The position numbers were made by a program, and so were the translations under genes. Below the pieces are notes generated by a model. That model searched no databases, was not told where the DNA came from, and saw only the letters and a list, made by a program, of their open reading frames with translations. A stretch of 64,000 nucleotides of DNA from a virus. Positions within the stretch are counted from its first letter, which is position 1. Each line of letters starts with the position of its first letter. Shown here piece after piece: positions 1 through 64,000 of the stretch. The stretch is from the IMG/VR virus record IMGVR_UViG_3300028901_000317, positions 10,155 through 74,154 of that record; one strand, written 5' to 3'.

Positions 1-130
1 GGCCGTCGAGAAGGGCCGTCTTGCCGCGACCATTTACTCCCGCAATCACCGTTACCCGATCAGAAAGCGCAAAGGTCGTTTCGCCTTCGAAGGCGCGGTA
101 GTTGGAAATGGTCAGCTCGCGTACTTTCAC
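1..130 (-). CDS. ABC/SMC-like P-loop ATPase (AAA_15/AAA_21 type), 5' end only, runs off the window
   Basis: Manual translation from GTG at 130: MKVRELTISNYRAFEGETTFALSDRVTVIAGVNGRGKTALLDG (NYR/F strand plus Walker A GxNGxGKT). The start overlaps the hsdS stop (GTGA). Confidence 0.8.
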   Translation of the reverse strand, partial: MKVRELTISNYRAFEGETTFALSDRVTVIAGVNGRGKTALLDG

Positions 131-1383
131 GCCGCATCCTCCAGGTCGATCTGTCCTGATACGGCGGCCGCGATAAGGGCAATGCGTCGTTCCTTCAACA
201 GGCTCACAGTGTGCTTCGTCCCCAACGCCACGGCGTCGATGTGCGAAGTGATGTCCGCTAGGTGTTTAACAATCATCCGCTGCTCATGGAGCGGGGGGAC
301 GGCGATGGTCATGTACCCATATCGAAACGGATTGAGGTTGGCTTGCCCAATCGCGGGGATGGCTTCCCCTCGTGCCCACGCCAAGCAGTAGTCAGAGTTG
401 AGCAGTTGATGAAGATAGTCAGGCGCTGCCATGCAGTTCGTCCGGAGTCGCACCAGATAGGAGGCAAATGTACACGGGAAGACGCCAGAGGATCGAACGA
501 TCCCGACTTTGCCTATTGGGTCGAGACTGTTGGTGCGATTGAACAGAAGGTCACCCGCGTTCAGCAATAGCGAGCCGTCCACTTCCTCAACGTACGCCAA
601 CTTTGAGTATCTGATCTCCCCATCGACAATGTCGCCCATGCGGAGCATCGGAACCGTGCCATCCGGCCCAGCTGTCGCGGAGATGCCGTAGGTGGAGTCG
701 GAAAGCACTCGTCGCAAGTGGCACACTGTCCAATGTGCAGGCACGACGCCCAGGCCCTCGTCGCCAGAGTCTCTCATTGCGGCGTTGGCGTCTATCCCGC
801 GCGTAACAGCGTGCGTGATGATGGCACGACGCTTCTCGGTAAGAAGGGAGAGCTGGTGATCCTTTGCCGCGATCATCGCGTCGATCTTTGCGGTCTCCCG
901 ATCGAGATACGCGGCGATCGCTCGCTGGCGCGCAAGCGTGGGGAAGGGAAACCTCAGATTCCTAACCTTCTCAGCGTTCAGGTTGTCTTGCGTGTTGCTA
1001 TTCGCGTCCGCAATCACTCGCGGCTGAAGATATCGAAGTGCCCACGTCATGAATCGCCGATCAACAGTTGCGGGAAGCACTATGCCGAGAATCGCCTGAT
1101 TGATCGTCGCGCCTATGCGTAGCTCAGCGACATGACCGAGCGAGGCGTACATGGAATACAGGAGCACGCCTGGATCAAGTATTTCCATTCGCTTCGACTG
1201 ACGTCCCGCCTCAGTAATCTGTTTGGCCGTAGCGTCAACGTATTCGCAGCTCGACATGTCCGAGATCGCGACCCACGGGATCCCGGGTTCATTCCCGTGA
1301 GCCCAGTACTCGGCACTTGAAGTATCGGGTGTCCCACCTGAGCAAAAGGAAGTTGCGACATGTTTGAGCCTGATGTCACTCAT
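127..1383 (-). CDS. hsdS: Type I restriction-modification specificity subunit
   Basis: Two TRD/conserved-region halves (FPFPTLARQRAIAAYLD...KIDAMI; VPPLHEQRMIVKHL...LLKERRIALIAAAVSGQIDL); ATGA overlap with hsdM. Confidence 0.93.
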   Translation of the reverse strand: MSDIRLKHVATSFCSGGTPDTSSAEYWAHGNEPGIPWVAISDMSSCEYVDATAKQITEAGRQSKRMEILDPGVLLYSMYASLGHVAELRIGATINQAILGIVLPATVDRRFMTWALRYLQPRVIADANSNTQDNLNAEKVRNLRFPFPTLARQRAIAAYLDRETAKIDAMIAAKDHQLSLLTEKRRAIITHAVTRGIDANAAMRDSGDEGLGVVPAHWTVCHLRRVLSDSTYGISATAGPDGTVPMLRMGDIVDGEIRYSKLAYVEEVDGSLLLNAGDLLFNRTNSLDPIGKVGIVRSSGVFPCTFASYLVRLRTNCMAAPDYLHQLLNSDYCLAWARGEAIPAIGQANLNPFRYGYMTIAVPPLHEQRMIVKHLADITSHIDAVALGTKHTVSLLKERRIALIAAAVSGQIDLEDAA

Positions 1384-3395
1384 GCCGTGACCTCCCGCAG
1401 AAGACGCAGAATCTCGTCCTCGGCCCGCTTGAGATCAGCGTCGATCTCACGGAGCGGACGTGGCGGCGTGTAGGTGTAGAAGTAGCGGTTGAAGTTGATC
1501 TCGTACCCCACGGTGTCTTTTTCGCGGTCCATCCACGCGTCGGGCATGTATGGCCGCACCTCCCGCTCGAAATACTCCTCGATGTTCTGCGTGAGTGGCA
1601 CGTTCTCAAAATCGCGGAGATTGGCGTCAGGCTCGAACTTCGAGAACTTCGAGGGCTTGGACGCATTGACGGGCTGCGCCGTTGCCTCTCGGACGGTGAA
1701 GACGTCTCGGAACAGCTTGTGCTCCGTGGCCTTCCACCGGGACTCCCGCCTCTTGAGGAGCGTGAGAATCTGATCCTCGACCGCGTTCCAGTCGTCGAGC
1801 GGGTCGCGGCCGAGCGTCGAGTCGATCGCCTGAACGTCGTCGAGCAGATGTGGGACCACATCAAGGAACCGCGACTTGGCATCGGTCGTCATCTGGTACC
1901 GAAGTCGCAGCGGGCGCTCCACGGCGACTCGCGTGTATCCAAAGTCCTGGTTCTGGAAAACCTTGGAGCGTGCGGATGCACTGAACTCCCCGTAGGCCTT
2001 CACGATCTCGGCAATCTGATCCGGCTCAGAGCCATCCTCCGCGTGCGGGCCTTCACCGATCTTGCGGCGTTTGTCGCCGAGGCTCTTTCGCATGGGGATG
2101 TAGACGTCACGAGCATCAAAGAGGTGGATTTTCCCCTTCCGACGCTTCTCCTTGCGGTTGGTGACGACCCAGATGTACGTCCCGATGCCCGTGTTGTAGA
2201 ACATCTGCTCCGGAAGGGCGACGACGGCCTCCAGCCAGTCGTTCTCGATGATCCACTTGCGGATGTTGCTCTCGCTGGAGCCAGCGCTGCCGGTGAAGAG
2301 GGGTGATCCACTGAAGACGATGGCGAGCCGCGATCCGTGCTTCTGCTGAGCGGGCTGGTTTGGCTCGAACTTGTCGATCATGTGCTGAAGGAACAGCAGC
2401 GAGCCATCGTTCACGCGGGGAAGTCCGGCTCCGAAACGCCCATCAAAGCCACGAGTCTCGTGCTCGCGCGTGATGTCCTTCTGCTGCTTCTTCCAGTCCA
2501 CGCCGAAGGGCGGGTTGGCGATCAGGTAGTCGAACTTCTTGTCGCGAAACTGATCATCAAGGAACGTGTCTCCGAACTTGATGTGTTCGCCTGCGCCGTT
2601 GTGAGCGACCTCTTTGATGAGCATGTCCGATGCGGCGGTCGCAAAGGCACGCTTGTTGTAGTCTTGGCCGTAGGTGTAGAGCTTGGCGTTGAGATTGTGC
2701 TGTTTCAGGTAGTTCTGTGCCTCGGCCAGCATGCCACCAGTGCCGCAGGCCGGGTCGAGCATTGTGCGGACGGCATCACCGGAGAGAAGCTTGTCATCGC
2801 CAATGAACAAGATGTTGATCATCAGCCGGATCACTTCGCGGGGCGTGAAGTGATCACCGGCGGTCTCGTTGGCCAGTTCGTTGAACCTTCTGATAAGGTT
2901 TTCAAAGGCGAGGCCCATTTGGGCGTTGGGCACCGCAGTGGGATGCAAGTCGATATCGGCGAAGCGAGACACGACCAGATAGAGGATGTTGGCCTCTCGC
3001 ATCCGCTCGATCTCGTTGCCGAACTCGAAGTAGTCGAAGATGCGTCGGACGTTTGCGGAGAAGCCGTTGATGTAGCTGACGAGGTGCTTGTCGATGTGAT
3101 CCGGGTCGCCCTTCAGCTTGGCGAAGTCGAGCGGTGAGTGATTGTGGAACCGCTGACCGGCGGCCTTGTCGAGGACCCGATCGAGAGCGTCGCCCGTGAG
3201 CTTTGAGTCTGGCTTGGCCTTGTTCTTCTGGAATGTGGCGAGGACTTTCTCTTTGGTCCCGGCCAGGACACAGTCAAAGCGGCGCAGCACGGTCATGGGA
3301 AGCATGACTCGCTCGTACTGGGGCGGTCGATACGGCCCTCGCAGCAGGTCGGCGATTTCCCAGATCAGATTGGCGAGGTCTTGGTGGTTGGGCAT
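1380..3395 (-). CDS. hsdM: Type I restriction-modification DNA methyltransferase subunit
   Basis: N-terminal LANLIWEIADLLRG, GDHFTPREVI, motif I DPACGTGGML, motif IV ANPPF, C-terminal GYEINFNRYFY. Confidence 0.96.
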   Translation of the reverse strand: MPNHQDLANLIWEIADLLRGPYRPPQYERVMLPMTVLRRFDCVLAGTKEKVLATFQKNKAKPDSKLTGDALDRVLDKAAGQRFHNHSPLDFAKLKGDPDHIDKHLVSYINGFSANVRRIFDYFEFGNEIERMREANILYLVVSRFADIDLHPTAVPNAQMGLAFENLIRRFNELANETAGDHFTPREVIRLMINILFIGDDKLLSGDAVRTMLDPACGTGGMLAEAQNYLKQHNLNAKLYTYGQDYNKRAFATAASDMLIKEVAHNGAGEHIKFGDTFLDDQFRDKKFDYLIANPPFGVDWKKQQKDITREHETRGFDGRFGAGLPRVNDGSLLFLQHMIDKFEPNQPAQQKHGSRLAIVFSGSPLFTGSAGSSESNIRKWIIENDWLEAVVALPEQMFYNTGIGTYIWVVTNRKEKRRKGKIHLFDARDVYIPMRKSLGDKRRKIGEGPHAEDGSEPDQIAEIVKAYGEFSASARSKVFQNQDFGYTRVAVERPLRLRYQMTTDAKSRFLDVVPHLLDDVQAIDSTLGRDPLDDWNAVEDQILTLLKRRESRWKATEHKLFRDVFTVREATAQPVNASKPSKFSKFEPDANLRDFENVPLTQNIEEYFEREVRPYMPDAWMDREKDTVGYEINFNRYFYTYTPPRPLREIDADLKRAEDEILRLLREVTA

Positions 3396-3784
3396 GTCTC
3401 GACTTCGGTCAGAGGATGTTCAGCAATCTAGCGAGGGGTGGCGCGACGACCGCGCCCTGCGTCGGCGAAGTGTTTGTGAAACCTTTATTGTTTGCTGACC
3501 ATCTTCAGCGGGATCTTTCTCGTTTCGACAAGTTTGTGAGCGTGTCGGTAATGGTATCAATTCCTGACGATTCGGCGCAGCGGAGGCTCATCGCTCGCAT
3601 ATCTTGAGGTCGCGCGTCCGGACTTTGGAAGGCTGGACGACCGAGAAACTCCAGCCGCAACGAACTGCGGGGCTGGAACAGGTCGAACACTTTCAAGCCT
3701 CTGCTCCGTACGGTGCTCCCATATCGCCGCGAGCTTGAAGCGTCTTCCGTTGTGCAGCCCCATGGCCACGATGAAGGAAAGCCG

Positions 3785-4315
3785 TCACGCGCCGCACAAT
3801 CGTTGCATCCACCAGTCATATCGTGCCTCGCCAGATCCAGGTGAGTACCGGGCATAGCGCGAGATGCATTGAATTACCTCGATGACTTCAACTTTGGTGA
3901 CCGCTGGCTCCCACGCCGCTACCACGTCAGGCGTAGTGAGAACTTGAACTTCAAGAGACGCCGCCTTCTTCCGGGCTTTTCTCTCATCGGTCAGCAAAAC
4001 GAGATCGCGCGCCTTTGCAAGTGCCAGCCCCATCGCTTCGCCATCATCCAAATCGGCAGCGAGTTCGACATAAAGAGCTAGCTCGCGATCGTTCGCCGGT
4101 GACGCAACCGTGAGCTTCAGTTCAGAAATCACTTGGCCGATCTCGACTCGAGTGGCATTCTCATCGGGGTGCGGCGCGGCGATATAAAGCATCTCTCTCT
4201 TCACGGCTTCCGGAATTGCGATTGGGCACCCGACGGACTGGAGCAAACTGTGTGCCCGACCGGATGCAAAGAAGTTGATAAAGCAGCAGGTATCGATGAC
4301 GTGCTTTGGGGACAA
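3785..4315 (-). CDS. PIN-domain protein (putative RNase toxin)
   Basis: VIDTCCFI, IPEAVKRE, LDDGEAMGLALA, LLTDERKAR give the PIN acidic-residue pattern; 3 nt downstream of an XRE-ImmA gene. Confidence 0.8.
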   Translation of the reverse strand: MSPKHVIDTCCFINFFASGRAHSLLQSVGCPIAIPEAVKREMLYIAAPHPDENATRVEIGQVISELKLTVASPANDRELALYVELAADLDDGEAMGLALAKARDLVLLTDERKARKKAASLEVQVLTTPDVVAAWEPAVTKVEVIEVIQCISRYARYSPGSGEARYDWWMQRLCGA

Positions 4316-4318
4316 GGA

Positions 4319-5530
4319 TCAACCCTCCTTCCTGAGGAGGGAGCCTTCGAGTGGCAACTCTACCGTTTGGCCGTTCCATTCGACCGATGCACGCTCACGC
4401 CACTCAGATACCAGTCGGCGGGCCTCCACGCGATCGGTTCTCAGGAACCGAACGAGTTGCCCTTCGGTTATCAGCTCCTCATCAAGCGCTCGAAGAGCCA
4501 GAACGAGGTAGCGGGTGGGAAAGGAGCTGTCAAAGTCACTGTGCGCGTCGAGCGCGAGCTCCGAGCGAGCGGCGTGCGGCTTGAAGCCACGCTCCAAGAG
4601 GTACTCGTATGAGCCTTCACTGATGAGCTTCAGTTGTTCAAGCCGTAATGCCATGGCCTGCACCGACACGAAGAAAAACTGAGCGACTCGGCAAAGGTCG
4701 GCGACCTGGAAGTCGCCCGAGCTGCGGATAGTCTCAGCAACATGTCGCCGAACGCCGGTGCGAGGCATTAGAAACGCCATACCGAAAGCCTCAACGAAGC
4801 GCTCCGATGCTGGCTTGCGGGCCGGACCGTGCAGGTAGTTCACGCCGGGCTTGTATCGCTCGGTCAAGAAGTGGCCGTACTCGTGCGCGATCGTGGCGCG
4901 GCGCCGCTCGGGCGGGTGCTTTCGATTGACCAGAATACAAGGGCCACTTTCAACGGAGTAGGCGTAGAGGCCCGAAACGGTCGAGGGAAGTGCCCAGTAG
5001 AAGATGCGGACGCCGCCCTCGGCTTCAAGTAGGTCGCGGAGTGCTCTGACGGGTTGATCGCCGAGGCCTAGACGCGAACGTTCTCGAATGGCCGCATCTT
5101 CGGCCCACTCCTCGATGTTGCCGCGAGTTGGAATCGGAATTTCGGGTGGGTAGTTGGTGAGAAGCGGTGCCTTCATCATCCGCTCGAGGCCCCGGTAGTC
5201 AGACGCGAGTTGTTCCAGTTCGCCCAGGGCGGTCTCGACTTCGGCCGCTTCCTCCGGCTGGGTCGAGATGATCGCACGGAGGTGCGGTTGCAGCTCAACT
5301 GCGGGCATGTCCGGCCGGACAAGCTCGTGGAGCGAACGCCCATAAATCTGAGCCAGCTTGACGAGTTCTTCGTTTGACGGGACACGTTGCCCCTTCTCGA
5401 TAGCGATGAACGTCGGACGGCTGAGCCCGAGCTCCTGGGCCACGGCCTCCTGCGTGAGGCCTCGCCGCTTTCTCGCGAGTGCCAGGCGCTTGCCTAGCAA
5501 CTGCGGGTCTAGTTTTTCTGAGTCCTTCAT
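4319..5530 (-). CDS. XRE-family HTH fused to ImmA/IrrE (M78) metallopeptidase domain
   Basis: N-terminal RLALARKRRGLTQEAVAQELGLSRPTFIAIEKG; RRRATIAHEYGH (HExxH); EAFGMAFLMP. Confidence 0.9.
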   Translation of the reverse strand: MKDSEKLDPQLLGKRLALARKRRGLTQEAVAQELGLSRPTFIAIEKGQRVPSNEELVKLAQIYGRSLHELVRPDMPAVELQPHLRAIISTQPEEAAEVETALGELEQLASDYRGLERMMKAPLLTNYPPEIPIPTRGNIEEWAEDAAIRERSRLGLGDQPVRALRDLLEAEGGVRIFYWALPSTVSGLYAYSVESGPCILVNRKHPPERRRATIAHEYGHFLTERYKPGVNYLHGPARKPASERFVEAFGMAFLMPRTGVRRHVAETIRSSGDFQVADLCRVAQFFFVSVQAMALRLEQLKLISEGSYEYLLERGFKPHAARSELALDAHSDFDSSFPTRYLVLALRALDEELITEGQLVRFLRTDRVEARRLVSEWRERASVEWNGQTVELPLEGSLLRKEG

Positions 5531-6873
5531 GACACGATCTCCTCACGCTGTTCGTTCATCCACTTGGACCACGGGACACCACGCTCCGCGGCTACCCGGG
5601 CAACTTGCTCCCATTCACGCCGGTACCTCTGAAGAAGATCCGTCTCCGCCTCCCAGCCCGTGCCATCATGCCGCGGCACTTGGCTGGAGCGGAAGTAGCG
5701 CTCCGCGACAGATGGGAGACCATCTCCTGCTTCACTGAGCAGGGCGACCTGCATCAAGGTGGCCTTGAGGTACGCATCCTCACCGGGTCGAAGTAATGCC
5801 ATCGCTCGTGCATCAAGGATGTCAGCCTTGTAGCTCGCTTCGTCGTCCGCAACGCCCCCAGCTACAAAGGCCTGTCGCCTACCGATGCACGCTGCGCAAA
5901 CCCCGCAGTGCCGCGGCGTGCCTCGCTCTCGGGGCGAGGTGTGAATGCAGCTAAAGCTACTGACGGCCAGGTCTCGCAGATGCGGGGGCCGAAGGACCGA
6001 AACCAACTCGGCCTTGGTACGAAGCGAATGCGGGAGCACGAAGCTCATGGGTCGGTCAAGCACCGCGGCCCCAAGCTCGCTCATTTGCGAGAGGAAGCGA
6101 GGATGGCAGCCCTTCGTGGTCCGGCCACTTACAGACATGCCCTGCATCAAAGGGACGTTGAGCGCCCCTACCCCATTCTCGTATACCTCGATTCGTTGCG
6201 CCCCCAGTGCATAGGCGGCTCCGATACCAAGTGCTGCGAAGATGAAGCCGCGGCACCGCTGAGATTGCTCCTGCTCGTCGAGTGGTGGCGGATTGATCAG
6301 AGCCATGCGGACGAAGAGCGGGAAGACCCTCTTGCCGAAGTGCGAGTTGAGGCCAGCGATATGCCCCTCTACACGTGACCGTAGACGTGCCACATGCACC
6401 ATCGTGACAGACGTGACCCGATCGCTCGTCGCCGCAAGGCGAGTGGCAAGGCCCGCAAGCGAATCCAGGCCACCGCTGTAGAGGCAAACCGTGTCGTGGG
6501 CTTCAAGCAGTGAGGTCTGCCACTGACACACTTGTCCCTGCTCAAACTCGAAGCACCACTGGTCACCGCTTAGCGTCATTAGTGCTGACTGAAGGGCTGC
6601 ACTTTCAGTGGACCAGAAGTCCGGATCTGAAACCCGAGCACAAATGCGAATCTCGCGAGCGGGGCCGTGTACGGAGCTCTGGTAACTCCGGCGTACACGA
6701 CGGTCGATGGAGTATATGCCCGCAGCAATTGCGAGCAGGTCACGCACTCTCGGAGGAGCGTCCGAAGAGAGAGGGCCAAAGAGCTCGTCGGCTCGCAGCC
6801 TGTAGTGCGTCTCTGGGAGTAGAGCGCCACTCACGCTCGAAGGATGCACAACTTCGTAGGTGAGGCCGTTCAT
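5527..6873 (-). CDS. QueC-like PP-loop ATP pyrophosphatase (QatC-like)
   Basis: CLYSGGLDS PP-loop, QRCRGFIF, YENG, TKAE, and the Zn-type cluster SC...HCGVCAACIGRR; N-terminal DLLAIAAGIYSIDR extension as in QatC-like proteins. Confidence 0.8.
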   Translation of the reverse strand: MNGLTYEVVHPSSVSGALLPETHYRLRADELFGPLSSDAPPRVRDLLAIAAGIYSIDRRVRRSYQSSVHGPAREIRICARVSDPDFWSTESAALQSALMTLSGDQWCFEFEQGQVCQWQTSLLEAHDTVCLYSGGLDSLAGLATRLAATSDRVTSVTMVHVARLRSRVEGHIAGLNSHFGKRVFPLFVRMALINPPPLDEQEQSQRCRGFIFAALGIGAAYALGAQRIEVYENGVGALNVPLMQGMSVSGRTTKGCHPRFLSQMSELGAAVLDRPMSFVLPHSLRTKAELVSVLRPPHLRDLAVSSFSCIHTSPRERGTPRHCGVCAACIGRRQAFVAGGVADDEASYKADILDARAMALLRPGEDAYLKATLMQVALLSEAGDGLPSVAERYFRSSQVPRHDGTGWEAETDLLQRYRREWEQVARVAAERGVPWSKWMNEQREEIVS

Positions 6874-7457
6874 GAGCCCGCTCCCCGCCGAGAGAGCAGC
6901 GACTCCCCGAGAAGGCTTCGCTGAAGCCCATCACGTTCGGCTTGGGAACGTGGCGGAGTGCGGGGTGCCCTACTTGGATTGGATGCGATTTGTCGGGCGA
7001 TGTTCTGCAATCCAGGCTCTGCGAGGCGTTCCACTTGTGCTCGGAAAGCGCGAGACTCGGAGAACGATGCGAAGCGAGTCGGCATCGCTTCGTGCTCGAT
7101 CTGGTCGAGGAACTTGCCGCCGATAGCTCGGCAATGGTTGCCCATGGTCGTCTCGGCGTCTTGCCCGCAAGGCTCTTCAGCCAACAGGTGCGCGTACTGG
7201 TGTCCATGGCACCTAGACAAGACGACATCGCGCTCGCTCTCGCCGCGCTGCATGGCACCGAGCAAGTCACCGAGGGGGAACTCCGGCCCGCCCCGCATCT
7301 GGTCATGCCTGAGAATCCGCGACAGCGTTCCCTTCACGCACCTGACCAAACAGTTAGCCGCTTCGTCGGCGCTGGCACCGCTCAGTACTCGGTCGCAGAG
7401 AACACGCCACCGCTTACTCCGCCGGTCTCCAAGATCAAGAGTTTCATTTTCTGCCAT
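6870..7457 (-). CDS. Hypothetical protein, first gene of the QueC-like operon
   Basis: 195-aa ORF with a GAGGA RBS; stop overlaps the QueC-like start (ATGA); no motif recognised. Confidence 0.7.
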   Translation of the reverse strand: MAENETLDLGDRRSKRWRVLCDRVLSGASADEAANCLVRCVKGTLSRILRHDQMRGGPEFPLGDLLGAMQRGESERDVVLSRCHGHQYAHLLAEEPCGQDAETTMGNHCRAIGGKFLDQIEHEAMPTRFASFSESRAFRAQVERLAEPGLQNIARQIASNPSRAPRTPPRSQAERDGLQRSLLGESLLSRRGAGS

Positions 7458-7490
7458 GGCCGCATTTATCCTCGACTGGTCCCAGCGAAA

Positions 7491-7538
7491 GACTTTACAA
7501 AGTCAATTCATTATCGTCGAAATGCGCGAATATGTCAA
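7491..7538 (-). promoter_or_regulatory. Sigma70-type promoter with overlapping inverted-repeat operator
   Basis: Minus strand TTGACA-N17-GATAAT (7538-7510), then the inverted repeat GACTTT-AC-AAAGTC (7491-7504) at the expected start site. Confidence 0.7.
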
Positions 7539-7888
7539 GAAGCTGGGTTCAAGGCCTTTCGATTTAGACCACGTTCAAGATACCGACTTGGGTACCGCTC
7601 GAACGAAATGGGCAACAAAGAAACGCTCCGCCCGAACCAATCTTCGCTTCGATCTGTTCTTCCGAAATCGTCCAGGTTGCAGCCTAAGACGCTACTTCTC
7701 AAGTTTTCCCGTGATCGAGGTGCGGGCTCTGTCTGCTTCGGAAACCGGGGTAATCGCTCACCCCCGTGTGTGCCAGCCCCGGTGGGATGGCGAGCGAAAC
7801 CGCGGCATAACTGGCACCCATGTGAAGACTCCCCTTGGAGGCACTACCCGGCTTGTTGCCGGTGGATGCCGTCCACGGAGAGTCCACT

Positions 7889-9451
7889 GTGGCAAATCCC
7901 ACCCGTCCGATAGTGTCACAACCCGCCCGCCCCACCTCTTCCCTGCGCATCGAGATCATCCCGGTCTCGAAGATCAACCCCGCCCCGTACAACCCGCGGG
8001 TTGCGCTTGTGCCGGGTGACCCCGAGTACCAAAAGCTCGCCCGGTCGCTGGACGAGTTCGGGTTGGTCGAGCCCCTGGTGTGGAACCGCCGCACCAGGAC
8101 GCTGGTGGGCGGGCATCAGCGTTTCACGGTGCTGGTGGCGCAGGGAAAGACCGAGATCCCCGTCAGCGTGGTCGACCTGCCCGTCGAGCGCGAAAAAGCA
8201 CTCAACCTCGCGCTGAACAAGATCACCGGGCGCTGGGACGAGGACAAGCTCGCTCAACTGCTCCATGACTTGTCGATTGTGCCCGACTTCGATCTGGCGA
8301 TCACCGGATTTGAACTGCCCGAGGCCAAGTCGCTGATCGCCGAGCACCTGTTGGCAATGGGCGGCGATGGTGATGACGGCTTTGACGTGGAAGCAGCACT
8401 GGCCGCGGCGGGCCCCACGGTCACCAAGGCGGGTGATCTGATCTTGCTCGGCCGCGACCCGCGCACCCAGCACCGCCTGCTCTGTGGTGACAGCACCAAT
8501 CCCGAGGACGTGCGGCGGCTCATGAACGGCGAGCGGGCCGCGCTGTTTGCCACCGACCCGCCGTACCTGGTCGGCTACGACGGCACCAATCACGTCACCA
8601 GCAAGGCCAACCGGCGCAAGATGGCCGTGCGCAAGCTGAGCAATCCGGCTGGAAAGACTGAAGCTCACAAGGACTGGTCGGCGACCTACGGCATCACCTG
8701 GGACGACGCCAAGGCGAACCCCGATCTGTACGACACGTTCTGCAACGTGGCGATCCAAGAAGCGATCATGCAGAATGCGGCGTGGTATTGCTGGTACGCC
8801 AGCAGCCGTCACAGCATGCTTGAAGCAGTGTGGAAGAAGCATGGCGTGCTACCGCACTGCCAGATCATCTGGGCCAAGAACCGTCCCATCTTGACCCGCT
8901 CCTGGTATACCTGGCAGCACGAACCCTGCTTGATGGGCTGGCTGCAGGGCAAGAAGCCCAAGCGGGCCGACAAGACGGTGCTCTCCACACTCTGGCAGGT
9001 GCCCACATTGGCGACGGGTCCCGACCGTCCGGATCATCCGACTCCAAAGCCTTTGGAACTCTTTGAGATACCGATCCGCCAGCACACTCGCGGCGGGGAC
9101 ATCTGCTACGAGCCCTTCGCCGGGTCTGGCACCCAGATCATGGCCGCGCAACGGCTGGGCCGGCGCTGCTACGCCATCGAGATCAGCCCCCGATATATCG
9201 ATGTCATCGTGCGGCGGTTCATCGCTGCCGCTGGCGCAGATGCCGTGAGCCCGGAGATCGCCAAGAAGTACCGGGTGGTAGCGGAAGAGTCGGCGGCCGC
9301 GGCGTCCAGGCGCGGACGGTCACTGAAGGTCTCCGCCAAGCCCGCGCCATGCCCATCTGAGGCGCAACGGGCGAACCAACCTCCCGAACTCGACGCGGTG
9401 AAATCGGCCAGCGCGTGCCTGCCGACGCCGCCATTGACCAAGGCCGGGTGA
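7889..9451 (+). CDS. ParB-like domain + DNA methyltransferase (N6/N4), copy A
   Basis: INPAPYNPR...LVEPLVWN...GGHQR (ParB-like); TDPPY; HPTPKP; YEPFAGSGTQ. Start set at GTG 7889 by alignment with copy B and a GGAG RBS. Confidence 0.88.
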   Translation: MANPTRPIVSQPARPTSSLRIEIIPVSKINPAPYNPRVALVPGDPEYQKLARSLDEFGLVEPLVWNRRTRTLVGGHQRFTVLVAQGKTEIPVSVVDLPVEREKALNLALNKITGRWDEDKLAQLLHDLSIVPDFDLAITGFELPEAKSLIAEHLLAMGGDGDDGFDVEAALAAAGPTVTKAGDLILLGRDPRTQHRLLCGDSTNPEDVRRLMNGERAALFATDPPYLVGYDGTNHVTSKANRRKMAVRKLSNPAGKTEAHKDWSATYGITWDDAKANPDLYDTFCNVAIQEAIMQNAAWYCWYASSRHSMLEAVWKKHGVLPHCQIIWAKNRPILTRSWYTWQHEPCLMGWLQGKKPKRADKTVLSTLWQVPTLATGPDRPDHPTPKPLELFEIPIRQHTRGGDICYEPFAGSGTQIMAAQRLGRRCYAIEISPRYIDVIVRRFIAAAGADAVSPEIAKKYRVVAEESAAAASRRGRSLKVSAKPAPCPSEAQRANQPPELDAVKSASACLPTPPLTKAG

Positions 9452-9728
9452 AATCCCGCGTCGGCCGCCGGCCACCGTGACGTCGGCGGGAAGGCAAGCA
9501 AGCCGCCCTCCCGGCAGACACGGAGTCGGCGCCGACGTGAGCGCAACTGGCCTCCATGGAAAGACTGGTCCGAACACCGGGCCGCGCACCCCACGGTGAT
9601 TGGGCGCGGCGGGACAGACGAGTCCCGCCCGCCCAGTCCCCGAGGATGGTTCAAGCGGCGGCTGGTGGGCCCTGATCCAGAGTCTTTGGCACTCGCACGT
9701 CCGTGATGAACCAGAAAGAGGTGGCCCC
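9452..9728 (+). other. Conserved structured non-coding spacer, copy A
   Basis: Aligns with 56941-57223 despite frame-breaking indels; long hairpin at 9598-9638. Confidence 0.55.
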
Positions 9729-10388
9729 TTGGCTACCCCACCCCGCGATACCCAGTCATCTGAGCCGGATTGTCGCCCTCCAGCGAAGTCTGGCAAGAAA
9801 GCCCGGTCCGGCAAGAAGGCCAAGCCTCGGAGCGAGGTGCCTGTTGTTCAATTGGCGCGAGATATCGCCAACGGCGTGATCCGTGGCGAGTTGCTCCATC
9901 CTGACGATCGACTGCGGGTCGTCGACCTCTACAGGACGATGGGATACAGCCGCTATCAGATGGCGCAGCAACTTGGCATCACAGAACGGACCGTCTACCG
10001 CGATTTGGACTTGCTGACGTCGCAAGGTCGCATCCAAATGGATGTTGAGACCATCCCCAAGCAGATCGGGGAAGGCTTCCGTGCATTTGACCTGGTCACC
10101 GAACAGCTGACCGCCATGGTGCACAGCAAGGACACGCCCCAGCAACTGAAAATTAAAGCGTTGACGGAGCTCCGCGAGACCGGAGAGGCCCGTATCGCGG
10201 CGGCCATCGAGACGAGTCGCTACATCGTGCCGCCAAAGCAAACCGACGCCGTTGAGACCACGGATGGGTCGGTCAGTCCGCGCGACCTGCTCGCCGAAGC
10301 GGTCCGCATCTGCAACATCGTCGACCTGGGTGCCTCGCGACCGCAGCTTGGAACATCCGCAAAGCCAGAGGATGAAACTGCCCAATGA
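9729..10388 (+). CDS. HTH protein, putative terminase small subunit, copy A
   Basis: HTH motif YSRYQMAQQLGITERTVYRDLD; ATGA overlap with the terminase gene; likely TTG start after a GAGGT RBS conserved in both copies. Confidence 0.6.
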   Translation: MATPPRDTQSSEPDCRPPAKSGKKARSGKKAKPRSEVPVVQLARDIANGVIRGELLHPDDRLRVVDLYRTMGYSRYQMAQQLGITERTVYRDLDLLTSQGRIQMDVETIPKQIGEGFRAFDLVTEQLTAMVHSKDTPQQLKIKALTELRETGEARIAAAIETSRYIVPPKQTDAVETTDGSVSPRDLLAEAVRICNIVDLGASRPQLGTSAKPEDETAQ

Positions 10389-12121
10389 CTCCTTCTCCCG
10401 CCACCCTGGTAACCTTGGAACGGTCGATTCGCGCCGTGCGACGCATGAACGCGGCGCGGTCACCGTGGCACTTTGCCAAGGTGTACCTCCCCCACCATCT
10501 CAACCACGACTTTGGCCGTATGCACCTGGAAGTGCTGGACCTGTTGACGGGCACCACCAAGTCCCGTGGCGGTCGCATCGCGATCGCAGCACCGCGTGGC
10601 CACGCCAAGAGCACGCTGGTGTCACTCGCGTACGTGTTGTGGTGTCTGCTCTACGGCCACGAACGCTTCGTCGTGCTCATCTCGGCAACCAAAGAACTCG
10701 CGGCATCGCACTTGGCGTCGGTCCGCCGCGAACTGGAAGAGAATGTGCTCTTGCAAGAGGACTTCCCGGCCCTTGCACCAGCCATCCGCAGGCGTCGCCG
10801 CGGCAAGTGGCGTGCGTCGGACATCGAACTCCCCCTGATGGACCCGCGGACGGGTCAAGCAGTTTCGGTGCTGGACCGACAATCAAGGTCGCGAGCAACG
10901 TCGCCAGCAAGGTCGCCAGCAACGTCGCCAGCAAGGTCGCCAGCAACGTCGCCCGATCGCGAGCCAGTTGAGGTCGCCAGTGTGAACCTTCGCGCGTACG
11001 GCGCTGGCCAACGCATCCGCGGCGTCCGCAATGGTCCCGTCCGCCCCAGCCTGATCATTGTCGATGACCTGGAGAGCCAAGAACACGTCCAGCACGAGGA
11101 CAATCGGCGGAAGCTGCGCGATTGGTTTGATCGCACTCTGCTCAAGCTCGGCCAGCCCGATACCAACGTCATTGTCGTCGGCACCGTCCTCCACCGCGAC
11201 AGCCTCTTGGCCAACCTCGTGGGCGTGGGCTCGTCCGATGCGCGGCCCGCTCCCGGCTGGACCGCCCGGGTCTACAAGGCGATCAAATCTTGGAGTATCC
11301 GTCCAGAACTGTGGAAACAGTGGCAGAGTGTGTACTCCGGGCTGGAACTCAAAGATCCGAGCGAGGGCCCTGCCCGAGCTGAGGCATTCTTTCAAGCAAA
11401 CCGGGAGGCCATGCTCGAAGGAACGCGAGTGTTGTGGCCGACACGAGAGAGCTATGAGCAGCTCATGATCGAGCGGTTTCGCGAGGGTGAGTCGGCGTTC
11501 GCCGCCGAGAAGCTCAATGAGCCGATCGACCCGCAACTGTGCCTGTTTGCCAAGTGTGATCTGCGCTACTGGGATGACACGTATCCCGATGTCGCTGCGC
11601 TGCTGGGATCACAGCCGGGGCCCTGGCGTCTCTATGGTGCATGCGATCCGAGCCTCGGCAAAGCCGATGGCGACGACAGCGCGGTGGTGTGCGTACTGGA
11701 ACATCCCCGGACGCGGATGCTTTACGTGACCGCGGCCGAAATCGGCAAGCGCAATCCCAGTGAGCTCGTCGCGCTGATCCTGAACGTGATGCCCGGGTAC
11801 AACTTCCAGGATTTTGGTGTGGAGGTGAACCAGTTCCAGGAGCTGCTCGCGACTCAGCTTGAACAGGCGGCCGAGCGCCAGCGGCCCAACCTGCCAATCA
11901 AGCGAATCCAAAGTCGCGGCGACAAGGTGGCCCGCATCAAAGGCCTTGAGCCGCTCGTCGCCTCGGGCCGGATTCAGTTCTCACGGCGGCACACGAAACT
12001 GGTCGAGCAGTTGCGGTCGTTTCCCACCGCCCGACACGATGATGGGCCCGACGCACTGGAGATGGCAGTGTCGCTCACGCTCGGGTACAGCGGGCCGATG
12101 ACGGTGAGAGGAGTAGTGTGA
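10385..12121 (+). CDS. terL: Phage-type terminase large subunit, copy A
   Basis: Walker A variant APRGHAKST, Walker B LIIVDD, VIVVGT coupling motif, nuclease domain GACDPS...DDSA...EVNQ...HDDGPDA. Confidence 0.85.
   Translation: MTPSPATLVTLERSIRAVRRMNAARSPWHFAKVYLPHHLNHDFGRMHLEVLDLLTGTTKSRGGRIAIAAPRGHAKSTLVSLAYVLWCLLYGHERFVVLISATKELAASHLASVRRELEENVLLQEDFPALAPAIRRRRRGKWRASDIELPLMDPRTGQAVSVLDRQSRSRATSPARSPATSPARSPATSPDREPVEVASVNLRAYGAGQRIRGVRNGPVRPSLIIVDDLESQEHVQHEDNRRKLRDWFDRTLLKLGQPDTNVIVVGTVLHRDSLLANLVGVGSSDARPAPGWTARVYKAIKSWSIRPELWKQWQSVYSGLELKDPSEGPARAEAFFQANREAMLEGTRVLWPTRESYEQLMIERFREGESAFAAEKLNEPIDPQLCLFAKCDLRYWDDTYPDVAALLGSQPGPWRLYGACDPSLGKADGDDSAVVCVLEHPRTRMLYVTAAEIGKRNPSELVALILNVMPGYNFQDFGVEVNQFQELLATQLEQAAERQRPNLPIKRIQSRGDKVARIKGLEPLVASGRIQFSRRHTKLVEQLRSFPTARHDDGPDALEMAVSLTLGYSGPMTVRGVV
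10885..10956 (+). repeat. 12-bp tandem repeat x6 (AA[G/C]GTCGCCAGC) inside terL
   Basis: Encodes SRATSPARSPATSPARSPATSP; shorter and degenerate in copy B. Confidence 0.9.
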
Positions 12122-12419
12122 ATGGTCAGAGGTCATTGATCGACCTCAGATACCTGGCGCTTCACCTCCGCATGCATGCGTCAACGCTCGCCGAATTCAC
12201 TCAGGTTGCTGAAACCGCGTCAGACTCGCGGGATGGTTCCGTCTGACAGGGGCGACCCATCGTGCTTCAAACTTCAGGTACGACGGCTCCGACTGTGGCT
12301 GTCGCGTCCCAGACCTTTGTGTTGACCGTCACACTCGTTTAGACTTGCCACCCAAGCTCGCCCGCCTTTGCGTGATCGAACGCGTAGCCAAACGGGCTTG
12401 AAGCGGAGGGTCAATCGCG

Positions 12420-13496
12420 ATGCAACGGGAATGGTGGGCTCAGGAACCTTGGTGGGATGACCCAAAGACAGCACAAATGCTCGGTTGCAGCTTGACGGAC
12501 CTTCGGATCGCGGCTGATCACATGATGCAGCACTTTGGACGCGATTGGTGGTCGACGATCAAGGTGCGGCATCGCCCTCACCCCCTGGCTCAATCTTTGT
12601 TAGCACGAGGATGGGTCGCCGCTCACGCCATCTGGTCGGTGGGTTGGCAGGTCCACCAGCTCAATGGCTGCGAAGGATTCGCGTCAAAGCTCCGCGAGCT
12701 GAAAGAGGGCGATAAGGCCGAAAGTATTCGCTTCGAAATGCACGTTGCAGAACTGCTTGTACGGCGCGGTTACCACGTCACATTTCCGCGTGAGCAAGCG
12801 GTCAAGACGCCGGACATTCTGGCCAGTCGAAACGATCGCGTCGTCGCGGTCGAGTGCAAAAAGCTTGGGAAGAGCGATGTTGATCAGTGGGCACGGGGAT
12901 TGATGAGCCTCGCCTCACTCGACCTTCCACATCACGGCAATCCGGATCTCGACATTGAGCTTGCGGATGATCTCACGTTTCTAAGAATGGACAAGCCTAG
13001 ATGGAATGACGAGCTTTTGACAGCACTCCACGACCAGATGCGATCGTCGCTACAAACGGCGCTTGAACGATTGACTCCCCCCTGTCAAATCTCGATCCAC
13101 GGCATCGCACGGGTTTCGATCAAGCCGAGCAAAACCGGAATGGGCTCTGTGTCGGGCGGACCGCAATGGCCAGCGGCTGATCTTCGTCGCGTTGTGGAAT
13201 ACGTGTTCAAGTCGTGCGAAAAGTTCTCAACAGAAACACCTGGAGTCTTGGCGTTTCAATGCGAGCTCTCGCCTGGTGCCGCGTTGCTCAAGGCAGTTAC
13301 CACAGCAATCGAACGCTCAGCCGATCCATCCGAGTTCATCGATCGACTCGGGGGAATCGTAATGGTTCCTTTGATGCCCGCCGGCCCGTGGGGAAAGCCG
13401 GTCGCGAGCGAATGCTCAGGCCACGCGTCAAATCCACTTGTCGGGGATGTGCTCGGCGCTCTGACAGACGTGAATGCCCACCGCAGTTTGGAGTGA
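12420..13496 (+). CDS. Hypothetical protein with PD-(D/E)XK nuclease-like motif, copy A
   Basis: FEMHVAELL...KTPDILAS...VAVECKK; close paralog at 59743-60798. Confidence 0.65.
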   Translation: MQREWWAQEPWWDDPKTAQMLGCSLTDLRIAADHMMQHFGRDWWSTIKVRHRPHPLAQSLLARGWVAAHAIWSVGWQVHQLNGCEGFASKLRELKEGDKAESIRFEMHVAELLVRRGYHVTFPREQAVKTPDILASRNDRVVAVECKKLGKSDVDQWARGLMSLASLDLPHHGNPDLDIELADDLTFLRMDKPRWNDELLTALHDQMRSSLQTALERLTPPCQISIHGIARVSIKPSKTGMGSVSGGPQWPAADLRRVVEYVFKSCEKFSTETPGVLAFQCELSPGAALLKAVTTAIERSADPSEFIDRLGGIVMVPLMPAGPWGKPVASECSGHASNPLVGDVLGALTDVNAHRSLE

Positions 13497-13513
13497 GGAG
13501 TCGCGCGTCCACG

Positions 13514-14257
13514 TCATCGGCTACGTGATTCGGATTCCCCGGGCTCAAGACCGGTGGTGGGTCGATCCGAACGGACCAGCATTTGACGAGCCCAATCGCG
13601 CCATCGCTCGGTGTCACCTCGGAATGCAATCGTCTGCAGAGCCTCCATCGACTTGGCATCCTTCTTACCCACTTTGCACTGCAGTCGTGTCAGTGCCTGA
13701 ATCGTCTGGATGTGCTCAGGACTCACTTCAAGGGCAGTGCGATACGTGCCGATCGCTTCGTCAATGTGTCCGGCTCGCTCCAGCGTGAGCGCGAGATTCA
13801 TCCGCGGATCGGGGTTCCCCGCCATGAGCTTGCGTGCCCATTCAAACTCCCCCGCTGCTTCATAGAGCATCCCGCGATTGAGGAAGACGACACCCAGGTT
13901 GTTGTGCGCCGGACCGTGGTACAGATCTGCCGAGAGCGCGTCGCGCAGCAATCGCTCGGCCTTGGCATCGTCAATGCCGATCAGATCGGCAGCCTCGCGT
14001 GTGAGTTTTTCGGCTTGGAGCGGACTGCGTTCCTGCTCCTTCATTTCTGCGTAGGGTCCGCGTACTGACGAGGCGCACCCGGCCATCCCGAGCGGCCCCG
14101 CGCCTGCGAACAGAGCACCAGTTGCAACTACAAGTGCCCACCACCAATCGGCGCCCCCGCACACCATGCGCACGACGGACCGCACAGCCTGAATCGCCGT
14201 CCCAAGCGGTTGGCTTTGCCGCGATCCACCCGGTGAACTGGTCTTCAAAGTTTTCAT
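13514..14257 (-). CDS. TPR lipoprotein, pilotin-like (PilF/PilW type), copy A
   Basis: Lipobox-like LGMAGC; TPRs HGPAHNNLGV, PRMNLALTL. Start trimmed to MKTLK because the longer ORF overlaps the upstream gene. Confidence 0.75.
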   Translation of the reverse strand: MKTLKTSSPGGSRQSQPLGTAIQAVRSVVRMVCGGADWWWALVVATGALFAGAGPLGMAGCASSVRGPYAEMKEQERSPLQAEKLTREAADLIGIDDAKAERLLRDALSADLYHGPAHNNLGVVFLNRGMLYEAAGEFEWARKLMAGNPDPRMNLALTLERAGHIDEAIGTYRTALEVSPEHIQTIQALTRLQCKVGKKDAKSMEALQTIAFRGDTERWRDWARQMLVRSDRPTTGLEPGESESRSR

Positions 14258-14334
14258 GGCACTTTGCTTTGGTTTGAGCAGTTTGGCGAACCCAGAATAG
14301 CAGGACGTGACGACCCCGCGAGCGTGTGTTCCGA

Positions 14335-14952
14335 TCACCGCAGCTCTGCCGATGCACGACCTCCCGTAGCGGGCACCGGTGGTGAAGCGGCGCTTCCCAC
14401 ATCGATGCCGCCGCGCGGCCGAGTGTCTACAAAGGATGTCATCGAACAACTGACGCGATACCCGCGCGAGCGATCCATGGGAGATGCGGTCCGGGTCAGG
14501 TCGAGCCGCGAGATGGTCCACAGCGGCTCACGCTCGCGCCACGCCGCCAGAAAGCGTCCCAGCTCGTGGGGCTCAAGGCCATCAAGGGTGATACGAAACC
14601 CACGCCGCACGTACCCGCTGGGCGTAGAACTCTCCGCATCTGCGACCGTGTCCCGCAACACGCTGGAATTCAGTCCGGCCCTCTGGAGCACCGCCGTCAC
14701 CAGTGTTGACGCGTCCAGGCGCGCGTGAGCATCGTCGCTCCCTTGCGCAACGGGCGCGAGTTCGGCCAGCCTTGCGTACGCCGCCGCCGTGGTTGCCACC
14801 TGCACGCAGGATTCGGCTGCTTCGCCCCGGCGTCCAGAAGCGTCGGACGCCAGCGCCCAGCCTCGCCACAACAGCGCCAGCATCACGCCGCAGGCAACCA
14901 TGCTCAATGGCACCGAATTCGAGAGTGCTCCAAGGCGCCAGAATCGCGTCAT
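14335..14952 (-). CDS. GspM/PilO-like inner-membrane protein, copy A
   Basis: N-terminal TM followed by a ferredoxin-like segment (GFRITLDGLEPHELGRFLAAW...ISRLDL); position in the operon. Confidence 0.6.
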   Translation of the reverse strand: MTRFWRLGALSNSVPLSMVACGVMLALLWRGWALASDASGRRGEAAESCVQVATTAAAYARLAELAPVAQGSDDAHARLDASTLVTAVLQRAGLNSSVLRDTVADAESSTPSGYVRRGFRITLDGLEPHELGRFLAAWREREPLWTISRLDLTRTASPMDRSRGYRVSCSMTSFVDTRPRGGIDVGSAASPPVPATGGRASAELR

Positions 14953-16025
14953 TGGCCACCTCCGGGTTGCCCAGCCGACTGTGCACGTGAAATCGCGCCA
15001 AGCGTCGCGGCCCCTCGTCCCTGTCCCGGCGTCGGCACCGCAGCACGCGACGCTGCGGCTTTGGGTTGGGCCGGTGTGTCGCGATCGATACGCACAAGGG
15101 TGGTCCGCACCGTCGCCCGGTCGCCGGCCATCGAGATCTGCGGCTGCTCAAGTGACCATCCCGGCACCGTCCGCAGCGCCTCGGTCAGCTTTGACGCGTC
15201 ATCGAGCGCGCCCACAGATCCAACCAGCCGCACGCTCGACTCGCCCACGGAAAGCGATTCGATGCGCGTTTCCACCGTCCGGGGCCAGGCACGCAGCACA
15301 TCCTGGAGCGACAGTCCCGCATCCTCGGGACGCTGAGCGCGGATCCCATCGCCCCGCTCGCGAAGCAACGCCGAGTATGCCAAGGCAAGCCGCGCCGGCG
15401 AATCCGTGGACGACCCCGCCTGAGACAGTTGTTTCTCGAATCGCCCGGGCATGAGGGACTCGGCAGGATGCAGGTCCAGGGCCTGCCTCGCGATCTGATC
15501 CTGAGCTTCGAGAAGTCGGACACGCGCTTGAGCCCCCGACCACGCTCGCACGTGGAATCCAACCGCCGCCAGGCCCAGCACCACCGCGGCACACCACAGG
15601 CCCGCCGCGGTCACCGCCGATCGCGCCCGGCGAACAATCCGAGGCTCGTAGATCCCGTGCAACAGATTCAGTTGGCCGATCACCCCAGGCGGCACCATCT
15701 CACGCAGATGCGATGGTGCCGACGCGGGCCCAAGCGTCTGCGCCTGAACATCCAGTGTGTCGAGATCGGCGCACAGCGCGACGCATGCGAGCGAGCCAAG
15801 GCCCGGCACCTCCACCAGCGTCGTGTGGTAGAGCGTCGAGTCGATGGGGATCGCTTCGGAAATCTGCTCGGCCAAGTCTGCGGCGAGCGGCCCGCGCTCC
15901 CGCCGTGGCGCCCCGGGAAGCCCGACATCACGGTCTGGGATCAAAACCCAGTAGAAGCGCTCCGCAGGCCAGCGCAGATAGATCTGGCCATCGTTCATCG
16001 AGTGACCATCACGCGGAGCGCTCAT
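14949..16025 (-). CDS. GspL/PilN-like protein, copy A
   Basis: Central TM; PilN-like IESLSVGESSVRLVGSV...LTEAL...WSLEQPQI; overlapping starts and stops with neighbours. Confidence 0.62.
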   Translation of the reverse strand: MSAPRDGHSMNDGQIYLRWPAERFYWVLIPDRDVGLPGAPRRERGPLAADLAEQISEAIPIDSTLYHTTLVEVPGLGSLACVALCADLDTLDVQAQTLGPASAPSHLREMVPPGVIGQLNLLHGIYEPRIVRRARSAVTAAGLWCAAVVLGLAAVGFHVRAWSGAQARVRLLEAQDQIARQALDLHPAESLMPGRFEKQLSQAGSSTDSPARLALAYSALLRERGDGIRAQRPEDAGLSLQDVLRAWPRTVETRIESLSVGESSVRLVGSVGALDDASKLTEALRTVPGWSLEQPQISMAGDRATVRTTLVRIDRDTPAQPKAAASRAAVPTPGQGRGAATLGAISRAQSAGQPGGGQ

Positions 16026-16615
16026 CGGGTGTCACCTCCGCCAAGCGACCCGAAAGCGGCTCCAGCAGACGAAGGTTCACGGAGAGTGAGACGCTCGACA
16101 CGAGTTCCGTCGACAAACTCGATGTTCTCCCGCGTCAGTCGGCGGATCAGGAACGGCTTGACCGTGTCACCCTGGGCAACGAGCAGCACTCGGTCGGTCT
16201 CGGGGTCGTACAGACAGGCTCGCAGCGGCGAGTCCGCGGTCCCGTCGCCTGCAATTCCAAGAAGCTGCAGCTTGAACGGGGGCGGAGGCGGTGGCGGAGG
16301 GACGGCGACAACCGCATTCTTGAGCGGTGGCGGGGTCCAGAGCGCGACCTGGAACGCCTCGGCATCCAGCGTAGCTGGCGGCCGCGGATCAGTGGCCGAG
16401 CGTGCTCTTGGCCCCGGGTTCTCCCGCGCTGCGCCCGCTGATGGCACACCCGCCGCGTAAACATCGTCATACTGAGGAGCGATGAGCGGCCACACGACCC
16501 AGAACGTTGCGACGAGCGCGACCGCAGCGCCCGCGATCAGCACGCGCCGCCGCCGCCGCTGCAAAAGCGAGAGCGGATCGTTGAGCGGGCTGATGATGGT
16601 TTCAGACGATGTCAA
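16022..16615 (-). CDS. GspC/PilP-like protein, copy A
   Basis: TM, polyproline linker, LQLLGI...ACLYD...VAQGDTV beta-domain. Confidence 0.6.
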   Translation of the reverse strand: MTSSETIISPLNDPLSLLQRRRRRVLIAGAAVALVATFWVVWPLIAPQYDDVYAAGVPSAGAARENPGPRARSATDPRPPATLDAEAFQVALWTPPPLKNAVVAVPPPPPPPPFKLQLLGIAGDGTADSPLRACLYDPETDRVLLVAQGDTVKPFLIRRLTRENIEFVDGTRVERLTLREPSSAGAAFGSLGGGDTR

Positions 16616-18336
16616 ACATCCTCCACACCGCTGATGACACGTTCGACTTCCAACGCCGTCGTCTGGCCCAGGTCGATCAAGCGACGCCCTTCGTCGAGCA
16701 GCGTCCTCATTCCAGCGGCTCGTGCCACGGTCTTAAGCTCGGCACCCGTGGCACCGCGCGTGAGCAAGGTCCGCAGCGCATCGTTGACGACGAGCAGCTC
16801 AAACACTCCGACGCGTCCCAGAAACCCCGAATGCAGACACTCGGCGCAGCCGCTCCCGGCGCACCTGGCGTGGACACGCCGCACCAGACGCTGCGCCAGC
16901 ACCGCCGACAGCGACGAGGCGACCAGGTACGACTCGACTCCCAGATCCACCAGCCGCGTGAGCGCCCCCGCCGCGTCGTTGGTGTGCAGCGTCGAGAGTA
17001 CCAGGTGTCCCGTGAGACTGGCCTGGATCGCGATCCGGGCAGTCTCCGTGTCGCGGATCTCCCCCACCATGACCACGTCAGGATCCTGGCGCAGGATGTG
17101 GCGCAGGCCCGACGCGAAGGTCACGCCTTTCTTGAGATTGACCTGCGACTGGCTCACAGCAAGTCCCGCGGTGGAGAGCTCGTACTCGATCGGGTCTTCC
17201 ACTGTCATGACGTTGAGCTCGCCCGCGACGCGGGCCATTGTTCCCGCGGCGCCTCGCGGGGAGCCGCCTTGGCCGAATGATCCGTCGCCCGCGACCCACC
17301 GCAGCGCGGCGTAGAGCGTGGTTGTTTTGCCCGAGCCCGTCGGACCAGTCACCAGCACGATGCCGCTGGAACGGTTGACGCGTTCGAGAAACCCCGACTG
17401 CACATCGGCCGGCATGCCCAGTGATGCAAAGTCTTTGAGATGCTCTCCCCGTGTGTTATCCAGCAGCCGCACTACTGCCCGCTCGCCGTAACTGGTCGGG
17501 ATCGTGGAGATCCGCAGGTCCACGGCTCGTCCCTCGCGCGGGGGTGCCGAGCCGCCCTCGCCCGCCGCTTGGCGCACTTCTGCCCCGCCGATAGAAACCG
17601 TCGCACGTCCGTCCTGTGGGGCGCCGCGTTCTGCGACGTCCATGCCGCCCATGACCTTGATCCGGCTCACCGCTGCAGTGGCTACAGAGGCGGGAAGCTC
17701 ACGCGCGGTTTGCAATACCCCGTCGACGCGGAAGCGGACGAGTGTCCGGTCCGCCAACGGCTGGATGTGCACGTCGCTCGCCGAGCGCGTGAGAGCCTCA
17801 AAGAGTAATCCGTCGACCAAACGCACCATCTCGGCCTTGCCCTGGGTGCGGAGCAAGTCACGCTCGCCCGCTCCCTCATCCGCGTCGGTGGACGCGAACT
17901 CGCTCGCCGCGGCGTCCTCGGGCCCGTAACAGCGATCGATCGCCTGGGCGATGTGTTCGGCCGGTGCGGGAACGAGCTTTATCTTTCTCCCGAGTCGCAC
18001 GCCCAGGTTGTGGAGGATGCAGCCGTCGATGTCGGCCGGGGCCGCGACCCACTCGATCGGGCGACCGGCAGAAGCATCGGAACGATCGAGCGCGCGGGCC
18101 CCATCCTCCCCGCGTCCACAGCTCAGCACCAGATAACGGCGTGCAAAGCGCCGCGGGATGAGCGAAAGAAACTCCGCCGACGGTGTGGCCGCCAGCACGT
18201 CGACCTCCGCAACGGTGATACCACCGTTTGGAAGTGCCGCGTCGGGGCTCAAGGTTGGATGCTCTGGGTCCACCGTGCACGTTCCTCTTGCGGACTGATC
18301 GCTTGCAGTCGCTCCGATCTGTCCGCTCCCCGCCAC
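16612..18336 (-). CDS. gspE: Type II secretion/type IV pilus ATPase (GspE/PilB)
   Basis: ASDVHI, RFRVDGVL, TGPTGSGKTTTLY, TVEDPIEY, LRQDPDVVMVGEIRD, TGHLVLSTLHTND. Confidence 0.95.
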   Translation of the reverse strand: MAGSGQIGATASDQSARGTCTVDPEHPTLSPDAALPNGGITVAEVDVLAATPSAEFLSLIPRRFARRYLVLSCGRGEDGARALDRSDASAGRPIEWVAAPADIDGCILHNLGVRLGRKIKLVPAPAEHIAQAIDRCYGPEDAAASEFASTDADEGAGERDLLRTQGKAEMVRLVDGLLFEALTRSASDVHIQPLADRTLVRFRVDGVLQTARELPASVATAAVSRIKVMGGMDVAERGAPQDGRATVSIGGAEVRQAAGEGGSAPPREGRAVDLRISTIPTSYGERAVVRLLDNTRGEHLKDFASLGMPADVQSGFLERVNRSSGIVLVTGPTGSGKTTTLYAALRWVAGDGSFGQGGSPRGAAGTMARVAGELNVMTVEDPIEYELSTAGLAVSQSQVNLKKGVTFASGLRHILRQDPDVVMVGEIRDTETARIAIQASLTGHLVLSTLHTNDAAGALTRLVDLGVESYLVASSLSAVLAQRLVRRVHARCAGSGCAECLHSGFLGRVGVFELLVVNDALRTLLTRGATGAELKTVARAAGMRTLLDEGRRLIDLGQTTALEVERVISGVEDV

Positions 18337-18345
18337 CCGATCCCA

Positions 18346-20736
18346 TCACCGGATCACCCGCGGCTCCACCACCGGCCAGCCGTCGTCGATCGCCGCGCGT
18401 CCCGCGTCCTTCTCCGACACATACTTCAGATCGCTGAATGTCGCATCGCGCATCACGTTCGCGCGGATGAACACGAAGAACTTGGTCTTGGTGGTACCCG
18501 TGCTGCGGTTCTTGAAGAGTTCCCCAAGCAGCGGGATATCACCCAGGAGCGGCACACGCTTGTCGGTGTCCGATTCTCCCGTCAGTTCCAGGCCGCCCAC
18601 CACCACCGTGTGCCCATCTGGAATCGTCGCGGTGCTGCTCACGTTGTTCTGCTGGCGCGGCGGGGGCAACCCATTGGACCCACTCCCGCTGAACGAACTC
18701 AACGTCAGCGAATACTGCAGCACCAGGTGATCACCCTCGGCGATCTGCGGCCGCACCTGGATCGTCGTTCCCGCATCCTGCGTCCCGCCAAACGTCGTCG
18801 TCGTCACCTGGCTGCTCGACGCATTGGTCGTCGCAAACGGCTGTTGCAACACCGATGAGAAGTTCGCTGTCTCGTTGTTGTTCACCAGCACTTTGGGCAA
18901 ACTCAGCGATCGCCCGCTCGTCACCGTCTCCAGCGCTTTGACAATCACACTGAACTCGCCGGGGTTAAGCACCGAAGCGGTCCCGCCCGCGCTGTCGCCC
19001 ACCACACGCGTGTTGCCCGAGGCAGACGACAATCCAAACAGGCTTGCCAACCGCACGTTTGCATTGCCGATCGAGGTCAGCCGCTCAAGCTCTATTCCCA
19101 AGTCCCGGCTCTGTGACTCACTCAGGCTCACCAGGTACGCCTCGAGCATCACCTGCGGTTGCCGCACATCGAGCGACTTGATCAGGTCCTCCAATTGGGT
19201 CAGCCGCCGTGGTTCTGCAATCGCAATGAGCGTGTTCGTGCCCTCATCGGCGGTCAGCGTGAGATCGCTCCGCGTGCCGCTGCCACTTGGACCCGTTGCC
19301 ATGATGTTTTTTCGTCCGCTCTGCGTTGATCCTGCCGATCCGCCACCCGATGAACTCGTGTTCGATGCGCCGGCCATTGTCAGCGGAGATGTTTGTCCAC
19401 CCGGGCCCGCACCGTTGAGCGGCACAGATGCCGAACGCTGGCTCAGAGGTGCGTTGCCAACGTTTGTGCCTTGGGGCGATCCATCGCTCCCCTCGAGCGC
19501 GCCCGCATCAATGAGTTTCGACAATGTCCCCAGCACATCACCCACCGGGCGATTGCGGATTGGGTACGACTTCATCGGCCTCGGCCCGCCGCGCGGCGAG
19601 CTTTCCAGCCGCTCCAGCAACTCCACCACCTGCGCGTGCTGCCCCGGCGTCGCCGTGATGATCAGGCTCCCTGTGAGCTCATCCTGCACCACTTTCCAGC
19701 GATCATCCGCGCCGCTGCCGCTTGCTCCGCCGGTACCCGTGGGTCTCACTGCCTGATCGAGCAGTGCGGCGACATCTCGAACAGAGAACACACGCGGCGA
19801 ATACGTCGTGGTGACCACGCCTTCTCTGCGATCCAGTTGCGCGACCAATGCCTTCCAATAGGCCGCGTGCTCGGGCGGGCACACAAGGATGACGCTCCCA
19901 CCACCCGGTGCGGCGATCAGGTCTCCCGGTGTGCGGCCAGTGCCCGCGTTTCCTGCAACTGCACCCACCGCCGACGCGTCACGCTTGCCACCAATCTGAT
20001 TCGCAAGTGACACGAGCGCCGCGGCGGAGATGTTTTTGAGTGGGATCTCGTCCACCAGACCCGCTTCAGTTGGACGATCCAGCCACGCGAGCAACCGCTT
20101 GGCATCCGCGATGCGTGGCGTCAAATCGGCGATCATGAGCAAGTTTTTACCGAGCGGCGTTGCGGTTGAACCAGTCTTGCTGAGCACCAACTTCACAGCA
20201 TCGGCCGCATCTTTTGGCGCGAGATGCTCTAGCCGCACAACATCGGCGGTGAAGCCTGCTGACGGACCTCCAAGAGCAGCTGCATCCGACCTGCTCGCCT
20301 GAGCATTTTCTTCGAGCGTTATTGGTGTCGTGTTGCCCGTCAGTTGCGCTTGCTCGACGAGTGCGGGCAACCCGCCGAGCCCCGCAAGCGCGGCGGCCTC
20401 TTGCAATCGAACAACCGAATACGTCGCCGCGCCCGGCGGCCGCACCGTCGTAAACCCACGCGAGGCCAGTAACTGATTTGTGAGTTCCCACAGTTGCTCG
20501 CCGCTCATCGCCTCCAACCCGCGCAGCGCGACGGTGCCTTTGAGCACTGCGGGGTCGTACTCCACCTTCACCGCCAGCCGCGCCGCTGCGAGATCGACGA
20601 GGCGGGGGAGCTCGAGTTGCGAAGCAAGTTGGATGTCTGTGGACTTCGGAGGCTCAGCCATCACCCAAACTGGCACGCTGATGCAAAGCACAGCCGAAAC
20701 CGCGGCCCAACGCGATCGCTTGCGGCGATTGAACAT
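18346..20736 (-). CDS. gspD: Secretin (GspD)
   Basis: Signal peptide, repeated N domains (TLIAIAEPRRLTQLEDLIKSLDVRQPQVMLEAYLV), secretin C-terminus GHTVVVGGL...RVPLLGDIPLLGELFK. Confidence 0.92.
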   Translation of the reverse strand: MFNRRKRSRWAAVSAVLCISVPVWVMAEPPKSTDIQLASQLELPRLVDLAAARLAVKVEYDPAVLKGTVALRGLEAMSGEQLWELTNQLLASRGFTTVRPPGAATYSVVRLQEAAALAGLGGLPALVEQAQLTGNTTPITLEENAQASRSDAAALGGPSAGFTADVVRLEHLAPKDAADAVKLVLSKTGSTATPLGKNLLMIADLTPRIADAKRLLAWLDRPTEAGLVDEIPLKNISAAALVSLANQIGGKRDASAVGAVAGNAGTGRTPGDLIAAPGGGSVILVCPPEHAAYWKALVAQLDRREGVVTTTYSPRVFSVRDVAALLDQAVRPTGTGGASGSGADDRWKVVQDELTGSLIITATPGQHAQVVELLERLESSPRGGPRPMKSYPIRNRPVGDVLGTLSKLIDAGALEGSDGSPQGTNVGNAPLSQRSASVPLNGAGPGGQTSPLTMAGASNTSSSGGGSAGSTQSGRKNIMATGPSGSGTRSDLTLTADEGTNTLIAIAEPRRLTQLEDLIKSLDVRQPQVMLEAYLVSLSESQSRDLGIELERLTSIGNANVRLASLFGLSSASGNTRVVGDSAGGTASVLNPGEFSVIVKALETVTSGRSLSLPKVLVNNNETANFSSVLQQPFATTNASSSQVTTTTFGGTQDAGTTIQVRPQIAEGDHLVLQYSLTLSSFSGSGSNGLPPPRQQNNVSSTATIPDGHTVVVGGLELTGESDTDKRVPLLGDIPLLGELFKNRSTGTTKTKFFVFIRANVMRDATFSDLKYVSEKDAGRAAIDDGWPVVEPRVIR

Positions 20737-21031
20737 GCGTCAAGACTATCGAACCGTTCCGCATTCGTCCAGCCGCTCGACGAGCGAAGACAGGGCCCGA
20801 CCGATCGCGTCGAATTCTCCGAGCTTCCAGCTGAAACATGCTACCAGACCGGCAACGATGATTTGTGTTAAGTTTGCGTCAATCGACCAAGTTATGCAGA
20901 GCAATCGTTTGACAGCCGAAGCGATTGTGGAAAAGTTGAGCAGTGTTGCTTTTCACTGCAACCATGAGTTTGACGAGGCTGTACGGATGTGATACACCAA
21001 GTGTCGAATCGGTTGCACGAAAGGAAACCCG

Positions 21032-24000
21032 ATGCACTTCAGTCGTCAAGCAAGTCGCGCGTTCTCCACATCACTCACGCTGTTGCTCATGGGAACGCCA
21101 GCACTTGGTCAGCAGGACTGGGCAACTGCTCCTGGCGGAATCGCAAAGGCACCCGAATCCAATGAACCCTCTCGAGGTGGCTGCGCGAAGGGTGACCTTG
21201 CTGCGATTATGCGACGGATCAACGATCTCGCCCAGGCGCATGGGGGGCAACCGCAGGATTCGGGCTCGCGATCGCCTGACAGGGACGAAAAGTGTAAGGA
21301 TGACAAGGACGGCGATGGCGGGGGTGGCGGCAAAGACGGCGATGATGAGGCTGGCGAAGGAAAACAAAATGCTGGTGGGGGAACGCCCGCTCCTTGGAAT
21401 CCCGCGGATGGCTTCTGGGGAGACATGATTGATGATCCGGCATTCCTCGAAGCACTTTTGGACGAGTTGTTTCGACGAATGCGCGACTTACTGCTTGATC
21501 CGCGGGATACTGGCTGTCCACGATATACCGTCACTGATCCTCAGGCATACTACAACTCGATACGCAAGGGCCTAGGCGACCAAGCGTTTCCCCCAGGAAC
21601 CCACTGGGATGGCTTGGTGCCGGATGAAGACCCTCCAGTGCAGAAAGAGCAGGACCCGTGCGAACGGATTGGCATTTTGAATCAAATGTGCGACACTGTC
21701 GCGAGCGACGACTCGTGGCCGTATGTTCATCCCGAAACCCCGCCGCCTTCGCTGGTCGGACCCGCTGCGCAGCCCTACGACTCGTCCCCAATTGCCTATC
21801 GGAAAGTCAGAAAAGGCATTCCCTCTCGACCAGACACCGTCGTTGATAAGTATCGATCGTGTTCACAGTGTCCACCCGGTGATGTGGTTGTAGATTTGAA
21901 CGGCCTACAAGTGCTTTTGCCGCTTGGGAGTGACAGCCGGGGCGACCTGGGTTACATCCTCATGCGCTCTGATACCTTGCTAGGTGGCGACGAGGACGTC
22001 GTCTATGGTGGCATTATCGAGTCGCTCTCCGCATCAAGTGGCGGAGGCCACGAAGTGACGCTTGGGCCAGGTGCTGCAGAAGTCGCGACTCGCAACATTA
22101 TTCAACTTGAGCTTGATCGCTCTATTTCTGCCGTTGACAAAGAGGCGATTTACGAGCCGATCGTGTCCGGGCAAAATGTCCAGCGCCCCATTCGGCAGCT
22201 ACGTGTTAAAGATCTGTATGTGGACTTTAAATCTGGTGGCTGGTCAGATCCTTGGAAATTCGCGATCCGTTTCTACAAGCTTCCAGTCCAGCCTCCAATG
22301 GCAGCGTCCCCAAACGAGTACTTGTACAACTTTGTGAACGAGTATGGTGCTCCCTTGGTACCGTACAAGGAGCTCCATTTCTATTTCAGCATGACTTGGA
22401 TGCAGCCGTCAAACGCAAACTCGCACGACGACGAGATGGTTCCAGCACCTCCGGCAACTGTGGACCCTTGGGGTATCTTCCGCGTTACTGGTAGTTTTAT
22501 TTGCGACGAGGTCGTCGGGGGCCAGCTGCGGCATCGCAACGAGTTTCGGCAGAGCCTTAACATCCAGCAGGTCAACCCTGCTCCTTCGAACCTTCCGCCT
22601 GCTCAAAGGTTTCAGTCGCTTGGTACTGAGACATGGAGCCTGATTGAAGGGAACAAGGGTTCACCAACTTATCGCAAAACGAGCTTGTATTACGGTAGTG
22701 AGTTCGAGTCCATCGGCGGCGGCCAAAGTCGGCTCCTTACGAGCGAGCGTAAGCTAATTTGGGGCAACGACGCTCAGCCTATATCAGACGAAGTGACTTA
22801 TTTTCGTTGGTTCCCGGAATGGCCGGCGACCTCCCCCTGGAGTAATGGTTGGCTCGCCGCTTCTCAAGTGTCGTCATACCCGTATGCTGGGCCGCGCCAC
22901 TGGAGCGACGAGTTGCTCTTGCGCGTTAAGGAGCCAGCGAGACACGTTACTGATCCCGATGGTGCAAATCTCGTCACGACATGGGACTATGACGGGGACC
23001 CCGGCCTGGAAAATGAATCGTCTTCGCATCACATTACTGGGCAGACAGCCCCATCCGGACATTGGGAACGCTACATCTATGACTCTCACGGTTGGCTGAT
23101 CAAAAAGGTATCTCAGTACCTTGACCATACTGAGGCACAAGGCGAGAGCCAAAACCGCGTCGAGCGGTTTGGCCGCTCCAACAGCGTCGCGCTTTTCTCA
23201 GTGGGTAGCGGATCTGATACGACGCCTGAACAAATCACATGGCGCACCGAAGAAGTCATGGGCTCCGAAGTTGCCCGATCATTCACGATCAACTGGGCCA
23301 ATACCGTCCAGCTCGACGGGAATGGTGACCCAATCCCGACGCCTGATGACGTCACGGAGATTCGCTGCGCGCCCGACGCAACAGGTCGATTCGCGCTGCC
23401 GAACGACACGGCGCTAAAAACATGGCTTGAGTCCGTTCTCACCGATCCATTTGCGACACCGCACCTAGTGAGTCACGAGCGACGCTTCAGCCGTGACGAA
23501 GTCCAGCAGCCCTGGCTGCGCGGCCGGTTGGATGTCCGACTCGAATCGAACGGGACCGTGACGAGATACTTCCACCGCAGCTATCCACTGCCCTCCGGCA
23601 GCACAGCACCAACGCTCGCGGACTACGGTGTCTTCCAGCCGCCAAGCGGTCAGCCACTGAGTCAAGTTCAAGCGCAGGTCATCCGTATGGTCAAAGGCCC
23701 CGCGGCTTTGACGGGTTGCTTCCCGCTCAAGCCGGGCGCGAACTTGATGCCGCGCGATGGCATAATTACGGTGAAGGTCGAAGGCCCGAGCGGGCAGGTC
23801 CTCTTGCGCGAAACACGTGACCTTCAGGGTGCGCTTGGCGCTGGCAATAGCCGCCTGGATGTCCAGCACAATGCATCGGGCCCTGCGTCGTGGCCGGACA
23901 CGCTTGTCACTTCGCGCACAGTCGCGACGAACTGGACGACGGATGCGTTCGGCAGGCCGACCGAGTTCACCGCTCTTGATGGAAGCCTTGACACACGCAC

Positions 24001-27000
24001 GTTCAGTGATTGCTGCGGGAGTGGCACGGATACCGACGCAACGGGTCTCACAACGCTTACCACCAAAGACCAGCTTGGGCGAGTGACGATGGTGACCAGC
24101 GCGCTGGGCACACCGGCACAGCAGTCGACGATTTACGAGTACGATGCACTGGATCGGACGATCAAAGCGATACGAGTTGGCGCTGACGATTCAACGATGC
24201 TCCAGTCGGAAACCGGCTACGACGTCGCAGGCCGTGAAGCTTGGACCAAGGACCAGCTTGGCGACACCACCAGTTTCGCGTACACGCTCGCCGCAGGCTC
24301 GATTACGAACACCACGACAATGCCCGACCCCGACGGCACGGGTCCACTCGCCGCCCCTGTGAGTATCGACGTCGCGTATCCCGACGGTCACGCGAAAGAG
24401 ACTTCCGGCACGGCGGTCCATGCGACGCGCATGGAGTACGGCGTGGAAACCGATGCTGCGCTCGCAGGCGGCACGCCGGTATTGTTCACCAGGTCGATCC
24501 GGCTTGGTGACGGTTCTCCCGCCAACACGGATGCGTGGTCCAAAACTTACACCGACTCGCTGGGTCGGGGCTATCGTTCCACCTCGCCCGCCGCAGACGG
24601 CACCACCACGATCCTTGAATCGCGCAGCACTTTTGGCACCCGCGGCCGGTTGCTCGCGTCCATTGACGCGTCTGGTGTCAAAACGCTCCGCCTCGAAGGC
24701 CATGGCCCCGAAGAGGCACCGGCCAGCTCCGGTACCACCGACTGGGCAGGTGACTGGACGATTCAGGCTCTCGATGTGAACGGCAATGGCGTCATCGACT
24801 TCGGCGTCACCGCTACCGATCGCATCAGCCGCTCGCGTTCTTTTACGACCCAACGCACCGACGGCAGCGTGGTGTCCACGGTGCAACGCTCCGTGTCCGA
24901 TGTCTGGGATTCCAGCGGCACGCCGTACGTCATCACCACATCGACCAGCGATTCCAGCGTTGACGGGCGGAAGTCATGGTCCGCCAGCTTCGGCGTGCTG
25001 ACCAATTCGCGGTCAAGCGATGATGCGCCAACATCCACCAGCACGCAGGTTTCCGTCAGCCCGGACGGCAACGAATCCGTCAGCATCAGTCAGTATGGAC
25101 GCCCGATTTCCGCAGCGAACTACATCGGCACCGTCGCCAGCGGCACGCTGCAGGCAATGGTGACATACACCTACGACGCCCACGGTCGTCAGATCAAAGT
25201 CACCGACACGCGTGGCACACCCACCGACACTTCCGATGATCGCGAAACCATCGCCACCTACGACAACGCCGATCGCGTGCTCACCGTGACCAGCCCGCCC
25301 GCCGAGGTGGGTCAGCCATCGACTGTCGTCACGAATACTTACGATGCCCTTGGACGCGTGACGCGCACAGAGTCTCAGACTGGCGGCGTCGAGACGAATA
25401 TCACGACCAACACCGAGTACTACCCCACCGGTGAAGCCAGCAAGATCTGGGGTGGCGAGTCCTACCCGGTCGAATACACCTATGACGCTGTGGGCCGGAT
25501 GAAGACGCTCAAGACCCGCCAGAAGTCACGCGACCTGGACAACACCATTTCTCAGGTTGTCTCTGACTCCACCGCCGCTGTCACAACCTGGAACTATGAC
25601 TCCAAGTCCGGTCTATTGCTCCAGAAGCTCTACCCGCACGCGACCACCGCCGGTGCGACGGGAGTCGGGCCGAGCTACACCTACTTTGCGGATGGCAAGC
25701 TCAAACGCCGCACGTGGGCGCGTGGTGCCTACGCAGATTACATCTACAGCGCCAACACAGGCGAACTTCTTTCCGTTACCTACAGCGATGGCACGCCAAC
25801 CGTCACGTACGAGTACGACCGTCGCGGCCGCGTGAAGTCACTCATCGACGGGGCGGGCACGCGCTCGTTCGAGTATGACGTGTCCGATCAACCCAAGGTG
25901 GAGCAATACACCGCGGGCATCCTCAACGGGCTCAAGACGACGATCAGTTACGACGCACAACTTCGCCGTTCGATTTACCAGCTCACTATGGGCACTGGGG
26001 CCAACAACACGCGCGCCTACAACGTGCTCGGGTACGACGCACTTTCACGTTTGAGTACTGTCACGCGAGGCAGCTTCGTCACCACATACACCTACAAGCC
26101 GCACTCAAGCCTCCTGTCCGGCCTGCAACACACCGCCGGGGCGATCACGACAGGCTCGGCAGCCTACACCCACGACAATCTCGATCGCGTCAAATCCCTG
26201 ACGTGGACCATGAACCCGGGCGGCACCCCGACCACCGATGCCTTCGCCTATCGCTACGACGCCAAGGGGCACCGCGATCGCGCGACCGACCCCGATGGGA
26301 GTTACTGGAAGTTCCAGTACGACACGCTCGGCCAGGTCACCAGCGGTCGCCGCTACATGCCCGCAGGCGTCGCCCAATCCGAGGATGACGATCTGGACGT
26401 GCCGGGCTATCGCTTCGGCTACAGCTTCGATCACATCGGCAACCGCACAGCCACGACGGCGACGGACGGCGTGCCCAGCTTCAGCACGCTGCCGCGCCTG
26501 GCGACATATTCGGCGAACCTGCTCAACCAGTACACCGAGCGGACGGTGCCGCGCGTGCTGGATATCGCGGGGTACGCCCCCGGCACGTTGACGGTGGACA
26601 GCCAGGCGGTGTGGCGGAGCGGCTTGGCCGCGCCGTACGACCAGTACTACTGGTTCCCCAAGGAGTGGCCGAGCGTGAACTCCGCTTTCGCGGCGGGCGT
26701 TACGGTGTCGCATCTGGCCCAGCCGTTGAATGTGTTCCTGCCGGCCACGCCCGAGCAGTTCACGTATGACGCGGATGGCAATCTCACCCAGGACGGACGT
26801 TGGAACTATTCCTGGGACGGGGAGAATAGACTGGTGGCAATGGAGGTCCGCGACGAGCTCAAGCCGCTCTTTGCTCAGCCGTTGCGGCTGCAGTTCAGTT
26901 ATGACAGCCAGCACCGCCGCGTCCGCAAAGTGGTGCTGGTGCCCAACCCGCCGAGTGGCGGCGGCGGCACTGGAAATGCGAATTCTGGTGGGGGTGGTGG

Positions 27001-28237
27001 CGGGAACATCGAGGAAAATCCTGAGGTGCTCACGCCATCGGGAATGACAGGCATCGATGAAGGTGCCACAGAGATCGAGCCCGGCACGACACTGGCCTCA
27101 ACAATCAACGTCGGTTGGACCGTGATCACCGACATCCGCTTTGCGTGGGATGGGTGGCTGCTCTCGGCCGAGTTGAACAATTCGGGCGGCCTGATCCGCG
27201 GCTACTGCTGGGGCATCGACCTGTCGGGCTCGCGCGGCGGCGCGGCCGGCATCGGTGGCCTGCTCTACACCCAAGACGGCGGCAATGCGCTCACAAACTC
27301 CAACATCCGTTACGTCACCAGCGATAGCCGCGGTGACGTGCGGGCTGTGTACAACAGCTCCGGTACGCTCCAGGCCCGCTTTGAGTATGGTCCGTTTGGT
27401 GAGCCCACGGCCGTCGCGGGCTCGGCAAGCTCCAGTTTCCCCATCCGCTTCAGCAGCAAGTACGCCGATCAGGAGACGGGGTTGAGTTACTTTGGACGGC
27501 GATACGTTTCAGCAAGTGTCGGTCGGTGGCTAAATCGAGACCCGGTCGAAGAAGCTGGATCGGTTGGACTCTCAACGTTTGTAAACAATAATTCACTAAA
27601 TGCGATTGACCCGACTGGAATGTGGGGGACACCTGTTCACCACGCGATGGTAGACGACTGGCTCGACCCGTACTTGCCGTCAACTGACTATTCTCAACAT
27701 CCTTGGGGGTGCGACAAAGTCGATGTCAAACAAATTCTAAAGGATAATAGCGACCTGGTGGACGGCGAAAATCAACCATCCGGCCCCATAGCATTTCTTG
27801 GGGCACAAGGTACGGCAACTGCATACGAGCATGCAATGTCCGCCGGCAGCGAGCCCAAATCGGCAGCCCAGGCAAAATATAATTCGTTTGTAAACACGCA
27901 TGTTGCAGCTGCTTATAACAAAGGTCGTAACGCGAGAAAATTGCTTCAAAATAAAAAATCTGCGGAGTCATTGAGCGAGATAAAGTCTGCAGTGGCGGAG
28001 TTGGGACAAGTGTTTCACGCGTTTACCGACAAAATGTCACCATCCCATTCCGGCTTTCAGCCCTGGTACGGGCCTTACGATGGCCCCATGGCGATGGGCG
28101 CGTTTGCTTACGGTGTGTATACCTATAACCACTTTATTGGGGAAACACTCGCAGTTTACTCAGCTTCTGCTGCAAGCCATGTTGCGGATCTAAATCAAGT
28201 TATGTTCCCCAAACTGAAGACGCTTCTACGAAAGTAA
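21032..28237 (+). CDS. RHS/YD-repeat polymorphic toxin with Sec signal peptide and Zn-hydrolase-like C-terminal tip
   Basis: N-terminal LTLLLMGTPALG|QQ; many YxYD repeats; core RFEYGPFG...DQETGLSYFGRRY...GRWLNRDP...DPTG; lower-GC tip after about 27600. Confidence 0.93.
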   Translation: MHFSRQASRAFSTSLTLLLMGTPALGQQDWATAPGGIAKAPESNEPSRGGCAKGDLAAIMRRINDLAQAHGGQPQDSGSRSPDRDEKCKDDKDGDGGGGGKDGDDEAGEGKQNAGGGTPAPWNPADGFWGDMIDDPAFLEALLDELFRRMRDLLLDPRDTGCPRYTVTDPQAYYNSIRKGLGDQAFPPGTHWDGLVPDEDPPVQKEQDPCERIGILNQMCDTVASDDSWPYVHPETPPPSLVGPAAQPYDSSPIAYRKVRKGIPSRPDTVVDKYRSCSQCPPGDVVVDLNGLQVLLPLGSDSRGDLGYILMRSDTLLGGDEDVVYGGIIESLSASSGGGHEVTLGPGAAEVATRNIIQLELDRSISAVDKEAIYEPIVSGQNVQRPIRQLRVKDLYVDFKSGGWSDPWKFAIRFYKLPVQPPMAASPNEYLYNFVNEYGAPLVPYKELHFYFSMTWMQPSNANSHDDEMVPAPPATVDPWGIFRVTGSFICDEVVGGQLRHRNEFRQSLNIQQVNPAPSNLPPAQRFQSLGTETWSLIEGNKGSPTYRKTSLYYGSEFESIGGGQSRLLTSERKLIWGNDAQPISDEVTYFRWFPEWPATSPWSNGWLAASQVSSYPYAGPRHWSDELLLRVKEPARHVTDPDGANLVTTWDYDGDPGLENESSSHHITGQTAPSGHWERYIYDSHGWLIKKVSQYLDHTEAQGESQNRVERFGRSNSVALFSVGSGSDTTPEQITWRTEEVMGSEVARSFTINWANTVQLDGNGDPIPTPDDVTEIRCAPDATGRFALPNDTALKTWLESVLTDPFATPHLVSHERRFSRDEVQQPWLRGRLDVRLESNGTVTRYFHRSYPLPSGSTAPTLADYGVFQPPSGQPLSQVQAQVIRMVKGPAALTGCFPLKPGANLMPRDGIITVKVEGPSGQVLLRETRDLQGALGAGNSRLDVQHNASGPASWPDTLVTSRTVATNWTTDAFGRPTEFTALDGSLDTRTFSDCCGSGTDTDATGLTTLTTKDQLGRVTMVTSALGTPAQQSTIYEYDALDRTIKAIRVGADDSTMLQSETGYDVAGREAWTKDQLGDTTSFAYTLAAGSITNTTTMPDPDGTGPLAAPVSIDVAYPDGHAKETSGTAVHATRMEYGVETDAALAGGTPVLFTRSIRLGDGSPANTDAWSKTYTDSLGRGYRSTSPAADGTTTILESRSTFGTRGRLLASIDASGVKTLRLEGHGPEEAPASSGTTDWAGDWTIQALDVNGNGVIDFGVTATDRISRSRSFTTQRTDGSVVSTVQRSVSDVWDSSGTPYVITTSTSDSSVDGRKSWSASFGVLTNSRSSDDAPTSTSTQVSVSPDGNESVSISQYGRPISAANYIGTVASGTLQAMVTYTYDAHGRQIKVTDTRGTPTDTSDDRETIATYDNADRVLTVTSPPAEVGQPSTVVTNTYDALGRVTRTESQTGGVETNITTNTEYYPTGEASKIWGGESYPVEYTYDAVGRMKTLKTRQKSRDLDNTISQVVSDSTAAVTTWNYDSKSGLLLQKLYPHATTAGATGVGPSYTYFADGKLKRRTWARGAYADYIYSANTGELLSVTYSDGTPTVTYEYDRRGRVKSLIDGAGTRSFEYDVSDQPKVEQYTAGILNGLKTTISYDAQLRRSIYQLTMGTGANNTRAYNVLGYDALSRLSTVTRGSFVTTYTYKPHSSLLSGLQHTAGAITTGSAAYTHDNLDRVKSLTWTMNPGGTPTTDAFAYRYDAKGHRDRATDPDGSYWKFQYDTLGQVTSGRRYMPAGVAQSEDDDLDVPGYRFGYSFDHIGNRTATTATDGVPSFSTLPRLATYSANLLNQYTERTVPRVLDIAGYAPGTLTVDSQAVWRSGLAAPYDQYYWFPKEWPSVNSAFAAGVTVSHLAQPLNVFLPATPEQFTYDADGNLTQDGRWNYSWDGENRLVAMEVRDELKPLFAQPLRLQFSYDSQHRRVRKVVLVPNPPSGGGGTGNANSGGGGGGNIEENPEVLTPSGMTGIDEGATEIEPGTTLASTINVGWTVITDIRFAWDGWLLSAELNNSGGLIRGYCWGIDLSGSRGGAAGIGGLLYTQDGGNALTNSNIRYVTSDSRGDVRAVYNSSGTLQARFEYGPFGEPTAVAGSASSSFPIRFSSKYADQETGLSYFGRRYVSASVGRWLNRDPVEEAGSVGLSTFVNNNSLNAIDPTGMWGTPVHHAMVDDWLDPYLPSTDYSQHPWGCDKVDVKQILKDNSDLVDGENQPSGPIAFLGAQGTATAYEHAMSAGSEPKSAAQAKYNSFVNTHVAAAYNKGRNARKLLQNKKSAESLSEIKSAVAELGQVFHAFTDKMSPSHSGFQPWYGPYDGPMAMGAFAYGVYTYNHFIGETLAVYSASAASHVADLNQVMFPKLKTLLRK

Positions 28238-28241
28238 GCCA

Positions 28242-28769
28242 GTGACAAACAAAACACTTGGTCATAGATTGGCGACATTAGCAATTACTGTCGCTGCGTT
28301 GATTCTCAGTCTTTGGACATTCATTCATTGCCGCTGGGAGATTGGCTCGATCCCTGTCCACTCTTCCACAGGTGTCGTTCGAATTGAAGAACAACACAGC
28401 TGGCTTCAACGGTTTGGGATCCACAGCGCTCCCCTTCGCAGCCTAGTAATCGGCCAGGAACGATATCCAGGATTAAAAGGGGAGCCTCCCTGTAACTTTT
28501 CAACTAACATGTATGATTTGTATGTCACAGAAAATTCAGGAGTTTCAAAAGTAATTGTTGTAGATAAACTATCTCCAAGGACACTTGTTTGCAATGGCCC
28601 TAGCACAAGTTTTGGGGCGACGTTTGGTTTACGTGGTGCGTCTAGCGGATACACTGGGACGTTGGTAAGCGAGTCTCATGATAAGATTGTCATCCGACGA
28701 ACTGTCGGAAGTGTCAATTCAGTTGTGGTAATTGATCTCGCTAACGGTTCATTTGTAGAGCAGTATTAG
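28242..28769 (+). CDS. Putative RHS immunity protein with N-terminal membrane anchor or signal
   Basis: Starts 4 nt after the RHS stop, shares the low GC of the tip, hydrophobic LATLAITVAALILSLWTFI. Confidence 0.65.
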   Translation: MTNKTLGHRLATLAITVAALILSLWTFIHCRWEIGSIPVHSSTGVVRIEEQHSWLQRFGIHSAPLRSLVIGQERYPGLKGEPPCNFSTNMYDLYVTENSGVSKVIVVDKLSPRTLVCNGPSTSFGATFGLRGASSGYTGTLVSESHDKIVIRRTVGSVNSVVVIDLANGSFVEQY

Positions 28770-28973
28770 GTCATTAGTAAATTTTTGACTTGCATATGGA
28801 TTTCGTTCTGTCCAAAGACCGCTGACTGGATTGAGCCAATTAGCCGTGACCTGCTGGGCGCTGGCGTGTGCTGCCAAGCTTGCGCTCAGTGCGATGGCTA
28901 GCGGTTTCAGATGGCAGCGTGAAATCGCGACACCCAAGCGATCATCTGCCGCGAAGAACGTGCGCTTTGCCAT
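28749..28973 (-). pseudogene. Truncated 5' end of a secreted-protein gene
   Basis: GGAG RBS + MAKRTFF...ALSASLAAHASA|QQVTANWLNPVSGLW, which then runs into the AT-rich tail of the immunity region and stops. Confidence 0.5.
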
Positions 28974-29419
28974 GGTCAACTCAACTCCCCTGTGTTGCTC
29001 TCGTGTGAACACGCTACAACGATACCGCAATACTACTGGCGGAGTTCTCTTACACAAACCAGAGCCCGACACGAGCTGATTCGACATTGTGTCAAAACTC
29101 GATCCGATGTCAACCGTAACTAGTCGTGCCCTGCACTCTGTGCCCGTTTGGATTCATTTTTCGAATGACACTCGTATTTCCCACTCGGCCGTCCGATATG
29201 ACCGGATCACCCTGCCGAGACTGACGTCGCATTTGACAGCGATGCTGTGTTTCTAACCTCCGCCTCCCGCGCGCCCAATCGCCCCTCTAGGAATCGGCCC
29301 TTGCGGGGTGAGGGAATGGAGTGGAGATCGTTCAAACGGGGCCATCCACCGAGGCCACCACTGGCGTTGAAGAAGCATTTACTCCCATTTGAGTCGTGAC
29401 GGGCGCACGCTGTTTTCTC

Positions 29420-30100
29420 TTAACATTGGCTAGCTTGCGTAGTGGTATTCCGTTTTTTCAGTAGCCACTCCGTAACCCTCCCGGTGTGGATTGCCGCGAA
29501 TGCCTCTGTCTTGGCGTGGTCGAGCGTTGGATACCACTTTCGAATGCTGGTGGCATCGTTCATTCCGATGTGAAAAGTCCCCATTCGCTGCGAGATCTGA
29601 ATTTCGATTCCGTAGTACTCCATCATCGCCGCGTTATCCTGCTGTTTCCATCTTGCAGACTTGACGAATCGGGATGCGCGGCGCTCTAGAAGTTGCTGTT
29701 CAGATAGTCCTTCCAAGGCGGTGAGGGTGTCGTCGCACCCGACGCCCACGTCGAGGTAGCCCCAATCTGGGTGCCAAAGCTCGTGCACGTAGCGAATCGA
29801 ATTCCCGCAGAGTTCGCACTCACCATCGGGGCTTCCCAAGTCATCCTCCCCCACTTCCTCCCACCCGGCAAGCGGCGGCCAGAATCGGTGTCGCGAGCCG
29901 TGGCAGCCGCGACATAGGGATTCGACCTCCGCGGGCGAATACTCCCAAGGCTTCCGACCGTCCACATACTTCTTGTGGTGGACTTGAAGAATTACCTTCG
30001 GACTCGCGGGGCGGTCGCACGCTCGGCACCGATACCCGTCGGATTCGAGAACCCGTTCGCGAAACGCGAGCCACTCTGGATGTTTCCAGAACTCCCGCAT
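29420..30100 (-). CDS. HNH endonuclease domain protein
   Basis: CRAC...LQVHHKKY...LCRGCH, plus a second CELC...HELWH...GC segment. Confidence 0.82.
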   Translation of the reverse strand: MREFWKHPEWLAFRERVLESDGYRCRACDRPASPKVILQVHHKKYVDGRKPWEYSPAEVESLCRGCHGSRHRFWPPLAGWEEVGEDDLGSPDGECELCGNSIRYVHELWHPDWGYLDVGVGCDDTLTALEGLSEQQLLERRASRFVKSARWKQQDNAAMMEYYGIEIQISQRMGTFHIGMNDATSIRKWYPTLDHAKTEAFAAIHTGRVTEWLLKKRNTTTQASQC

Positions 30101-30112
30101 TGTAGAAGGGTA

Positions 30113-31228
30113 TCAGAGGAGCGACCGCTTTGCCTGCCGCTTTCGCGCTTGAGCCAAGCGTTCGACGCCTGCGTTCAGGAACGCCGCGCCGTCGTAGTTT
30201 TCGCGGTCCAATTCCTTCGAGGTGACGGCGGCATGCGGTACCACTTGGAGGACCCGTTCCCACTTGCTGACGATTCCCAACACCTCGGTGCTGTACCCAG
30301 CGACAGGCGTTGCACATTCGTTGAGAACCTGATACGCATGCGTCATCGCACCAGCCGCAATGTCGGCGAGTTGCACTCCCGGGTGCATTTTCGAGTCCAC
30401 AAGGCGAATGTCGGCGATCCGTAGAGGCAGCGATGCCTTTCGTCTGCCACCGACGACCGTCGGAGACGGCCCGTCCGGGTCAGAAAATGCCTTTAGTACA
30501 TCGAGTCCAGACCGAAGTTCGGACGATTCGTCCGCGACGATGACCAAGTCGCCGTCGATCTGTGAGTTCCATTCGAGAGCGAGCGAAAAAAGCGAGGCAT
30601 TCTGGAGTTCGAGGTCTGACCTGTCCATCGTCGCCCACCCGTTAGGAATCCCGCTCCGCCAAGTGAATGCATCAAGAATGTCACCACAGAGCTTCCGCAT
30701 CTCTGGGCCAACGCGGGAAAGTTCAACGACGGATTGATGGGCTTCTCGGACGGACTGCTGGGTGTGATTGCGGAACATCGTTTGAAGCGCCGCGAGCATC
30801 GAGTCGAAGCGAGCCCGGTCGAAAGCATTACCGCAAAGGTACATCACGTTCGTCATCGCGAGATTCCGTCCGTCGCGGTAGAAGTCGACGCCACGGGCCA
30901 AGCAGTAGGGCTCAAGGACATGGTCAAGCAACTTGCCGAGGAGCGCATAGCGCTTGTGCATCAGCTGAAACAAGACGCGGTCTTGTTGAGCGTCCAGCTT
31001 GTTGAACAACTGCAAGATGGCCTGTTGCCCTCGAGGACGTCCGGATAGGTTCGAATACTTGACCTCGTCTGCTTGCGTAACGCGTTTGAGTGGGGCGAGA
31101 AGCTCTATCGCCTCCGCTTCCGTGAAGCGCAACGACGACGTGACGAGAAAGGGCTGCGCCGCGTTGAGTAGATCAACGCCGGTGTGCCCACATTCGTCAA
31201 TGTAGATCAACGTTGTTGCCGAGCACAT
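30113..31228 (-). CDS. DUF3800-family protein
   Basis: N-terminal IYIDECGHTG and C-terminal DSKMHPGVQLADIAAG. Confidence 0.78.
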   Translation of the reverse strand: MCSATTLIYIDECGHTGVDLLNAAQPFLVTSSLRFTEAEAIELLAPLKRVTQADEVKYSNLSGRPRGQQAILQLFNKLDAQQDRVLFQLMHKRYALLGKLLDHVLEPYCLARGVDFYRDGRNLAMTNVMYLCGNAFDRARFDSMLAALQTMFRNHTQQSVREAHQSVVELSRVGPEMRKLCGDILDAFTWRSGIPNGWATMDRSDLELQNASLFSLALEWNSQIDGDLVIVADESSELRSGLDVLKAFSDPDGPSPTVVGGRRKASLPLRIADIRLVDSKMHPGVQLADIAAGAMTHAYQVLNECATPVAGYSTEVLGIVSKWERVLQVVPHAAVTSKELDRENYDGAAFLNAGVERLAQARKRQAKRSLL

Positions 31229-31356
31229 CGAGCGTCCTTTCGGTCAGCGGCGTCACGTCTTGTTCGAGCGCAGCAATATAGTCACATCCCCCGCGCCACG
31301 ACCGCTTGCTCTCGGTCTAGAACTTCATCCCATTCTCGCCGTTCGCGTTCGGGTCG

Positions 31357-31512
<156 letters not shown>

Positions 31513-32004
31513 GGGGCTCATGGCAGGGCACATCAGCACGACAGCCTTTGCGCGAGAGTTCCCCATAAACATCAATGGCTTCGGCGCGTGCCGAAGCCAT
31601 CTGGTCTGCTGAATTGGCTTGCGAGGATTTGAACGAGCGGGCCGTGGAAAAGTCCTGTTTCTTGCGTAGCTGGTGAGGCGGCCTGTGCGAAGTTGGTAGC
31701 ATGACAGGACATGTCGTGCGTGAGGCCAACTCGCTCGGCAAGTTCATTCTCGAAGCGATTGTGCCTCGGGGCGATCCGCTCCGGGCAATTGATCGCGTGG
31801 CAGATAAGACGCTCGCAAAGCATGAACCGCATGCTGACGGTCGGCTACGCCCTAGCGGGCAAACTGGGCTGGCCGAGTGTTCTATAAACACCGGATCAGG
31901 TCGGTGTCGCGTCAGCGAACTCAGAGAATCACTCGGCCACGTTCATCTACACTCCGGTAACACAGTCGCTTGCTCTACATTTCGCACACGATGGCCTTGT
32001 GCGT

Positions 32005-33392
32005 TCACCCCGCCCTCCGATAGGACCGGATCACGCCGCCGAGATGGACGTCACATGCAACGGCGATGCTGTGCGGCACGTCCCCAATTTTCCCATCGCG
32101 TGTTGCGCCCATCACCCATCCACCTTCTGGTGCTTGCGCTGGCAGCGCAGCGGTGACGCTCAGCGGATCGCGGCCTTCTACCTCTGTACCCGCTTCTGCC
32201 TTTGTCCTTGCCTCTGCTGTTGCCCGCTTCCCGCCGCTCAACATCACCACTTCCCCCACGCCGCACGGCGTGATCTGCTCCAAAGCAGAATGTGGTCTTT
32301 GATGGTTGTAGTAGCTGCTGTACACTGCGAGCAGATGGCGCAGGTGCCGCCTCCCCATCACGACGAACTGATCAAGGCACTCATTTCGCAGTGTCCGAAT
32401 GAATCGCTCTGCATACGCATTCAGATTTGGCGAAAAGGCTGGAATGCGCACAGGCTGAACACCCCTTCGCCGCAAGAAGACGTCAAACCCCAGACCGAAC
32501 TTCCCGTCACGGTCATGAATCAGTTGCCCCACGACCACTTTTGCTCGCACGCGGCACAGTCTCTCGCCGTCGCTTTTGCCCAGCTCCACATCCCGACCCA
32601 AACTCTTTCCCTCGCTCCTGCCCACCCCCACTTTCCCGCCCGCTCTGATGCTCTGCACCGCGCTCGCGCGATCAGCGCATTCGTCTGTGTCGGCAGTTCC
32701 TGTCTGGCCTCCTCCGCCTCGATAAACATCTTGGTCTCACGCTTGGCCCAGCGAGCGGTAGGCCTGGTGGTGACCCCGCTCACGACCACGCGGCGAGTGT
32801 CAACGTGCATGAACACCAGGAAGAACATGTGCACCCAGCCGCGCCAGGTCAGCATCGGCTGAGTCACTACATCGCATGCCCACAACGTCCGCGCATGCGA
32901 CGTGATGAAGTTCTCCCAGCTTGGCTCCTTGCGCTTAGGGCTGATGGGGATGTGGTGCTCCTTGAGGATCTTGCTGATCGTCGTCCGCGACACACCCGTC
33001 TCCAGCTTGCGGAGTTCGCCCCAGATCCGAGTCAGACCCCAGCCCGTTTCTTGTGCCAGGCGCACGATGAGCGCTCGCACCTCATCGGGAGTACGCCGGC
33101 TCCCACCCTTGCGCACAGGCGCGGTCGGAGCGCTGACCCCGGACTTGGCCTGGCGCGCCCACTTCAGAAGCGTGCAGGGTTGAACGATCGAGACCAGTTC
33201 TTTGATCGCGTCCCCCACCGCTGCCGCCAGTTGCACGAGCCGAGCCCGTTCCTCAGGCGTCGTACGAACCATACGCCCCAGCTTCGCGCGGAGGATCTGG
33301 TTCTCGGCACGCAGATATTGGATCTGGACGCGAAGCTGATCGTGAGAAGCCGCAGCCAGTACCGACATCAAGCGCAGATAGAAGTCGGCCAT
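32005..33392 (-). mobile_element. DDE integrase/transposase (rve core) split over two frames (33392-32520 and 32658-32005)
   Basis: ORF1 has an HTH region and LWACD; ORF2, in the -1 frame, has LIHDRDGKF, PNLNAYAERFIRTL and YYNHQRPHSAL. Confidence 0.8.
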
Positions 33393-33671
33393 GGCTCCAG
33401 CATGGCCATTCGCCGGTTTTGCTACAGCACGATTTTGCCTTTGAAGCCCCGTCCAGCCGCGCAGACGAGCAGGTGTACCCCTAGCGGGAGCGTCCCAGGG
33501 GCGTTTTCTTCGCCTGCATCTATCTATAAGGGCATGCGGCGGTGCCGCGCTTCCACGCTGCCGCGATGCGCCGATCTAAGACACCAACGCCACGAATTCG
33601 GCTCGCCCCGGCTGCTCCGCAGCCCGGTCGCGCCGAACCCGTCGGTCACTCATTCACTGTCAATCTCCGCG

Positions 33672-33898
33672 TGTCACCCCCAAACAGGGGTGACATGCAA
33701 GGCTCGGCCGCTTTTCCTCGCTCTTGCAGTCAGAACGATGCTTTTATTGGACATTGTCACTTTTGGCATTTCAAAAGGGTGACAAAGGTGACATCGTTTT
33801 GAGGCAAGCCCAACCCTAAACCAGAGACGCTCTGCCGTATCCGGGTCCATTCCCCGCTTGTACGAGAGACTCACCCCCTTGAAAGTCGGGGTGAGTCT
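33672..33898. repeat. Cluster of inverted repeats downstream of the serine recombinase (candidate att/binding site)
   Basis: TGTCACCCC-N6-GGGGTGACA (33672-33695); TGTCACTTTTG...CAAAAGGGTGACA (33755-33784) plus another GGTGACA; AGACTCACCCC-N10-GGGGTGAGTCT (33867-33898). Confidence 0.75.
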
Positions 33899-34136
33899 TT
33901 TCGTTTTTGAATTCGTCGCGTTCTGCCGCGTGAAACGCTCGCCTTCGCCGCGCGGCGTCTCCGGGAAAGCGTCCAGAGACGCGATATGTGGCCGCATGAC
34001 CCCCGAAAGTCTCTGGGGCCGATTTCCGCGGAACGGTTTTTGTGCTTTGGGGCTCGCACGCGGCGGACCATGGGGCGTTCGGGCGATAGAGACCCGCATG
34101 CACCACCGCTGGCGGCTGCCCAAACCGACTCGCCTT

Positions 34137-35876
34137 TCAGATGTGCAGCAGCTTGGCCTGGCGCGACCAATCGAGGTGGTACGCCGCCGCGATCAAGTCG
34201 TCCATGCCGATGCCCGGCGGCAGCGTGCCCGACAACGCACGCTTCAGGATCGCTGGCGACAAGCGCGTCAGGAGCAGCACCCGATTCACGCGGCTCTCGG
34301 TCAGGCCGACCCGCGCCGCGAGTTGTCGGATGGTGCCGCCCGTGCGTTGCAGTTCTTCGCGGTATGCGAATGCGCGTCCGATCGCGGTTCGGACATGCTC
34401 GGCAGCGCTGGGCTCGCAAGTCGCGACCAGTCCGTGCCCATCTGGGCTGAGCAGCATCCGCTTGCCGTCCAAACGCTTGATCTGGAGCCGAAGCGTCAAC
34501 GCCACGCCGCGCTGCGTGGCTTCGACCTCAGGCGTGAACGGGCACGTCTGGCATGGTGAGGTTTCGCGAGCGTGGTGCTTTCGCGGGGCAGTGGCGGCCA
34601 ACGCTTCGCGGCACGCCTCAATCTGGTCTCTCGTGATCTCGACACGCACGCTCTCGGGTGCAAGCACAACACGATCCACCACGGCTCGCACCCAATGGTC
34701 GCATGCCTCGGGCGGTTGCGCGACCAGGTCGATCTTGTGGGCCGCGCGAAGATGATCACACACCACCGACCGCACCAGTTCGTCCAGCCGCGTCGCGTTG
34801 ATCGTCTTAATGGGGCAAGTCGCGTAGCCGAGCTTGATTGCCTTTTGGCTGACGTAGTAGCGGACGAGTCGGCGTTCCTTGGTCGGCCTGCCATCCCGCC
34901 GCACGATGCGCTGCACTGAGGCAGGGCTCATCGCGTAGTCCTCGCTGGTTCGCAGCTTGCCCTTGAGTAGATGAGTGTGGGTCCAGCGGTGCTGGGTTTC
35001 GCGGTTCGCCGTGGCCATCACGCTCTGCACCCGGTCCCACAGCGATCGTTCGACGATCGGCTCGTGGATGCCCTCAAAGACGTCCGTCTGCGACGTGCCG
35101 TCGACCATCCGCGTGTGCGCGATCTTCCCGATGTAGATCGGGTTGGTGAGGACGCGATAAAGATACTTGGTGTCGAGCGGCCTGCCGCCGCGTGTGTTGC
35201 CGCCAACGCTGTCCCAACGCTTGGTGCGATGCCCGGCGGAATTGAGCACGGTCACGGTCTTCACGAGCGATCCGGTGGCGGCGTAGCCGGTGAACATCTG
35301 TTTCACCAGCTTGGCTTCAGAGTCGACGATGCGGATACGTCTGTCAGTGCCGTCGGGCGCGAGGCGGTAGCCCAGCGGCGGCTGGCCGCACACCCAGACG
35401 CCCTTGCGTTTTGTGGCGGCGATCTTGTCGCGGATGCGTTCACCCGCAACCTCACGCTCGAACTGCGCGAATGACAGCAGCATGTTGAGCGTAAGGCGGC
35501 CCATCGACGTCGTGGTGTTGAACTGCTGGGTAACCGAGACAAACGAAACGCGGTGCTCATCAAAGACCTGCATGAGCCGCGCGAAGTCGGCCAGTGAGCG
35601 TGAGAGGCGGTCCACCTTGTAGACCAGCACCACATCGATCCGGCCAGCACCGATGTCGGCGAGCAATCGCTGCAATCCGGGCCGCTCCATCGACCCGCCC
35701 GAATAGCCGCCGTCGTCGTAGGACGCGTTCACCGCGAGCCAGCCCTGATGCTTCTGGCTCTTAATGTAGTCGAGGCCCGCTTCGCGCTGGGCGTCGAGGG
35801 AGTTAAACGCCTGCTCTAAGCCCTCTTCGCTGGACTTGCGCGTGTAGACCGCGCAGCGGATGGCGCGCGTGGTCAT
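34137..35876 (-). CDS. Large serine recombinase (resolvase + recombinase domain)
   Basis: CAVYTRKS catalytic Ser, YDDGGYSG, RPGLQRLL, YKVDRLSRS, AQFERE...ERIRDK. Confidence 0.95.
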   Translation of the reverse strand: MTTRAIRCAVYTRKSSEEGLEQAFNSLDAQREAGLDYIKSQKHQGWLAVNASYDDGGYSGGSMERPGLQRLLADIGAGRIDVVLVYKVDRLSRSLADFARLMQVFDEHRVSFVSVTQQFNTTTSMGRLTLNMLLSFAQFEREVAGERIRDKIAATKRKGVWVCGQPPLGYRLAPDGTDRRIRIVDSEAKLVKQMFTGYAATGSLVKTVTVLNSAGHRTKRWDSVGGNTRGGRPLDTKYLYRVLTNPIYIGKIAHTRMVDGTSQTDVFEGIHEPIVERSLWDRVQSVMATANRETQHRWTHTHLLKGKLRTSEDYAMSPASVQRIVRRDGRPTKERRLVRYYVSQKAIKLGYATCPIKTINATRLDELVRSVVCDHLRAAHKIDLVAQPPEACDHWVRAVVDRVVLAPESVRVEITRDQIEACREALAATAPRKHHARETSPCQTCPFTPEVEATQRGVALTLRLQIKRLDGKRMLLSPDGHGLVATCEPSAAEHVRTAIGRAFAYREELQRTGGTIRQLAARVGLTESRVNRVLLLTRLSPAILKRALSGTLPPGIGMDDLIAAAYHLDWSRQAKLLHI

Positions 35877-36448
35877 CGTTTGCCTCCTTTCGAGTTGAGG
35901 GCGGTGCTGCTCGCGGCCACCCCAAAGAAACGGGGACCCGACCAGTGGGTCCCCGTGATGATGCGGGCAATCTCGCTCAGGCTGCGGTACTCATGCTCGC
36001 GATACCGGTATCGCTTGCCGCCGTCCAGCACTGTGACCTCGTGGCTGACTCCGCCCCAGAAGCGGACCAGTCGCGACGAGGGCGGCAGGGCGGCGACTCG
36101 CTGGCCCAATCGTTTCACACGCGATGGTGCTGGGGCTCGCTTCGGGTCAGCGTCATCGGACTCGGTGGTGGCGGTTGGCTGCGCAGCCGCTCGCTCGTCC
36201 GCATCGCGATCCCGCCGCGCTTGCCCCACTGCTCGCATCGCCGACTTCAGAAGCCGCGTGGTTTCAGCATCGAGGCCGCCGTGCGTTCGCTCTTGCAGCC
36301 GCCACGCGAGTTCGCGGATCAGGAGTCGCTTCTGGACGGGCGGCTTCGCCTTGCCGATCTGCTCAGCCCAAAGCACACGGAGCCGCGTCAGCGGCATCCG
36401 TGGCAACTGATCCAGATCGATGTCGACCTGTGATCGTGTCATGCTCAT
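35873..36448 (-). CDS. DUF2924-family protein
   Basis: LRVLW...LAWRLQERTHGGL; RLVRFWGGVSHEV...YRSLSEIARIITGTHWSGPRFFG. Confidence 0.88.
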   Translation of the reverse strand: MSMTRSQVDIDLDQLPRMPLTRLRVLWAEQIGKAKPPVQKRLLIRELAWRLQERTHGGLDAETTRLLKSAMRAVGQARRDRDADERAAAQPTATTESDDADPKRAPAPSRVKRLGQRVAALPPSSRLVRFWGGVSHEVTVLDGGKRYRYREHEYRSLSEIARIITGTHWSGPRFFGVAASSTALNSKGGKR

Positions 36449-37161
36449 GCTTTCGCCCCGGACTTGCTGGCGGGCTTGCCATTGGTGGGCTTCACGCTGC
36501 CAGGCTTTGGCTCAGGCTTCGCTGGCGTCTTCACCTCACCCTTGGGGTTGGCACCACCAACTGGGCGGGCGACGAGCGACTTCGCGGGCTTCATGATTCC
36601 CGCCGCGAGTGCGAAGCGGCCCTTGGCGATGCGTGCGAAGCGCGATGCATCGCCCCTCGCGTTGATCTCACGCACCATCGCGGCATAAAGCGTCGCGGAA
36701 GGCGTCTTGCCACCCGGGCTCTGCCAGAGACCGTTTGATTGCATGCGATCAATCAGGTCGTTCGCTCCGATGCCCGTCGTGGCCTCGCTCTTGGGGAGAT
36801 CAGCCAGCACCAATGCAGCCGCGTCCAACGCGCTGAGTTTTGCCCGACCTGTCCGTGGCACATTTGCACTCACCTGCTTCGCGTTGCGACCTTCGCCCGC
36901 TTTCGCGGGAGCCGTGCGGTCCGGTTTCACCAATGGCTTGGTGGCGGGCTTTGCCGCGCGGGCCGCGTCTTTTCCGACCAAGGGATTCTCCTTGCCCTTG
37001 TTCTTCGCTTTGGGCGTGGCGGCGTTGCCCGCGACGCTTGGCTGTGCCGCGACCTTGGCATCGATGGCCACGCGTCCAGCCCGGCGCTTGGGTGCGGACA
37101 CGGGCGAACTGTTGGCATTCAGGGCGGTTTTGGCGGGCGTGCTGGCCTTTGCGTTCTTCAT
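36445..37161 (-). CDS. Lys/Ala-rich protein with winged-HTH (HARE-HTH-like) domain
   Basis: LSALDAAALVL...GLWQSPGGKTPSATLYAAMVREI...SRF; start set at MKNAK after a GGAG RBS. Confidence 0.75.
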   Translation of the reverse strand: MKNAKASTPAKTALNANSSPVSAPKRRAGRVAIDAKVAAQPSVAGNAATPKAKNKGKENPLVGKDAARAAKPATKPLVKPDRTAPAKAGEGRNAKQVSANVPRTGRAKLSALDAAALVLADLPKSEATTGIGANDLIDRMQSNGLWQSPGGKTPSATLYAAMVREINARGDASRFARIAKGRFALAAGIMKPAKSLVARPVGGANPKGEVKTPAKPEPKPGSVKPTNGKPASKSGAKA

Positions 37162-37396
37162 GGCGAATCTCCAGTTGCCGCCGTGGCCCGAGATCCGCCC
37201 ACCGTGGGCGGCACGTCGAGCAACGACGGCCGCACCATGTGTGGCTGGACATAGCGTAAAGGCAAGGCATGCAATCGCGGATTCAGCTGCGCCACGTGGG
37301 CACCTGCCCACATCGCCCAGAAGCGCTCCCCTTCAAGGACAGCCAAAACCCACGTCGCTCTTCGCGCGGGCGAATCGAGCGACACACGCAGGCTGA

Positions 37397-37528
37397 TCAA
37401 CTGACAAGACCGCTACACAGGGCTTCCGCCTGCTCCAATACCGTATCGGTCGCGGCTTCCTGCTTGTCAGGCGGGTAGCCGTACTTCCGGAGTACTCGCT
37501 TCACCGTTGCCCTCAAGCTCGCTCGAAA
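37397..37528 (-). pseudogene. 3' remnant of a type I restriction subunit gene (hsdR C-terminus, DUF3387-like)
   Basis: [36 protein letters not shown] matches the typical HsdR tail; similarity ends abruptly upstream. Confidence 0.78.
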
Positions 37529-37683
37529 GGTCGCGGTTGAAGTGCATCCACCTGTCGGTGCGAGCCGGGCGATTGACCGTCGCAACTGGTCCTTTCGTTT
37601 CGATACACTAACTCACGCTCAGCGATCTTCACGTTGTTGCTGCTCTTGATAATCGCAAACGCCCCGCGAGAAGGCTCACCCTT

Positions 37684-40068
37684 ATGGCTCGCAGTGTCAC
37701 CTCGACTGACGTGGTATTCGCTCACTCGGCGCCCGAGGGCTCCGGCTTGGCGTGGGAACCGCTCATCGATCATCTTCAGCGGGTCGCAACCGGCCGAGAT
37801 GACTTTCTCGGAGCCGCAGGATTCGCTGCAAAGTTTGATTCACGTGACTGGGGCAACCTCGCGGCGATGTGGCACGATATAGGTAAATACGCGCCACAGT
37901 TCCAAAGCTATCTCCGCAACACCGCGGCCGGAGGACCGCGCGAACGAGTGGACCACTCGACCGCCGGAGCTCTGCTCGCCTGGAACGCCCGAGGCATCCA
38001 TCCGCTCGCGGCCGCGGTCGCGTTCGCAGTCGCCGGCCATCACGCTGGTTTACCAGACTTGGGCAACCTTGCCGACGATGATCAGTCCGGGACCTTGCTT
38101 GCCCGCCTACGCCGGCTGCGACCAGAAACCACTGACGCGATCAAGATGGCACCCGCCGACTTGCTCGGGCTGCCGATCCCAACGCCTCCCGCGTGGATGC
38201 GCACGACCGCGGATCAGACACAACAATCTCTCCGCGACTCGCTCTTCATTCGAATGCTCTTTTCCTGCCTCGTCGACGCCGATCGACTCGCCACCGCCGC
38301 CTACGCCAATCAATGTGCACCACAGTTCGTCCCGTCTCCGATCTCCATCGCGGATCTCGCCAACGCTCTCGATCAGGCCATTACGACACTTTCGCATCGC
38401 CGCCCCGGCGGCCCGACGCCGGTTGACGCCGTCCGCGCCACTCTTCTTGCGGACTGCCGCGACGCCGCCGCGTACCCTCCCGGGCTTTTCTCTCTCGTCG
38501 CCCCGACCGGTGCCGGCAAAACCCTGAGTTCAATGGCCTTCGCGCTCCGGCACGCCCAAACCCACGGCCTCGAACGCATCATCTACGCGCTCCCGTTCAC
38601 CAGCGTCACCGAGCAAAACGCCGCAGTCTTCCGCAACGCGTTCGCATCGCTCGGTCGCGACGACATCGTTATCGAGCACCACTCCGCCTTCGAGTCACGG
38701 GCGTCTGACTCCGCTCAAGAGTCTCGCTCTGCCGATGCCCGCGAGCGCCAGCGCCTCGCCGCCACGGAGAATTGGGATGCGCCCGTGATCGTCACCACCA
38801 ATGTGCAACTGCTCGAATCGCTCTTTGCCGCGGCCGCCACTCCCTGTCGAAAGCTCCATCGGATCGCCCGCAGTGTCGTCATCCTCGACGAGGCACAATC
38901 GCTCCCCGTCGATCTTCTCAAGCCCACACTTGCCGCCCTCCAGGAACTCGCGGCCCATTACTCCACCTCGGTTGTGCTCTGCAGCGCGACCATGCCCGCC
39001 GTGTTCAAGCGTCCCGGCTTCGACATTGGTCTTCCCCCTGGGCTCGTCCGCCCGATCGTCAAAGAGGAGCGTGCGATGAGCGTCGCCCTCCGCCGAGCTC
39101 GCGTTTCACACCTCGCGACCCTCTCTGACGCCGCACTCGTTGATCGCCTCGCCACCCATGATCGGGTGCTGGCGATTGTCAACACTCGCAAACACGCCGC
39201 ACAGGTCTTCAGGCTGCTCCAAGATCGCTACCCCGACGCCCTGCACCTCAGCGCCTCCATGTGCCCCGCGCACCGGTCCGATCGCGTCGCAGAAATCAAG
39301 CGCCGCCTCGCAGATCCGGCCTCGCCGTGCCGCGTCGTCAGCACACAGGTGGTCGAGGCGGGCGTCGATATCGACTTTCCGATCGTGTATCGGGCCATGG
39401 CCGGACTCGATTCCATCGTCCAATCCGCGGGACGATGCAATCGCGAAGGAAAGCTTCCCATCGGCGACGTGTTCACCTTCGACCCCGACCCGATCGAATA
39501 CTCGAAGCGTTCGATCCCGCCGAGCATCCGGCAAGCCATTCAGGCCGCCAATGAAGTGCTCTGCCGCGACGACGCGGAGACAACTGCAGCAGACGCGCCG
39601 CCATCCGATCCGCTCGACCTCGCCACCATCGAGCACTACTTCCGCCAGCTCTACTGGACCAAGGGCGGCCCGGAACCCAAGTGGGACGGCTGGCCGGGGT
39701 CCGACGGCCGGCGTAGCGGCATCACCGAAATGCTCGGCCAGCTCAAGCTCCGATCCGCCGCCGACGCCTACTCCATCATCGACGACGGCGCGACCACCTC
39801 AATCGTGGTCCCCTACACCGCCGAGGGCACAGAACTGTGTCAAACATTACTGGAATCACACAGTTCTGTGGGATTCGTGCCCAAGGCGCTTGTACGCGCT
39901 TCGCAGCGATATACTGTTTCGATCCGACCTTATGTTCTCGAACGCCTCCTGCAGCGAAACGCGTGCATCCAACTTGAAGGGGGACCATGGGTGCTGGTGG
40001 GCAAACCCGGGATGTACGACCTCGACATCGGACTCACCGACTCCGACGACGGTTTATTCATGGCTTGA
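37684..40068 (+). CDS. cas3: Cas3 HD nuclease-helicase
   Basis: HDIGK, GHHAGL, LVDAD, APTGAGKT, DEAQ, QVVEAGVDIDF, QSAGRCNR. Confidence 0.97.
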   Translation: MARSVTSTDVVFAHSAPEGSGLAWEPLIDHLQRVATGRDDFLGAAGFAAKFDSRDWGNLAAMWHDIGKYAPQFQSYLRNTAAGGPRERVDHSTAGALLAWNARGIHPLAAAVAFAVAGHHAGLPDLGNLADDDQSGTLLARLRRLRPETTDAIKMAPADLLGLPIPTPPAWMRTTADQTQQSLRDSLFIRMLFSCLVDADRLATAAYANQCAPQFVPSPISIADLANALDQAITTLSHRRPGGPTPVDAVRATLLADCRDAAAYPPGLFSLVAPTGAGKTLSSMAFALRHAQTHGLERIIYALPFTSVTEQNAAVFRNAFASLGRDDIVIEHHSAFESRASDSAQESRSADARERQRLAATENWDAPVIVTTNVQLLESLFAAAATPCRKLHRIARSVVILDEAQSLPVDLLKPTLAALQELAAHYSTSVVLCSATMPAVFKRPGFDIGLPPGLVRPIVKEERAMSVALRRARVSHLATLSDAALVDRLATHDRVLAIVNTRKHAAQVFRLLQDRYPDALHLSASMCPAHRSDRVAEIKRRLADPASPCRVVSTQVVEAGVDIDFPIVYRAMAGLDSIVQSAGRCNREGKLPIGDVFTFDPDPIEYSKRSIPPSIRQAIQAANEVLCRDDAETTAADAPPSDPLDLATIEHYFRQLYWTKGGPEPKWDGWPGSDGRRSGITEMLGQLKLRSAADAYSIIDDGATTSIVVPYTAEGTELCQTLLESHSSVGFVPKALVRASQRYTVSIRPYVLERLLQRNACIQLEGGPWVLVGKPGMYDLDIGLTDSDDGLFMA

Positions 40069-40320
40069 CGACAAACTCCGATTCGCCGTCGGACCTGCCA
40101 TTCTGCACGGATTGCCCGCCGAGCGATTTCCCGCCGGGCGGGCATGGTTGTGCGTTTCACACAGATCAGGTTTCAATCCGCACGGCGCTCGGGCATTCCG
40201 CTCGCCGTGACGCAAGAACTTTGGGCCGTCTTTGCGCGAGCCGTTGACGGCGAGAAGGCCACAGATTATCGTCATTCCTGATATGTGTCAACTGAACGGC
40301 ACACAGGCAGGAGTAGGGAC

Positions 40321-40548
40321 ATGCATAACTCCCGAGTCATTCAGATTCTGACTGATCTCATCGCCACTCTTCCGCCACTCGATCAACTTCCTTATACGCC
40401 GGATTTTGACCACGCCCACGCAATTCTTGAACAACGGCTCGCGCACCCGTATCCCAAGGCTGATGCGTGGCGAGCCATGCTCTACGTTCGCAAGTCGGGA
40501 CGCAGCCGCGCGCGCTTGCGCAAACCCTTTCGGAGAACCCACCCATGA
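40321..40548 (+). CDS. Small hypothetical protein (75 aa) translationally coupled to cas5
   Basis: AGGAG RBS before ATG 40321; stop overlaps the cas5 start (ATGA); LDQLPYTPDFD...WRAMLYVRKSG. Confidence 0.6.
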   Translation: MHNSRVIQILTDLIATLPPLDQLPYTPDFDHAHAILEQRLAHPYPKADAWRAMLYVRKSGRSRARLRKPFRRTHP

Positions 40549-41312
40549 GTTTCGGTATCCGTCTCCGCGTCCACGGCCCGCTCGCGTGCTTCACACGACC
40601 GGAAATGAAGGCCGAGCGCGTCTCCTACGACGTCATTACTCCATCCGCGGCCAAGGGCATCATCGAGGCCATCTACTGGAAGCCTCAAATCCGCTGGGTC
40701 GTCGATCGCATCCACGTCCTGCGCCCCATCCGCTTCACCAGCCTCCGCCGCAATGAGGTCGGCTCTAAGGTCACCGTCAAGGGTGCGACGGGCGCACTCA
40801 GCGCCATGGAGTCCGGCTCCGGCTCGCTCGGCATTTTCATCGAAGAGGATCGCCAGCAACGCGCCGGCACCATCCTCCGAGACGTCGAGTACGTCATCGA
40901 TGCCCACTTCGACATTCTCGACCACACCGACTCCGCCGGCTCGCCCCTCTCCACCGACCAAGCCGCCGCCAAGCACCTCGACCAGTTCAACCGTCGCCTT
41001 GCCGCCGGCCAGTGCTTTCACCAACCCTCGCTCGGCTGTCGCGAGTTCGTGTGCGCCTTTGAACCCGTCGACTCGGCCCTTCCCCTCCGCTCGCTGACGG
41101 CGCCCGATGAGTCTTTCTACGGCTCGGACGCCGCCACGCGGGACCTGGGCTTCATGCTTCACACCATCGACTATCGCCCCGACCCGGATGGTGAGATCAT
41201 CGAAGGCTCGCGTGGCAGGCGGGTCACCGCCGTCCCGCACTTCTTCCGAGCCCTCATGACCCGCGGGGTGATCAACGTTCCTCCACCGAACCACCCGGAG
41301 GTGCGCTCATGA
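40545..41312 (+). CDS. cas5: Type I-C Cas5 (Cas5d)
   Basis: GPLACFTRPEMKAERVSYDVITPSAAKGIIEAIYWKP; PSLGCREF; start at MSFGI. Confidence 0.96.
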   Translation: MSFGIRLRVHGPLACFTRPEMKAERVSYDVITPSAAKGIIEAIYWKPQIRWVVDRIHVLRPIRFTSLRRNEVGSKVTVKGATGALSAMESGSGSLGIFIEEDRQQRAGTILRDVEYVIDAHFDILDHTDSAGSPLSTDQAAAKHLDQFNRRLAAGQCFHQPSLGCREFVCAFEPVDSALPLRSLTAPDESFYGSDAATRDLGFMLHTIDYRPDPDGEIIEGSRGRRVTAVPHFFRALMTRGVINVPPPNHPEVRS

Positions 41313-43135
41313 TCCTGCCCGCCCTTGTGTCTCTCTACGACCGCCGCGCCTCCGAAGGGGACGAAAGCCTCGCGCCCGCCGGCTACAGCCGGCAGAACAT
41401 CAGCTTCGCGGTTGTTCTGAACAAGAACGGCACGCTCCACACCTTTGAACCCCGATTCGTTGAGACGCAGCGCGAGGTCACGAAGAAAGTCAAAGGCAAA
41501 CCCGTGACTGAGCTCAAGTCCGAGCAGCGTCACGAAAAACTTCTCGTTCTCGGCGCAAGCAAGCCCTCCGGCAGCGGGCTCAACCCCTGCTTCCTCTGGG
41601 ATAACGCCGCCTACATGCTCGGCTTCAAACCCGACGATCCCAAGCCCGCACGCACCCGAGAATCCTTCAAGGCCTTCCGCGATCGCCATCTCGCCCTCGC
41701 TTCGCAGATCAAGGACGATGGCTTCAAGGCCGTTTGCAAGTTTCTCGAATCCTGGGATCCCAAAGACGCCAAGAACCACGACCTCGCCGAACTTACCGGC
41801 GCGTTCGGCGTCTTTCGCCTAAAGGCCGAGCAGCTTCTCGTCCACGACTCTCCGGCCGTCCGCGAATGGTGGGATGCCAATCGCCCGCGCGATGACGAAG
41901 ACGCCGACGCCCCCAAAGTGCCTTCGCTCACCACCGGCGCCCCAGCGCTCATCGCTCGCCTCCACCAGCCCATGATCAAGCCGGTCTTCGGCGCACAATC
42001 CTCCGGCGCGGCGATCGTCTCCTTCAACCAGCCCGCGTTCGAATCCTTCGCCAAATCACAGGGCGAAAACGCCCCCGTCGCCGCCCAGGACGCCTTCAAG
42101 TACTGCACCGCGCTCAACCTCCTCGTCGGCGATGACCGCCATCGCACCCGCATCGGCGCGGACACCTACGTCTATTGGGCCGACGAAGGCCGGGGCGGGC
42201 CCGAGGCCGTCGGCCTCATGGGCATCTCCCTCAACTCCGCCGCCGTCACGCCCCAACTTCAGACCATGTGGGACAAGTTCCGCGCCGGCCTCCCCATCAA
42301 GGAACTCGACACCTCCTCCACACCGTTCTACATCCTCGGCCTTGCGCCCAACATGTCGCGCCTCAGCGTCCGCCTCTGGCTCGTCTCCACCGTCTCCGAA
42401 ATCGCATCCCGCTTCCGAGCCCACGCCGACGCCTGCCGCATCGAGCCAGTGCCCGACGACTCGGACACGCCCACCGTCCGCCAACTCGTCGCCGAGACCT
42501 GTCCGCCCAAAGGCGGCTTCGCCGATACCGATCGCCTCACACCCAATCTCACATCAGAACTCATCCGCGCCATCATGCTCGGCACGCCTTACCCGTGCCG
42601 CCTCTTCTCCGCCATGCTCGATCGCGTCCGCATCGAAGGCGTCGCCGACGCCTCAACCCGCAACGACTACCGCGCGGCCCAGTTCCGCCGCTGCGCCATG
42701 CTCCGTGCTTTCCTCATCCGCAACGCCAAGATGGAGGTTCCCGTGGCCCTCGACCCCAACCGTTCCGACACCCCGTATCTGCTCGGCCGCCTCTTCGCCA
42801 TCCTCGAACACACCCAGAGAAACGCCGCGGGAATCAACCTCAACCGCACCATCAAGGATTCCTCGTTCGGTGCCGCCCTCGCGACGCCCGCCGCGATCTT
42901 CCCACGTCTCATCAAACTCTCCAACCACCACCTCAACAAGATCGAGTTCGCCGGCCAACGCACCAAGCGCGAAAAAGAACTCGGCGAAGTCCTCGGTGCC
43001 ATGACCGACTTCCCCCGCACGCTCGGCCTCGAAGACCAAGGCCTCTTCGCCATCGGCTACTACCACCAGCGACAGTTCTACTTCACCGCCAAGCCCGAGA
43101 ACAGCGCCGACGCCGCGACCGCATCCGCCAACTAA
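41309..43135 (+). CDS. cas8c: Type I-C Cas8c (Csd1)
   Basis: [59 protein letters not shown]. Confidence 0.95.
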
Positions 43136-43184
43136 CCGACCGCTCCCACCTCGTTCCACCATCCACCTTCCGAGGAGTCCACCA

Positions 43185-44120
43185 ATGCCCAAGACCGCCA
43201 CCTCCGCCATCCAGCATCGTTACGACATCGTCTACTTCTTCGACGTGACCGACGGCAACCCCAACGGCGACCCCGACGCCGGCAACCTCCCGCGCGTCGA
43301 CCCCGAGACCCAGCACGGCCTCGTCACCGATGTCTGCCTGAAACGCAAGATTCGCAACTACGTCGCCATGAAGCACAACGGCGAGCCTCCCTTCGAAATC
43401 TACGTCAAGGAAAAAGCGGTCCTGAATGAACAACATGCACGCGCCTATACCGCGAAGAAGATCAAGCCCGGTGACGCTGCCGCCACCAAGGACGCCGACA
43501 AAGCCAGGTCCCTCACCGCCTGGATGTGCCAGAACTTCTTCGACATCCGCGCCTTCGGCGCAGTCATGAGCACCGAGGTCAACTGTGGCCAGGTCCGCGG
43601 ACCCATCCAGGCTGCCATCGCTCGCAGCGTCCATCCAATTTTCACCCAAGAGCACGCCGTCACCCGCTGCGCCGTCACTACCACCAAGGAATCCGAAAAT
43701 CAATCCGGCGGCAACCGCACCATGGGGCGCAAGTTCACGCTCCCCTACGCCCTCTACCGCACCAGCATCTTCATCAACCCGCTCCTCGCCGACCCCGACC
43801 GCCACGGCACAGGGTTCAACAACGACGACCTCGACCTCGTCAAAGAAGCACTCTCCGGCATGTTCGATGTTGATCGCTCCGCGTCGCGCGGCGTCATGTC
43901 CCCTGTGCGCTGCTTCGCGTTCCGCCACGACAACCCTCTGGGCAACGCCCGCGCCGCGGACCTTTTCTCGCGCGTGACCTGTCAACCTGTCACCGGCGTC
44001 GCAATGACGCCTGAATCCGCCGCCCAGGGCAACCGCCCGCCGCGCTCGGCCGCTGACTTTGCCATCGCGCTCAACGATGCCAAGCTTCCCGCCGGTGTCA
44101 CTGTCGAACAGTGGTTGTGA
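43185..44120 (+). CDS. cas7: Type I-C Cas7 (Csd2)
   Basis: [48 protein letters not shown]. Confidence 0.97.
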
Positions 44121-44189
44121 CGCCTCGACGCTTTCGATTCGAGCGGCCCGGCAGACATCGCCGGGCTGCTCGGCTATCCGGAGAGTGCC

Positions 44190-44921
44190 GTGACCGATCT
44201 CATCCCCATCTCCGCCCTTCAGCACTTCGTCTTCTGCCCACGACAGTGCGCCCTCATCCACATTGAGGGCGCGTGGGCCGAGAATCGACTCACCGTCGAA
44301 GGCTCGCTCATGCACGCCCGCGCCCACGCCGACCACCTCGGCCCACGCGGCGGCGGCCGCTCCACCTCTCGTCCCCGCGCCTCCACCGACTCCGACGACG
44401 CCCCGCCGGCCATCATCCGCACCGTCCGCGCCCTTGCCCTTGTCAGCGAATCGCTCGGCATCATCGGCAAGGCCGACGTCGTCGAGTTCCATGAAACTCC
44501 CATCGATCACTCGCCCGCCGCCCCACAAACTCATCGTCACGTCCGAGGCACGCCGTACCCCATCGAATACAAACGCGGCCGTCCCAAACGCCACGACGCG
44601 GACTTGGTCCAACTCTGCGCCCAGGCCCTCTGCCTCGAGGAAATGCTCGCCCTGCCGCCCGGCACGATCGCCCACGGGGCCATCTTCTACGCCCGCACCA
44701 AGCACCGGCTTGTTGTTCCGATCGACGCGGCGCTCCGCGACCGCACCCGCGCCGTCATCCATGCCTGCCGCGCGATGCTCAACGCCGGCGTGCTTCCCCG
44801 CATCTCCCGCCAACCCAAGTGCAAACGCTGCTCGCTCGTCAACATCTGTCTGCCCGAGGCCACCGGGCCTTCGGTCTCGGCCTCACAGTTTGTCAATCGC
44901 CACACCACGTCGCCCTCCTGA
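44190..44921 (+). CDS. cas4: Cas4
   Basis: ISALQHFVFCPRQCAL, GKADVVE, PIEYKRG, QLCAQALCLEEM, CKRCSLVNIC. Confidence 0.95.
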   Translation: MTDLIPISALQHFVFCPRQCALIHIEGAWAENRLTVEGSLMHARAHADHLGPRGGGRSTSRPRASTDSDDAPPAIIRTVRALALVSESLGIIGKADVVEFHETPIDHSPAAPQTHRHVRGTPYPIEYKRGRPKRHDADLVQLCAQALCLEEMLALPPGTIAHGAIFYARTKHRLVVPIDAALRDRTRAVIHACRAMLNAGVLPRISRQPKCKRCSLVNICLPEATGPSVSASQFVNRHTTSPS

Positions 44922-44943
44922 GCCGCAACTGGTCACTGCGCCA

Positions 44944-45978
44944 ATGAAGCACCACCTCAACACCCTCTTCGTCTTCACCCAAGACGCCTACCTCGCCAAA
45001 GAAGGCGAAACCATCGCCGTCCGCGTCGACGGCGACGTGAAACTCCGCCTCCCCGTCCACAACCTGGGCGGCGTCGTCTGCTTCGGACTTGTGGGCATGA
45101 GTCCGCGCTGCATGGCCATGTGCGCCGAGCACGGCGTCACTGTCACATTCTGCTCCGAGCACGGCGGATTCCTCGCTCGCTGCTCCGGCTTCACCCCGGG
45201 CAACGTCCTGCTCCGCCGTACCCAGTATCGCTGGGCCGATGATTCCCTCCGCACGACTGAAGTCTGCCGCGGCATTGTCCTAGGCAAACTTGTCAACGCC
45301 CGGACCACGCTCCTCCGTGCCGCCCGCGAAGCTCCGGTCGCGTCGCCCGCTGCCGATCACCTTTCAGCGGCCGCCGCACGCTTTACCGACTCCATCGCCG
45401 CGGCTCGCGTCGCCTCGAACACCGACTCCCTCCGCGGGATCGAGGGCGACGCCGCCAACACCTACTTCTCCGTCTTCCAAGACATGATCCGCTCCGCCTC
45501 GCCTGCCTTTGTGTTTGAAGGCCGCACGCGCCGCCCCCCTTTGGACCGCGTCAACTGCCTGCTCTCATTTCTATACGCCATGCTCGCGCATGACGCTCGT
45601 GCCGCCTGCGAATCCTGCGGCCTCGACGCCGCCGTCGGCTTTCTCCACGTCGATCGTCCCGGCCGCCCCAGCCTCGCCCTCGACCTGATGGAAGAGTTCC
45701 GCTCCCCACTCGTTGATCGCCTGGTCCTCAGCCTCATCAACCTCGGACAGGTGAAGCCGCAGGGCTTTACCGCTACCGCATCGGGTGCCGTCGAGCTGAA
45801 CGAACCCACGCGCAAGGAAGTCGTCGCTGCTTATCAACGCCGCAAGCAAGAAACGATCACGCACGCCTTCCTCAACGAGAAAACCACCGTCGGCTTGCTC
45901 ATCCACCTCCAAGCCCGCCTCCTCGCCCGATTCATTCGCGGCGATCTCGATGCCTATCCACCTTGTCTATGGAAGTAG
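44944..45978 (+). CDS. cas1: Type I-C Cas1
   Basis: MKHHLNTLFV, GNVLLRRTQY, LRGIEGDAA, NCLLSFLY, GRPSLALDLMEEFR; true start at 44944, not 44263. Confidence 0.97.
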   Translation: MKHHLNTLFVFTQDAYLAKEGETIAVRVDGDVKLRLPVHNLGGVVCFGLVGMSPRCMAMCAEHGVTVTFCSEHGGFLARCSGFTPGNVLLRRTQYRWADDSLRTTEVCRGIVLGKLVNARTTLLRAAREAPVASPAADHLSAAAARFTDSIAAARVASNTDSLRGIEGDAANTYFSVFQDMIRSASPAFVFEGRTRRPPLDRVNCLLSFLYAMLAHDARAACESCGLDAAVGFLHVDRPGRPSLALDLMEEFRSPLVDRLVLSLINLGQVKPQGFTATASGAVELNEPTRKEVVAAYQRRKQETITHAFLNEKTTVGLLIHLQARLLARFIRGDLDAYPPCLWK

Positions 45979-46023
45979 CAACTTCGAGGCCGCCGAGCCA
46001 CGATCCTTGAATTGAACGCACTC

Positions 46024-46314
46024 ATGTACGTCCTAGTCACCTATGATGTTTCCACGCAGACCGCTGAGGGCAAGCGCCGTCTCTCCCGCGTCGCCAAAGT
46101 CTGCCTCAACAAGGGCCAGCGTGTTCAGAACTCGGTATTTGAATGCCTCGTCGATCCTGCACAGTTCGCTGCGCTCAAGGCTGAGTTGCTTCAGTTGATC
46201 GATCCTCAGACAGACAGTGTCCGTTTCTACATGCTCGGCGCCAACTACAAACATCGAATCGAGCACTACGGGGCCAAACCATCGCTTGACATCGACGGCC
46301 CGCTCTTCGCGTGA
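46024..46314 (+). CDS. cas2: Cas2
   Basis: MYVLVTYDV...RVAKVC...QRVQNSVFEC...DSVRFY. Confidence 0.96.
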   Translation: MYVLVTYDVSTQTAEGKRRLSRVAKVCLNKGQRVQNSVFECLVDPAQFAALKAELLQLIDPQTDSVRFYMLGANYKHRIEHYGAKPSLDIDGPLFA

Positions 46315-46538
46315 AAGGGAAGGACGCTTCCGTCGGTGGCGTGTTCCGCCCCAGAGGCGATCGCGGACCCCGAGCGCTCGCTGTGAAGCCGTTGGGTTCG
46401 CGACACGCGTAAATCGCTCATTGACAAATAAATACGGTTGAATGCTCAAAGGTCGTTCAAACGAGAGATGGCGTGTTTGCCCGGTTCGCGGGTCGACAAC
46501 TACAACCTTATGATTCGCCTACATTTACGACCGAAGCG
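46315..46538 (+). promoter_or_regulatory. CRISPR leader
   Basis: Non-coding, relatively AT-rich stretch between cas2 and the first repeat, containing TTGACA and GGTTCGC motifs; repeat degeneration is at the opposite end of the array. Confidence 0.75.
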
Positions 46539-54898
<8,360 letters not shown>

Positions 54899-55365
54899 CC
54901 TAGGGTTTGTTACCGTAGGCCCCAGTTCTTGGCGGTCGATTCGCTCGTTCGAAATACTATCACGCCCAGTGTAAATTACCATAACCCGCTTGCACGAGTT
55001 CCTTTGTGGTCACTGGAACGACATCACCATTCTCGAGTCACCTGTTCTGTTCTTCCACCGGCGAACGTCTCGCGCACCGAGCGGCGTGCGGCGGTTCTAG
55101 CGGCGTTTAAGCTCATGGATACCATGCGTTTGGCCACCGTCGGGTGCCAGGCTTCGCTCGCCGACGCTCAATGATCCCAATCGTGGGGAGCGAGGTTGCG
55201 CACGCGGCGGGGTACCTATCGTCGGCGGCCTTGCCCTGGATGTCGTCGGAAACCCAAGCACACCGGGCTCGCAATCGCAGCGCAACCTCCCCTCATGTGA
55301 AGACTCCGGTCGGAGGCACCTCTCGGCTCGTTGCCGGTGGGTGCAATCCGATGGAGTCCTTCACC

Positions 55366-56940
55366 ATGGCCAAGGCCAAGCGTTCGCAGCGTTCGCAAGC
55401 GTCAGCACCCACCACCAGCGGTTCGAGTTCCCTCCGCATCGAGACCATCCCGGTCTCGCAGATCAACCCCGCGCCGTACAACCCCCGCGTCGCGCTCACA
55501 CCGGGCGATCCGGAATACCAGAAGCTCGCCCGCTCGCTGGACGAGTTCGGTCTGGTGGAGCCCCTGGTGTGGAACCGTCGCACCGGGGCACTGGTCGGCG
55601 GGCACCAGCGGTTCGCGGTGCTGGTGGCGCAGGGCAAGAGCGAGATCCCGGTCAGCGTGGTCGACCTGCCCGTCGAGCGCGAGAAGGCCCTCAACCTCGC
55701 GCTCAACAAGATCACCGGCCGCTGGGATGAGGACAAGCTCGCCCAGTTGCTCCACGACCTCTCGACCGTGCCCGACTTTGATCTTGCAATCACGGGATTC
55801 GAGCTGCCCGAGGCCAGGTCGCTGATCGCCGAGCATCTGTTGGCGATGGGCGGCGATGGTGATGACGGCTTTGACGTGGAAGCGGCGCTCGCCGCAGCGG
55901 CTCCGACTGTCACCAAACCCGGTGACCTCATTCTGCTGGGCCGCGATCCGCGGACCCAGCACCGCCTGCTCTGCGGCGACAGCACGAATCCCGAGGACGT
56001 GCGCCGGCTCATGAACGGTGAACGCGCGGCTCTCTTCGCCACCGATCCCCCGTACTTGGTCGGGTACGACGGCACCAACCACGTCACCAGCAAGGCCAAC
56101 CGCCGCAAGATGGCGGTGAGGAAGTTGTCCAATCCCGCGGGCAAGACCGAGGCCCACAAGGACTGGTCGGGCACGTACGGCATTACCTGGGACGATGCCG
56201 ATGCGAACCCCGATCTGTATGACAAGTTCTGCACTGTGGCGATCGCGGAAGCGATCCACCCCAACGCGGCGTGGTATTGCTGGTATGCCAGCAGTCGGCA
56301 CAGCATGCTCGAAGCGGTGTGGAAGAAGCACGGCGTCTTGGCGCACTGCCAGATCATCTGGGCCAAGAACCGCCCCATCCTCACACGCTCGTGGTACACG
56401 TGGCAGCATGAACCGTGCCTGATGAGTTGGCTGCAGGGCAAGAAGCCCCACCGAGCGGACAAAACAGTGCTGTCGACGTTGTGGCAAGTGCCGACGCTGG
56501 CGACGGGGCCGGATCGGCCTGATCATCCGACTCCCAAGCCCCTGGAACTCTTCGAGACCCCGATCCGCCAGCATACGCGCGGCGGGGACATCTGCTACGA
56601 GCCCTTCGCGGGGTCGGGGACCCAGATCATGGCCGCGCAGCGGCTGGGTCGGCGCTGCTACGCGATGGAGATCAGCCCGCGGTACATCGACGTGATCGTG
56701 CGGCGGTTCATCGCCGCGGCCGGGGCTGATGCCGTCAGCCCGGAGATTGCCAAGAAGTACCGGCCGGTCCCGGACGATTCGGTCGCCGCAGCCTCCCGGC
56801 GCGGGAGGTCTCCGAAGGTCTCCCCAACGCCCGGGGCAGCAGTATCCGAAGCGCAACTGACCGACCAACCACCCAAGCCCGGGGCGGCCAAGTCGACTTG
56901 CGCAAGCCTGCCGACGCCGCCGATGGCCAAGGCCGGGTGA
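55366..56940 (+). CDS. ParB-like domain + DNA methyltransferase, copy B
   Basis: Same motifs as copy A and near-identical over most of its length; start at MAKAK after GGAG. Confidence 0.88.
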   Translation: MAKAKRSQRSQASAPTTSGSSSLRIETIPVSQINPAPYNPRVALTPGDPEYQKLARSLDEFGLVEPLVWNRRTGALVGGHQRFAVLVAQGKSEIPVSVVDLPVEREKALNLALNKITGRWDEDKLAQLLHDLSTVPDFDLAITGFELPEARSLIAEHLLAMGGDGDDGFDVEAALAAAAPTVTKPGDLILLGRDPRTQHRLLCGDSTNPEDVRRLMNGERAALFATDPPYLVGYDGTNHVTSKANRRKMAVRKLSNPAGKTEAHKDWSGTYGITWDDADANPDLYDKFCTVAIAEAIHPNAAWYCWYASSRHSMLEAVWKKHGVLAHCQIIWAKNRPILTRSWYTWQHEPCLMSWLQGKKPHRADKTVLSTLWQVPTLATGPDRPDHPTPKPLELFETPIRQHTRGGDICYEPFAGSGTQIMAAQRLGRRCYAMEISPRYIDVIVRRFIAAAGADAVSPEIAKKYRPVPDDSVAAASRRGRSPKVSPTPGAAVSEAQLTDQPPKPGAAKSTCASLPTPPMAKAG

Positions 56941-57223
56941 CACCGCGCGTCGGCTGTCTGCCACCGTGGATGTCGGCGGGGGAGGCGAAGAAACCCTCCC
57001 TTCTCCACAGTCGCGGGGCCGGCGCCGACGTGAGCGCAACTGGACACGTTGGAAAGACTGGCCGTGAACACCAGGCCGCGCACCCCACGGTGACTGGGCG
57101 CGGCGGGACCGACGAGTCCCGCCCGCCCAGTCACCCGAGGGTGGTTCAAGCCGCGGTTGGTGGGCCGTGACCCAGAGTCTTTGGCACTCGCATGTCCGTG
57201 ATGAATTAGAAAGAGGTGGCCCC
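56941..57223 (+). other. Conserved structured non-coding spacer, copy B
   Basis: Hairpin GGTGACTGGGCG-C-GGCGGGAC-N6-GTCCCGCC-CGCCCAGTCACC at 57089-57135. Confidence 0.55.
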
Positions 57224-57883
57224 TTGGCTACCGAACCCTCCGATACCCAGCCATCCGAGCCAGAACACCGCCCTCGTGTGGAGTCTGGCAAGAAAGCCCG
57301 GTCCGGCAAGAAGGCCAAGCCTCGCAGCGAGGTGCCGGTTGTTCAATTGGCAAAAGAGATTGCCAACGGCGCGATCCTGGGCGAGTTGCTCCATCCCGAC
57401 GATCGACTGCGCTTGGTCGACCTCTACCGGACGATGGGATACAGCCGCTATCAGATGGCGCAACAACTTGGCATTACTGAACGCACCGTCTACCGCGACT
57501 TGGACTTGCTCACGTCGCAAGGCCGCATCCAGATGGATGTCGAGGCTATCCCCAAGCAGATCGGGGAAGGCTTTCGCGTCTATGAGTTTGTCACCGAACA
57601 GCTGACCGCCATGGTGCACAGTAAAGACACGCCGCAGTCACTGAAGCTCAAAGCGCTTGCAGCACTACGCGAGACCACTGATAACCGCATCGCGGCCGCC
57701 ATCGAGACGAGTCGCTACATCGTGCCGTCTAAGCAAGCCGAACTCGTCGAGAACGCCGACGGGCCGGTCAATCCGCGTGAGCTGCTTGAGGAAGCAGCCC
57801 GCATCTGCAACATCGGGGAACTTGGCGCTGCGCGACCCCAACTTGGCACATCCGCATCATCAACGGACAAAACCGCCCCATGA
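57224..57883 (+). CDS. HTH protein, putative terminase small subunit, copy B
   Basis: Paralog of 9729-10388; same RBS and TTG start; overlaps terL. Confidence 0.6.
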   Translation: MATEPSDTQPSEPEHRPRVESGKKARSGKKAKPRSEVPVVQLAKEIANGAILGELLHPDDRLRLVDLYRTMGYSRYQMAQQLGITERTVYRDLDLLTSQGRIQMDVEAIPKQIGEGFRVYEFVTEQLTAMVHSKDTPQSLKLKALAALRETTDNRIAAAIETSRYIVPSKQAELVENADGPVNPRELLEEAARICNIGELGAARPQLGTSASSTDKTAP

Positions 57884-59592
57884 CCACTTCCATCGCCAGC
57901 CCCGTCGTTCTGCAGCGGTCGATTCGCACCGCGCGCCGCATGACCGGGTCTCGGTCACCGTGGCACTTTGCCAAGCTGTACCTCCCCCACCACCTCAACC
58001 ACGACTTTGGCCGTATGCACCTGGAGGTATTGGACCTGCTGACCCGTACCACCGAGTCACGCGGGGGTCGCATCGCGATCGCTGCGCCGCGTGGGCACGC
58101 CAAGAGCACGCTGGTGTCGCTGGCGTATGTGCTGTGGTGTCTGCTCTACGGCCATGAACGCTTTGTTGTGCTCATCTCGGCCACCAAGGAACTCGCCGCG
58201 TCGCACCTGGCGTCGGTGCGTCGAGAACTCGAAGAGAACGTGCTGTTGCAAGAGGACTTCCCGGCGCTGGCTCCTGCCATCCGCAGGCGCCGCCGCGGCA
58301 AGTGGCGAGCGTCGGACATCGAACTCCCGCTCGTGGATCCGAGCACTGGCCGCGCGGTGTCGGTGCTGGACCGGCAGGCAAGGTCGCCAGTCGCGTCGTC
58401 GGTAACGTCGCCAGCGACACCTTCAGCTGGCGCGCGGGTCGATGTCGCCCGGGTGAACCTCCGTGCTTACGGCGCTGGCCAGCGCATCCGCGGTGTGCGC
58501 AATGGTCCGGTCCGCCCCAGCTTGATCATCGTCGACGATCTGGAAAGCCAAGAACACGTCCAGCACGAGGACAACCGGCGCAAGCTGCGCGAGTGGTTTG
58601 ATCGGACGCTGCTCAAGCTCGGCCAGCCCGATACCAACGTCATCGTCGTCGGCACCGTGCTCCACCGCGACAGTCTCTTGGCCAATCTGGTCGGCGTCGG
58701 CTCCTCCGACGCGCGGCCTGCGCCCGGCTGGACCACGCGGGTCTACAAGGCGATCGAGTCATGGAGCACGCATCCCGAGTTCTGGAAGCAGTGGCAGAGC
58801 CTGTACGCCGGGCTGGACCAGAAAGACCCCAGCGAAGGACCGACGCGGGCCGAAGCGTTCTTCCAAGCCAACAAGGCCGCGATGCTTGAAGGCGTCCGCG
58901 TGCTCTGGCCGGCCCGCGAGAGCTACCAGCATCTCATGATCGAGCGGTTTCGCGAGGGGGAGTCGGCATTCGCCGCCGAGAAGCTCAACGAACCGATCGA
59001 CCCGCAGCTGTGCCTGTTTGCCAAGTGCGAGATTCGCTACTGGGACGACACGCACCCCGATGTCGCGGCGCTGCTTGGGTCACAGCCGGGGCCTTGGCGT
59101 CTCTATGGCGCATGCGACCCAAGCTTGGGGAAGGCCGACGGCGATGACAGCGCGGTGGTGTGCGTCTTGGAGCATCCACGCACGCAGATGCTGTATGTCA
59201 CCGCCGCGGAGATCGGCAAGCGCAATCCCAGCGAACTCGTCGCGCTGATCTTGAGCATCATGCCCGGGTACAACTTCTACGAGTTCGGCGTGGAGGTGAA
59301 CCAGTTCCAAGAACTGCTCGCCCAAGAGCTCGAACAGGCCGCCGAGCGGCAGCGGCCAAATCTCTCGATAAAGCGCGTCCACAGCCACGGTGACAAGGTC
59401 GCACGGATCAAGGGCCTCGAGCCGCTGGTCGCGGCGGGAAGGATTCAGTTCTCCCGCAAGCACACAACGCTGATCGAGCAGTTGAGGGCGTTTCCGACCG
59501 GTCGGCATGACGACGGGCCGGATGCGCTTGAGATGGCGGTGTCGCTCACACTCGGCTACGCAGGTCCGATGACGGTGAGAGGAGTCGTGTAA
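57880..59592 (+). CDS. terL: Phage-type terminase large subunit, copy B
   Basis: APRGHAKST, LIIVDD, GACDPS and HDDGPDA as in copy A. Confidence 0.85.
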   Translation: MTTSIASPVVLQRSIRTARRMTGSRSPWHFAKLYLPHHLNHDFGRMHLEVLDLLTRTTESRGGRIAIAAPRGHAKSTLVSLAYVLWCLLYGHERFVVLISATKELAASHLASVRRELEENVLLQEDFPALAPAIRRRRRGKWRASDIELPLVDPSTGRAVSVLDRQARSPVASSVTSPATPSAGARVDVARVNLRAYGAGQRIRGVRNGPVRPSLIIVDDLESQEHVQHEDNRRKLREWFDRTLLKLGQPDTNVIVVGTVLHRDSLLANLVGVGSSDARPAPGWTTRVYKAIESWSTHPEFWKQWQSLYAGLDQKDPSEGPTRAEAFFQANKAAMLEGVRVLWPARESYQHLMIERFREGESAFAAEKLNEPIDPQLCLFAKCEIRYWDDTHPDVAALLGSQPGPWRLYGACDPSLGKADGDDSAVVCVLEHPRTQMLYVTAAEIGKRNPSELVALILSIMPGYNFYEFGVEVNQFQELLAQELEQAAERQRPNLSIKRVHSHGDKVARIKGLEPLVAAGRIQFSRKHTTLIEQLRAFPTGRHDDGPDALEMAVSLTLGYAGPMTVRGVV

Positions 59593-59742
59593 AATGATCA
59601 ATCGGTGATTCAGATCGACCCCAAGTGGAAGACTTTTGTGTTGACCGTCACACGCGTTTAGAATCGCATTCTCAGCACTCTCGCCTTTTTGCATGATTGC
59701 GGGGACGGAGTCAAGCGGGCTCGAAGCGGAGGGTCAAACGGG

Positions 59743-60798
59743 ATGCAACAGGAATGGTGGGCGCAGGAGCCTTGGTGGAACGATCTAAAGACAGCCCAAT
59801 CGCTGAGTTGCAGTTTGACGGAACTTCAGATCGCGGCTGAACACATGATGCAGCACTTTGACCGTCATTGGTGGGCGACGATCAATACGCAGCATCGCCC
59901 CCACCCCCTGGCTCAAGCTTTGGTGGTCAGAGGATGGGTCGCCGCCCACGCGATCTTGTCAGTCGGTTGGCAGATCCACCAACTCAATAGCTGCGAGGGA
60001 TTCGCAGCAAAGCTCATCGAACTGAAAGAGGGCGATAAGGCCGACAGCGTCCGATTCGAGATGCGGGTCGCCGAACTGCTCGTTCGGAAGGGCTTTCACG
60101 TCACATTTCCGCGTGAGCGAGCCGTCAAGACTCCGGACATTCTGGCCAGTCGAAACAATCGTGTCGTCGCTGTCGAGTGCAAGAGGCTTGGCGAAAGCGG
60201 GGTTGATCAGTGGGCGCGGGGATTAATGGGCTTCACCTCACTCGACCTTCCCGGTCACGGCAATGCGGATGTTGACATCGAGCTTGCCGATGATCTCACG
60301 TTTCTGAGAATGGAAAGATTGGGATGGAATAAAGCACTTTTGGAAGCGCTCCGCGACCAGATGCGTTCGTCGCTGCAGACAGCACTTGAGAATGTAAATC
60401 CGCCCTGTCAAATCTCGATCGACGGCATCGCGCGGGTTTCGATTAAGGCGAGCAACACGGGAATGGGCTCTATCTCGGGTGGACAGCAATGGCCGGCAGC
60501 GGATCTTCGTCGCGTGGTCGAATATGTGTTCACGTCGTGCGAGAAATTTTCGGCAGACACGCCTGGAGTCTTGGCGTTTCAGTGCCAGCTCTCGCCCGGG
60601 GCCGCGTTGCTCAAGGCTATCACCAAAGCCATCGAACGCTCAGCAACCCCATCTGAATTGATTGATCGACTCGGAGGGATTGTGATTCTTCCCATGATGC
60701 CTTCCGGGCCATGGGGAAAGCCGGTTGCAAGCGAATGCTCATGCCACGCGTCCAATCCATTTGTTCGCGGCGTACTCGACGCGCTCACCAACCCATAA
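59743..60798 (+). CDS. Hypothetical PD-(D/E)XK-like protein, copy B
   Basis: KTPDILAS...VAVECKR; start MQQEWW aligned to copy A, GGAGG RBS. Confidence 0.65.
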   Translation: MQQEWWAQEPWWNDLKTAQSLSCSLTELQIAAEHMMQHFDRHWWATINTQHRPHPLAQALVVRGWVAAHAILSVGWQIHQLNSCEGFAAKLIELKEGDKADSVRFEMRVAELLVRKGFHVTFPRERAVKTPDILASRNNRVVAVECKRLGESGVDQWARGLMGFTSLDLPGHGNADVDIELADDLTFLRMERLGWNKALLEALRDQMRSSLQTALENVNPPCQISIDGIARVSIKASNTGMGSISGGQQWPAADLRRVVEYVFTSCEKFSADTPGVLAFQCQLSPGAALLKAITKAIERSATPSELIDRLGGIVILPMMPSGPWGKPVASECSCHASNPFVRGVLDALTNP

Positions 60799-60838
60799 AT
60801 GCCCATCGCGACTCGTTTCGACAAGCCGCTCGTCCACG

Positions 60839-61561
60839 TCACCGGCTCCGCGACTCCAATGCGTCTGGCCCCAGAGCGCTGTCGGGTCGATCCGCTCGCA
60901 CCAGCATTTGACGCGCCCAATCGCGCCAGCGCTCGCTGTCGCCGCGCATCGCGATCGTCTGCAACGCTTCCAGCGTCCGCGCATCCTTCTTCCCGCTCTT
61001 GCATTGCAGCCGCGCAAGCGCTTGTATCGTCTGAATATGGTCCGGCGCGACCTCCAGCGCGGTGCGATACGTGCCGATCGCGTCATCGACATGCCCGGCC
61101 GTCTCCAGCGTGAGCGCGAGGTTCATCCGCGGGTCCGCATGCCCCGGCATCAACTTGCGCGCCCACTCAAACTCGCCCGCCGCTTCATACAACTTCCCCT
61201 GCTTCAAAAAGATCACGCCCAGGTTGTTGTGCGCTGGCCCGTGATACAGATCTTCCGTCAACGCCTCGCGCAACAGCGACTCGGCCTTTGCATCATCTTT
61301 CCCTATCAGCGCGGCCGCCTCCTGCGTCAGTCCCTCAGCCTTGAGCGGGCTCCGCGCCCCTTCAGTAAGCGGCGCGTAAGGGCCTTGATGCGCTGTGCAC
61401 GCTCCGATCCACGACGCGGCACCTATCGCGGCTGCGAGAACGACGCCCCGTGCCACTCGGAGCGTTCGACCTGCCCACACCCCGGCGCGGGACTGACAAG
61501 AGAACACGTCCGTCCCTTGCTGCGTGCTTGAAATGATCTTCGACATTGAGATATCGCTCAT
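60839..61561 (-). CDS. TPR lipoprotein, pilotin-like, copy B
   Basis: Lipobox-like WIGAC; HGPAHNNLGV; paralog of 13514-14257. Confidence 0.75.
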   Translation of the reverse strand: MSDISMSKIISSTQQGTDVFSCQSRAGVWAGRTLRVARGVVLAAAIGAASWIGACTAHQGPYAPLTEGARSPLKAEGLTQEAAALIGKDDAKAESLLREALTEDLYHGPAHNNLGVIFLKQGKLYEAAGEFEWARKLMPGHADPRMNLALTLETAGHVDDAIGTYRTALEVAPDHIQTIQALARLQCKSGKKDARTLEALQTIAMRGDSERWRDWARQMLVRADRPDSALGPDALESRSR

Positions 61562-62064
61562 GGGCGTTCATCCTTCACAAACACGCACGCCATGCTCAGG
61601 CTGGCGCGATATGCGGTGCTCCGGTCCATCGGTGACGCGACGCGAGCAAGATCAATCCGCGACACCGTCCACAATGGCTGCGACTTCTTCCACGCACTCA
61701 GAAACCGTCCCAGCTGCGCCGGCTCCACCGGGTCAAGCGTCACCCGAAACCCCCGCCGCATGTATCCTCCGCTCAGCGCGACATCACCCTCGGCGATCAC
61801 ATCGCGCAGCACGCTTCCACTCAGCCCCGACTGCATCAGCGTGGACGACACCAGCACCGAGCCATCAACCTGCGGCGCACCGACCGCCGCGCTCGCAGGC
61901 ATCGCCACCAGCCGAACAAGTTCAGCAGCCTGCAGTTCCGCCGCGGCTCGTACATCTTCCGCCTCATCACGCTCCGACTGCGCGGCCGCCGCCGACCACC
62001 CACCCCACACGAGCACTCCAATAGAAAGACACAACGCAAGAACCGCACACGCGAGTGACTTCAT
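61558..62064 (-). CDS. GspM/PilO-like protein, copy B
   Basis: TM + GYMRRGFRVTLD...LGRFLSAW...PLWTVSRIDL. Confidence 0.6.
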   Translation of the reverse strand: MKSLACAVLALCLSIGVLVWGGWSAAAAQSERDEAEDVRAAAELQAAELVRLVAMPASAAVGAPQVDGSVLVSSTLMQSGLSGSVLRDVIAEGDVALSGGYMRRGFRVTLDPVEPAQLGRFLSAWKKSQPLWTVSRIDLARVASPMDRSTAYRASLSMACVFVKDERP

Positions 62065-63062
62065 CGAGTGCCTCCCACGCGTGTCAGTTCCATCGGCTTC
62101 GCGGCGCGTCCCGAATCGTTCGACGCAGGCAACGCCTGCCCCAGCGCACGCGACGATCGCGCGGCACGATTCAGCGTCGTCCGAATACTCACGCGACTCC
62201 CTTGCGCTGCCACCTGCGGCTGCTCCGCATCCCAGCCCGACATTCCCTTGAGCGCCTCCGTCAACACGCTCGCCTCGTCAAACGTTGCCACACTGCCCGC
62301 AAGCCGAATCGATGTCTCGCCCACCGCCACCGAATCCATCCGCGTCTCCAGGGCTTTGGGCCATCGGGCGAGCAGCCCGGCCATCGCGATGGCTGCGTCC
62401 GCCGGGCGAGCAGCAGACGCCGGTTCACCCCGCCCGCGCGCGAGTCGGGTGACCACGGCGCTGAGCTGTTCGATCGCATTCGTCTCACCGGTGCTCCCGG
62501 CCTCATCCATATGACCGATCGCTGTCGTGGTGATCGCGTTGCTCGCAATATCCCGTGCAGCCTGGTTCGCCTCAATCGCCGCCCGCCGATCTGTCGATGC
62601 CCTGAGATGCAGCCCAACCGCCACGATCCCGAGCAAGGCCGCGGCGACCCACATCTCACTTGTCCACACCGCTCTGCGCGCACTCCGCACACACGCCGGC
62701 TCATACAAGCCTTCCAGCAGATTCAGCGAGGCGACTGTTTCGGGCGGAACGAGCTCGGCAAGACTTGCCGGCGCCGCGTCCGGCCCCAGCGTGCGTGCCG
62801 AGTCGGGCAGTGATTCAAGGTCGGCGATCGGGACAGCGCACGCCAGCACGCCGCGTTCACCCAAAGACACAAAGACGGCGTGCACCTCCGCCACGTCGAC
62901 CGGCAATTCATCGGCCAGTCGTGATTCAAGCGTGCCGCGCGGCGGCACTGTGCCCACAACACCGATTTCACCAAGCTTCTCCGGAGCGAGCACCACCCAA
63001 TAGAACCGTGACGCGGGCCAGCGGAGATGCAAGGGGCTCGTGATCGTGTCCGGCGTGCTCAT
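62061..63062 (-). CDS. GspL/PilN-like protein, copy B
   Basis: LRWPASRFYWV shared with copy A; PilN-like C-terminus. Confidence 0.62.
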   Translation of the reverse strand: MSTPDTITSPLHLRWPASRFYWVVLAPEKLGEIGVVGTVPPRGTLESRLADELPVDVAEVHAVFVSLGERGVLACAVPIADLESLPDSARTLGPDAAPASLAELVPPETVASLNLLEGLYEPACVRSARRAVWTSEMWVAAALLGIVAVGLHLRASTDRRAAIEANQAARDIASNAITTTAIGHMDEAGSTGETNAIEQLSAVVTRLARGRGEPASAARPADAAIAMAGLLARWPKALETRMDSVAVGETSIRLAGSVATFDEASVLTEALKGMSGWDAEQPQVAAQGSRVSIRTTLNRAARSSRALGQALPASNDSGRAAKPMELTRVGGTR

Positions 63063-63592
63063 CGGGCACCTCCGCCCGAGGGTGGGGTCATCGACGGTTC
63101 ACGGAGCGACAGACGCTCAACGCGGGTGCCATCGACAAACTCGATCGCTTCGTTCGTCAGAGCACGCACGGTAAAGCTGGAGAGCGTCTCACCCTGTCCG
63201 ATCAGAATGACGCGGTCGGTCTCCAGGTCGTACAGCGCGGCACGCAGGGGCGCGTCCTTGCTGCCATCACCGGAAATCCCCAGCAGTTGGAGCTTGAGTG
63301 GCGGAGGCGGCGGAGCAACTGCGATCACATCCTTCACCGCGGGCGCCGGCGGCGGTGTCCACAGCGCCACATCAAAGACCCTCGCATCGATACCAGCAGC
63401 AACACTCGGTTCGATTGGCGTTCCCGAAAGCTCACTCCCCAAGTCCGGAGAACTCAACCCCGAGCGGCGGGCCGACAACCAGATCACCCCTCCGGCCGCG
63501 ATCACGCAGCAGATCACCCCAACGCGGACGATCCGGCGACGCAAGGCGTGCAGCCGTTCGACCGGATCGTGTTGAGAGGTGATCGTTGCCAT
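63059..63592 (-). CDS. GspC/PilP-like protein, copy B
   Basis: TM, PPPPP linker, LKLQLLGISGDG...AALYD. Confidence 0.6.
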   Translation of the reverse strand: MATITSQHDPVERLHALRRRIVRVGVICCVIAAGGVIWLSARRSGLSSPDLGSELSGTPIEPSVAAGIDARVFDVALWTPPPAPAVKDVIAVAPPPPPLKLQLLGISGDGSKDAPLRAALYDLETDRVILIGQGETLSSFTVRALTNEAIEFVDGTRVERLSLREPSMTPPSGGGAR

Positions 63593-63609
63593 TTGGTTTC
63601 GCCGCTCGC

Positions 63610-64000
63610 CTATTCCTCCGTACCGCTGATGACCCGCTCGACTTCGAGCATGGTGGTGACGCCCAGTTCACTCAGCCGTCGACCTTCATCCATCAGCGAA
63701 CGCATTCCCGCGGCGCGGGCCGCTGTCCGCAGGTCAGCCCCCGTCGCACCCCTGACGACCCGATCTCGGAGCCCGTCATCAACGGTGAGCAGTTCAAACA
63801 CTCCAACCCGGCCCGCGAAGCCCGAGTGCAGGCAGACATTGCATCCGCGACCTGCGCATGAAGCATGACAACGTCGGACCAACCGCTGCGCAAGCACCGC
63901 CGACAGCGACGCCGCCACCAGATACGACTCCACGCCCAGGTCCACGAGCCTCGTGAGGGCACCCGCAGCATCATTGGTGTGCAGTGTCGAGAGCACCAAG
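63610..64000 (-). CDS. gspE: GspE/PilB ATPase, 3' part, copy B (starts beyond the window)
   Basis: VLSTLHTNDAAGALTRLVDLGVESYLV...GRVGVFELL. Confidence 0.92.
   Translation of the reverse strand, partial: LVLSTLHTNDAAGALTRLVDLGVESYLVAASLSAVLAQRLVRRCHASCAGRGCNVCLHSGFAGRVGVFELLTVDDGLRDRVVRGATGADLRTAARAAGMRSLMDEGRRLSELGVTTMLEVERVISGTEE

Follow-up and report, generated by a model that had tools for sequence, protein, structure and literature searches.

Tandem islands at a tRNA-Ser(GGA) gene as probable mosaics of separable packaging, defence and secretion modules

Background

The window analysed here, a stretch of 64,000 nucleotides from the IMG/VR record IMGVR_UViG_3300028901_000317, raises the question of why a terminase gene should lie next to genes of a type II secretion system (T2SS), and do so twice. 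Pfam and PHROG searches confirm for both copies, hereafter A and B, the order originally read from the sequence: ParB-methyltransferase (ParB-MTase), HTH protein, TerL and nuclease ORF, facing T2SS genes. The original prediction went on to interpret this order as a family of elements defined by the coupling of TerL, T2SS and an RHS toxin, an interpretation that our analysis supports in part. We consider it fairly probable that the locus consists of tandem integrative islands at tRNA-Ser(GGA), which are mosaics of separable modules and in which the packaging and secretion parts do not form one machine. The host is probably a planctomycete, represented in bioreactor and sludge metagenomes.

Results and Discussion

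Two islands integrated in tandem

Blastn, alignment and ARAGORN place two related islands in tandem at the 3' end of a tRNA-Ser(GGA) gene, predicted by ARAGORN at L248:12748-12835, i.e. 215 bp to the left of the contig and about 10.4 kb to the left of the window. Housekeeping genes lie beyond it. The features that define the borders are:

33851-34056, plus strand: A/B junction block of 206 bp, directly left of recombinase B
34137-37311, minus strand: recombinase trio of element B (Pfam), comprising large serine recombinase (34137-35876), DUF2924 (35873-36448) and HARE-HTH (36445-37311)
29182-33392, no strand assigned: right end of element A, with HNH (29420-30100), DUF3800 (30113-31228) and a truncated transposase (32520-33392) (Pfam, sequence)

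According to blastn of L248 against the contig and to the alignment, the junction block is 78% identical to the left-end block of element A, whose first base is located 7 nt inside the 3' end of the tRNA gene. The occurrence of the same block at tRNA-Ser and left of recombinase B indicates that two elements have integrated in tandem. Element A spans ~44.2 kb, from tRNA-Ser to 33851, and includes its own T2SS-like genes and RHS gene; element B has its left border at 33851. The start at 7819 proposed for the unit must accordingly be abandoned, while the proposed layout (att site, recombinase trio, defence genes, MTase to nuclease, T2SS-like genes, RHS and immunity gene) fits element A. The trio reported upstream of copy B is present, and the one expected to the left of position 1, beyond hsdR, was found in L001 (Pfam); the two trios share 70-78% amino acid identity. 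Ends of related recombinase loci (L005, L171, L061, L178) also face tRNA-Ser. Near the right end of element A, a 68-bp direct repeat detected by self-BLAST (29182-29249 and 32006-32073) lies on either side of the HNH and DUF3800 genes. No remnant of the 3' half of the tRNA was found left of 33851. Since canonical serine integrases are not known to use attL or attR as partners of attP, entry of the second element beside the first is at odds with their usual reaction.

An assembly chimera, named at the outset as an outcome that would overturn the prediction, is contradicted by other contigs as far as these allow a test: A and the left portion of B lie together on a 182-kb JGI contig, two studies provided Logan contigs that join the end of the CRISPR array to the region upstream of MTase-B, and the copy-B secretion genes recur on a 5-kb MAG contig (L246).

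A terminase backbone without structural genes

The first module is a capsid-less backbone composed of the serine recombinase, DUF2924, HARE-HTH, the ParB-MTase, the HTH protein and an intact TerL. The PD-(D/E)XK ORF that follows is a module of its own. Outside the recombinase trio, the relevant features are:

7835-9451, plus strand: ParB_N+N6_N4_MTase, copy A (Pfam; phrog_498, E 4e-115)
9452-9690, plus strand: non-coding stretch with hairpin upstream of the HTH gene, copy A, conserved between copies
9600-10388, plus strand: HTH protein in the small-terminase position, copy A (Pfam HTH_11, HTH_23)
10385-12121, plus strand: TerL, copy A (phrog_38, E 4e-96, residues 14-572; Terminase_6C)
12420-13496, plus strand: PD-(D/E)XK-like ORF, copy A (weak Mrr_cat match, E 0.007)
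55144-60798, plus strand: backbone of copy B (Pfam), with ParB-MTase (55144-56940), HTH protein (57167-57883), TerL (57880-59592) and PD-(D/E)XK ORF (59689-60798)

The backbones of the two copies share 79-88% amino acid identity, with 88% and dN/dS of 0.11 for the ParB-MTase. The nuclease ORFs of A, B and the metagenome contig L163 have a PD...ECK motif in common (dN/dS 0.19-0.28). The region 9400-9760 aligns with its counterpart in copy B over 372 columns at 90% mean identity, and the hairpin stretch within it carries frame-breaking indels between A and B as well as an in-frame stop in B; it has no match in Rfam and may represent a pac or regulatory site. The HTH protein, whose stop codon in copy A overlaps the start of TerL, matches no TerS family in Pfam or PHROGs and gives weak tblastn matches to a ~227-aa ORF located ahead of TerL at related loci. 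Neither capsid nor portal gene was found in the islands by a method that detects one in a positive control, in keeping with their original description as capsid-less, and no replication or conjugation genes were recognised.

The backbone is widespread in Planctomycetota. Its capsid-less family comprises 117 TerL-bearing loci, with several copies per genome. In 64 of 77 related loci TerL is directly preceded by the ParB-MTase, a serine recombinase follows TerL within 5 kb in 34 of 61, and the most frequent layout is compact (MTase, small HTH-position ORF, TerL, recombinase). No structural gene is conserved in the family. True viral contigs with more distant TerL proteins encode a portal-like protein after TerL in 38 of 64 loci; these portal-like genes match just one of 123 family loci, and the window has no match.

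It could be argued that prophage decay, or segmental duplication of a decaying prophage, produced the islands and that the terminase genes are functionless leftovers. TerL is clearly of phage origin, and in Wolbachia phage WO a ParB_N-methylase is likewise followed by small ORFs, the terminase and a variable slot for a PD-(D/E)XK nuclease, and a DUF2924 gene adjoins the serine recombinase (PMC10299305). However, TerL of A and B diverged with dN/dS of 0.09, and at least 93% of the 108 members of the family retain Walker A (AAPRGxAKS), Walker B (DD.E) and the nuclease Asp residues. Moreover, the same four backbone genes are retained in dozens of genomes, no structural gene being retained along with them, a pattern that does not result from random decay. 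We regard this explanation as quite improbable.

An exchangeable defence slot

From the recombinase trio to the methyltransferase, each island has an exchangeable defence site:

1-3395, minus strand: right part of the defence cargo of element A, with the end of the PtuA gene, hsdS (127-1383) and hsdM (1380-3395) (Pfam Methylase_S, N6_Mtase, HsdM_N)
4319-7457, minus strand: further defence cargo of element A, with XRE/IrrE (RmrA-like, 4319-5530), QatC-like (5527-6873) and an unknown ORF (6870-7457) (Pfam Peptidase_M78+HTH, QueC)
37684-46314, plus strand: cas genes of element B, namely cas3, cas5d, csd1/cas8c, cas7 and a cas1-containing ORF (Pfam Cas3_HD, Cas_Cas5d, Cas_Csd1, Cas_Cas7, Cas_Cas1)
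46539-54898, plus strand: CRISPR array of 129 repeats and 128 spacers (TRF, repeat and spacer count)

In element A the slot is occupied by a type I restriction-modification system with a Septu system nested inside, and by a QatC-like operon; PtuA, PtuB and hsdR extend to the left of the window (HsdR, HNH and AAA_21 in L001). PADLOC calls PtuA (E 2e-86), PtuB (E 9e-59), QatC (E 4e-48) and RmrA (E 1e-34). In element B the slot holds a type I-C CRISPR-Cas system with 128 spacers, in which cas2 is probably present, judging from position.

Such surroundings raise the possibility that the MTase/HTH/TerL cassette itself serves host defence or a function like that of gene-transfer agents, rather than self-transfer, e.g. 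as a methylase-protected ATP-dependent nuclease directed against foreign DNA. The cassette is located among defence systems in both copies and again beside defence genes in the distant members L050 and L082, and its gene products include both a methyltransferase and an ATPase-nuclease. Nonetheless, neither TerL nor the HTH protein matches a PADLOC model, the linkage to the serine recombinase and tRNA genes is tight, and the presence of several copies per genome is in line with a mobile element; a host function of this kind therefore has little probability.

A reduced T2SS and its giant neighbour

The last module is lineage-specific cargo: GspD, GspE, GspC-, GspL- and GspM-like proteins and a TPR lipoprotein, together with the putative RHS toxin and candidate immunity gene.

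13514-14257, minus strand: TPR lipoprotein in a pilotin-like position, copy A (Pfam TPR; lipobox LGMAGC)
14335-14952, minus strand: GspM-like bitopic membrane protein, copy A (single N-terminal TM segment; no Pfam match)
14949-16025, minus strand: GspL-like protein, copy A (no Pfam match; profile search and AF2 fold)
16022-16615, minus strand: GspC-like protein, copy A (TM helix, Pro-rich linker, HR/PilP-like beta domain; no Pfam match)
16612-18336, minus strand: GspE ATPase, copy A (Pfam T2SSE, E 2e-106)
18346-20736, minus strand: GspD secretin, copy A (Pfam Secretin, Secretin_N; dN/dS 0.08)
60839-64000, minus strand: reduced T2SS of copy B (Pfam), with TPR (60839-61561), M (61558-62064), L (62061-63062), C (63059-63592) and GspE from 63610, truncated at the right edge of the window
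21032-28237, plus strand: RHS-repeat protein of 2401 aa (Pfam RHS_repeat, E 3e-16)
28242-28769, plus strand: candidate immunity gene, a 175-aa ORF that begins 4 nt past the RHS stop

The TPR ORF of copy A had been called too long, and the lipoprotein starts near 14257. The GspL-like protein has 649 relatives in a profile search, the distant ones within full T2SS operons, and the C-terminal domain of its AF2 model resembles the periplasmic domains of XcpY, PulL and EpsL (TM 0.63-0.71). The corresponding domain of the GspC-like protein (pLDDT ~90) is best matched by the HR domains of GspC (3oss_C, TM 0.72) and PulC (6hcg, 0.75) and by PilP. The M, L and C proteins of the two copies are 40-47% identical, TPR 71% and GspE 81%. 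The secretin gene expected to the right of copy B is present in L246, which encodes GspE in full and, after it, at least 719 aa of a secretin.

Canonical planctomycetal operons (L252, L257, G575) have the order gspD-E-F-G-H-I-J-K-C-L-M-TPR. Each gene of the cluster has an orthologous counterpart there, in equal order, with amino acid identity over tblastn segments of 46% for GspD, 57% for GspE and for the terminal TPR protein, and 30-41% for the GspC-, GspL- and GspM-like proteins, the last matching the M gene of L252 in equal position. The stretch of those operons from E to C, which holds gspF, gspG and four genes for minor pseudopilins, has no counterpart in the islands, and F to K are missing from the entire 74.5-kb contig; no prepilin peptidase gene is nearby, the partner is a giant RHS gene and the location is a mobile island. 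By sequence comparison, the reduced cluster derives from the canonical planctomycetal operon by deletion of gspF and every pseudopilin gene, so the "minimal T2SS" of the original prediction is right as to the reduced gene set but is not a new design. We know of no demonstrated mode of action for a T2SS without GspF and the pseudopilus.

The RHS gene and the ORF after it are divergent from the secretion operon. The protein has a Sec-type N-terminus and, from reading of the sequence, a core closed by DPTGMWG at residue 2192, followed by a tip of ~204 aa with no Pfam match and no known family. The 175-aa ORF matches neither Pfam nor PHROGs, and its position makes it a candidate immunity gene; the architecture suggests a toxin role for the tip. 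A giant gene adjoins the reduced cluster in all three testable cases (A, L256 and the P0006 locus). RHS repeats are confirmed in two of them, A and L256 (E 8e-13); the third, of 3167 aa, has no Pfam match on record. A full-text search (type II secretion, Rhs, Planctomycetes) returned no T2SS-exported RHS protein, and we know of none described.

TerL and T2SS as probable travelling companions

TerL-T2SS coupling is not a conserved functional unit, as the modules occur separately elsewhere, and the family cannot be defined by it as originally proposed. GspE, secretin and RHS genes are absent within 10 kb of the TerL relatives in all 160 genome and viral loci; linkage outside the window is found only in L163 (~80% identical to A), which limits the adjacency to three close copies; and reduced clusters occur with neither TerL nor the nuclease ORF (L244/L256, L255). 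It is extremely unlikely, then, that TerL and secretin/GspE constitute a single machine for capsid-free export or transfer of island DNA. The adjacency in three copies that have diverged from each other and the lack of capsid, replication and conjugation genes would suit such a machine, but the secretion genes have clear orthologues in a T2SS that secretes proteins, and the conserved partner of the reduced cluster is the giant RHS-type gene, not TerL.

The copies are intact though diverged, as first described: the shared genes exhibit 40-88% amino acid identity and dN/dS of 0.08-0.50 in the calculation that the original prediction had called for, and all are under purifying selection. Between A and B, dS amounts to 0.4-0.9 for the backbone genes and to 1.2-1.6 for those of the T2SS; between L163 and A the pattern is reversed (TerL 1.58, T2SS genes 0.3-0.85), which indicates mosaic histories of the modules. 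As the cargo also differs, A and B are not the products of a recent duplication, a further argument against decay of a duplicated prophage.

The lower dS of the backbone between A and B would also be expected if the T2SS/RHS clusters were resident in the chromosome and a smaller element, from recombinase trio to nuclease ORF, had inserted twice beside them, the secretion module being a neighbour and not cargo. The compact layout prevalent in the family and the kinase and fatty-acid genes that adjoin some TerL-less reduced clusters point the same way. On the other hand, recombinase-proximal junction blocks occur only at the tRNA and at 33851, which places the T2SS and RHS genes of copy A between them; the nuclease-TPR junction is unbroken homologous DNA in A, B and L163; and the scenario needs two independent insertions, at matching positions and in matching orientation, each beside one of two paralogous clusters. 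We consider this scenario unlikely.

Relationship to known systems

Like two kinds of phage satellite, phage-inducible chromosomal islands (PICIs) and capsid-forming PICIs (cf-PICIs), the islands carry an integrase at one end, phage-derived packaging genes and anti-phage cargo, and lack a full set of virion genes. However, they encode a complete TerL with the HTH protein at the TerS position and no capsid, portal or scaffold, genes that are present in cf-PICIs, while classical PICIs encode TerS alone; the place of the tyrosine integrase is taken by a large serine recombinase together with DUF2924; a replication module is not recognised; and dependence on a helper phage is putative. The likeness to phage WO is one of layout as given in the paper, namely gene order and the DUF2924-recombinase pair, the sequences not being close, and phage WO continues into portal, head, baseplate and tail genes (PMC10299305), of which the islands have none.

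In Omnitrophota, also of the PVC group, a T2SS-like secretin/GspE-type locus lies directly upstream of a giant gene for a secreted protein with an RHS-like beta-helical shell; more than 10 subunits are encoded at these loci, gspF and pilin-like genes among them, and the proteins are far larger than here (bioRxiv 10.1101/2023.11.21.568195). The islands differ in their reduced secretion system, in being mobile and in having a classical RHS protein with toxin tip and candidate immunity gene. RHS toxins delivered by T6SS or Sec (WapA type) share with the island protein the repeat shell, the DPxG core closure and the variable tip followed by a small ORF. The island RHS protein differs in that PAAR, VgrG and T6SS genes are absent, a Sec-type signal and a dedicated cluster of secretin and ATPase genes being present instead.

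Conclusions

We propose that the tandem islands are integrated and excised by their recombinase, and that TerL with the HTH protein would direct island DNA into the capsids of some helper phage; the ~44 kb of element A is close to the typical genome size of a tailed phage. In assembled contigs, the data covered here, neither a helper phage nor an excised circle or packaged DNA came to light. The methylase may protect the transferred DNA. The RHS protein would leave the periplasm through the secretin of the reduced T2SS itself, with GspF and the pseudopilus either borrowed from a resident T2SS or dispensable; the channel of a secretin may be too narrow for an RHS shell in its folded state. TerL and the secretion genes would thus travel jointly but would have no joint function.

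Gene order and boundaries of the two islands

The gene order given in the original prediction was recovered in both copies by ORF listing and by comparison with Pfam, PHROGs and PADLOC. The annotated genes of copy A are as follows (window coordinates).

7835-9451, ParB_N/N6_N4 methyltransferase (Pfam)
9600-10388, HTH protein (Pfam)
10385-12121, TerL (phrog_38, E 4e-96, full length)
12420-13496, ORF with a conserved PD...ECK motif
16612-18336, GspE (Pfam T2SSE)
18346-20736, secretin (Pfam Secretin and Secretin_N)
21032-28237, RHS protein of 2401 aa, divergent from the secretion genes

The TPR lipoprotein, three membrane ORFs without a Pfam match, GspE and the secretin converge on the genes from the methyltransferase (MTase) to the nuclease ORF, and the RHS gene is followed by a 175-aa ORF that is likewise divergent from the secretion genes. 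Copy B (55144-64000) repeats the same order through GspE, at the end of the window. The copies share 40-88% protein identity, and their DNA homology is restricted to the shared modules.

The window comes from a record of 74,570 bp that is treated as viral, and a 182-kb JGI metagenome contig, which ends inside the CRISPR array, holds the same DNA. To the left of position 1, where HsdR and a recombinase trio had been predicted, both are present: the order is PtuA/PtuB, HsdR, an unknown ORF, HARE-HTH, DUF2924 and a large serine recombinase. Beyond this trio lies a small RAMA/GIY-YIG gene, followed by housekeeping genes (cyclopropane-fatty-acid synthases, a desaturase, sigma-70 and superoxide dismutase). 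The gspD gene predicted to the right of copy B also exists, because a matching 5-kb MAG contig (L246), whose GspC-like and GspL-like proteins are identical to those of copy B over the aligned parts, runs on through a full GspE into a secretin of at least 719 aa.

ARAGORN places a tRNA-Ser(GGA) gene 215 bp to the left of the contig start, with the housekeeping genes on one side and the RAMA gene on the other; its 3' end faces recombinase A. A block of 206 bp, beginning 7 nt within the 3' end of this tRNA, recurs with 78% identity at 33851-34056, where it adjoins recombinase B on the left, and no further copies of it occur in the contig. In four related loci with DUF2924-type recombinases (L005, L171, L061 and L178) the recombinase is likewise terminal and faces tRNA-Ser. 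The simplest reading is that two related elements have integrated in tandem at tRNA-Ser. Element A, about 44.2 kb long (window -10374 to about 33850), holds the defence genes, the terminase and secretion modules and RHS, and ends in HNH, DUF3800 and transposase-remnant genes. Element B begins at 33851 and continues beyond the end of the contig. A search left of 33851 for a decayed 3' half of the tRNA scored no better than shuffled sequence, the related loci contain no direct repeat of the tRNA 3' end, an absence to be expected with serine recombinases, and the junction block has no DNA similarity to distant relatives. The layout originally proposed, with an att site and the recombinase trio followed by defence genes, the MTase/HTH/TerL/nuclease module, the T2SS-like genes and an RHS-immunity pair, is largely right. 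At the right end of element A, a 68-bp direct repeat (29182-29249 and 32006-32073, 81% identity) flanks the HNH and DUF3800 genes and may mark a small nested insertion.

The alternative that the two copies were brought together by chimeric assembly can be examined at the junction of the array end and MTase B in assembled contigs of public runs. Two runs of a single bioreactor study gave Logan contigs that agree with 54805-55680 at every position, and in a Logan contig of a separate sludge study 54804-55031 is joined to another spacer. Because contigs of two studies bridge the array end, its link to MTase B is real, and a chimera at this junction is not borne out.

A capsid-less terminase backbone

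Relatives of TerL in the genome, viral and metagenome collections exhibit 33-45% identity, and the closest ones come almost all from MAGs of Planctomycetota, mainly Phycisphaerae. ORF clustering of 124 loci revealed as the only conserved neighbours the ParB-methyltransferase (85 loci), an HTH ORF of about 227 aa (72), a large serine recombinase (61), DUF2924 (18) and HARE-HTH (12), usually in the order MTase, HTH, TerL, recombinase. The MTase is present in 64 of the 77 loci with enough upstream DNA, the recombinase in 34 of the 61 loci with 5 kb downstream, and several MAGs carry two copies of the cassette. In the window, as in L006, L074 and L193, the recombinase lies upstream and is inverted with respect to TerL, and the cargo is found between the recombinase and the MTase. 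The Walker A, Walker B and nuclease residues of TerL are kept in at least 93% of 108 members. TerL of copy A is 8 residues longer than that of copy B and contains inserted SPAT/SPAR-like peptide repeats at residues ~169-191 (10889-10957). The c6 proteins that follow TerL elsewhere were considered as orthologues of the nuclease ORF of the window and rejected, given their 10-17% identity and different motif context.

As a control we used 78 viral contigs with a more distant TerL. There, a conserved gene of about 527 aa follows TerL in 38 of the 64 loci in which TerL was called, and is itself followed by genes of about 400 and 356 aa, a portal/protease/capsid pattern. When these portal-, protease- and capsid-like proteins were compared with the family loci, a match was found in only one of 123, and none in the window, whose ORFs also lack any PHROG or Pfam structural match to portal, capsid or tail genes by the terminase. 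All four core genes (ParB-MTase, HTH protein, TerL and serine recombinase) are present and intact and the virion genes are absent; the cassette carries variable defence cargo and is inserted at a tRNA gene (tRNA-Ser). TerL had no match among PDB sequences, and the HTH protein upstream of it matched no TerS family in Pfam or PHROGs. Literature searches returned no description of such a capsid-less family. The closest published layout is that of Wolbachia phage WO, with the same methylase-terminase-variable-nuclease order and a DUF2924-recombinase pair; however, phage WO has a full virion module and the islands have none (PMC10299305).

The non-coding stretch before the HTH gene (9452-9690 in copy A) is 90% identical between A and B in an alignment spanning it, with frame-breaking indels. 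It is better conserved than the flanking coding DNA, and in copy B it includes a 63-bp near-palindrome (57081-57143). A scan of the whole window against Rfam at gathering thresholds gave no match, so the stretch corresponds to no known RNA. We regard it as a candidate location of a pac site.

Defence cargo

A type I-C CRISPR array with 129 repeats fills the ORF-poor region at 46.5-54.9 kb and follows cas3, cas5d, csd1, cas7 and cas1. Its 128 spacers, compared with all fetched loci and with the non-array part of the contig, gave nothing beyond chance matches of 17-21 nt; an 18-nt match to TerL of L032 and L084 was dropped, as at most 25 of 34 positions agree. Neither the spacers, within this comparison, nor any of the loci points to a helper phage. 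In the contig from the other sludge study, the spacer at 53382-53411 is joined via a different 28-nt spacer to the last repeats, and because of this different spacer the array content must differ between strains near the MTase-proximal end (53382-54804).

In element A, the hsdR gene of a type I R-M system is separated from hsdS/hsdM by a nested Septu pair, PtuA and PtuB (L001, the DNA left of the window, 8345-10284, to window 1-3395). A presumed hsdR scar between trio B and cas3 (37250-37750) was discarded, since tblastn with HsdR of element A was not significant (E 0.39). Defence genes recur beside the cassette in distant members, e.g. hsdMSR in L082 and a QatC-like gene in L050. In the tandem copies, an R-M/Septu/Qat set and a CRISPR-Cas locus occupy one and the same swappable defence slot.

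A T2SS without GspF and pseudopilins

Among 5.8 billion proteins, only three are word-level relatives of the GspL-like protein, and a profile built from five sequences retrieved 649 representatives. Distant relatives reside in complete operons (L252, L253, L257) with gspD-E-F-G, four pseudopilin-like genes, a 159-aa GspC-like gene, L, M and the TPR lipoprotein. Gene-for-gene tblastn of this canonical operon against the window gave 46% identity for D, 57% for E, 57% for TPR and 30-41% for C, L and M, and no match for F, G, H, I, J and K of L252 anywhere in the 74.5-kb contig. GspD is present (Pfam Secretin and Secretin_N), as is GspE (Pfam T2SSE, E 2e-106, with the Walker A sequence GPTGSGKT), and the platform partners GspC, GspL and GspM are identified by position and tblastn, GspM by synteny and a weak tblastn match only. 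In structure models, the confident C-terminal domain of the GspL-like protein matches the periplasmic domains of XcpY, PulL and EpsL (TM 0.63-0.71), and the beta domain of the GspC-like protein matches the HR domains of GspC and PulC as well as PilP (TM 0.64-0.75); a predicted complex of the latter protein with the secretin N0 domain scored 0.30, below the mark of 0.34. From the operon match lacking F-K and from the two fold matches we conclude that the cluster, devoid of the platform protein and of the entire pseudopilus, is a deletion derivative of the canonical planctomycetal T2SS.

The reduced gene set is found in at least seven lineages (A, L163, B/L246, L244, L250, L255 and the P0006 locus), and in all reduced clusters examined, i.e. 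these and L256, which groups with L244, the gspC-like gene directly follows gspE with no gspF between. We searched two samples of 401 Planctomycetota genomes each (one phylum-wide, one from Phycisphaerae, with few genomes in both) and five TerL-bearing genomes, none of which yielded an intact reduced cluster of the window's clade. A decayed one occurs in the Phycisphaerae genome G700 (L289, G700:C14:159000-178999, at 8500-12900), with TPR, L (broken by a TGA stop), C and GspE, and with a secretin reduced to its final ~96 codons. This genome has six gspF/pilC-type genes elsewhere, which shows only that such paralogues can coexist with a reduced cluster.

Several features of the comparison loci may be recorded here. 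One Phycisphaerae genome (G575) has three complete paralogous T2SS operons of the order D-E-F-G...K-C-L-M-TPR (L286, L287, L288). In L252, the secretin of the canonical T2SS is directly preceded by a gene (1-479) of SUKH/SMI1_KNR4, a family to which immunity proteins of polymorphic toxins belong. L255 contains, near its B-like reduced T2SS cluster and an MPTase-PolyVal gene, a 764-aa ORF (7854-10148) in which a PNP_UDP phosphorylase domain is fused to a complete RNA polymerase alpha subunit.

Association with giant RHS-type genes

The RHS protein has a Sec-type N-terminus and a core (Pfam RHS_repeat) closed by DPTGMWG at residue 2192, after which the tip of about 204 aa has no family match. 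The 175-aa ORF, which starts 4 nt downstream of the RHS gene, has no family match either and is a candidate immunity gene by position.

The far side of the reduced cluster could be read in five cases, of which three (A, B and L163) adjoin a nuclease-TerL module, and the other two adjoin a Ser/Thr kinase gene (L244/L256) and unrelated genes (L255). The secretin side was readable in three clusters, and all three face a giant divergent gene, encoding the 2401-aa RHS protein in A, a 3167-aa protein in the P0006 locus, and in L256 an RHS-repeat protein (E 8e-13) that measures at least 2546 aa and has no BLAST similarity to the RHS protein of A. Conversely, none of 160 genome and viral loci has GspE, a secretin or RHS within 10 kb of a TerL relative. 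The linkage of TerL with the T2SS, originally put forward as a trait of the whole family, therefore fails on both sides, as reduced T2SS clusters also occur without TerL. These neighbour counts indicate that the steady partner of the reduced T2SS is a giant RHS-type protein and not the terminase, and that the adjacency of terminase and T2SS belongs to a single narrow lineage. A parallel is known from Omnitrophota, where conserved T2SS-like loci precede giant genes (bioRxiv 10.1101/2023.11.21.568195).

Selection and module histories

The dN/dS values between copies A and B are 0.08 (secretin), 0.09 (TerL), 0.11 (methylase), 0.15 (GspE) and 0.18 (recombinase), with 0.33-0.50 in the C-, L- and M-like genes. 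With values of 0.08-0.50 for every shared gene, the view that the unit is maintained rather than decayed holds, and it holds for all shared genes. dS between the copies is 0.4-0.9 in the recombinase and terminase modules and 1.2-1.6 in the secretion genes. In a third copy on a metagenome contig (L163), the secretion genes are close to those of A (dS 0.3-0.85) and TerL is far (dS 1.58). Such uneven dS implies that the modules have different histories, as expected of recombining mobile elements. The elements are mosaics of a terminase-recombinase backbone, swappable defence cargo and a separable module of RHS and the reduced T2SS.

Possible functions and implications

The recombinase trio by the tRNA most likely serves to integrate and excise the island. 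The ORFs scanned in A and B, several small ORFs being unannotated, contain no primase or replicase domain of a replication module, and the island has no recognizable conjugation genes; this leaves only three candidates for functions in horizontal transfer, namely the intact TerL, the HTH protein at the TerS position and the non-coding stretch. The likeliest route would be packaging of island DNA into the capsids of a helper phage. The islands resemble PICI and cf-PICI in that an integrase is located at the island end next to a specific insertion site (here a recombinase by tRNA-Ser, with the block repeated at 33851), but the enzyme is a serine recombinase in the islands and a tyrosine recombinase in the satellites. 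As for the reduced T2SS, its likeliest role would be export of the RHS protein out of the periplasm via the secretin that the island itself encodes; GspF and pseudopilins would be either supplied in trans or not needed.

It is tempting to combine these suggestions into a new type of satellite, which has its own complete terminase, uses helper capsids, and whose self-sufficient secretin/ATPase exporter moves a giant RHS toxin across the outer membrane in the absence of GspF and the pseudopilus, yet we consider this full scenario improbable. If RHS export free of GspF and the pseudopilus were true, it would represent a secretion mechanism not yet described for T2SS-class machines.

Our results define tRNA-Ser as an insertion site for a capsid-less terminase/serine-recombinase backbone, here in Planctomycetota, which is able to carry large cargo: a secretion system with a toxin in the 44-kb element A and a complete CRISPR-Cas system with 128 spacers in element B. 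They also reveal a T2SS operon that lacks gspF and all pseudopilin genes and is nonetheless under purifying selection in several lineages. The occurrence of such a T2SS beside giant RHS genes (a giant gene in three of three readable clusters, with RHS repeats confirmed in two) is to us the most interesting piece of this work. It makes testable whether a secretin/GspE/C-L-M core borrows a resident pseudopilus or works without one, and whether RHS toxins can exit the cell by a T2SS-type route.

Follow-up and report, generated by a model that had tools for sequence, protein, structure and literature searches.

Next to a giant RHS toxin gene of an uncultured planctomycete of the class Phycisphaerae we found a cassette of six genes which is derived from a type II secretion system (T2SS) and carries neither the GspF platform nor pseudopilins. 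The cassette probably serves as a dedicated module for the export of Sec-delivered RHS toxins across the outer membrane. We assign a probability of roughly 60% to this reading, in which the RHS protein would be the cargo. The locus was analyzed within a window of 64,000 nucleotides (positions 10,155 to 74,154 of the 74.5-kb IMG/VR record IMGVR_UViG_3300028901_000317). The sequencing runs that contain this stretch were DNA only and came from one bioreactor metagenome study. Since the cassette is conserved in dozens of species and paired with RHS genes, it probably represents a dedicated exporter that has not been described so far, for which the T2SS-dependent bacteriocin Bcn-A provides a precedent (PMC7259588).

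Composition of the cassette

The six coupled genes are located on the minus strand between positions 13514 and 20736 of the window. These are, in order: a GspD-type secretin of 796 aa (18346–20736) with a signal peptide, three Secretin_N stretches and a secretin domain, a GspE-type secretion ATPase of 574 aa (16612–18336), a GspC-like protein of 197 aa (16022–16615), a short GspL-like protein of 358 aa (14949–16025), a GspM-like protein of 205 aa (14335–14952) and a predicted, pilotin-like outer-membrane lipoprotein with TPR motifs (13514–14257). The longest ORF of the TPR gene spans 13514–14521. Translation most likely begins at M89 (position 14257), resulting in a protein of ~247 aa and a gap of 77 nt to the preceding gene. 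The secretin stop and the ATPase start are separated by 9 nt, and the genes of the 197-aa, 358-aa and 205-aa proteins follow with successive overlaps of 4 nt. An operon of six overlapping or abutting genes, as described in the first-pass annotation, was thus confirmed.

The RHS gene is oriented divergently from the secretin operon, with an intergenic region of 295 bp (20737–21031) between the two. In this spacer an AGGAAA-type ribosome-binding site precedes the ATG of the RHS gene, and scans for the sigma-70 consensus and for terminators gave nothing above chance.

A second, diverged reduced cassette was recognized by profile matches at positions 60839–64000, also on the minus strand. It comprises the TPR, M, L and C genes as well as the start of E and runs off the end of the record. 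Compared to the first copy, the identity was 71% for TPR, 46% for M, 40% for L, 47% for C and 81% for E. An exact-protein look-up of the L-like protein of this second copy matched no record.

The secretin showed matches to Pfam Secretin (6e-33) and Secretin_N (3e-28). Its best NCBIfam model was type_II_gspD with 240 bits, which does not reach the equivalog cut-off of 351, versus 142 bits for PilQ. In Phycisphaerae the secretin family consists of ~40 clusters with 42-88% identity. For the ATPase (Pfam T2SSE, 2e-106) the best NCBIfam model was type_II_gspE with 456 bits versus 372 bits for PilB. Walker A, Asp box, Walker B and His box were ~100% conserved among 90 homologues.

The GspC-like protein is composed of a TM helix, a Pro-rich linker and an HR beta-domain; a PDZ domain is absent. 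The HR domain of GspC is the binder of the secretin N0. Among PDB structures, the AlphaFold model of the protein (pLDDT 80) matched best to 3oss_C (TM by target 0.72), in which the HR domain of GspC is in complex with GspD; PilP and PulC-HR ranked next. Furthermore, it matched the GspC HR structure 6hcg_e, and the top 9 matches among the Swiss-Prot models were GspC without exception (9/9). At the sequence level a weak match to NCBIfam GspC_delta was obtained (E 0.055).

In the GspL-like protein the cytoplasmic domain is shortened; the protein further contains a TM helix and, in the periplasm, a ferredoxin-like domain. T2SS protein L accounted for all of the top 6 Swiss-Prot models (6/6, E 5e-9 to 4e-7) matched by its AlphaFold model (pLDDT 82), which also matched the periplasmic domains of XcpY, EpsL and PulL in the PDB. 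The profile search with the sequence ranked 4pht_X (GspL) first (E 0.013). The GspM-like protein, with an N-terminal TM helix and a periplasmic domain, gave a weak match to NCBIfam T2SS_GspM_XpsM (E 1.3e-3, profile positions 14-174 of 180), and the position of its gene after L was constant in full and reduced clusters alike. Profile searches with the M-like and C-like proteins against PDB sequences yielded nothing meaningful.

Based on these results we consider D, E, C and L as identified, C and L by their predicted fold. A PilMNOPQ module of a type IVa pilus was considered as well and was rejected: the secretin scored higher with GspD than with PilQ, the 358-aa protein fits a fused GspL better than PilN/PilO and PilM is absent.

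The TPR protein matched Pfam TPR families as well as NCBIfam PilW (7e-6) and Tgl (8e-4). It contains two motifs compatible with a lipoprotein, and the lipobox Cys was invariant among 32 homologues with a mutual identity of 41-70%. As in the TPR pilotins PilF, PilW and Tgl of type IV pili, a small TPR lipoprotein is encoded together with a secretin. However, the TPR protein of the cassette scores far below the cut-offs of these families and its partner secretin is of the T2SS type and not of the PilQ type. The predicted complex of the TPR protein with residues 480-796 of the secretin reached a score of 0.60 (best control 0.00), a value attained by 58 of 80 solved complexes and by 2 of 110 mismatched pairs. 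The runs shared at least 73% of contacts and the pLDDT of the partners was at least 76. This gives weak support and may hint at a binding of the TPR protein to the secretin.

Platform, pseudopilin and peptidase genes

Pfam families in the cassette genes were limited to Secretin/Secretin_N, T2SSE and TPR. In the whole 74.5-kb record, T2SSF (PF00482), Peptidase_A24 and N_methyl had no match in any frame, no prepilin motif of the G-F-T-L-x-E type was found in any frame, and profiles of GspF to GspK from related full clusters had no match either. This is in agreement with the first-pass annotation, which had noted for the operon the lack of GspF/PilC, of a prepilin and of a prepilin peptidase. The prepilin peptidase GspO is often encoded elsewhere in genomes, and its absence from the record is therefore weak evidence.

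In total, 69 homologous loci of Phycisphaerae and other Planctomycetota genomes could be classified. The reduced form D-E-C-L-M-TPR was present in 60 of them. The genes gspF-G-H-I-J-K were found in 9 loci, precisely between E and C. On the secretin tree these full loci group together in one clade, and the state changes just once. The first-pass annotation had named gspF and pilin genes just outside other copies of the cluster as evidence against its reading. The result of this check was mixed: such genes do exist in one clade, but inside the operon, and the closest relatives of the window cassette (secretins 75-88% identical) are without gspF-K. Given its extent, the lack of GspF and of the pseudopilins is conserved and not due to an assembly gap. 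In the best explanation of this distribution, a single loss of GspF and the pseudopilins G-K would have taken place in an ancestral full cluster with its RHS link already established. The comparison of loci supports the view that the cassette is a T2SS which has truly been reduced.

Missing essential T2SS genes could also indicate that the reduced cassettes are decaying, functionless remnants of a full T2SS. This is extremely improbable, since the six genes in the window are all intact and translationally coupled and the identical set was retained in 60 loci in spite of their deep divergence. In addition, both the catalytic motifs and the lipobox Cys are invariant. Paralogous copies are also maintained, with two or more cassettes in several genomes and in the record studied here.

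A platform relocated elsewhere in the genome was searched for and not found. Of the 48 genomes that carry reduced cassettes, 47 had no GspF of the cognate type. Here, distant GspF proteins only were present, 2-8 per genome, with bit scores of 165-212 in the 47 genomes as compared to 536-692 in controls. In five of these genomes the best matches to a full-cluster GspF were 22-29% identical. The cognate platform was therefore lost rather than relocated. No small pilin-like ORF was found within any reduced cassette.

These data can be read as an exporter which works without platform and pseudopilus. By themselves, GspE, GspL, GspM and GspC would either open the secretin or force the RHS protein through it, loosely like pIV with pI/pXI of filamentous phages. 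The single loss of the F-K block, after which the reduced form became the majority and multi-copy, fits such an exporter, as do the lack of cognate-type GspF, the intact ATPase motifs and the lack of pilin-like ORFs. However, we know of no GspE-type ATPase in the type IV filament superfamily that functions without a GspF-type platform, and the other GspF genes, found in every genome checked, may be used in trans. In filamentous-phage export, the secretin pIV acts together with pI/pXI, without pseudopilus or GspF. This comparison, drawn from general knowledge, is restricted to the secretin route: pI is a Zot-type membrane ATPase and not GspE, there is no GspC/L/M and the cargo is a phage filament. 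We regard the platform-free exporter as doubtful.

We slightly favour a module that still needs the platform and the pilins of one of the 2-8 distant pilus- or T2SS-type systems of the same genome, with odds somewhat short of even. A pseudopilus-free alternative is ranked below such a borrowed platform and is tentative. On the unlikely side is also a minimal, cargo-dedicated type II-derived system, in which GspE, L/M/C and the pilotin-like lipoprotein would export a folded RHS cocoon of ~260 kDa without platform or pseudopilus, and which would be multiplied within a genome, with one cassette for each toxin.

The RHS toxin and its pairing with the cassette

The RHS gene is located on the plus strand (21032–28237) and encodes a polymorphic toxin of 2401 aa with a signal peptide, a YD-repeat shell and a variable tip. 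Its N-terminus, MHFSRQASRAFSTSLTLLLMGTPALG in front of QQ, contains basic residues, a hydrophobic core of 17 residues and A-L-G preceding the proposed cut, and is of the Sec type by inspection. The classical signal peptide quoted in the first-pass annotation was thereby retained, and so was the claim that the protein is devoid of PAAR, VgrG and WXG domains. Pfam and NCBIfam gave only RHS_repeat (PF05593, 3e-16), YD_repeat (TIGR01643, 8e-10) and Rhs_assc_core (TIGR03696, residues 2119-2197, 1.9e-16, 60 bits versus a cut-off of 32.5). With both databases no PAAR, VgrG, WXG or LXG was detected, for residues 1-1300 even at E up to 1. Genes of T6SS, T7SS or Tc complexes were not found among the ~30 ORFs of the window scanned against Pfam.

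An orphan N-terminal region of ~600 aa (residues 27-640) had no Pfam or Atlas match. The core ends with NAIDPTGM followed by W (motif AIDPTGM at 2193-2199), and a variable tip of 204 aa is attached. In the Atlas this tip resembled clusters of Zn_dep_PLPC, VWA7_N and Het-C with scores of 0.92-0.96. Het-C toxin tips are predicted to be kin of phospholipase C and S1-P1 nuclease (PMC3482391). An ORF of 175 aa (28242–28769, plus strand) starts 4 nt past the RHS stop and carries an N-terminal TM helix as putative anchor. It had no family match in Pfam and NCBIfam, and the GC content falls to 0.52 across this stretch. By its position alone it is a putative immunity protein.

Where the sequence extended at least 7 kb upstream of the cassette, 32 of 42 reduced loci and 4 of 6 full ones had a giant YD-repeat gene upstream in divergent orientation. 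The pairing recurs over secretins with 42-88% identity in both forms. In five genomes with 0-5 RHS core matches each, 4 of 11 matches were located within ~11 kb of a cassette secretin, for which we estimate a chance of roughly 1%. At least 30 of 43 cassette-linked RHS proteins had signal-peptide-like N-termini by a strict heuristic, and ~37 by eye. Judged from the gene neighbourhoods, the pairing with apparently Sec-signal RHS genes is conserved, and the arrangement, recurring in dozens of genomes, is beyond chance.

The cassette-linked RHS proteins differ in their tips, which include Tox-REase-5, PT-HINT and, for the RHS of the window, a PLC-like type. RHS genes are freely exchanged between near-identical cassettes. 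In an all-against-all BLAST the window RHS was not similar to the RHS of the closest cassettes, and a phmmer search with five of its segments against 42 cassette-linked giants gave a short match at the core end and nothing else. Since the RHS genes are swapped and share no common N-terminal domain, no recognition signal could be identified.

RHS gene and cassette might also be neighbours merely by co-location in variable mobile islands. The cassette would then serve another cargo or machine, for example by providing an outer-membrane channel to those pilus operons of Phycisphaerae that encode no secretin, and PilB-PilT-GspF-pilin operons of this kind are indeed present in the same genomes. An adjacent RHS gene is absent at 10 of 42 reduced loci, about a quarter, where no conserved alternative upstream gene was found. 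The closest homologue of the window RHS sits apart from any cassette, and genome G004 has a cassette with no RHS core detected. The independent replacement of RHS genes points in the same direction, as does the position of both cassette copies of the record after a methylase-TerS-TerL-nuclease module within a defence-rich island. However, this terminase module adjoins the cassette in 0 of ~85 other loci, and a terminase-coupled function was therefore rejected. The pairing holds across secretins which are only 42-46% identical, in full and reduced forms and usually divergent from one short spacer, whereas the remaining flanking genes differ at each locus. The cassettes also keep their own ATPase and C/L/M, which would be superfluous for a mere channel of another machine. 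We regard co-location as quite unlikely.

The dedicated export route proposed in the first-pass annotation stands in part. A reduced T2SS, its conserved loss of genes and the recurring Sec-signal RHS agree with it, whereas the loci without RHS and the cassette-free nearest RHS homologue do not.

A possible export route and related systems

We infer the RHS as cargo as well as all mechanical steps of the preferred reading, a dedicated export module. The RHS protein would enter the periplasm by its Sec signal peptide, where the YD-repeat shell may fold round the self-cleaved C-terminal toxin tip. The TPR lipoprotein would assist the GspD-type secretin in reaching the outer membrane or assembling in it. 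The HR domain of GspC would connect the secretin to the inner-membrane pair GspL-GspM, to which the GspE ATPase would dock. ATP hydrolysis would then drive or gate the passage of the folded RHS, which would cross the secretin and arrive at the cell surface or in the medium. Once exported, the RHS may act as a polymorphic antibacterial toxin, and the product of the adjoining membrane-anchored ORF may shield the producer.

GspF and the pseudopilus are deemed indispensable in type II secretion. The cassette shares with canonical T2SS (Gsp/Pul/Xcp/Eps) the GspD secretin, GspE, the GspC HR domain, the GspL fold, a GspM-like protein and, presumably, a Sec-dependent substrate, and its full-type relatives have the order D-E-F-G-H-I-J-K-C-L-M. 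In contrast, it is without GspF, pseudopilins G-K and prepilin peptidase, its GspC has no PDZ or coiled-coil and the cytoplasmic domain of GspL is shortened. Furthermore, a TPR lipoprotein replaces the PulS/AspS-type pilotin. The cassette is apparently devoted to one adjoining giant cargo, and several copies per genome are possible.

According to textbook knowledge, RHS toxins are delivered by T6SS, T7SS and Tc complexes. This premise of the first-pass annotation is incomplete, since a signal-peptide class (PMC3482391) and the XpsD-dependent Bcn-A (PMC7259588) are known. Bcn-A of Xanthomonas perforans is an RHS-family bacteriocin of 1398 aa which needs the T2SS secretin XpsD; its activity was lost in an xpsD mutant, a precedent supporting RHS export by a secretin (PMC7259588). 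Both are RHS/YD-repeat proteins, Bcn-A an antibacterial toxin with a cognate inner-membrane immunity protein (PMC7259588), for which the window offers a putative ORF. However, Bcn-A relies on a complete housekeeping Xps T2SS encoded elsewhere and not on a reduced machine adjoining the RHS gene.

Signal-peptide RHS toxins are a recognized 'T2SS/Sec-dependent' class of polymorphic toxins, in which RHS repeats stand between a signal peptide and a variable C-terminal toxin as in the window (Zhang et al. 2012, PMC3482391). For this class no signature neighbours are listed (PMC3482391), in contrast to the conserved secretin cassette described here. Very large secreted proteins also adjoin a conserved T2SS-like locus in Omnitrophota, in a study with comparison genomes from Elusimicrobia, Verrucomicrobia and Planctomycetes, the last being the phylum of the cassettes described here (bioRxiv 10.1101/2023.11.21.568195). 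Those loci are larger, with over 10 subunits, among them gspF and pilin-like genes, and their cargo is no RHS polymorphic toxin (bioRxiv 10.1101/2023.11.21.568195).

The lineage described here has lost GspF and the pseudopilus, kept an intact ATPase together with GspC/L/M and then spread widely. To our knowledge, the outer-membrane crossing of signal-peptide RHS toxins in Gram-negatives is largely unstudied, save for one xpsD-dependent bacteriocin. A conserved cassette beside the toxin gene is a concrete and testable candidate route for them. The reduced lineage would imply either cross-talk among very distant pilus-type systems or another coupling of ATP hydrolysis to a secretin. In addition, C/L/M diverge fast when paralogous copies are compared, and the RHS cargo is swapped freely; both observations are relevant to the evolution of secretion specificity.

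Composition of the cassette

Six genes with nearly no intergenic space occupy the minus strand at 13514-20736. The secretin gene (796 aa, 18346-20736; Pfam Secretin and Secretin_N) is followed, 9 nt past its stop, by an ATPase gene (574 aa, 16612-18336; Pfam T2SSE, 2e-106). Three ORFs of 197, 358 and 205 aa come next, each with a 4-nt overlap to the following one, and the last gene codes for a protein with TPR repeats. Only the secretin, the ATPase and the TPR repeats were named by Pfam. In NCBIfam, GspD ranked over PilQ for the secretin and GspE over PilB for the ATPase, both with scores under the equivalog cut-off. The likeliest start of the TPR ORF is its 89th codon; the hydrophobic stretch then ends in L-G-M-A-G-C. 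Since this Cys was invariant in 32 homologues and follows a hydrophobic stretch, the TPR protein is a predicted lipoprotein.

For the three proteins not named by Pfam, homologues of related loci were aligned, and the 197- and 358-aa proteins were folded. The model of the 358-aa protein (pLDDT 82) had T2SS protein L (OutL, XcpY, XpsL, PulL, EpsL) as all six top Swiss-Prot-model matches (E 5e-9 to 4e-7) and the periplasmic domains of XcpY, EpsL and PulL as PDB matches; by sequence profile the GspL chain 4pht_X ranked first (E 0.013). Judged from its model, the protein is a GspL whose cytoplasmic domain is shortened. The 197-aa protein (pLDDT 80) matched the GspD-bound GspC HR domain 3oss_C (TM by target 0.72), PilP and PulC-HR, and its nine top Swiss-Prot matches were all GspC. 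Its membrane helix is joined by a proline-rich linker to an HR domain; a PDZ domain is absent. The 205-aa protein gave a weak NCBIfam match to GspM_XpsM (E 1.3e-3) over almost the whole profile length and keeps the GspM position at every locus. The ATPase motifs are essentially invariant over 90 homologues, which argues against decay of the cassette.

According to the first-pass annotation, the cassette has no GspF, prepilin or prepilin peptidase. This was borne out for the whole 74.5-kb record: T2SSF, Peptidase_A24 and N_methyl had no match in any frame, GspF, G, H, I, J and K profiles built from related full clusters had none, and the prepilin-motif scan proposed at that time found nothing. 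These absences cover the record as such, an IMG/VR 'provirus' excised from a bioreactor metagenome contig. The cassette thus misses three defining parts of a canonical T2SS, yet clearly derives from one.

Two forms of the cassette and the fate of its platform

The family of the window secretin comprises ~40 clusters of 42-88% identity; in nearly every case the source is Phycisphaerae or unclassified Planctomycetota. Profiles built during the analysis served to classify 80 loci of species-representative genomes and the gene tables around seven family members. The absence of gspF and pilin genes is conserved in 60 loci with the reduced order D-E-C-L-M-TPR. It does not extend to all copies of the cluster, as nine loci carry the full order D-E-F-G-H-I-J-K-C-L-M-TPR, in which the genes F-K lie as one block directly between E and C. 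The remaining loci were cut by contig ends.

All nine full loci fall into a single clade of the secretin tree (SH-aLRT 97), with one change between the two states. The outgroup branches are very long and the direction of the change is not given by the tree; one loss of F-K is the simpler reading because F-K is present in every T2SS relative. The window secretin groups at 75-82% identity with locus L015 (reduced) and locus L001 (cut by a contig end), each paired with a giant RHS gene. In total, 11 of 69 genomes supplied two loci, so that multiple cassettes per genome are common. Three full-type GspF genes (536-660 bits) were found in genome G049, and a full RHS-linked T2SS can therefore be multi-copy as well.

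Whether a cognate platform had moved elsewhere in the genome was examined with a profile of eight full-type GspF proteins; two control genomes that carry full clusters gave 536-692 bits. The best score in 47 of 48 reduced-cassette genomes was 165-212 bits, as any GspF would give, and one genome had an intermediate match (350 bits). Relocation was rejected since 47 of the 48 have no full-type score: the cognate platform is lost. Distant GspF genes number 2-8 in each of these genomes. In G001, the genome of the closest relative, the best one sits in an operon (G001:C8:8500-28400) together with ATPases in the order PilB-like, PilT-like, PilB-like and with three N_methyl proteins (360-390 aa each); the ORFs scanned in this 20-kb stretch included no secretin. 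If a platform is borrowed, its GspF has to be a distant one: identity to the lost GspF is 22-29% in the five genomes where it was measured.

The RHS gene facing the secretin

Divergent from the secretin and separated from it by a 295-bp spacer lies an RHS gene of 2401 aa (21032-28237). The next ORF, of 175 aa and with a single membrane helix at its N-terminus, starts 4 nt past the RHS stop. The signal-peptide-type start assigned earlier agrees with the N-terminus MHFSRQASRAFSTSLTLLLMGTPALG|QQ, in which basic residues precede a hydrophobic core and the residues at -3 and -1 are small. Pfam and NCBIfam identified RHS and YD repeats and an RHS-associated core domain at residues 2119-2197, ending ...AIDPTGM|W. 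As also stated in the first-pass annotation, neither PAAR, VgrG nor WXG was found by them, nor an LXG-like match, permissive thresholds included. Residues 27-640 had no match in Pfam or Atlas. In the stretch 27608-28237, with the core end and the tip, self-cleavage at DPTGM|W would leave an N-terminal Trp, the tip starting WGTPVHH. The 204-aa tip resembles Atlas clusters carrying Zn_dep_PLPC, VWA7_N or Het-C (scores 0.92-0.96), which gives leads rather than proof. Zhang et al. (PMC3482391) predicted a relationship of Het-C toxin tips with phospholipase C and S1-P1 nuclease.

Where at least 7 kb of upstream sequence was available, a divergent YD-repeat ORF of 1600-3300 aa adjoins the secretin in 32 of the 42 reduced loci and in 4 of the 6 full ones; the remaining flanking genes vary between loci. 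Five genomes of 3.5-4.9 Mb held 0-5 RHS core matches each, and 4 of these 11 lay within ~11 kb of a cassette secretin, with a chance expectation of ~1% by our own estimate. A signal-peptide-like N-terminus was found in 30 of 43 cassette-linked RHS proteins by a strict heuristic, which misses the window RHS itself, and in ~37 by eye. In most of the proteins DPxG-hydrophobic precedes a tip of 110-500 aa; the tips vary (Tox-REase-5 in L001, PT-HINT in locus L016). No conserved primary-sequence signal common to them exists; this fits T2SS-type recognition of folded cargo without proving it.

The RHS genes and the cassette do not co-diverge: secretins of 88-92% identity face RHS proteins just 27-30% identical, and BLAST detects no similarity between the window RHS and the RHS proteins of its closest cassettes. 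The toxin gene is exchanged whole, not by its tip alone. Over the pairs L020/L062, L026/L040 and L015/window, secretin identities are 75-92% and those of the facing RHS 0-30%. The nearest homologue of the window RHS (38% over the first 1000 residues) lies in G001, the genome of L001, away from any cassette. The pairing is therefore strong, not obligatory. This homologue (L099, contig 50) is an orphan among HEPN_AbiU2, ArdC-like and ParA-like genes, and the cassette secretin of G001 faces a different RHS.

Second copy, surroundings and proposed role

A diverged second cassette (copy B) starts at 60839 and runs past the record end. Its ATPase shares 81% and its TPR protein 71% identity with the first copy, and C, L and M 40-47%; the faster divergence of these three would fit insulation of paralogous machines or adaptation to different cargo. 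Two cassette secretins within ~15 kb, with an RHS gene between, also occur in L028/L047 (one 29.9-kb contig) and at G006:C5:355014-369007, so that tandem cassette-RHS units are not confined to this record.

A module of methylase, TerS-like, TerL and nuclease genes precedes both cassettes, at 7835-13496 and in the second terminase-cassette unit (55144-64000). The modules are 79-88% identical to each other. The module was absent from every other surveyed locus and hence characterises this element rather than the cassette. The surroundings form a defence island with type I R-M, PIN, IrrE-like, DUF3800, a serine recombinase and type I-C CRISPR-Cas. Downstream of cas3 and the type I-C genes (Csd1 at 41309-43135), a very long CRISPR array at 46537-54900 comprises ~125 copies of the 32-nt repeat GTCGCCCCTTCACAGGGGCGCGGATTGAAAC. 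The ORFs scanned in 1-37311 included terminase, ParB-methylase, recombinase and defence genes; portal, capsid or tail families were not among them. The record looks closer to a mobile island of defence and toxin genes, or to a satellite, than to a provirus.

Signal-peptide RHS toxins are recognised as a 'T2SS/Sec-dependent' class, for which no signature neighbour genes are listed (PMC3482391). The Xanthomonas RHS bacteriocin Bcn-A is present in supernatants, and its activity is lost in an xpsD mutant (PMC7259588). Omnitrophota giant genes adjoin T2SS-like loci including gspF (bioRxiv 2023.11.21.568195). In the full-text literature we found nothing on Phycisphaerae secretins or on T2SS-like cassettes without GspF. 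The cassette is a real, conserved and functional-looking unit. Its likeliest role, with a probability of roughly 0.6, is that of an outer-membrane exporter of the adjacent Sec-delivered RHS toxin; that it works without a pseudopilus we consider less likely than not. This reading concerns the fields of both secretion systems and polymorphic toxins.

Follow-up and report, generated by a model that had tools for sequence, protein, structure and literature searches.

Remnant of a type I restriction gene beside a type I-C CRISPR-Cas locus in the probable cargo of a Phycisphaerae island

With a probability of about 70%, the dead 3´ end of an hsdR gene that we describe here lies in the cargo of a recombinase-bearing Phycisphaerae island, from which a type I restriction-modification (R-M) system was lost and in which a type I-C CRISPR-Cas system is now located. 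The DNA analysed (the window, 64,000 nucleotides) comprises positions 10155-74154 of a source contig of 74,570 nucleotides that is filed as virus record. It contains two related units, copies A and B, each with an interval, the slot, bounded on one side by genes for a HARE-HTH protein, a DUF2924 protein and a large serine recombinase (the trio) and on the other side by a block that starts with a DNA methylase gene. The slot is most likely the cargo region of an island from an uncultured Phycisphaerae bacterium. All feature coordinates are given in Table 1.

The hsdR stump is located on the minus strand between the trio operon (34137-37161, minus) and cas3 (from 37684, plus). The original prediction had described it as the last 40 or so codons of an HsdR-like gene, and about 44 codons (37400-37531, 132 nucleotides) are indeed left. 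A mechanically called ORF of 62 amino acids with a TTG start (37397-37585) contains them and matches the Pfam family PF11867 (T1RH-like_C, formerly DUF3387) with an E-value of 3e-14 and 53.6 bits (gathering cut-off 26.8); the expected HsdR/DUF3387 profile match was thus obtained. The match is confined to the extreme C-terminus, spanning the last 39 profile positions (289-327 of 329). The nearest proteins are full-length HsdR subunits, namely P0002 (1022 amino acids, 83% amino acid identity) and P0003 (1023 amino acids, 79%, from a Phycisphaerae MAG), and window positions 37412-37531 are 87% identical on the nucleotide level to the 3´ ends of both genes. Given this Pfam E-value and 87% DNA identity to real hsdR genes, the match cannot be due to chance. 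The likeness to full-length hsdR ends abruptly at about position 37532, and from this breakpoint to the start codon of cas3 there are 152 nucleotides. Directly downstream of the stop codon a terminator-like hairpin was found, which is probably the former hsdR terminator; the fold of this RNA has a z-score of -1.5, which is weak on its own. Stump and hairpin are retained 83 nucleotides inside the variable region.

Searches of slot B by tblastn with full-length HsdR and with HsdS and a C-terminal HsdM piece of a related operon did not reveal any other R-M remnant, and the HSDR_N nuclease domain as well as the SF2 helicase/translocase core needed for a functional subunit are absent from it. The stump is the remnant of a member of the HsdR family with PF11867 tail and not a functional subunit, and copy B has no R-M function left, since only the last ~44 hsdR codons persist. 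The frame is open and databases contain many short proteins whose sole match is to PF11867, so that a functional small protein derived from the HsdR tail, for instance a regulator or an anti-restriction decoy, might be considered. However, these short database entries are truncated calls from an internal hsdR methionine or tails fused to unrelated N-termini, the hsdR likeness begins abruptly within the ORF, no gene was called here on the identical JGI contig and a promoter scan was negative, making such a protein extremely improbable.

Slot B covers positions 37315-55269 (about 18 kb) and contains the stump, a complete type I-C operon and an array with 128 spacers, and nothing else. Operon and array occupy the rest of the interval, in agreement with the proposal that the type I-C locus fills the gap up to the copy-B methylase. 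The assignment to type I-C is based on the presence of all seven genes (cas3, cas5c, cas8c, cas7, cas4, cas1 and cas2) together with the repeat array. The spacers did not match the own contig or any of the related loci compared. Within the array (52458-52688), one spacer-plus-repeat unit is present in two copies that are 99% identical and 132 nucleotides apart, representing a duplicated spacer. Between the array and the right conserved block lies a unique stretch of 371 nucleotides, in which neither an open frame nor an R-M remnant was detected. According to the boundary alignment, the right edge of the slot is located at 55270 in B and at 7795 in A, about 100 nucleotides before the methylase start; an HTH gene, terL and an Mrr-like gene follow downstream of the copy-B methylase. 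In GC content and composition the cas locus is not distinct from its flanks, and the best Cas3 relative in the collections searched is 48% identical and thus too distant for mapping the borders of the incoming DNA by comparison. A further type I-C locus was observed in Phycisphaeraceae ACE_PLA1 (L033 17115-20362, G001:C1:1160495-1168861), immediately outside a methylase-terL-trio element, at the recombinase end; its Cas2 is 77% and its Cas3 47% identical, and there is space for an array between cas2 and the recombinase.

Table 1. Location of features in copies A and B and in related loci. Positions without locus name refer to the window.
Feature	Position	Strand	Details
Conserved tail 3´ of recombinase (B)	33860..34136	minus	~200 nt, ends in hairpin; alignment and blastn
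Large serine recombinase (B)	34137..35876	minus	579 aa; Pfam Resolvase and Recombinase domains
DUF2924 protein (B)	35873..36448	minus	Pfam PF11149, E 8e-36
HARE-HTH protein (B)	36445..37161	minus	238 aa from MKNAK; Pfam PF05066
Conserved non-coding HARE-HTH leader (B)	37162..37314	minus	left edge of slot
Palindrome GTGGGC-N4-GCCCAC (B)	37296-37311
Terminator-like hairpin	37335..37396	minus	directly 3´ of stump stop; stem ~13 bp, then GUGGGUUUUGG
hsdR 3´ stump	37397..37540	minus	last ~44 codons and stop codon (37397-37399)
Complete type I-C cas operon	37684..46314	plus	Pfam; precomputed Pfam on identical DNA in L166
cas3	37684-40068	plus	followed by a 75-aa ORF
cas5c	40545-41312	plus
cas8c (Csd1)	41309-43135	plus
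cas7	43185-44120	plus
cas4	44190-44921	plus
cas1	44944-45978	plus
cas2	46024-46314	plus
CRISPR array	46539..54898	plus	129 repeats (31 nt as matched), 128 spacers; last repeat degenerate
Unique 371-nt stretch	54899..55269		between array and right conserved block
Right edge of slot B	55270..56940	plus	~100-nt conserved leader, then ParB_N-N6/N4 DNA methylase, ATG at about 55373
hsdS (A)	127-1383	minus
hsdM (A)	1380-3395	minus
PIN (A)	3785-4315	minus
RmrA-like HTH-M78 (A)	4319-5530	minus	PADLOC E 1e-34; RosmerTA-like pair with PIN
QatC-like (A)	5527-6873	minus	PADLOC E 4e-48
195-aa ORF (A)	6870-7457	minus
PtuA-like ATPase (A)	left of window	minus	408 aa; PADLOC E 2e-86
PtuB-like HNH (A)	left of window	minus	237 aa; PADLOC E 9e-59
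HsdR (A)	left of window	minus	1056 aa; Pfam
ORF without family (A)	L001 4079-5242	minus	387 aa; no Pfam/PADLOC match
HARE-HTH (A)	left of window	minus	273 aa; Pfam
DUF2924 (A)	left of window	minus	191 aa; Pfam
Large serine recombinase (A)	left of window	minus	578 aa; Pfam
RAMA/GIY-YIG protein (A)	left of window	minus	236 aa; Pfam
Leader (A)	L001 3816-3969
Leader	L170 3372-3492
Leader	L172 3170-3320
Leader	L174 1751-1901
Leader	L176 3874-4024
Leader	L177 1813-1964
323-aa ORF	L172 2134-3105		no Pfam/PADLOC match
255-aa ORF	L170 393-1160		no Pfam/PADLOC match
tRNA-Ser	L174 5058-5147		anticodon CGA
tRNA-Ser	L176 7426-7515		anticodon CGA
tRNA-Ser	L170 7504-7591		anticodon GGA

The comparison of the two copies defined the slot. 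Self-blastn showed 79% nucleotide identity between the trio of copy A (contig 852-3926) and the one of copy B (window 34183-37268), the recombinases being 78% identical on the amino acid level, and 79-83% between the methylase-HTH-terL-Mrr-like blocks (7819-14029 versus 55294-61354). Both flanks are common to A and B in the same relative order and orientation, the content between them is unrelated and both homology edges are sharp. Slot A has a size of ~14 kb and carries a type I R-M system with Septu embedded in it, a RosmerTA-like pair and a QatC-like pair; its right-hand part corresponds to window positions 1..7794 (minus) and the remainder is located left of the window (L001). Downstream of hsdS, the order in A is PtuA, PtuB, hsdR, the 387-aa ORF, HARE-HTH, DUF2924, recombinase and RAMA/GIY-YIG. 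The R-M operon of A is thus followed by the trio, as had been anticipated, with the 387-aa ORF intervening. The KYGYPPD tail that had been suspected at the end of A's hsdR is absent: HsdR of A does not match PF11867, cannot be aligned to the stump and is only 24% identical to P0003, in the helicase core. Thus, copy B has lost a system of a different type I family and not an A-like one. The view that both units have a variable defence slot is supported, since the interval between trio and methylase is variable and rich in defence genes in A and B, and the same applies to the DNA beside the trio in relatives.

Type I R-M loci are carriers of embedded defence genes in arrangements of the prr/rlo type. 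Copy A is alike in that the Septu pair PtuA/PtuB sits inside its R-M operon, between hsdS and hsdR (L001 8345-10284). In the nearest full-length relative of the stump (L002 1818-9935, from a Phycisphaerae MAG), seven genes are located between hsdS and hsdR, and this large defence insert in the type I operon includes DUF2326, AbiJ/Abi_C, DUF3644, a reverse transcriptase and SIR2. Copy B differs from this arrangement, as only the hsdR tail is left.

The left edge of the slot is formed by the leader of the HARE-HTH gene. When A and B are compared, the sequence changes sharply at window position 37268 from unalignable to about 90% identical; the likeness of copy B to the other relatives extends to 37314. 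The leader (~105-150 nucleotides upstream of the HARE-HTH start) is 80-90% identical on the nucleotide level in seven elements, making it more conserved than the HARE proteins of the same elements, which are only 50-81% identical on the amino acid level. Its frame-breaking indels show that it is non-coding. A search with nhmmer found only the close relatives of the trio and not the more distant Phycisphaerae loci, Rfam had no match for the leader or anywhere in the window, and the fold of the leader RNA is marginally more stable than that of shuffled sequence (z = -1.96). In five of the seven elements the leader starts with a perfect palindrome, GTGGGC-N4-GCCCAC, which occurs only once in the 64-kb window and is missing at the far edge of the slot. 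Leader and palindrome are likeliest to be an operator or the 5´ UTR of the HARE-HTH operon. Located exactly at the point where the elements cease to be homologous, they might also serve the neighbouring large serine recombinase as a dedicated site for the capture or exchange of defence cassettes, similar to attI. Since no second palindrome was found, the capture-site reading is unsupported and highly unlikely; if true, the palindrome would go beyond a HARE-HTH operator and be a serine-recombinase analogue of the integron attI. The leader with the palindrome at the slot edge is the sole feature that could hide something new. We also considered an integron-like platform with repeated sites bounding the cassettes, and rejected it given the single palindrome in 64 kb.

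Pattern scans of genome and viral contigs did not find relatives of the HARE-HTH and DUF2924 genes; relatives were obtained from the protein database. The HARE-HTH relatives (56-81% identity) come from metagenomes and Planctomycetota MAGs, and a 238-aa protein identical to the one of copy B has been called on other contigs. DUF2924 has been described in the literature as a partial match to the RAMA DNA-binding domain of mobile elements. The seven elements (A, B and five relatives) have seven neighbours beside the leader. In the five relatives, the neighbours on the slot side are an OLD/AriA-like ATPase-TOPRIM protein (677 amino acids) with a 255-aa ORF (L170/L171), a GmrSD-like protein (PDC-M55C, E 5e-64) with a divergent SNF2 helicase of HmaA/DrmD-like type (L176), a divergent HmaA/DrmD-like SNF2 helicase (L177/L178), a 323-aa ORF without family (L172/L173) and an Ig-domain/EF-hand protein (L174/L175). 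The six neighbours on the same strand were compared and have no mutual similarity; the divergent SNF2 helicase of L177 matches none of the proteins of the window, and falls into the same PADLOC families as the second, outer SNF2 gene of L176. Recognised defence genes make up five of the seven neighbours, and the other two have no defence match in Pfam and PADLOC. The defence systems identified are type I R-M, Septu, RmrA-like, QatC-like, type I-C CRISPR-Cas, OLD/AriA-like, GmrSD-like and SNF2 HmaA/DrmD-like. Three unrelated ORFs without Pfam or PADLOC match are also located beside the leader (387, 323 and 255 amino acids; Table 1) and are candidates for unknown defence genes; a protein atlas gave no usable lead for the 387-aa ORF of A.

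A tRNA-Ser gene is present 190-1000 nucleotides beyond the recombinase in three of the relatives (L170, L174 and L176), after a conserved ~200-nt tail with hairpin, and ordinary chromosomal genes follow past it. Classical tRNA islands have the same layout, in which the integrase is closest to the tRNA and the cargo extends away from it. tRNA scans of copy B revealed no tRNA gene after the recombinase tail, where IS remnants are found instead. A search around the trio of the three relatives revealed neither att-like repeats, tRNA-derived or other, nor island ends; cargo within an island can therefore not be distinguished from variable chromosomal DNA next to the module. It could be argued that trio and leader together constitute one small autonomous element and the methylase-terminase block a second one, with a chromosomal defence island between them. 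In L174, the trio is flanked by ordinary-looking genes (an Ig-domain surface protein and metabolic genes) without recognisable cargo, and thus may be a self-contained unit; furthermore, the trio directly follows terL in the distant relatives L024 and L033, and an element could end where the homology stops at the palindrome. However, the tRNA-Ser on the recombinase side of three relatives makes the recombinase tRNA-proximal, as in islands that carry their cargo on the opposite side, A and B have both flanks in common with different contents between them, and most neighbours are recognised defence genes. We therefore regard defence genes merely lying beside two such elements as improbable and favour island cargo.

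Relatives of the methylase were found in many Phycisphaerales MAGs with 55-65% identity, often in several copies per genome. The usual order in these distant relatives is methylase, terL and then, after 0.5-5.5 kb, HARE-HTH, DUF2924 and recombinase on one strand (L024, L033, L028, L006 and L014), with a minimal secretion cluster upstream or downstream of the block (L025, L034 and L069). Judged against most Phycisphaerales relatives (L024, L025, L033 and L034), the methylase-HTH-terL block is inverted relative to the trio and the TPR/secretion cluster in both copies (7819-14029 and 55294-61354). On this contig, the defence genes are located between the inverted methylase-terL block and the trio. 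Upstream of the methylase, some relatives carry genes of housekeeping type (MetH, copper ATPase, symporter) and others genes of defence type, namely BrxL (L007), TIR-STAND (L033) and KAP NTPase (L024). In view of the one-strand block with little in between in distant relatives, the two-sided slot is specific to this lineage; the association of the trio with variable neighbours is broader than that.

How could the stump have arisen? If the content had been exchanged cleanly, by homologous recombination in the two conserved flanks, no remnant would be left. Since stump and terminator are retained within the variable region, the breakpoint was illegitimate at least on the left side and no clean flank-to-flank cassette swap took place. 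The observations comprise the identity of the stump, the sharpness of its breakpoint, the conservation of the flanks and seven elements with different neighbours, and from these the following course may be envisaged. An hsdR gene of the PF11867-tail family would once have been the last gene, with its own terminator, adjoining the HARE-HTH/DUF2924/recombinase module of a Phycisphaerae island, in which the DNA beyond the conserved leader would be cargo consisting mostly of anti-phage genes. This earlier R-M cargo of copy B would have been lost via a rearrangement that broke hsdR at an illegitimate site. On the right, the breakpoint may be located within or close to the conserved methylase block, or in the unique 371 nucleotides after the array; a homologous crossover in the methylase block, combining one-sided homology with an illegitimate join, could have generated the right join. 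An intact type I-C locus would then have come to occupy the interval, the R-M system having been there first and its loss being linked to the arrival of CRISPR-Cas.

The stump demonstrates that a PF11867-type R-M system was lost from slot B, and this part of the original prediction that CRISPR-Cas displaced an R-M system stands; nothing shows that arrival and loss were one event. One-step displacement is the most economical reading and is not demonstrated. It is possible, though unlikely, that two unrelated events occurred, with the R-M system decaying by deletion and the type I-C locus being inserted separately before or after, so that nothing was displaced. Similar orphan hsdR tails in other metagenomic genomes have no CRISPR-Cas beside them: P0096 (L185 8001-8321), from a defence island with DUF4011 helicase, HSDR_N_2, TIR and AIPR, comprises approximately the same 45 residues, and P0057 (L187 8001-8294) is found alone among unrelated genes. 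In addition, there is no second R-M remnant that would mark a matching right-hand breakpoint. Against two events stands the short distance between breakpoint and cas3 in a slot that is otherwise empty, for which a single replacement is the simpler explanation. Stumps of hsdR are thus a by-product of turnover that recurs.

Among the relatives examined, none carries an intact hsdR of PF11867 type here, and the ancestral state is therefore read from the stump alone. An alternative allele in which hsdR is intact was also not seen in public sequencing runs. Four bioreactor-metagenome runs, all from one study, cover the stretch completely or almost completely, and runs of other studies contain only short parts of it. 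Contigs from one of the four match its sequence, and a further two of these runs may represent the source sample. A low-depth contig of 213 nucleotides from another study ends 4 nucleotides from the breakpoint and was not counted as evidence.

Defence hotspots in mobile elements reportedly include those of P2/P4 prophages and hotspot 5 of SXT ICEs. They have also been described in pipolins (PMC11551731), and core defence hotspots are known from Pseudomonas aeruginosa (PMC10250203). The slot resembles all of these in having conserved flanks around a differing interval dominated by anti-phage systems, and R-M, Septu, CRISPR-Cas, OLD-family and GmrSD-like systems are content types common to both. 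It differs in its host, which belongs to the Planctomycetota (class Phycisphaerae), in the HARE-HTH/DUF2924/large-serine-recombinase module with an unusually conserved non-coding leader, and in the other flank, a ParB-methylase/terminase block without capsid genes; in addition, the island is a putative one. Serine recombinases mobilise defence cassettes in tandem beside SCCmec in staphylococci (PMC11470126), and PLE islands use a large serine recombinase (PMC6002521). Both resemble the situation described here in the combination of large serine recombinases with anti-phage islands and in two related units lying near each other on one chromosome. However, there is no sequence relationship to Ccr or the PLE integrase beyond shared domains, the accessory genes here are HARE-HTH and DUF2924, and a tRNA-Ser is found beside the recombinase-side end in close relatives. 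In the literature searched, coverage of which was incomplete, we found no description of the HARE-HTH/DUF2924/serine-recombinase trio as an island module.

The change seen in copy B is ordinary turnover of immune genes at a hotspot and not a new mechanism. Hotspots in mobile elements with leftover fragments are already well established, so that the finding extends this principle and does not change it. For a phylum that has received little study, the stump provides direct sequence evidence of immune-gene turnover at a single fixed site. It also indicates a family of Planctomycetota islands that share the HARE-HTH/DUF2924/serine-recombinase module and its conserved leader, and searches with this module could lead to defence genes, unknown ones among them.
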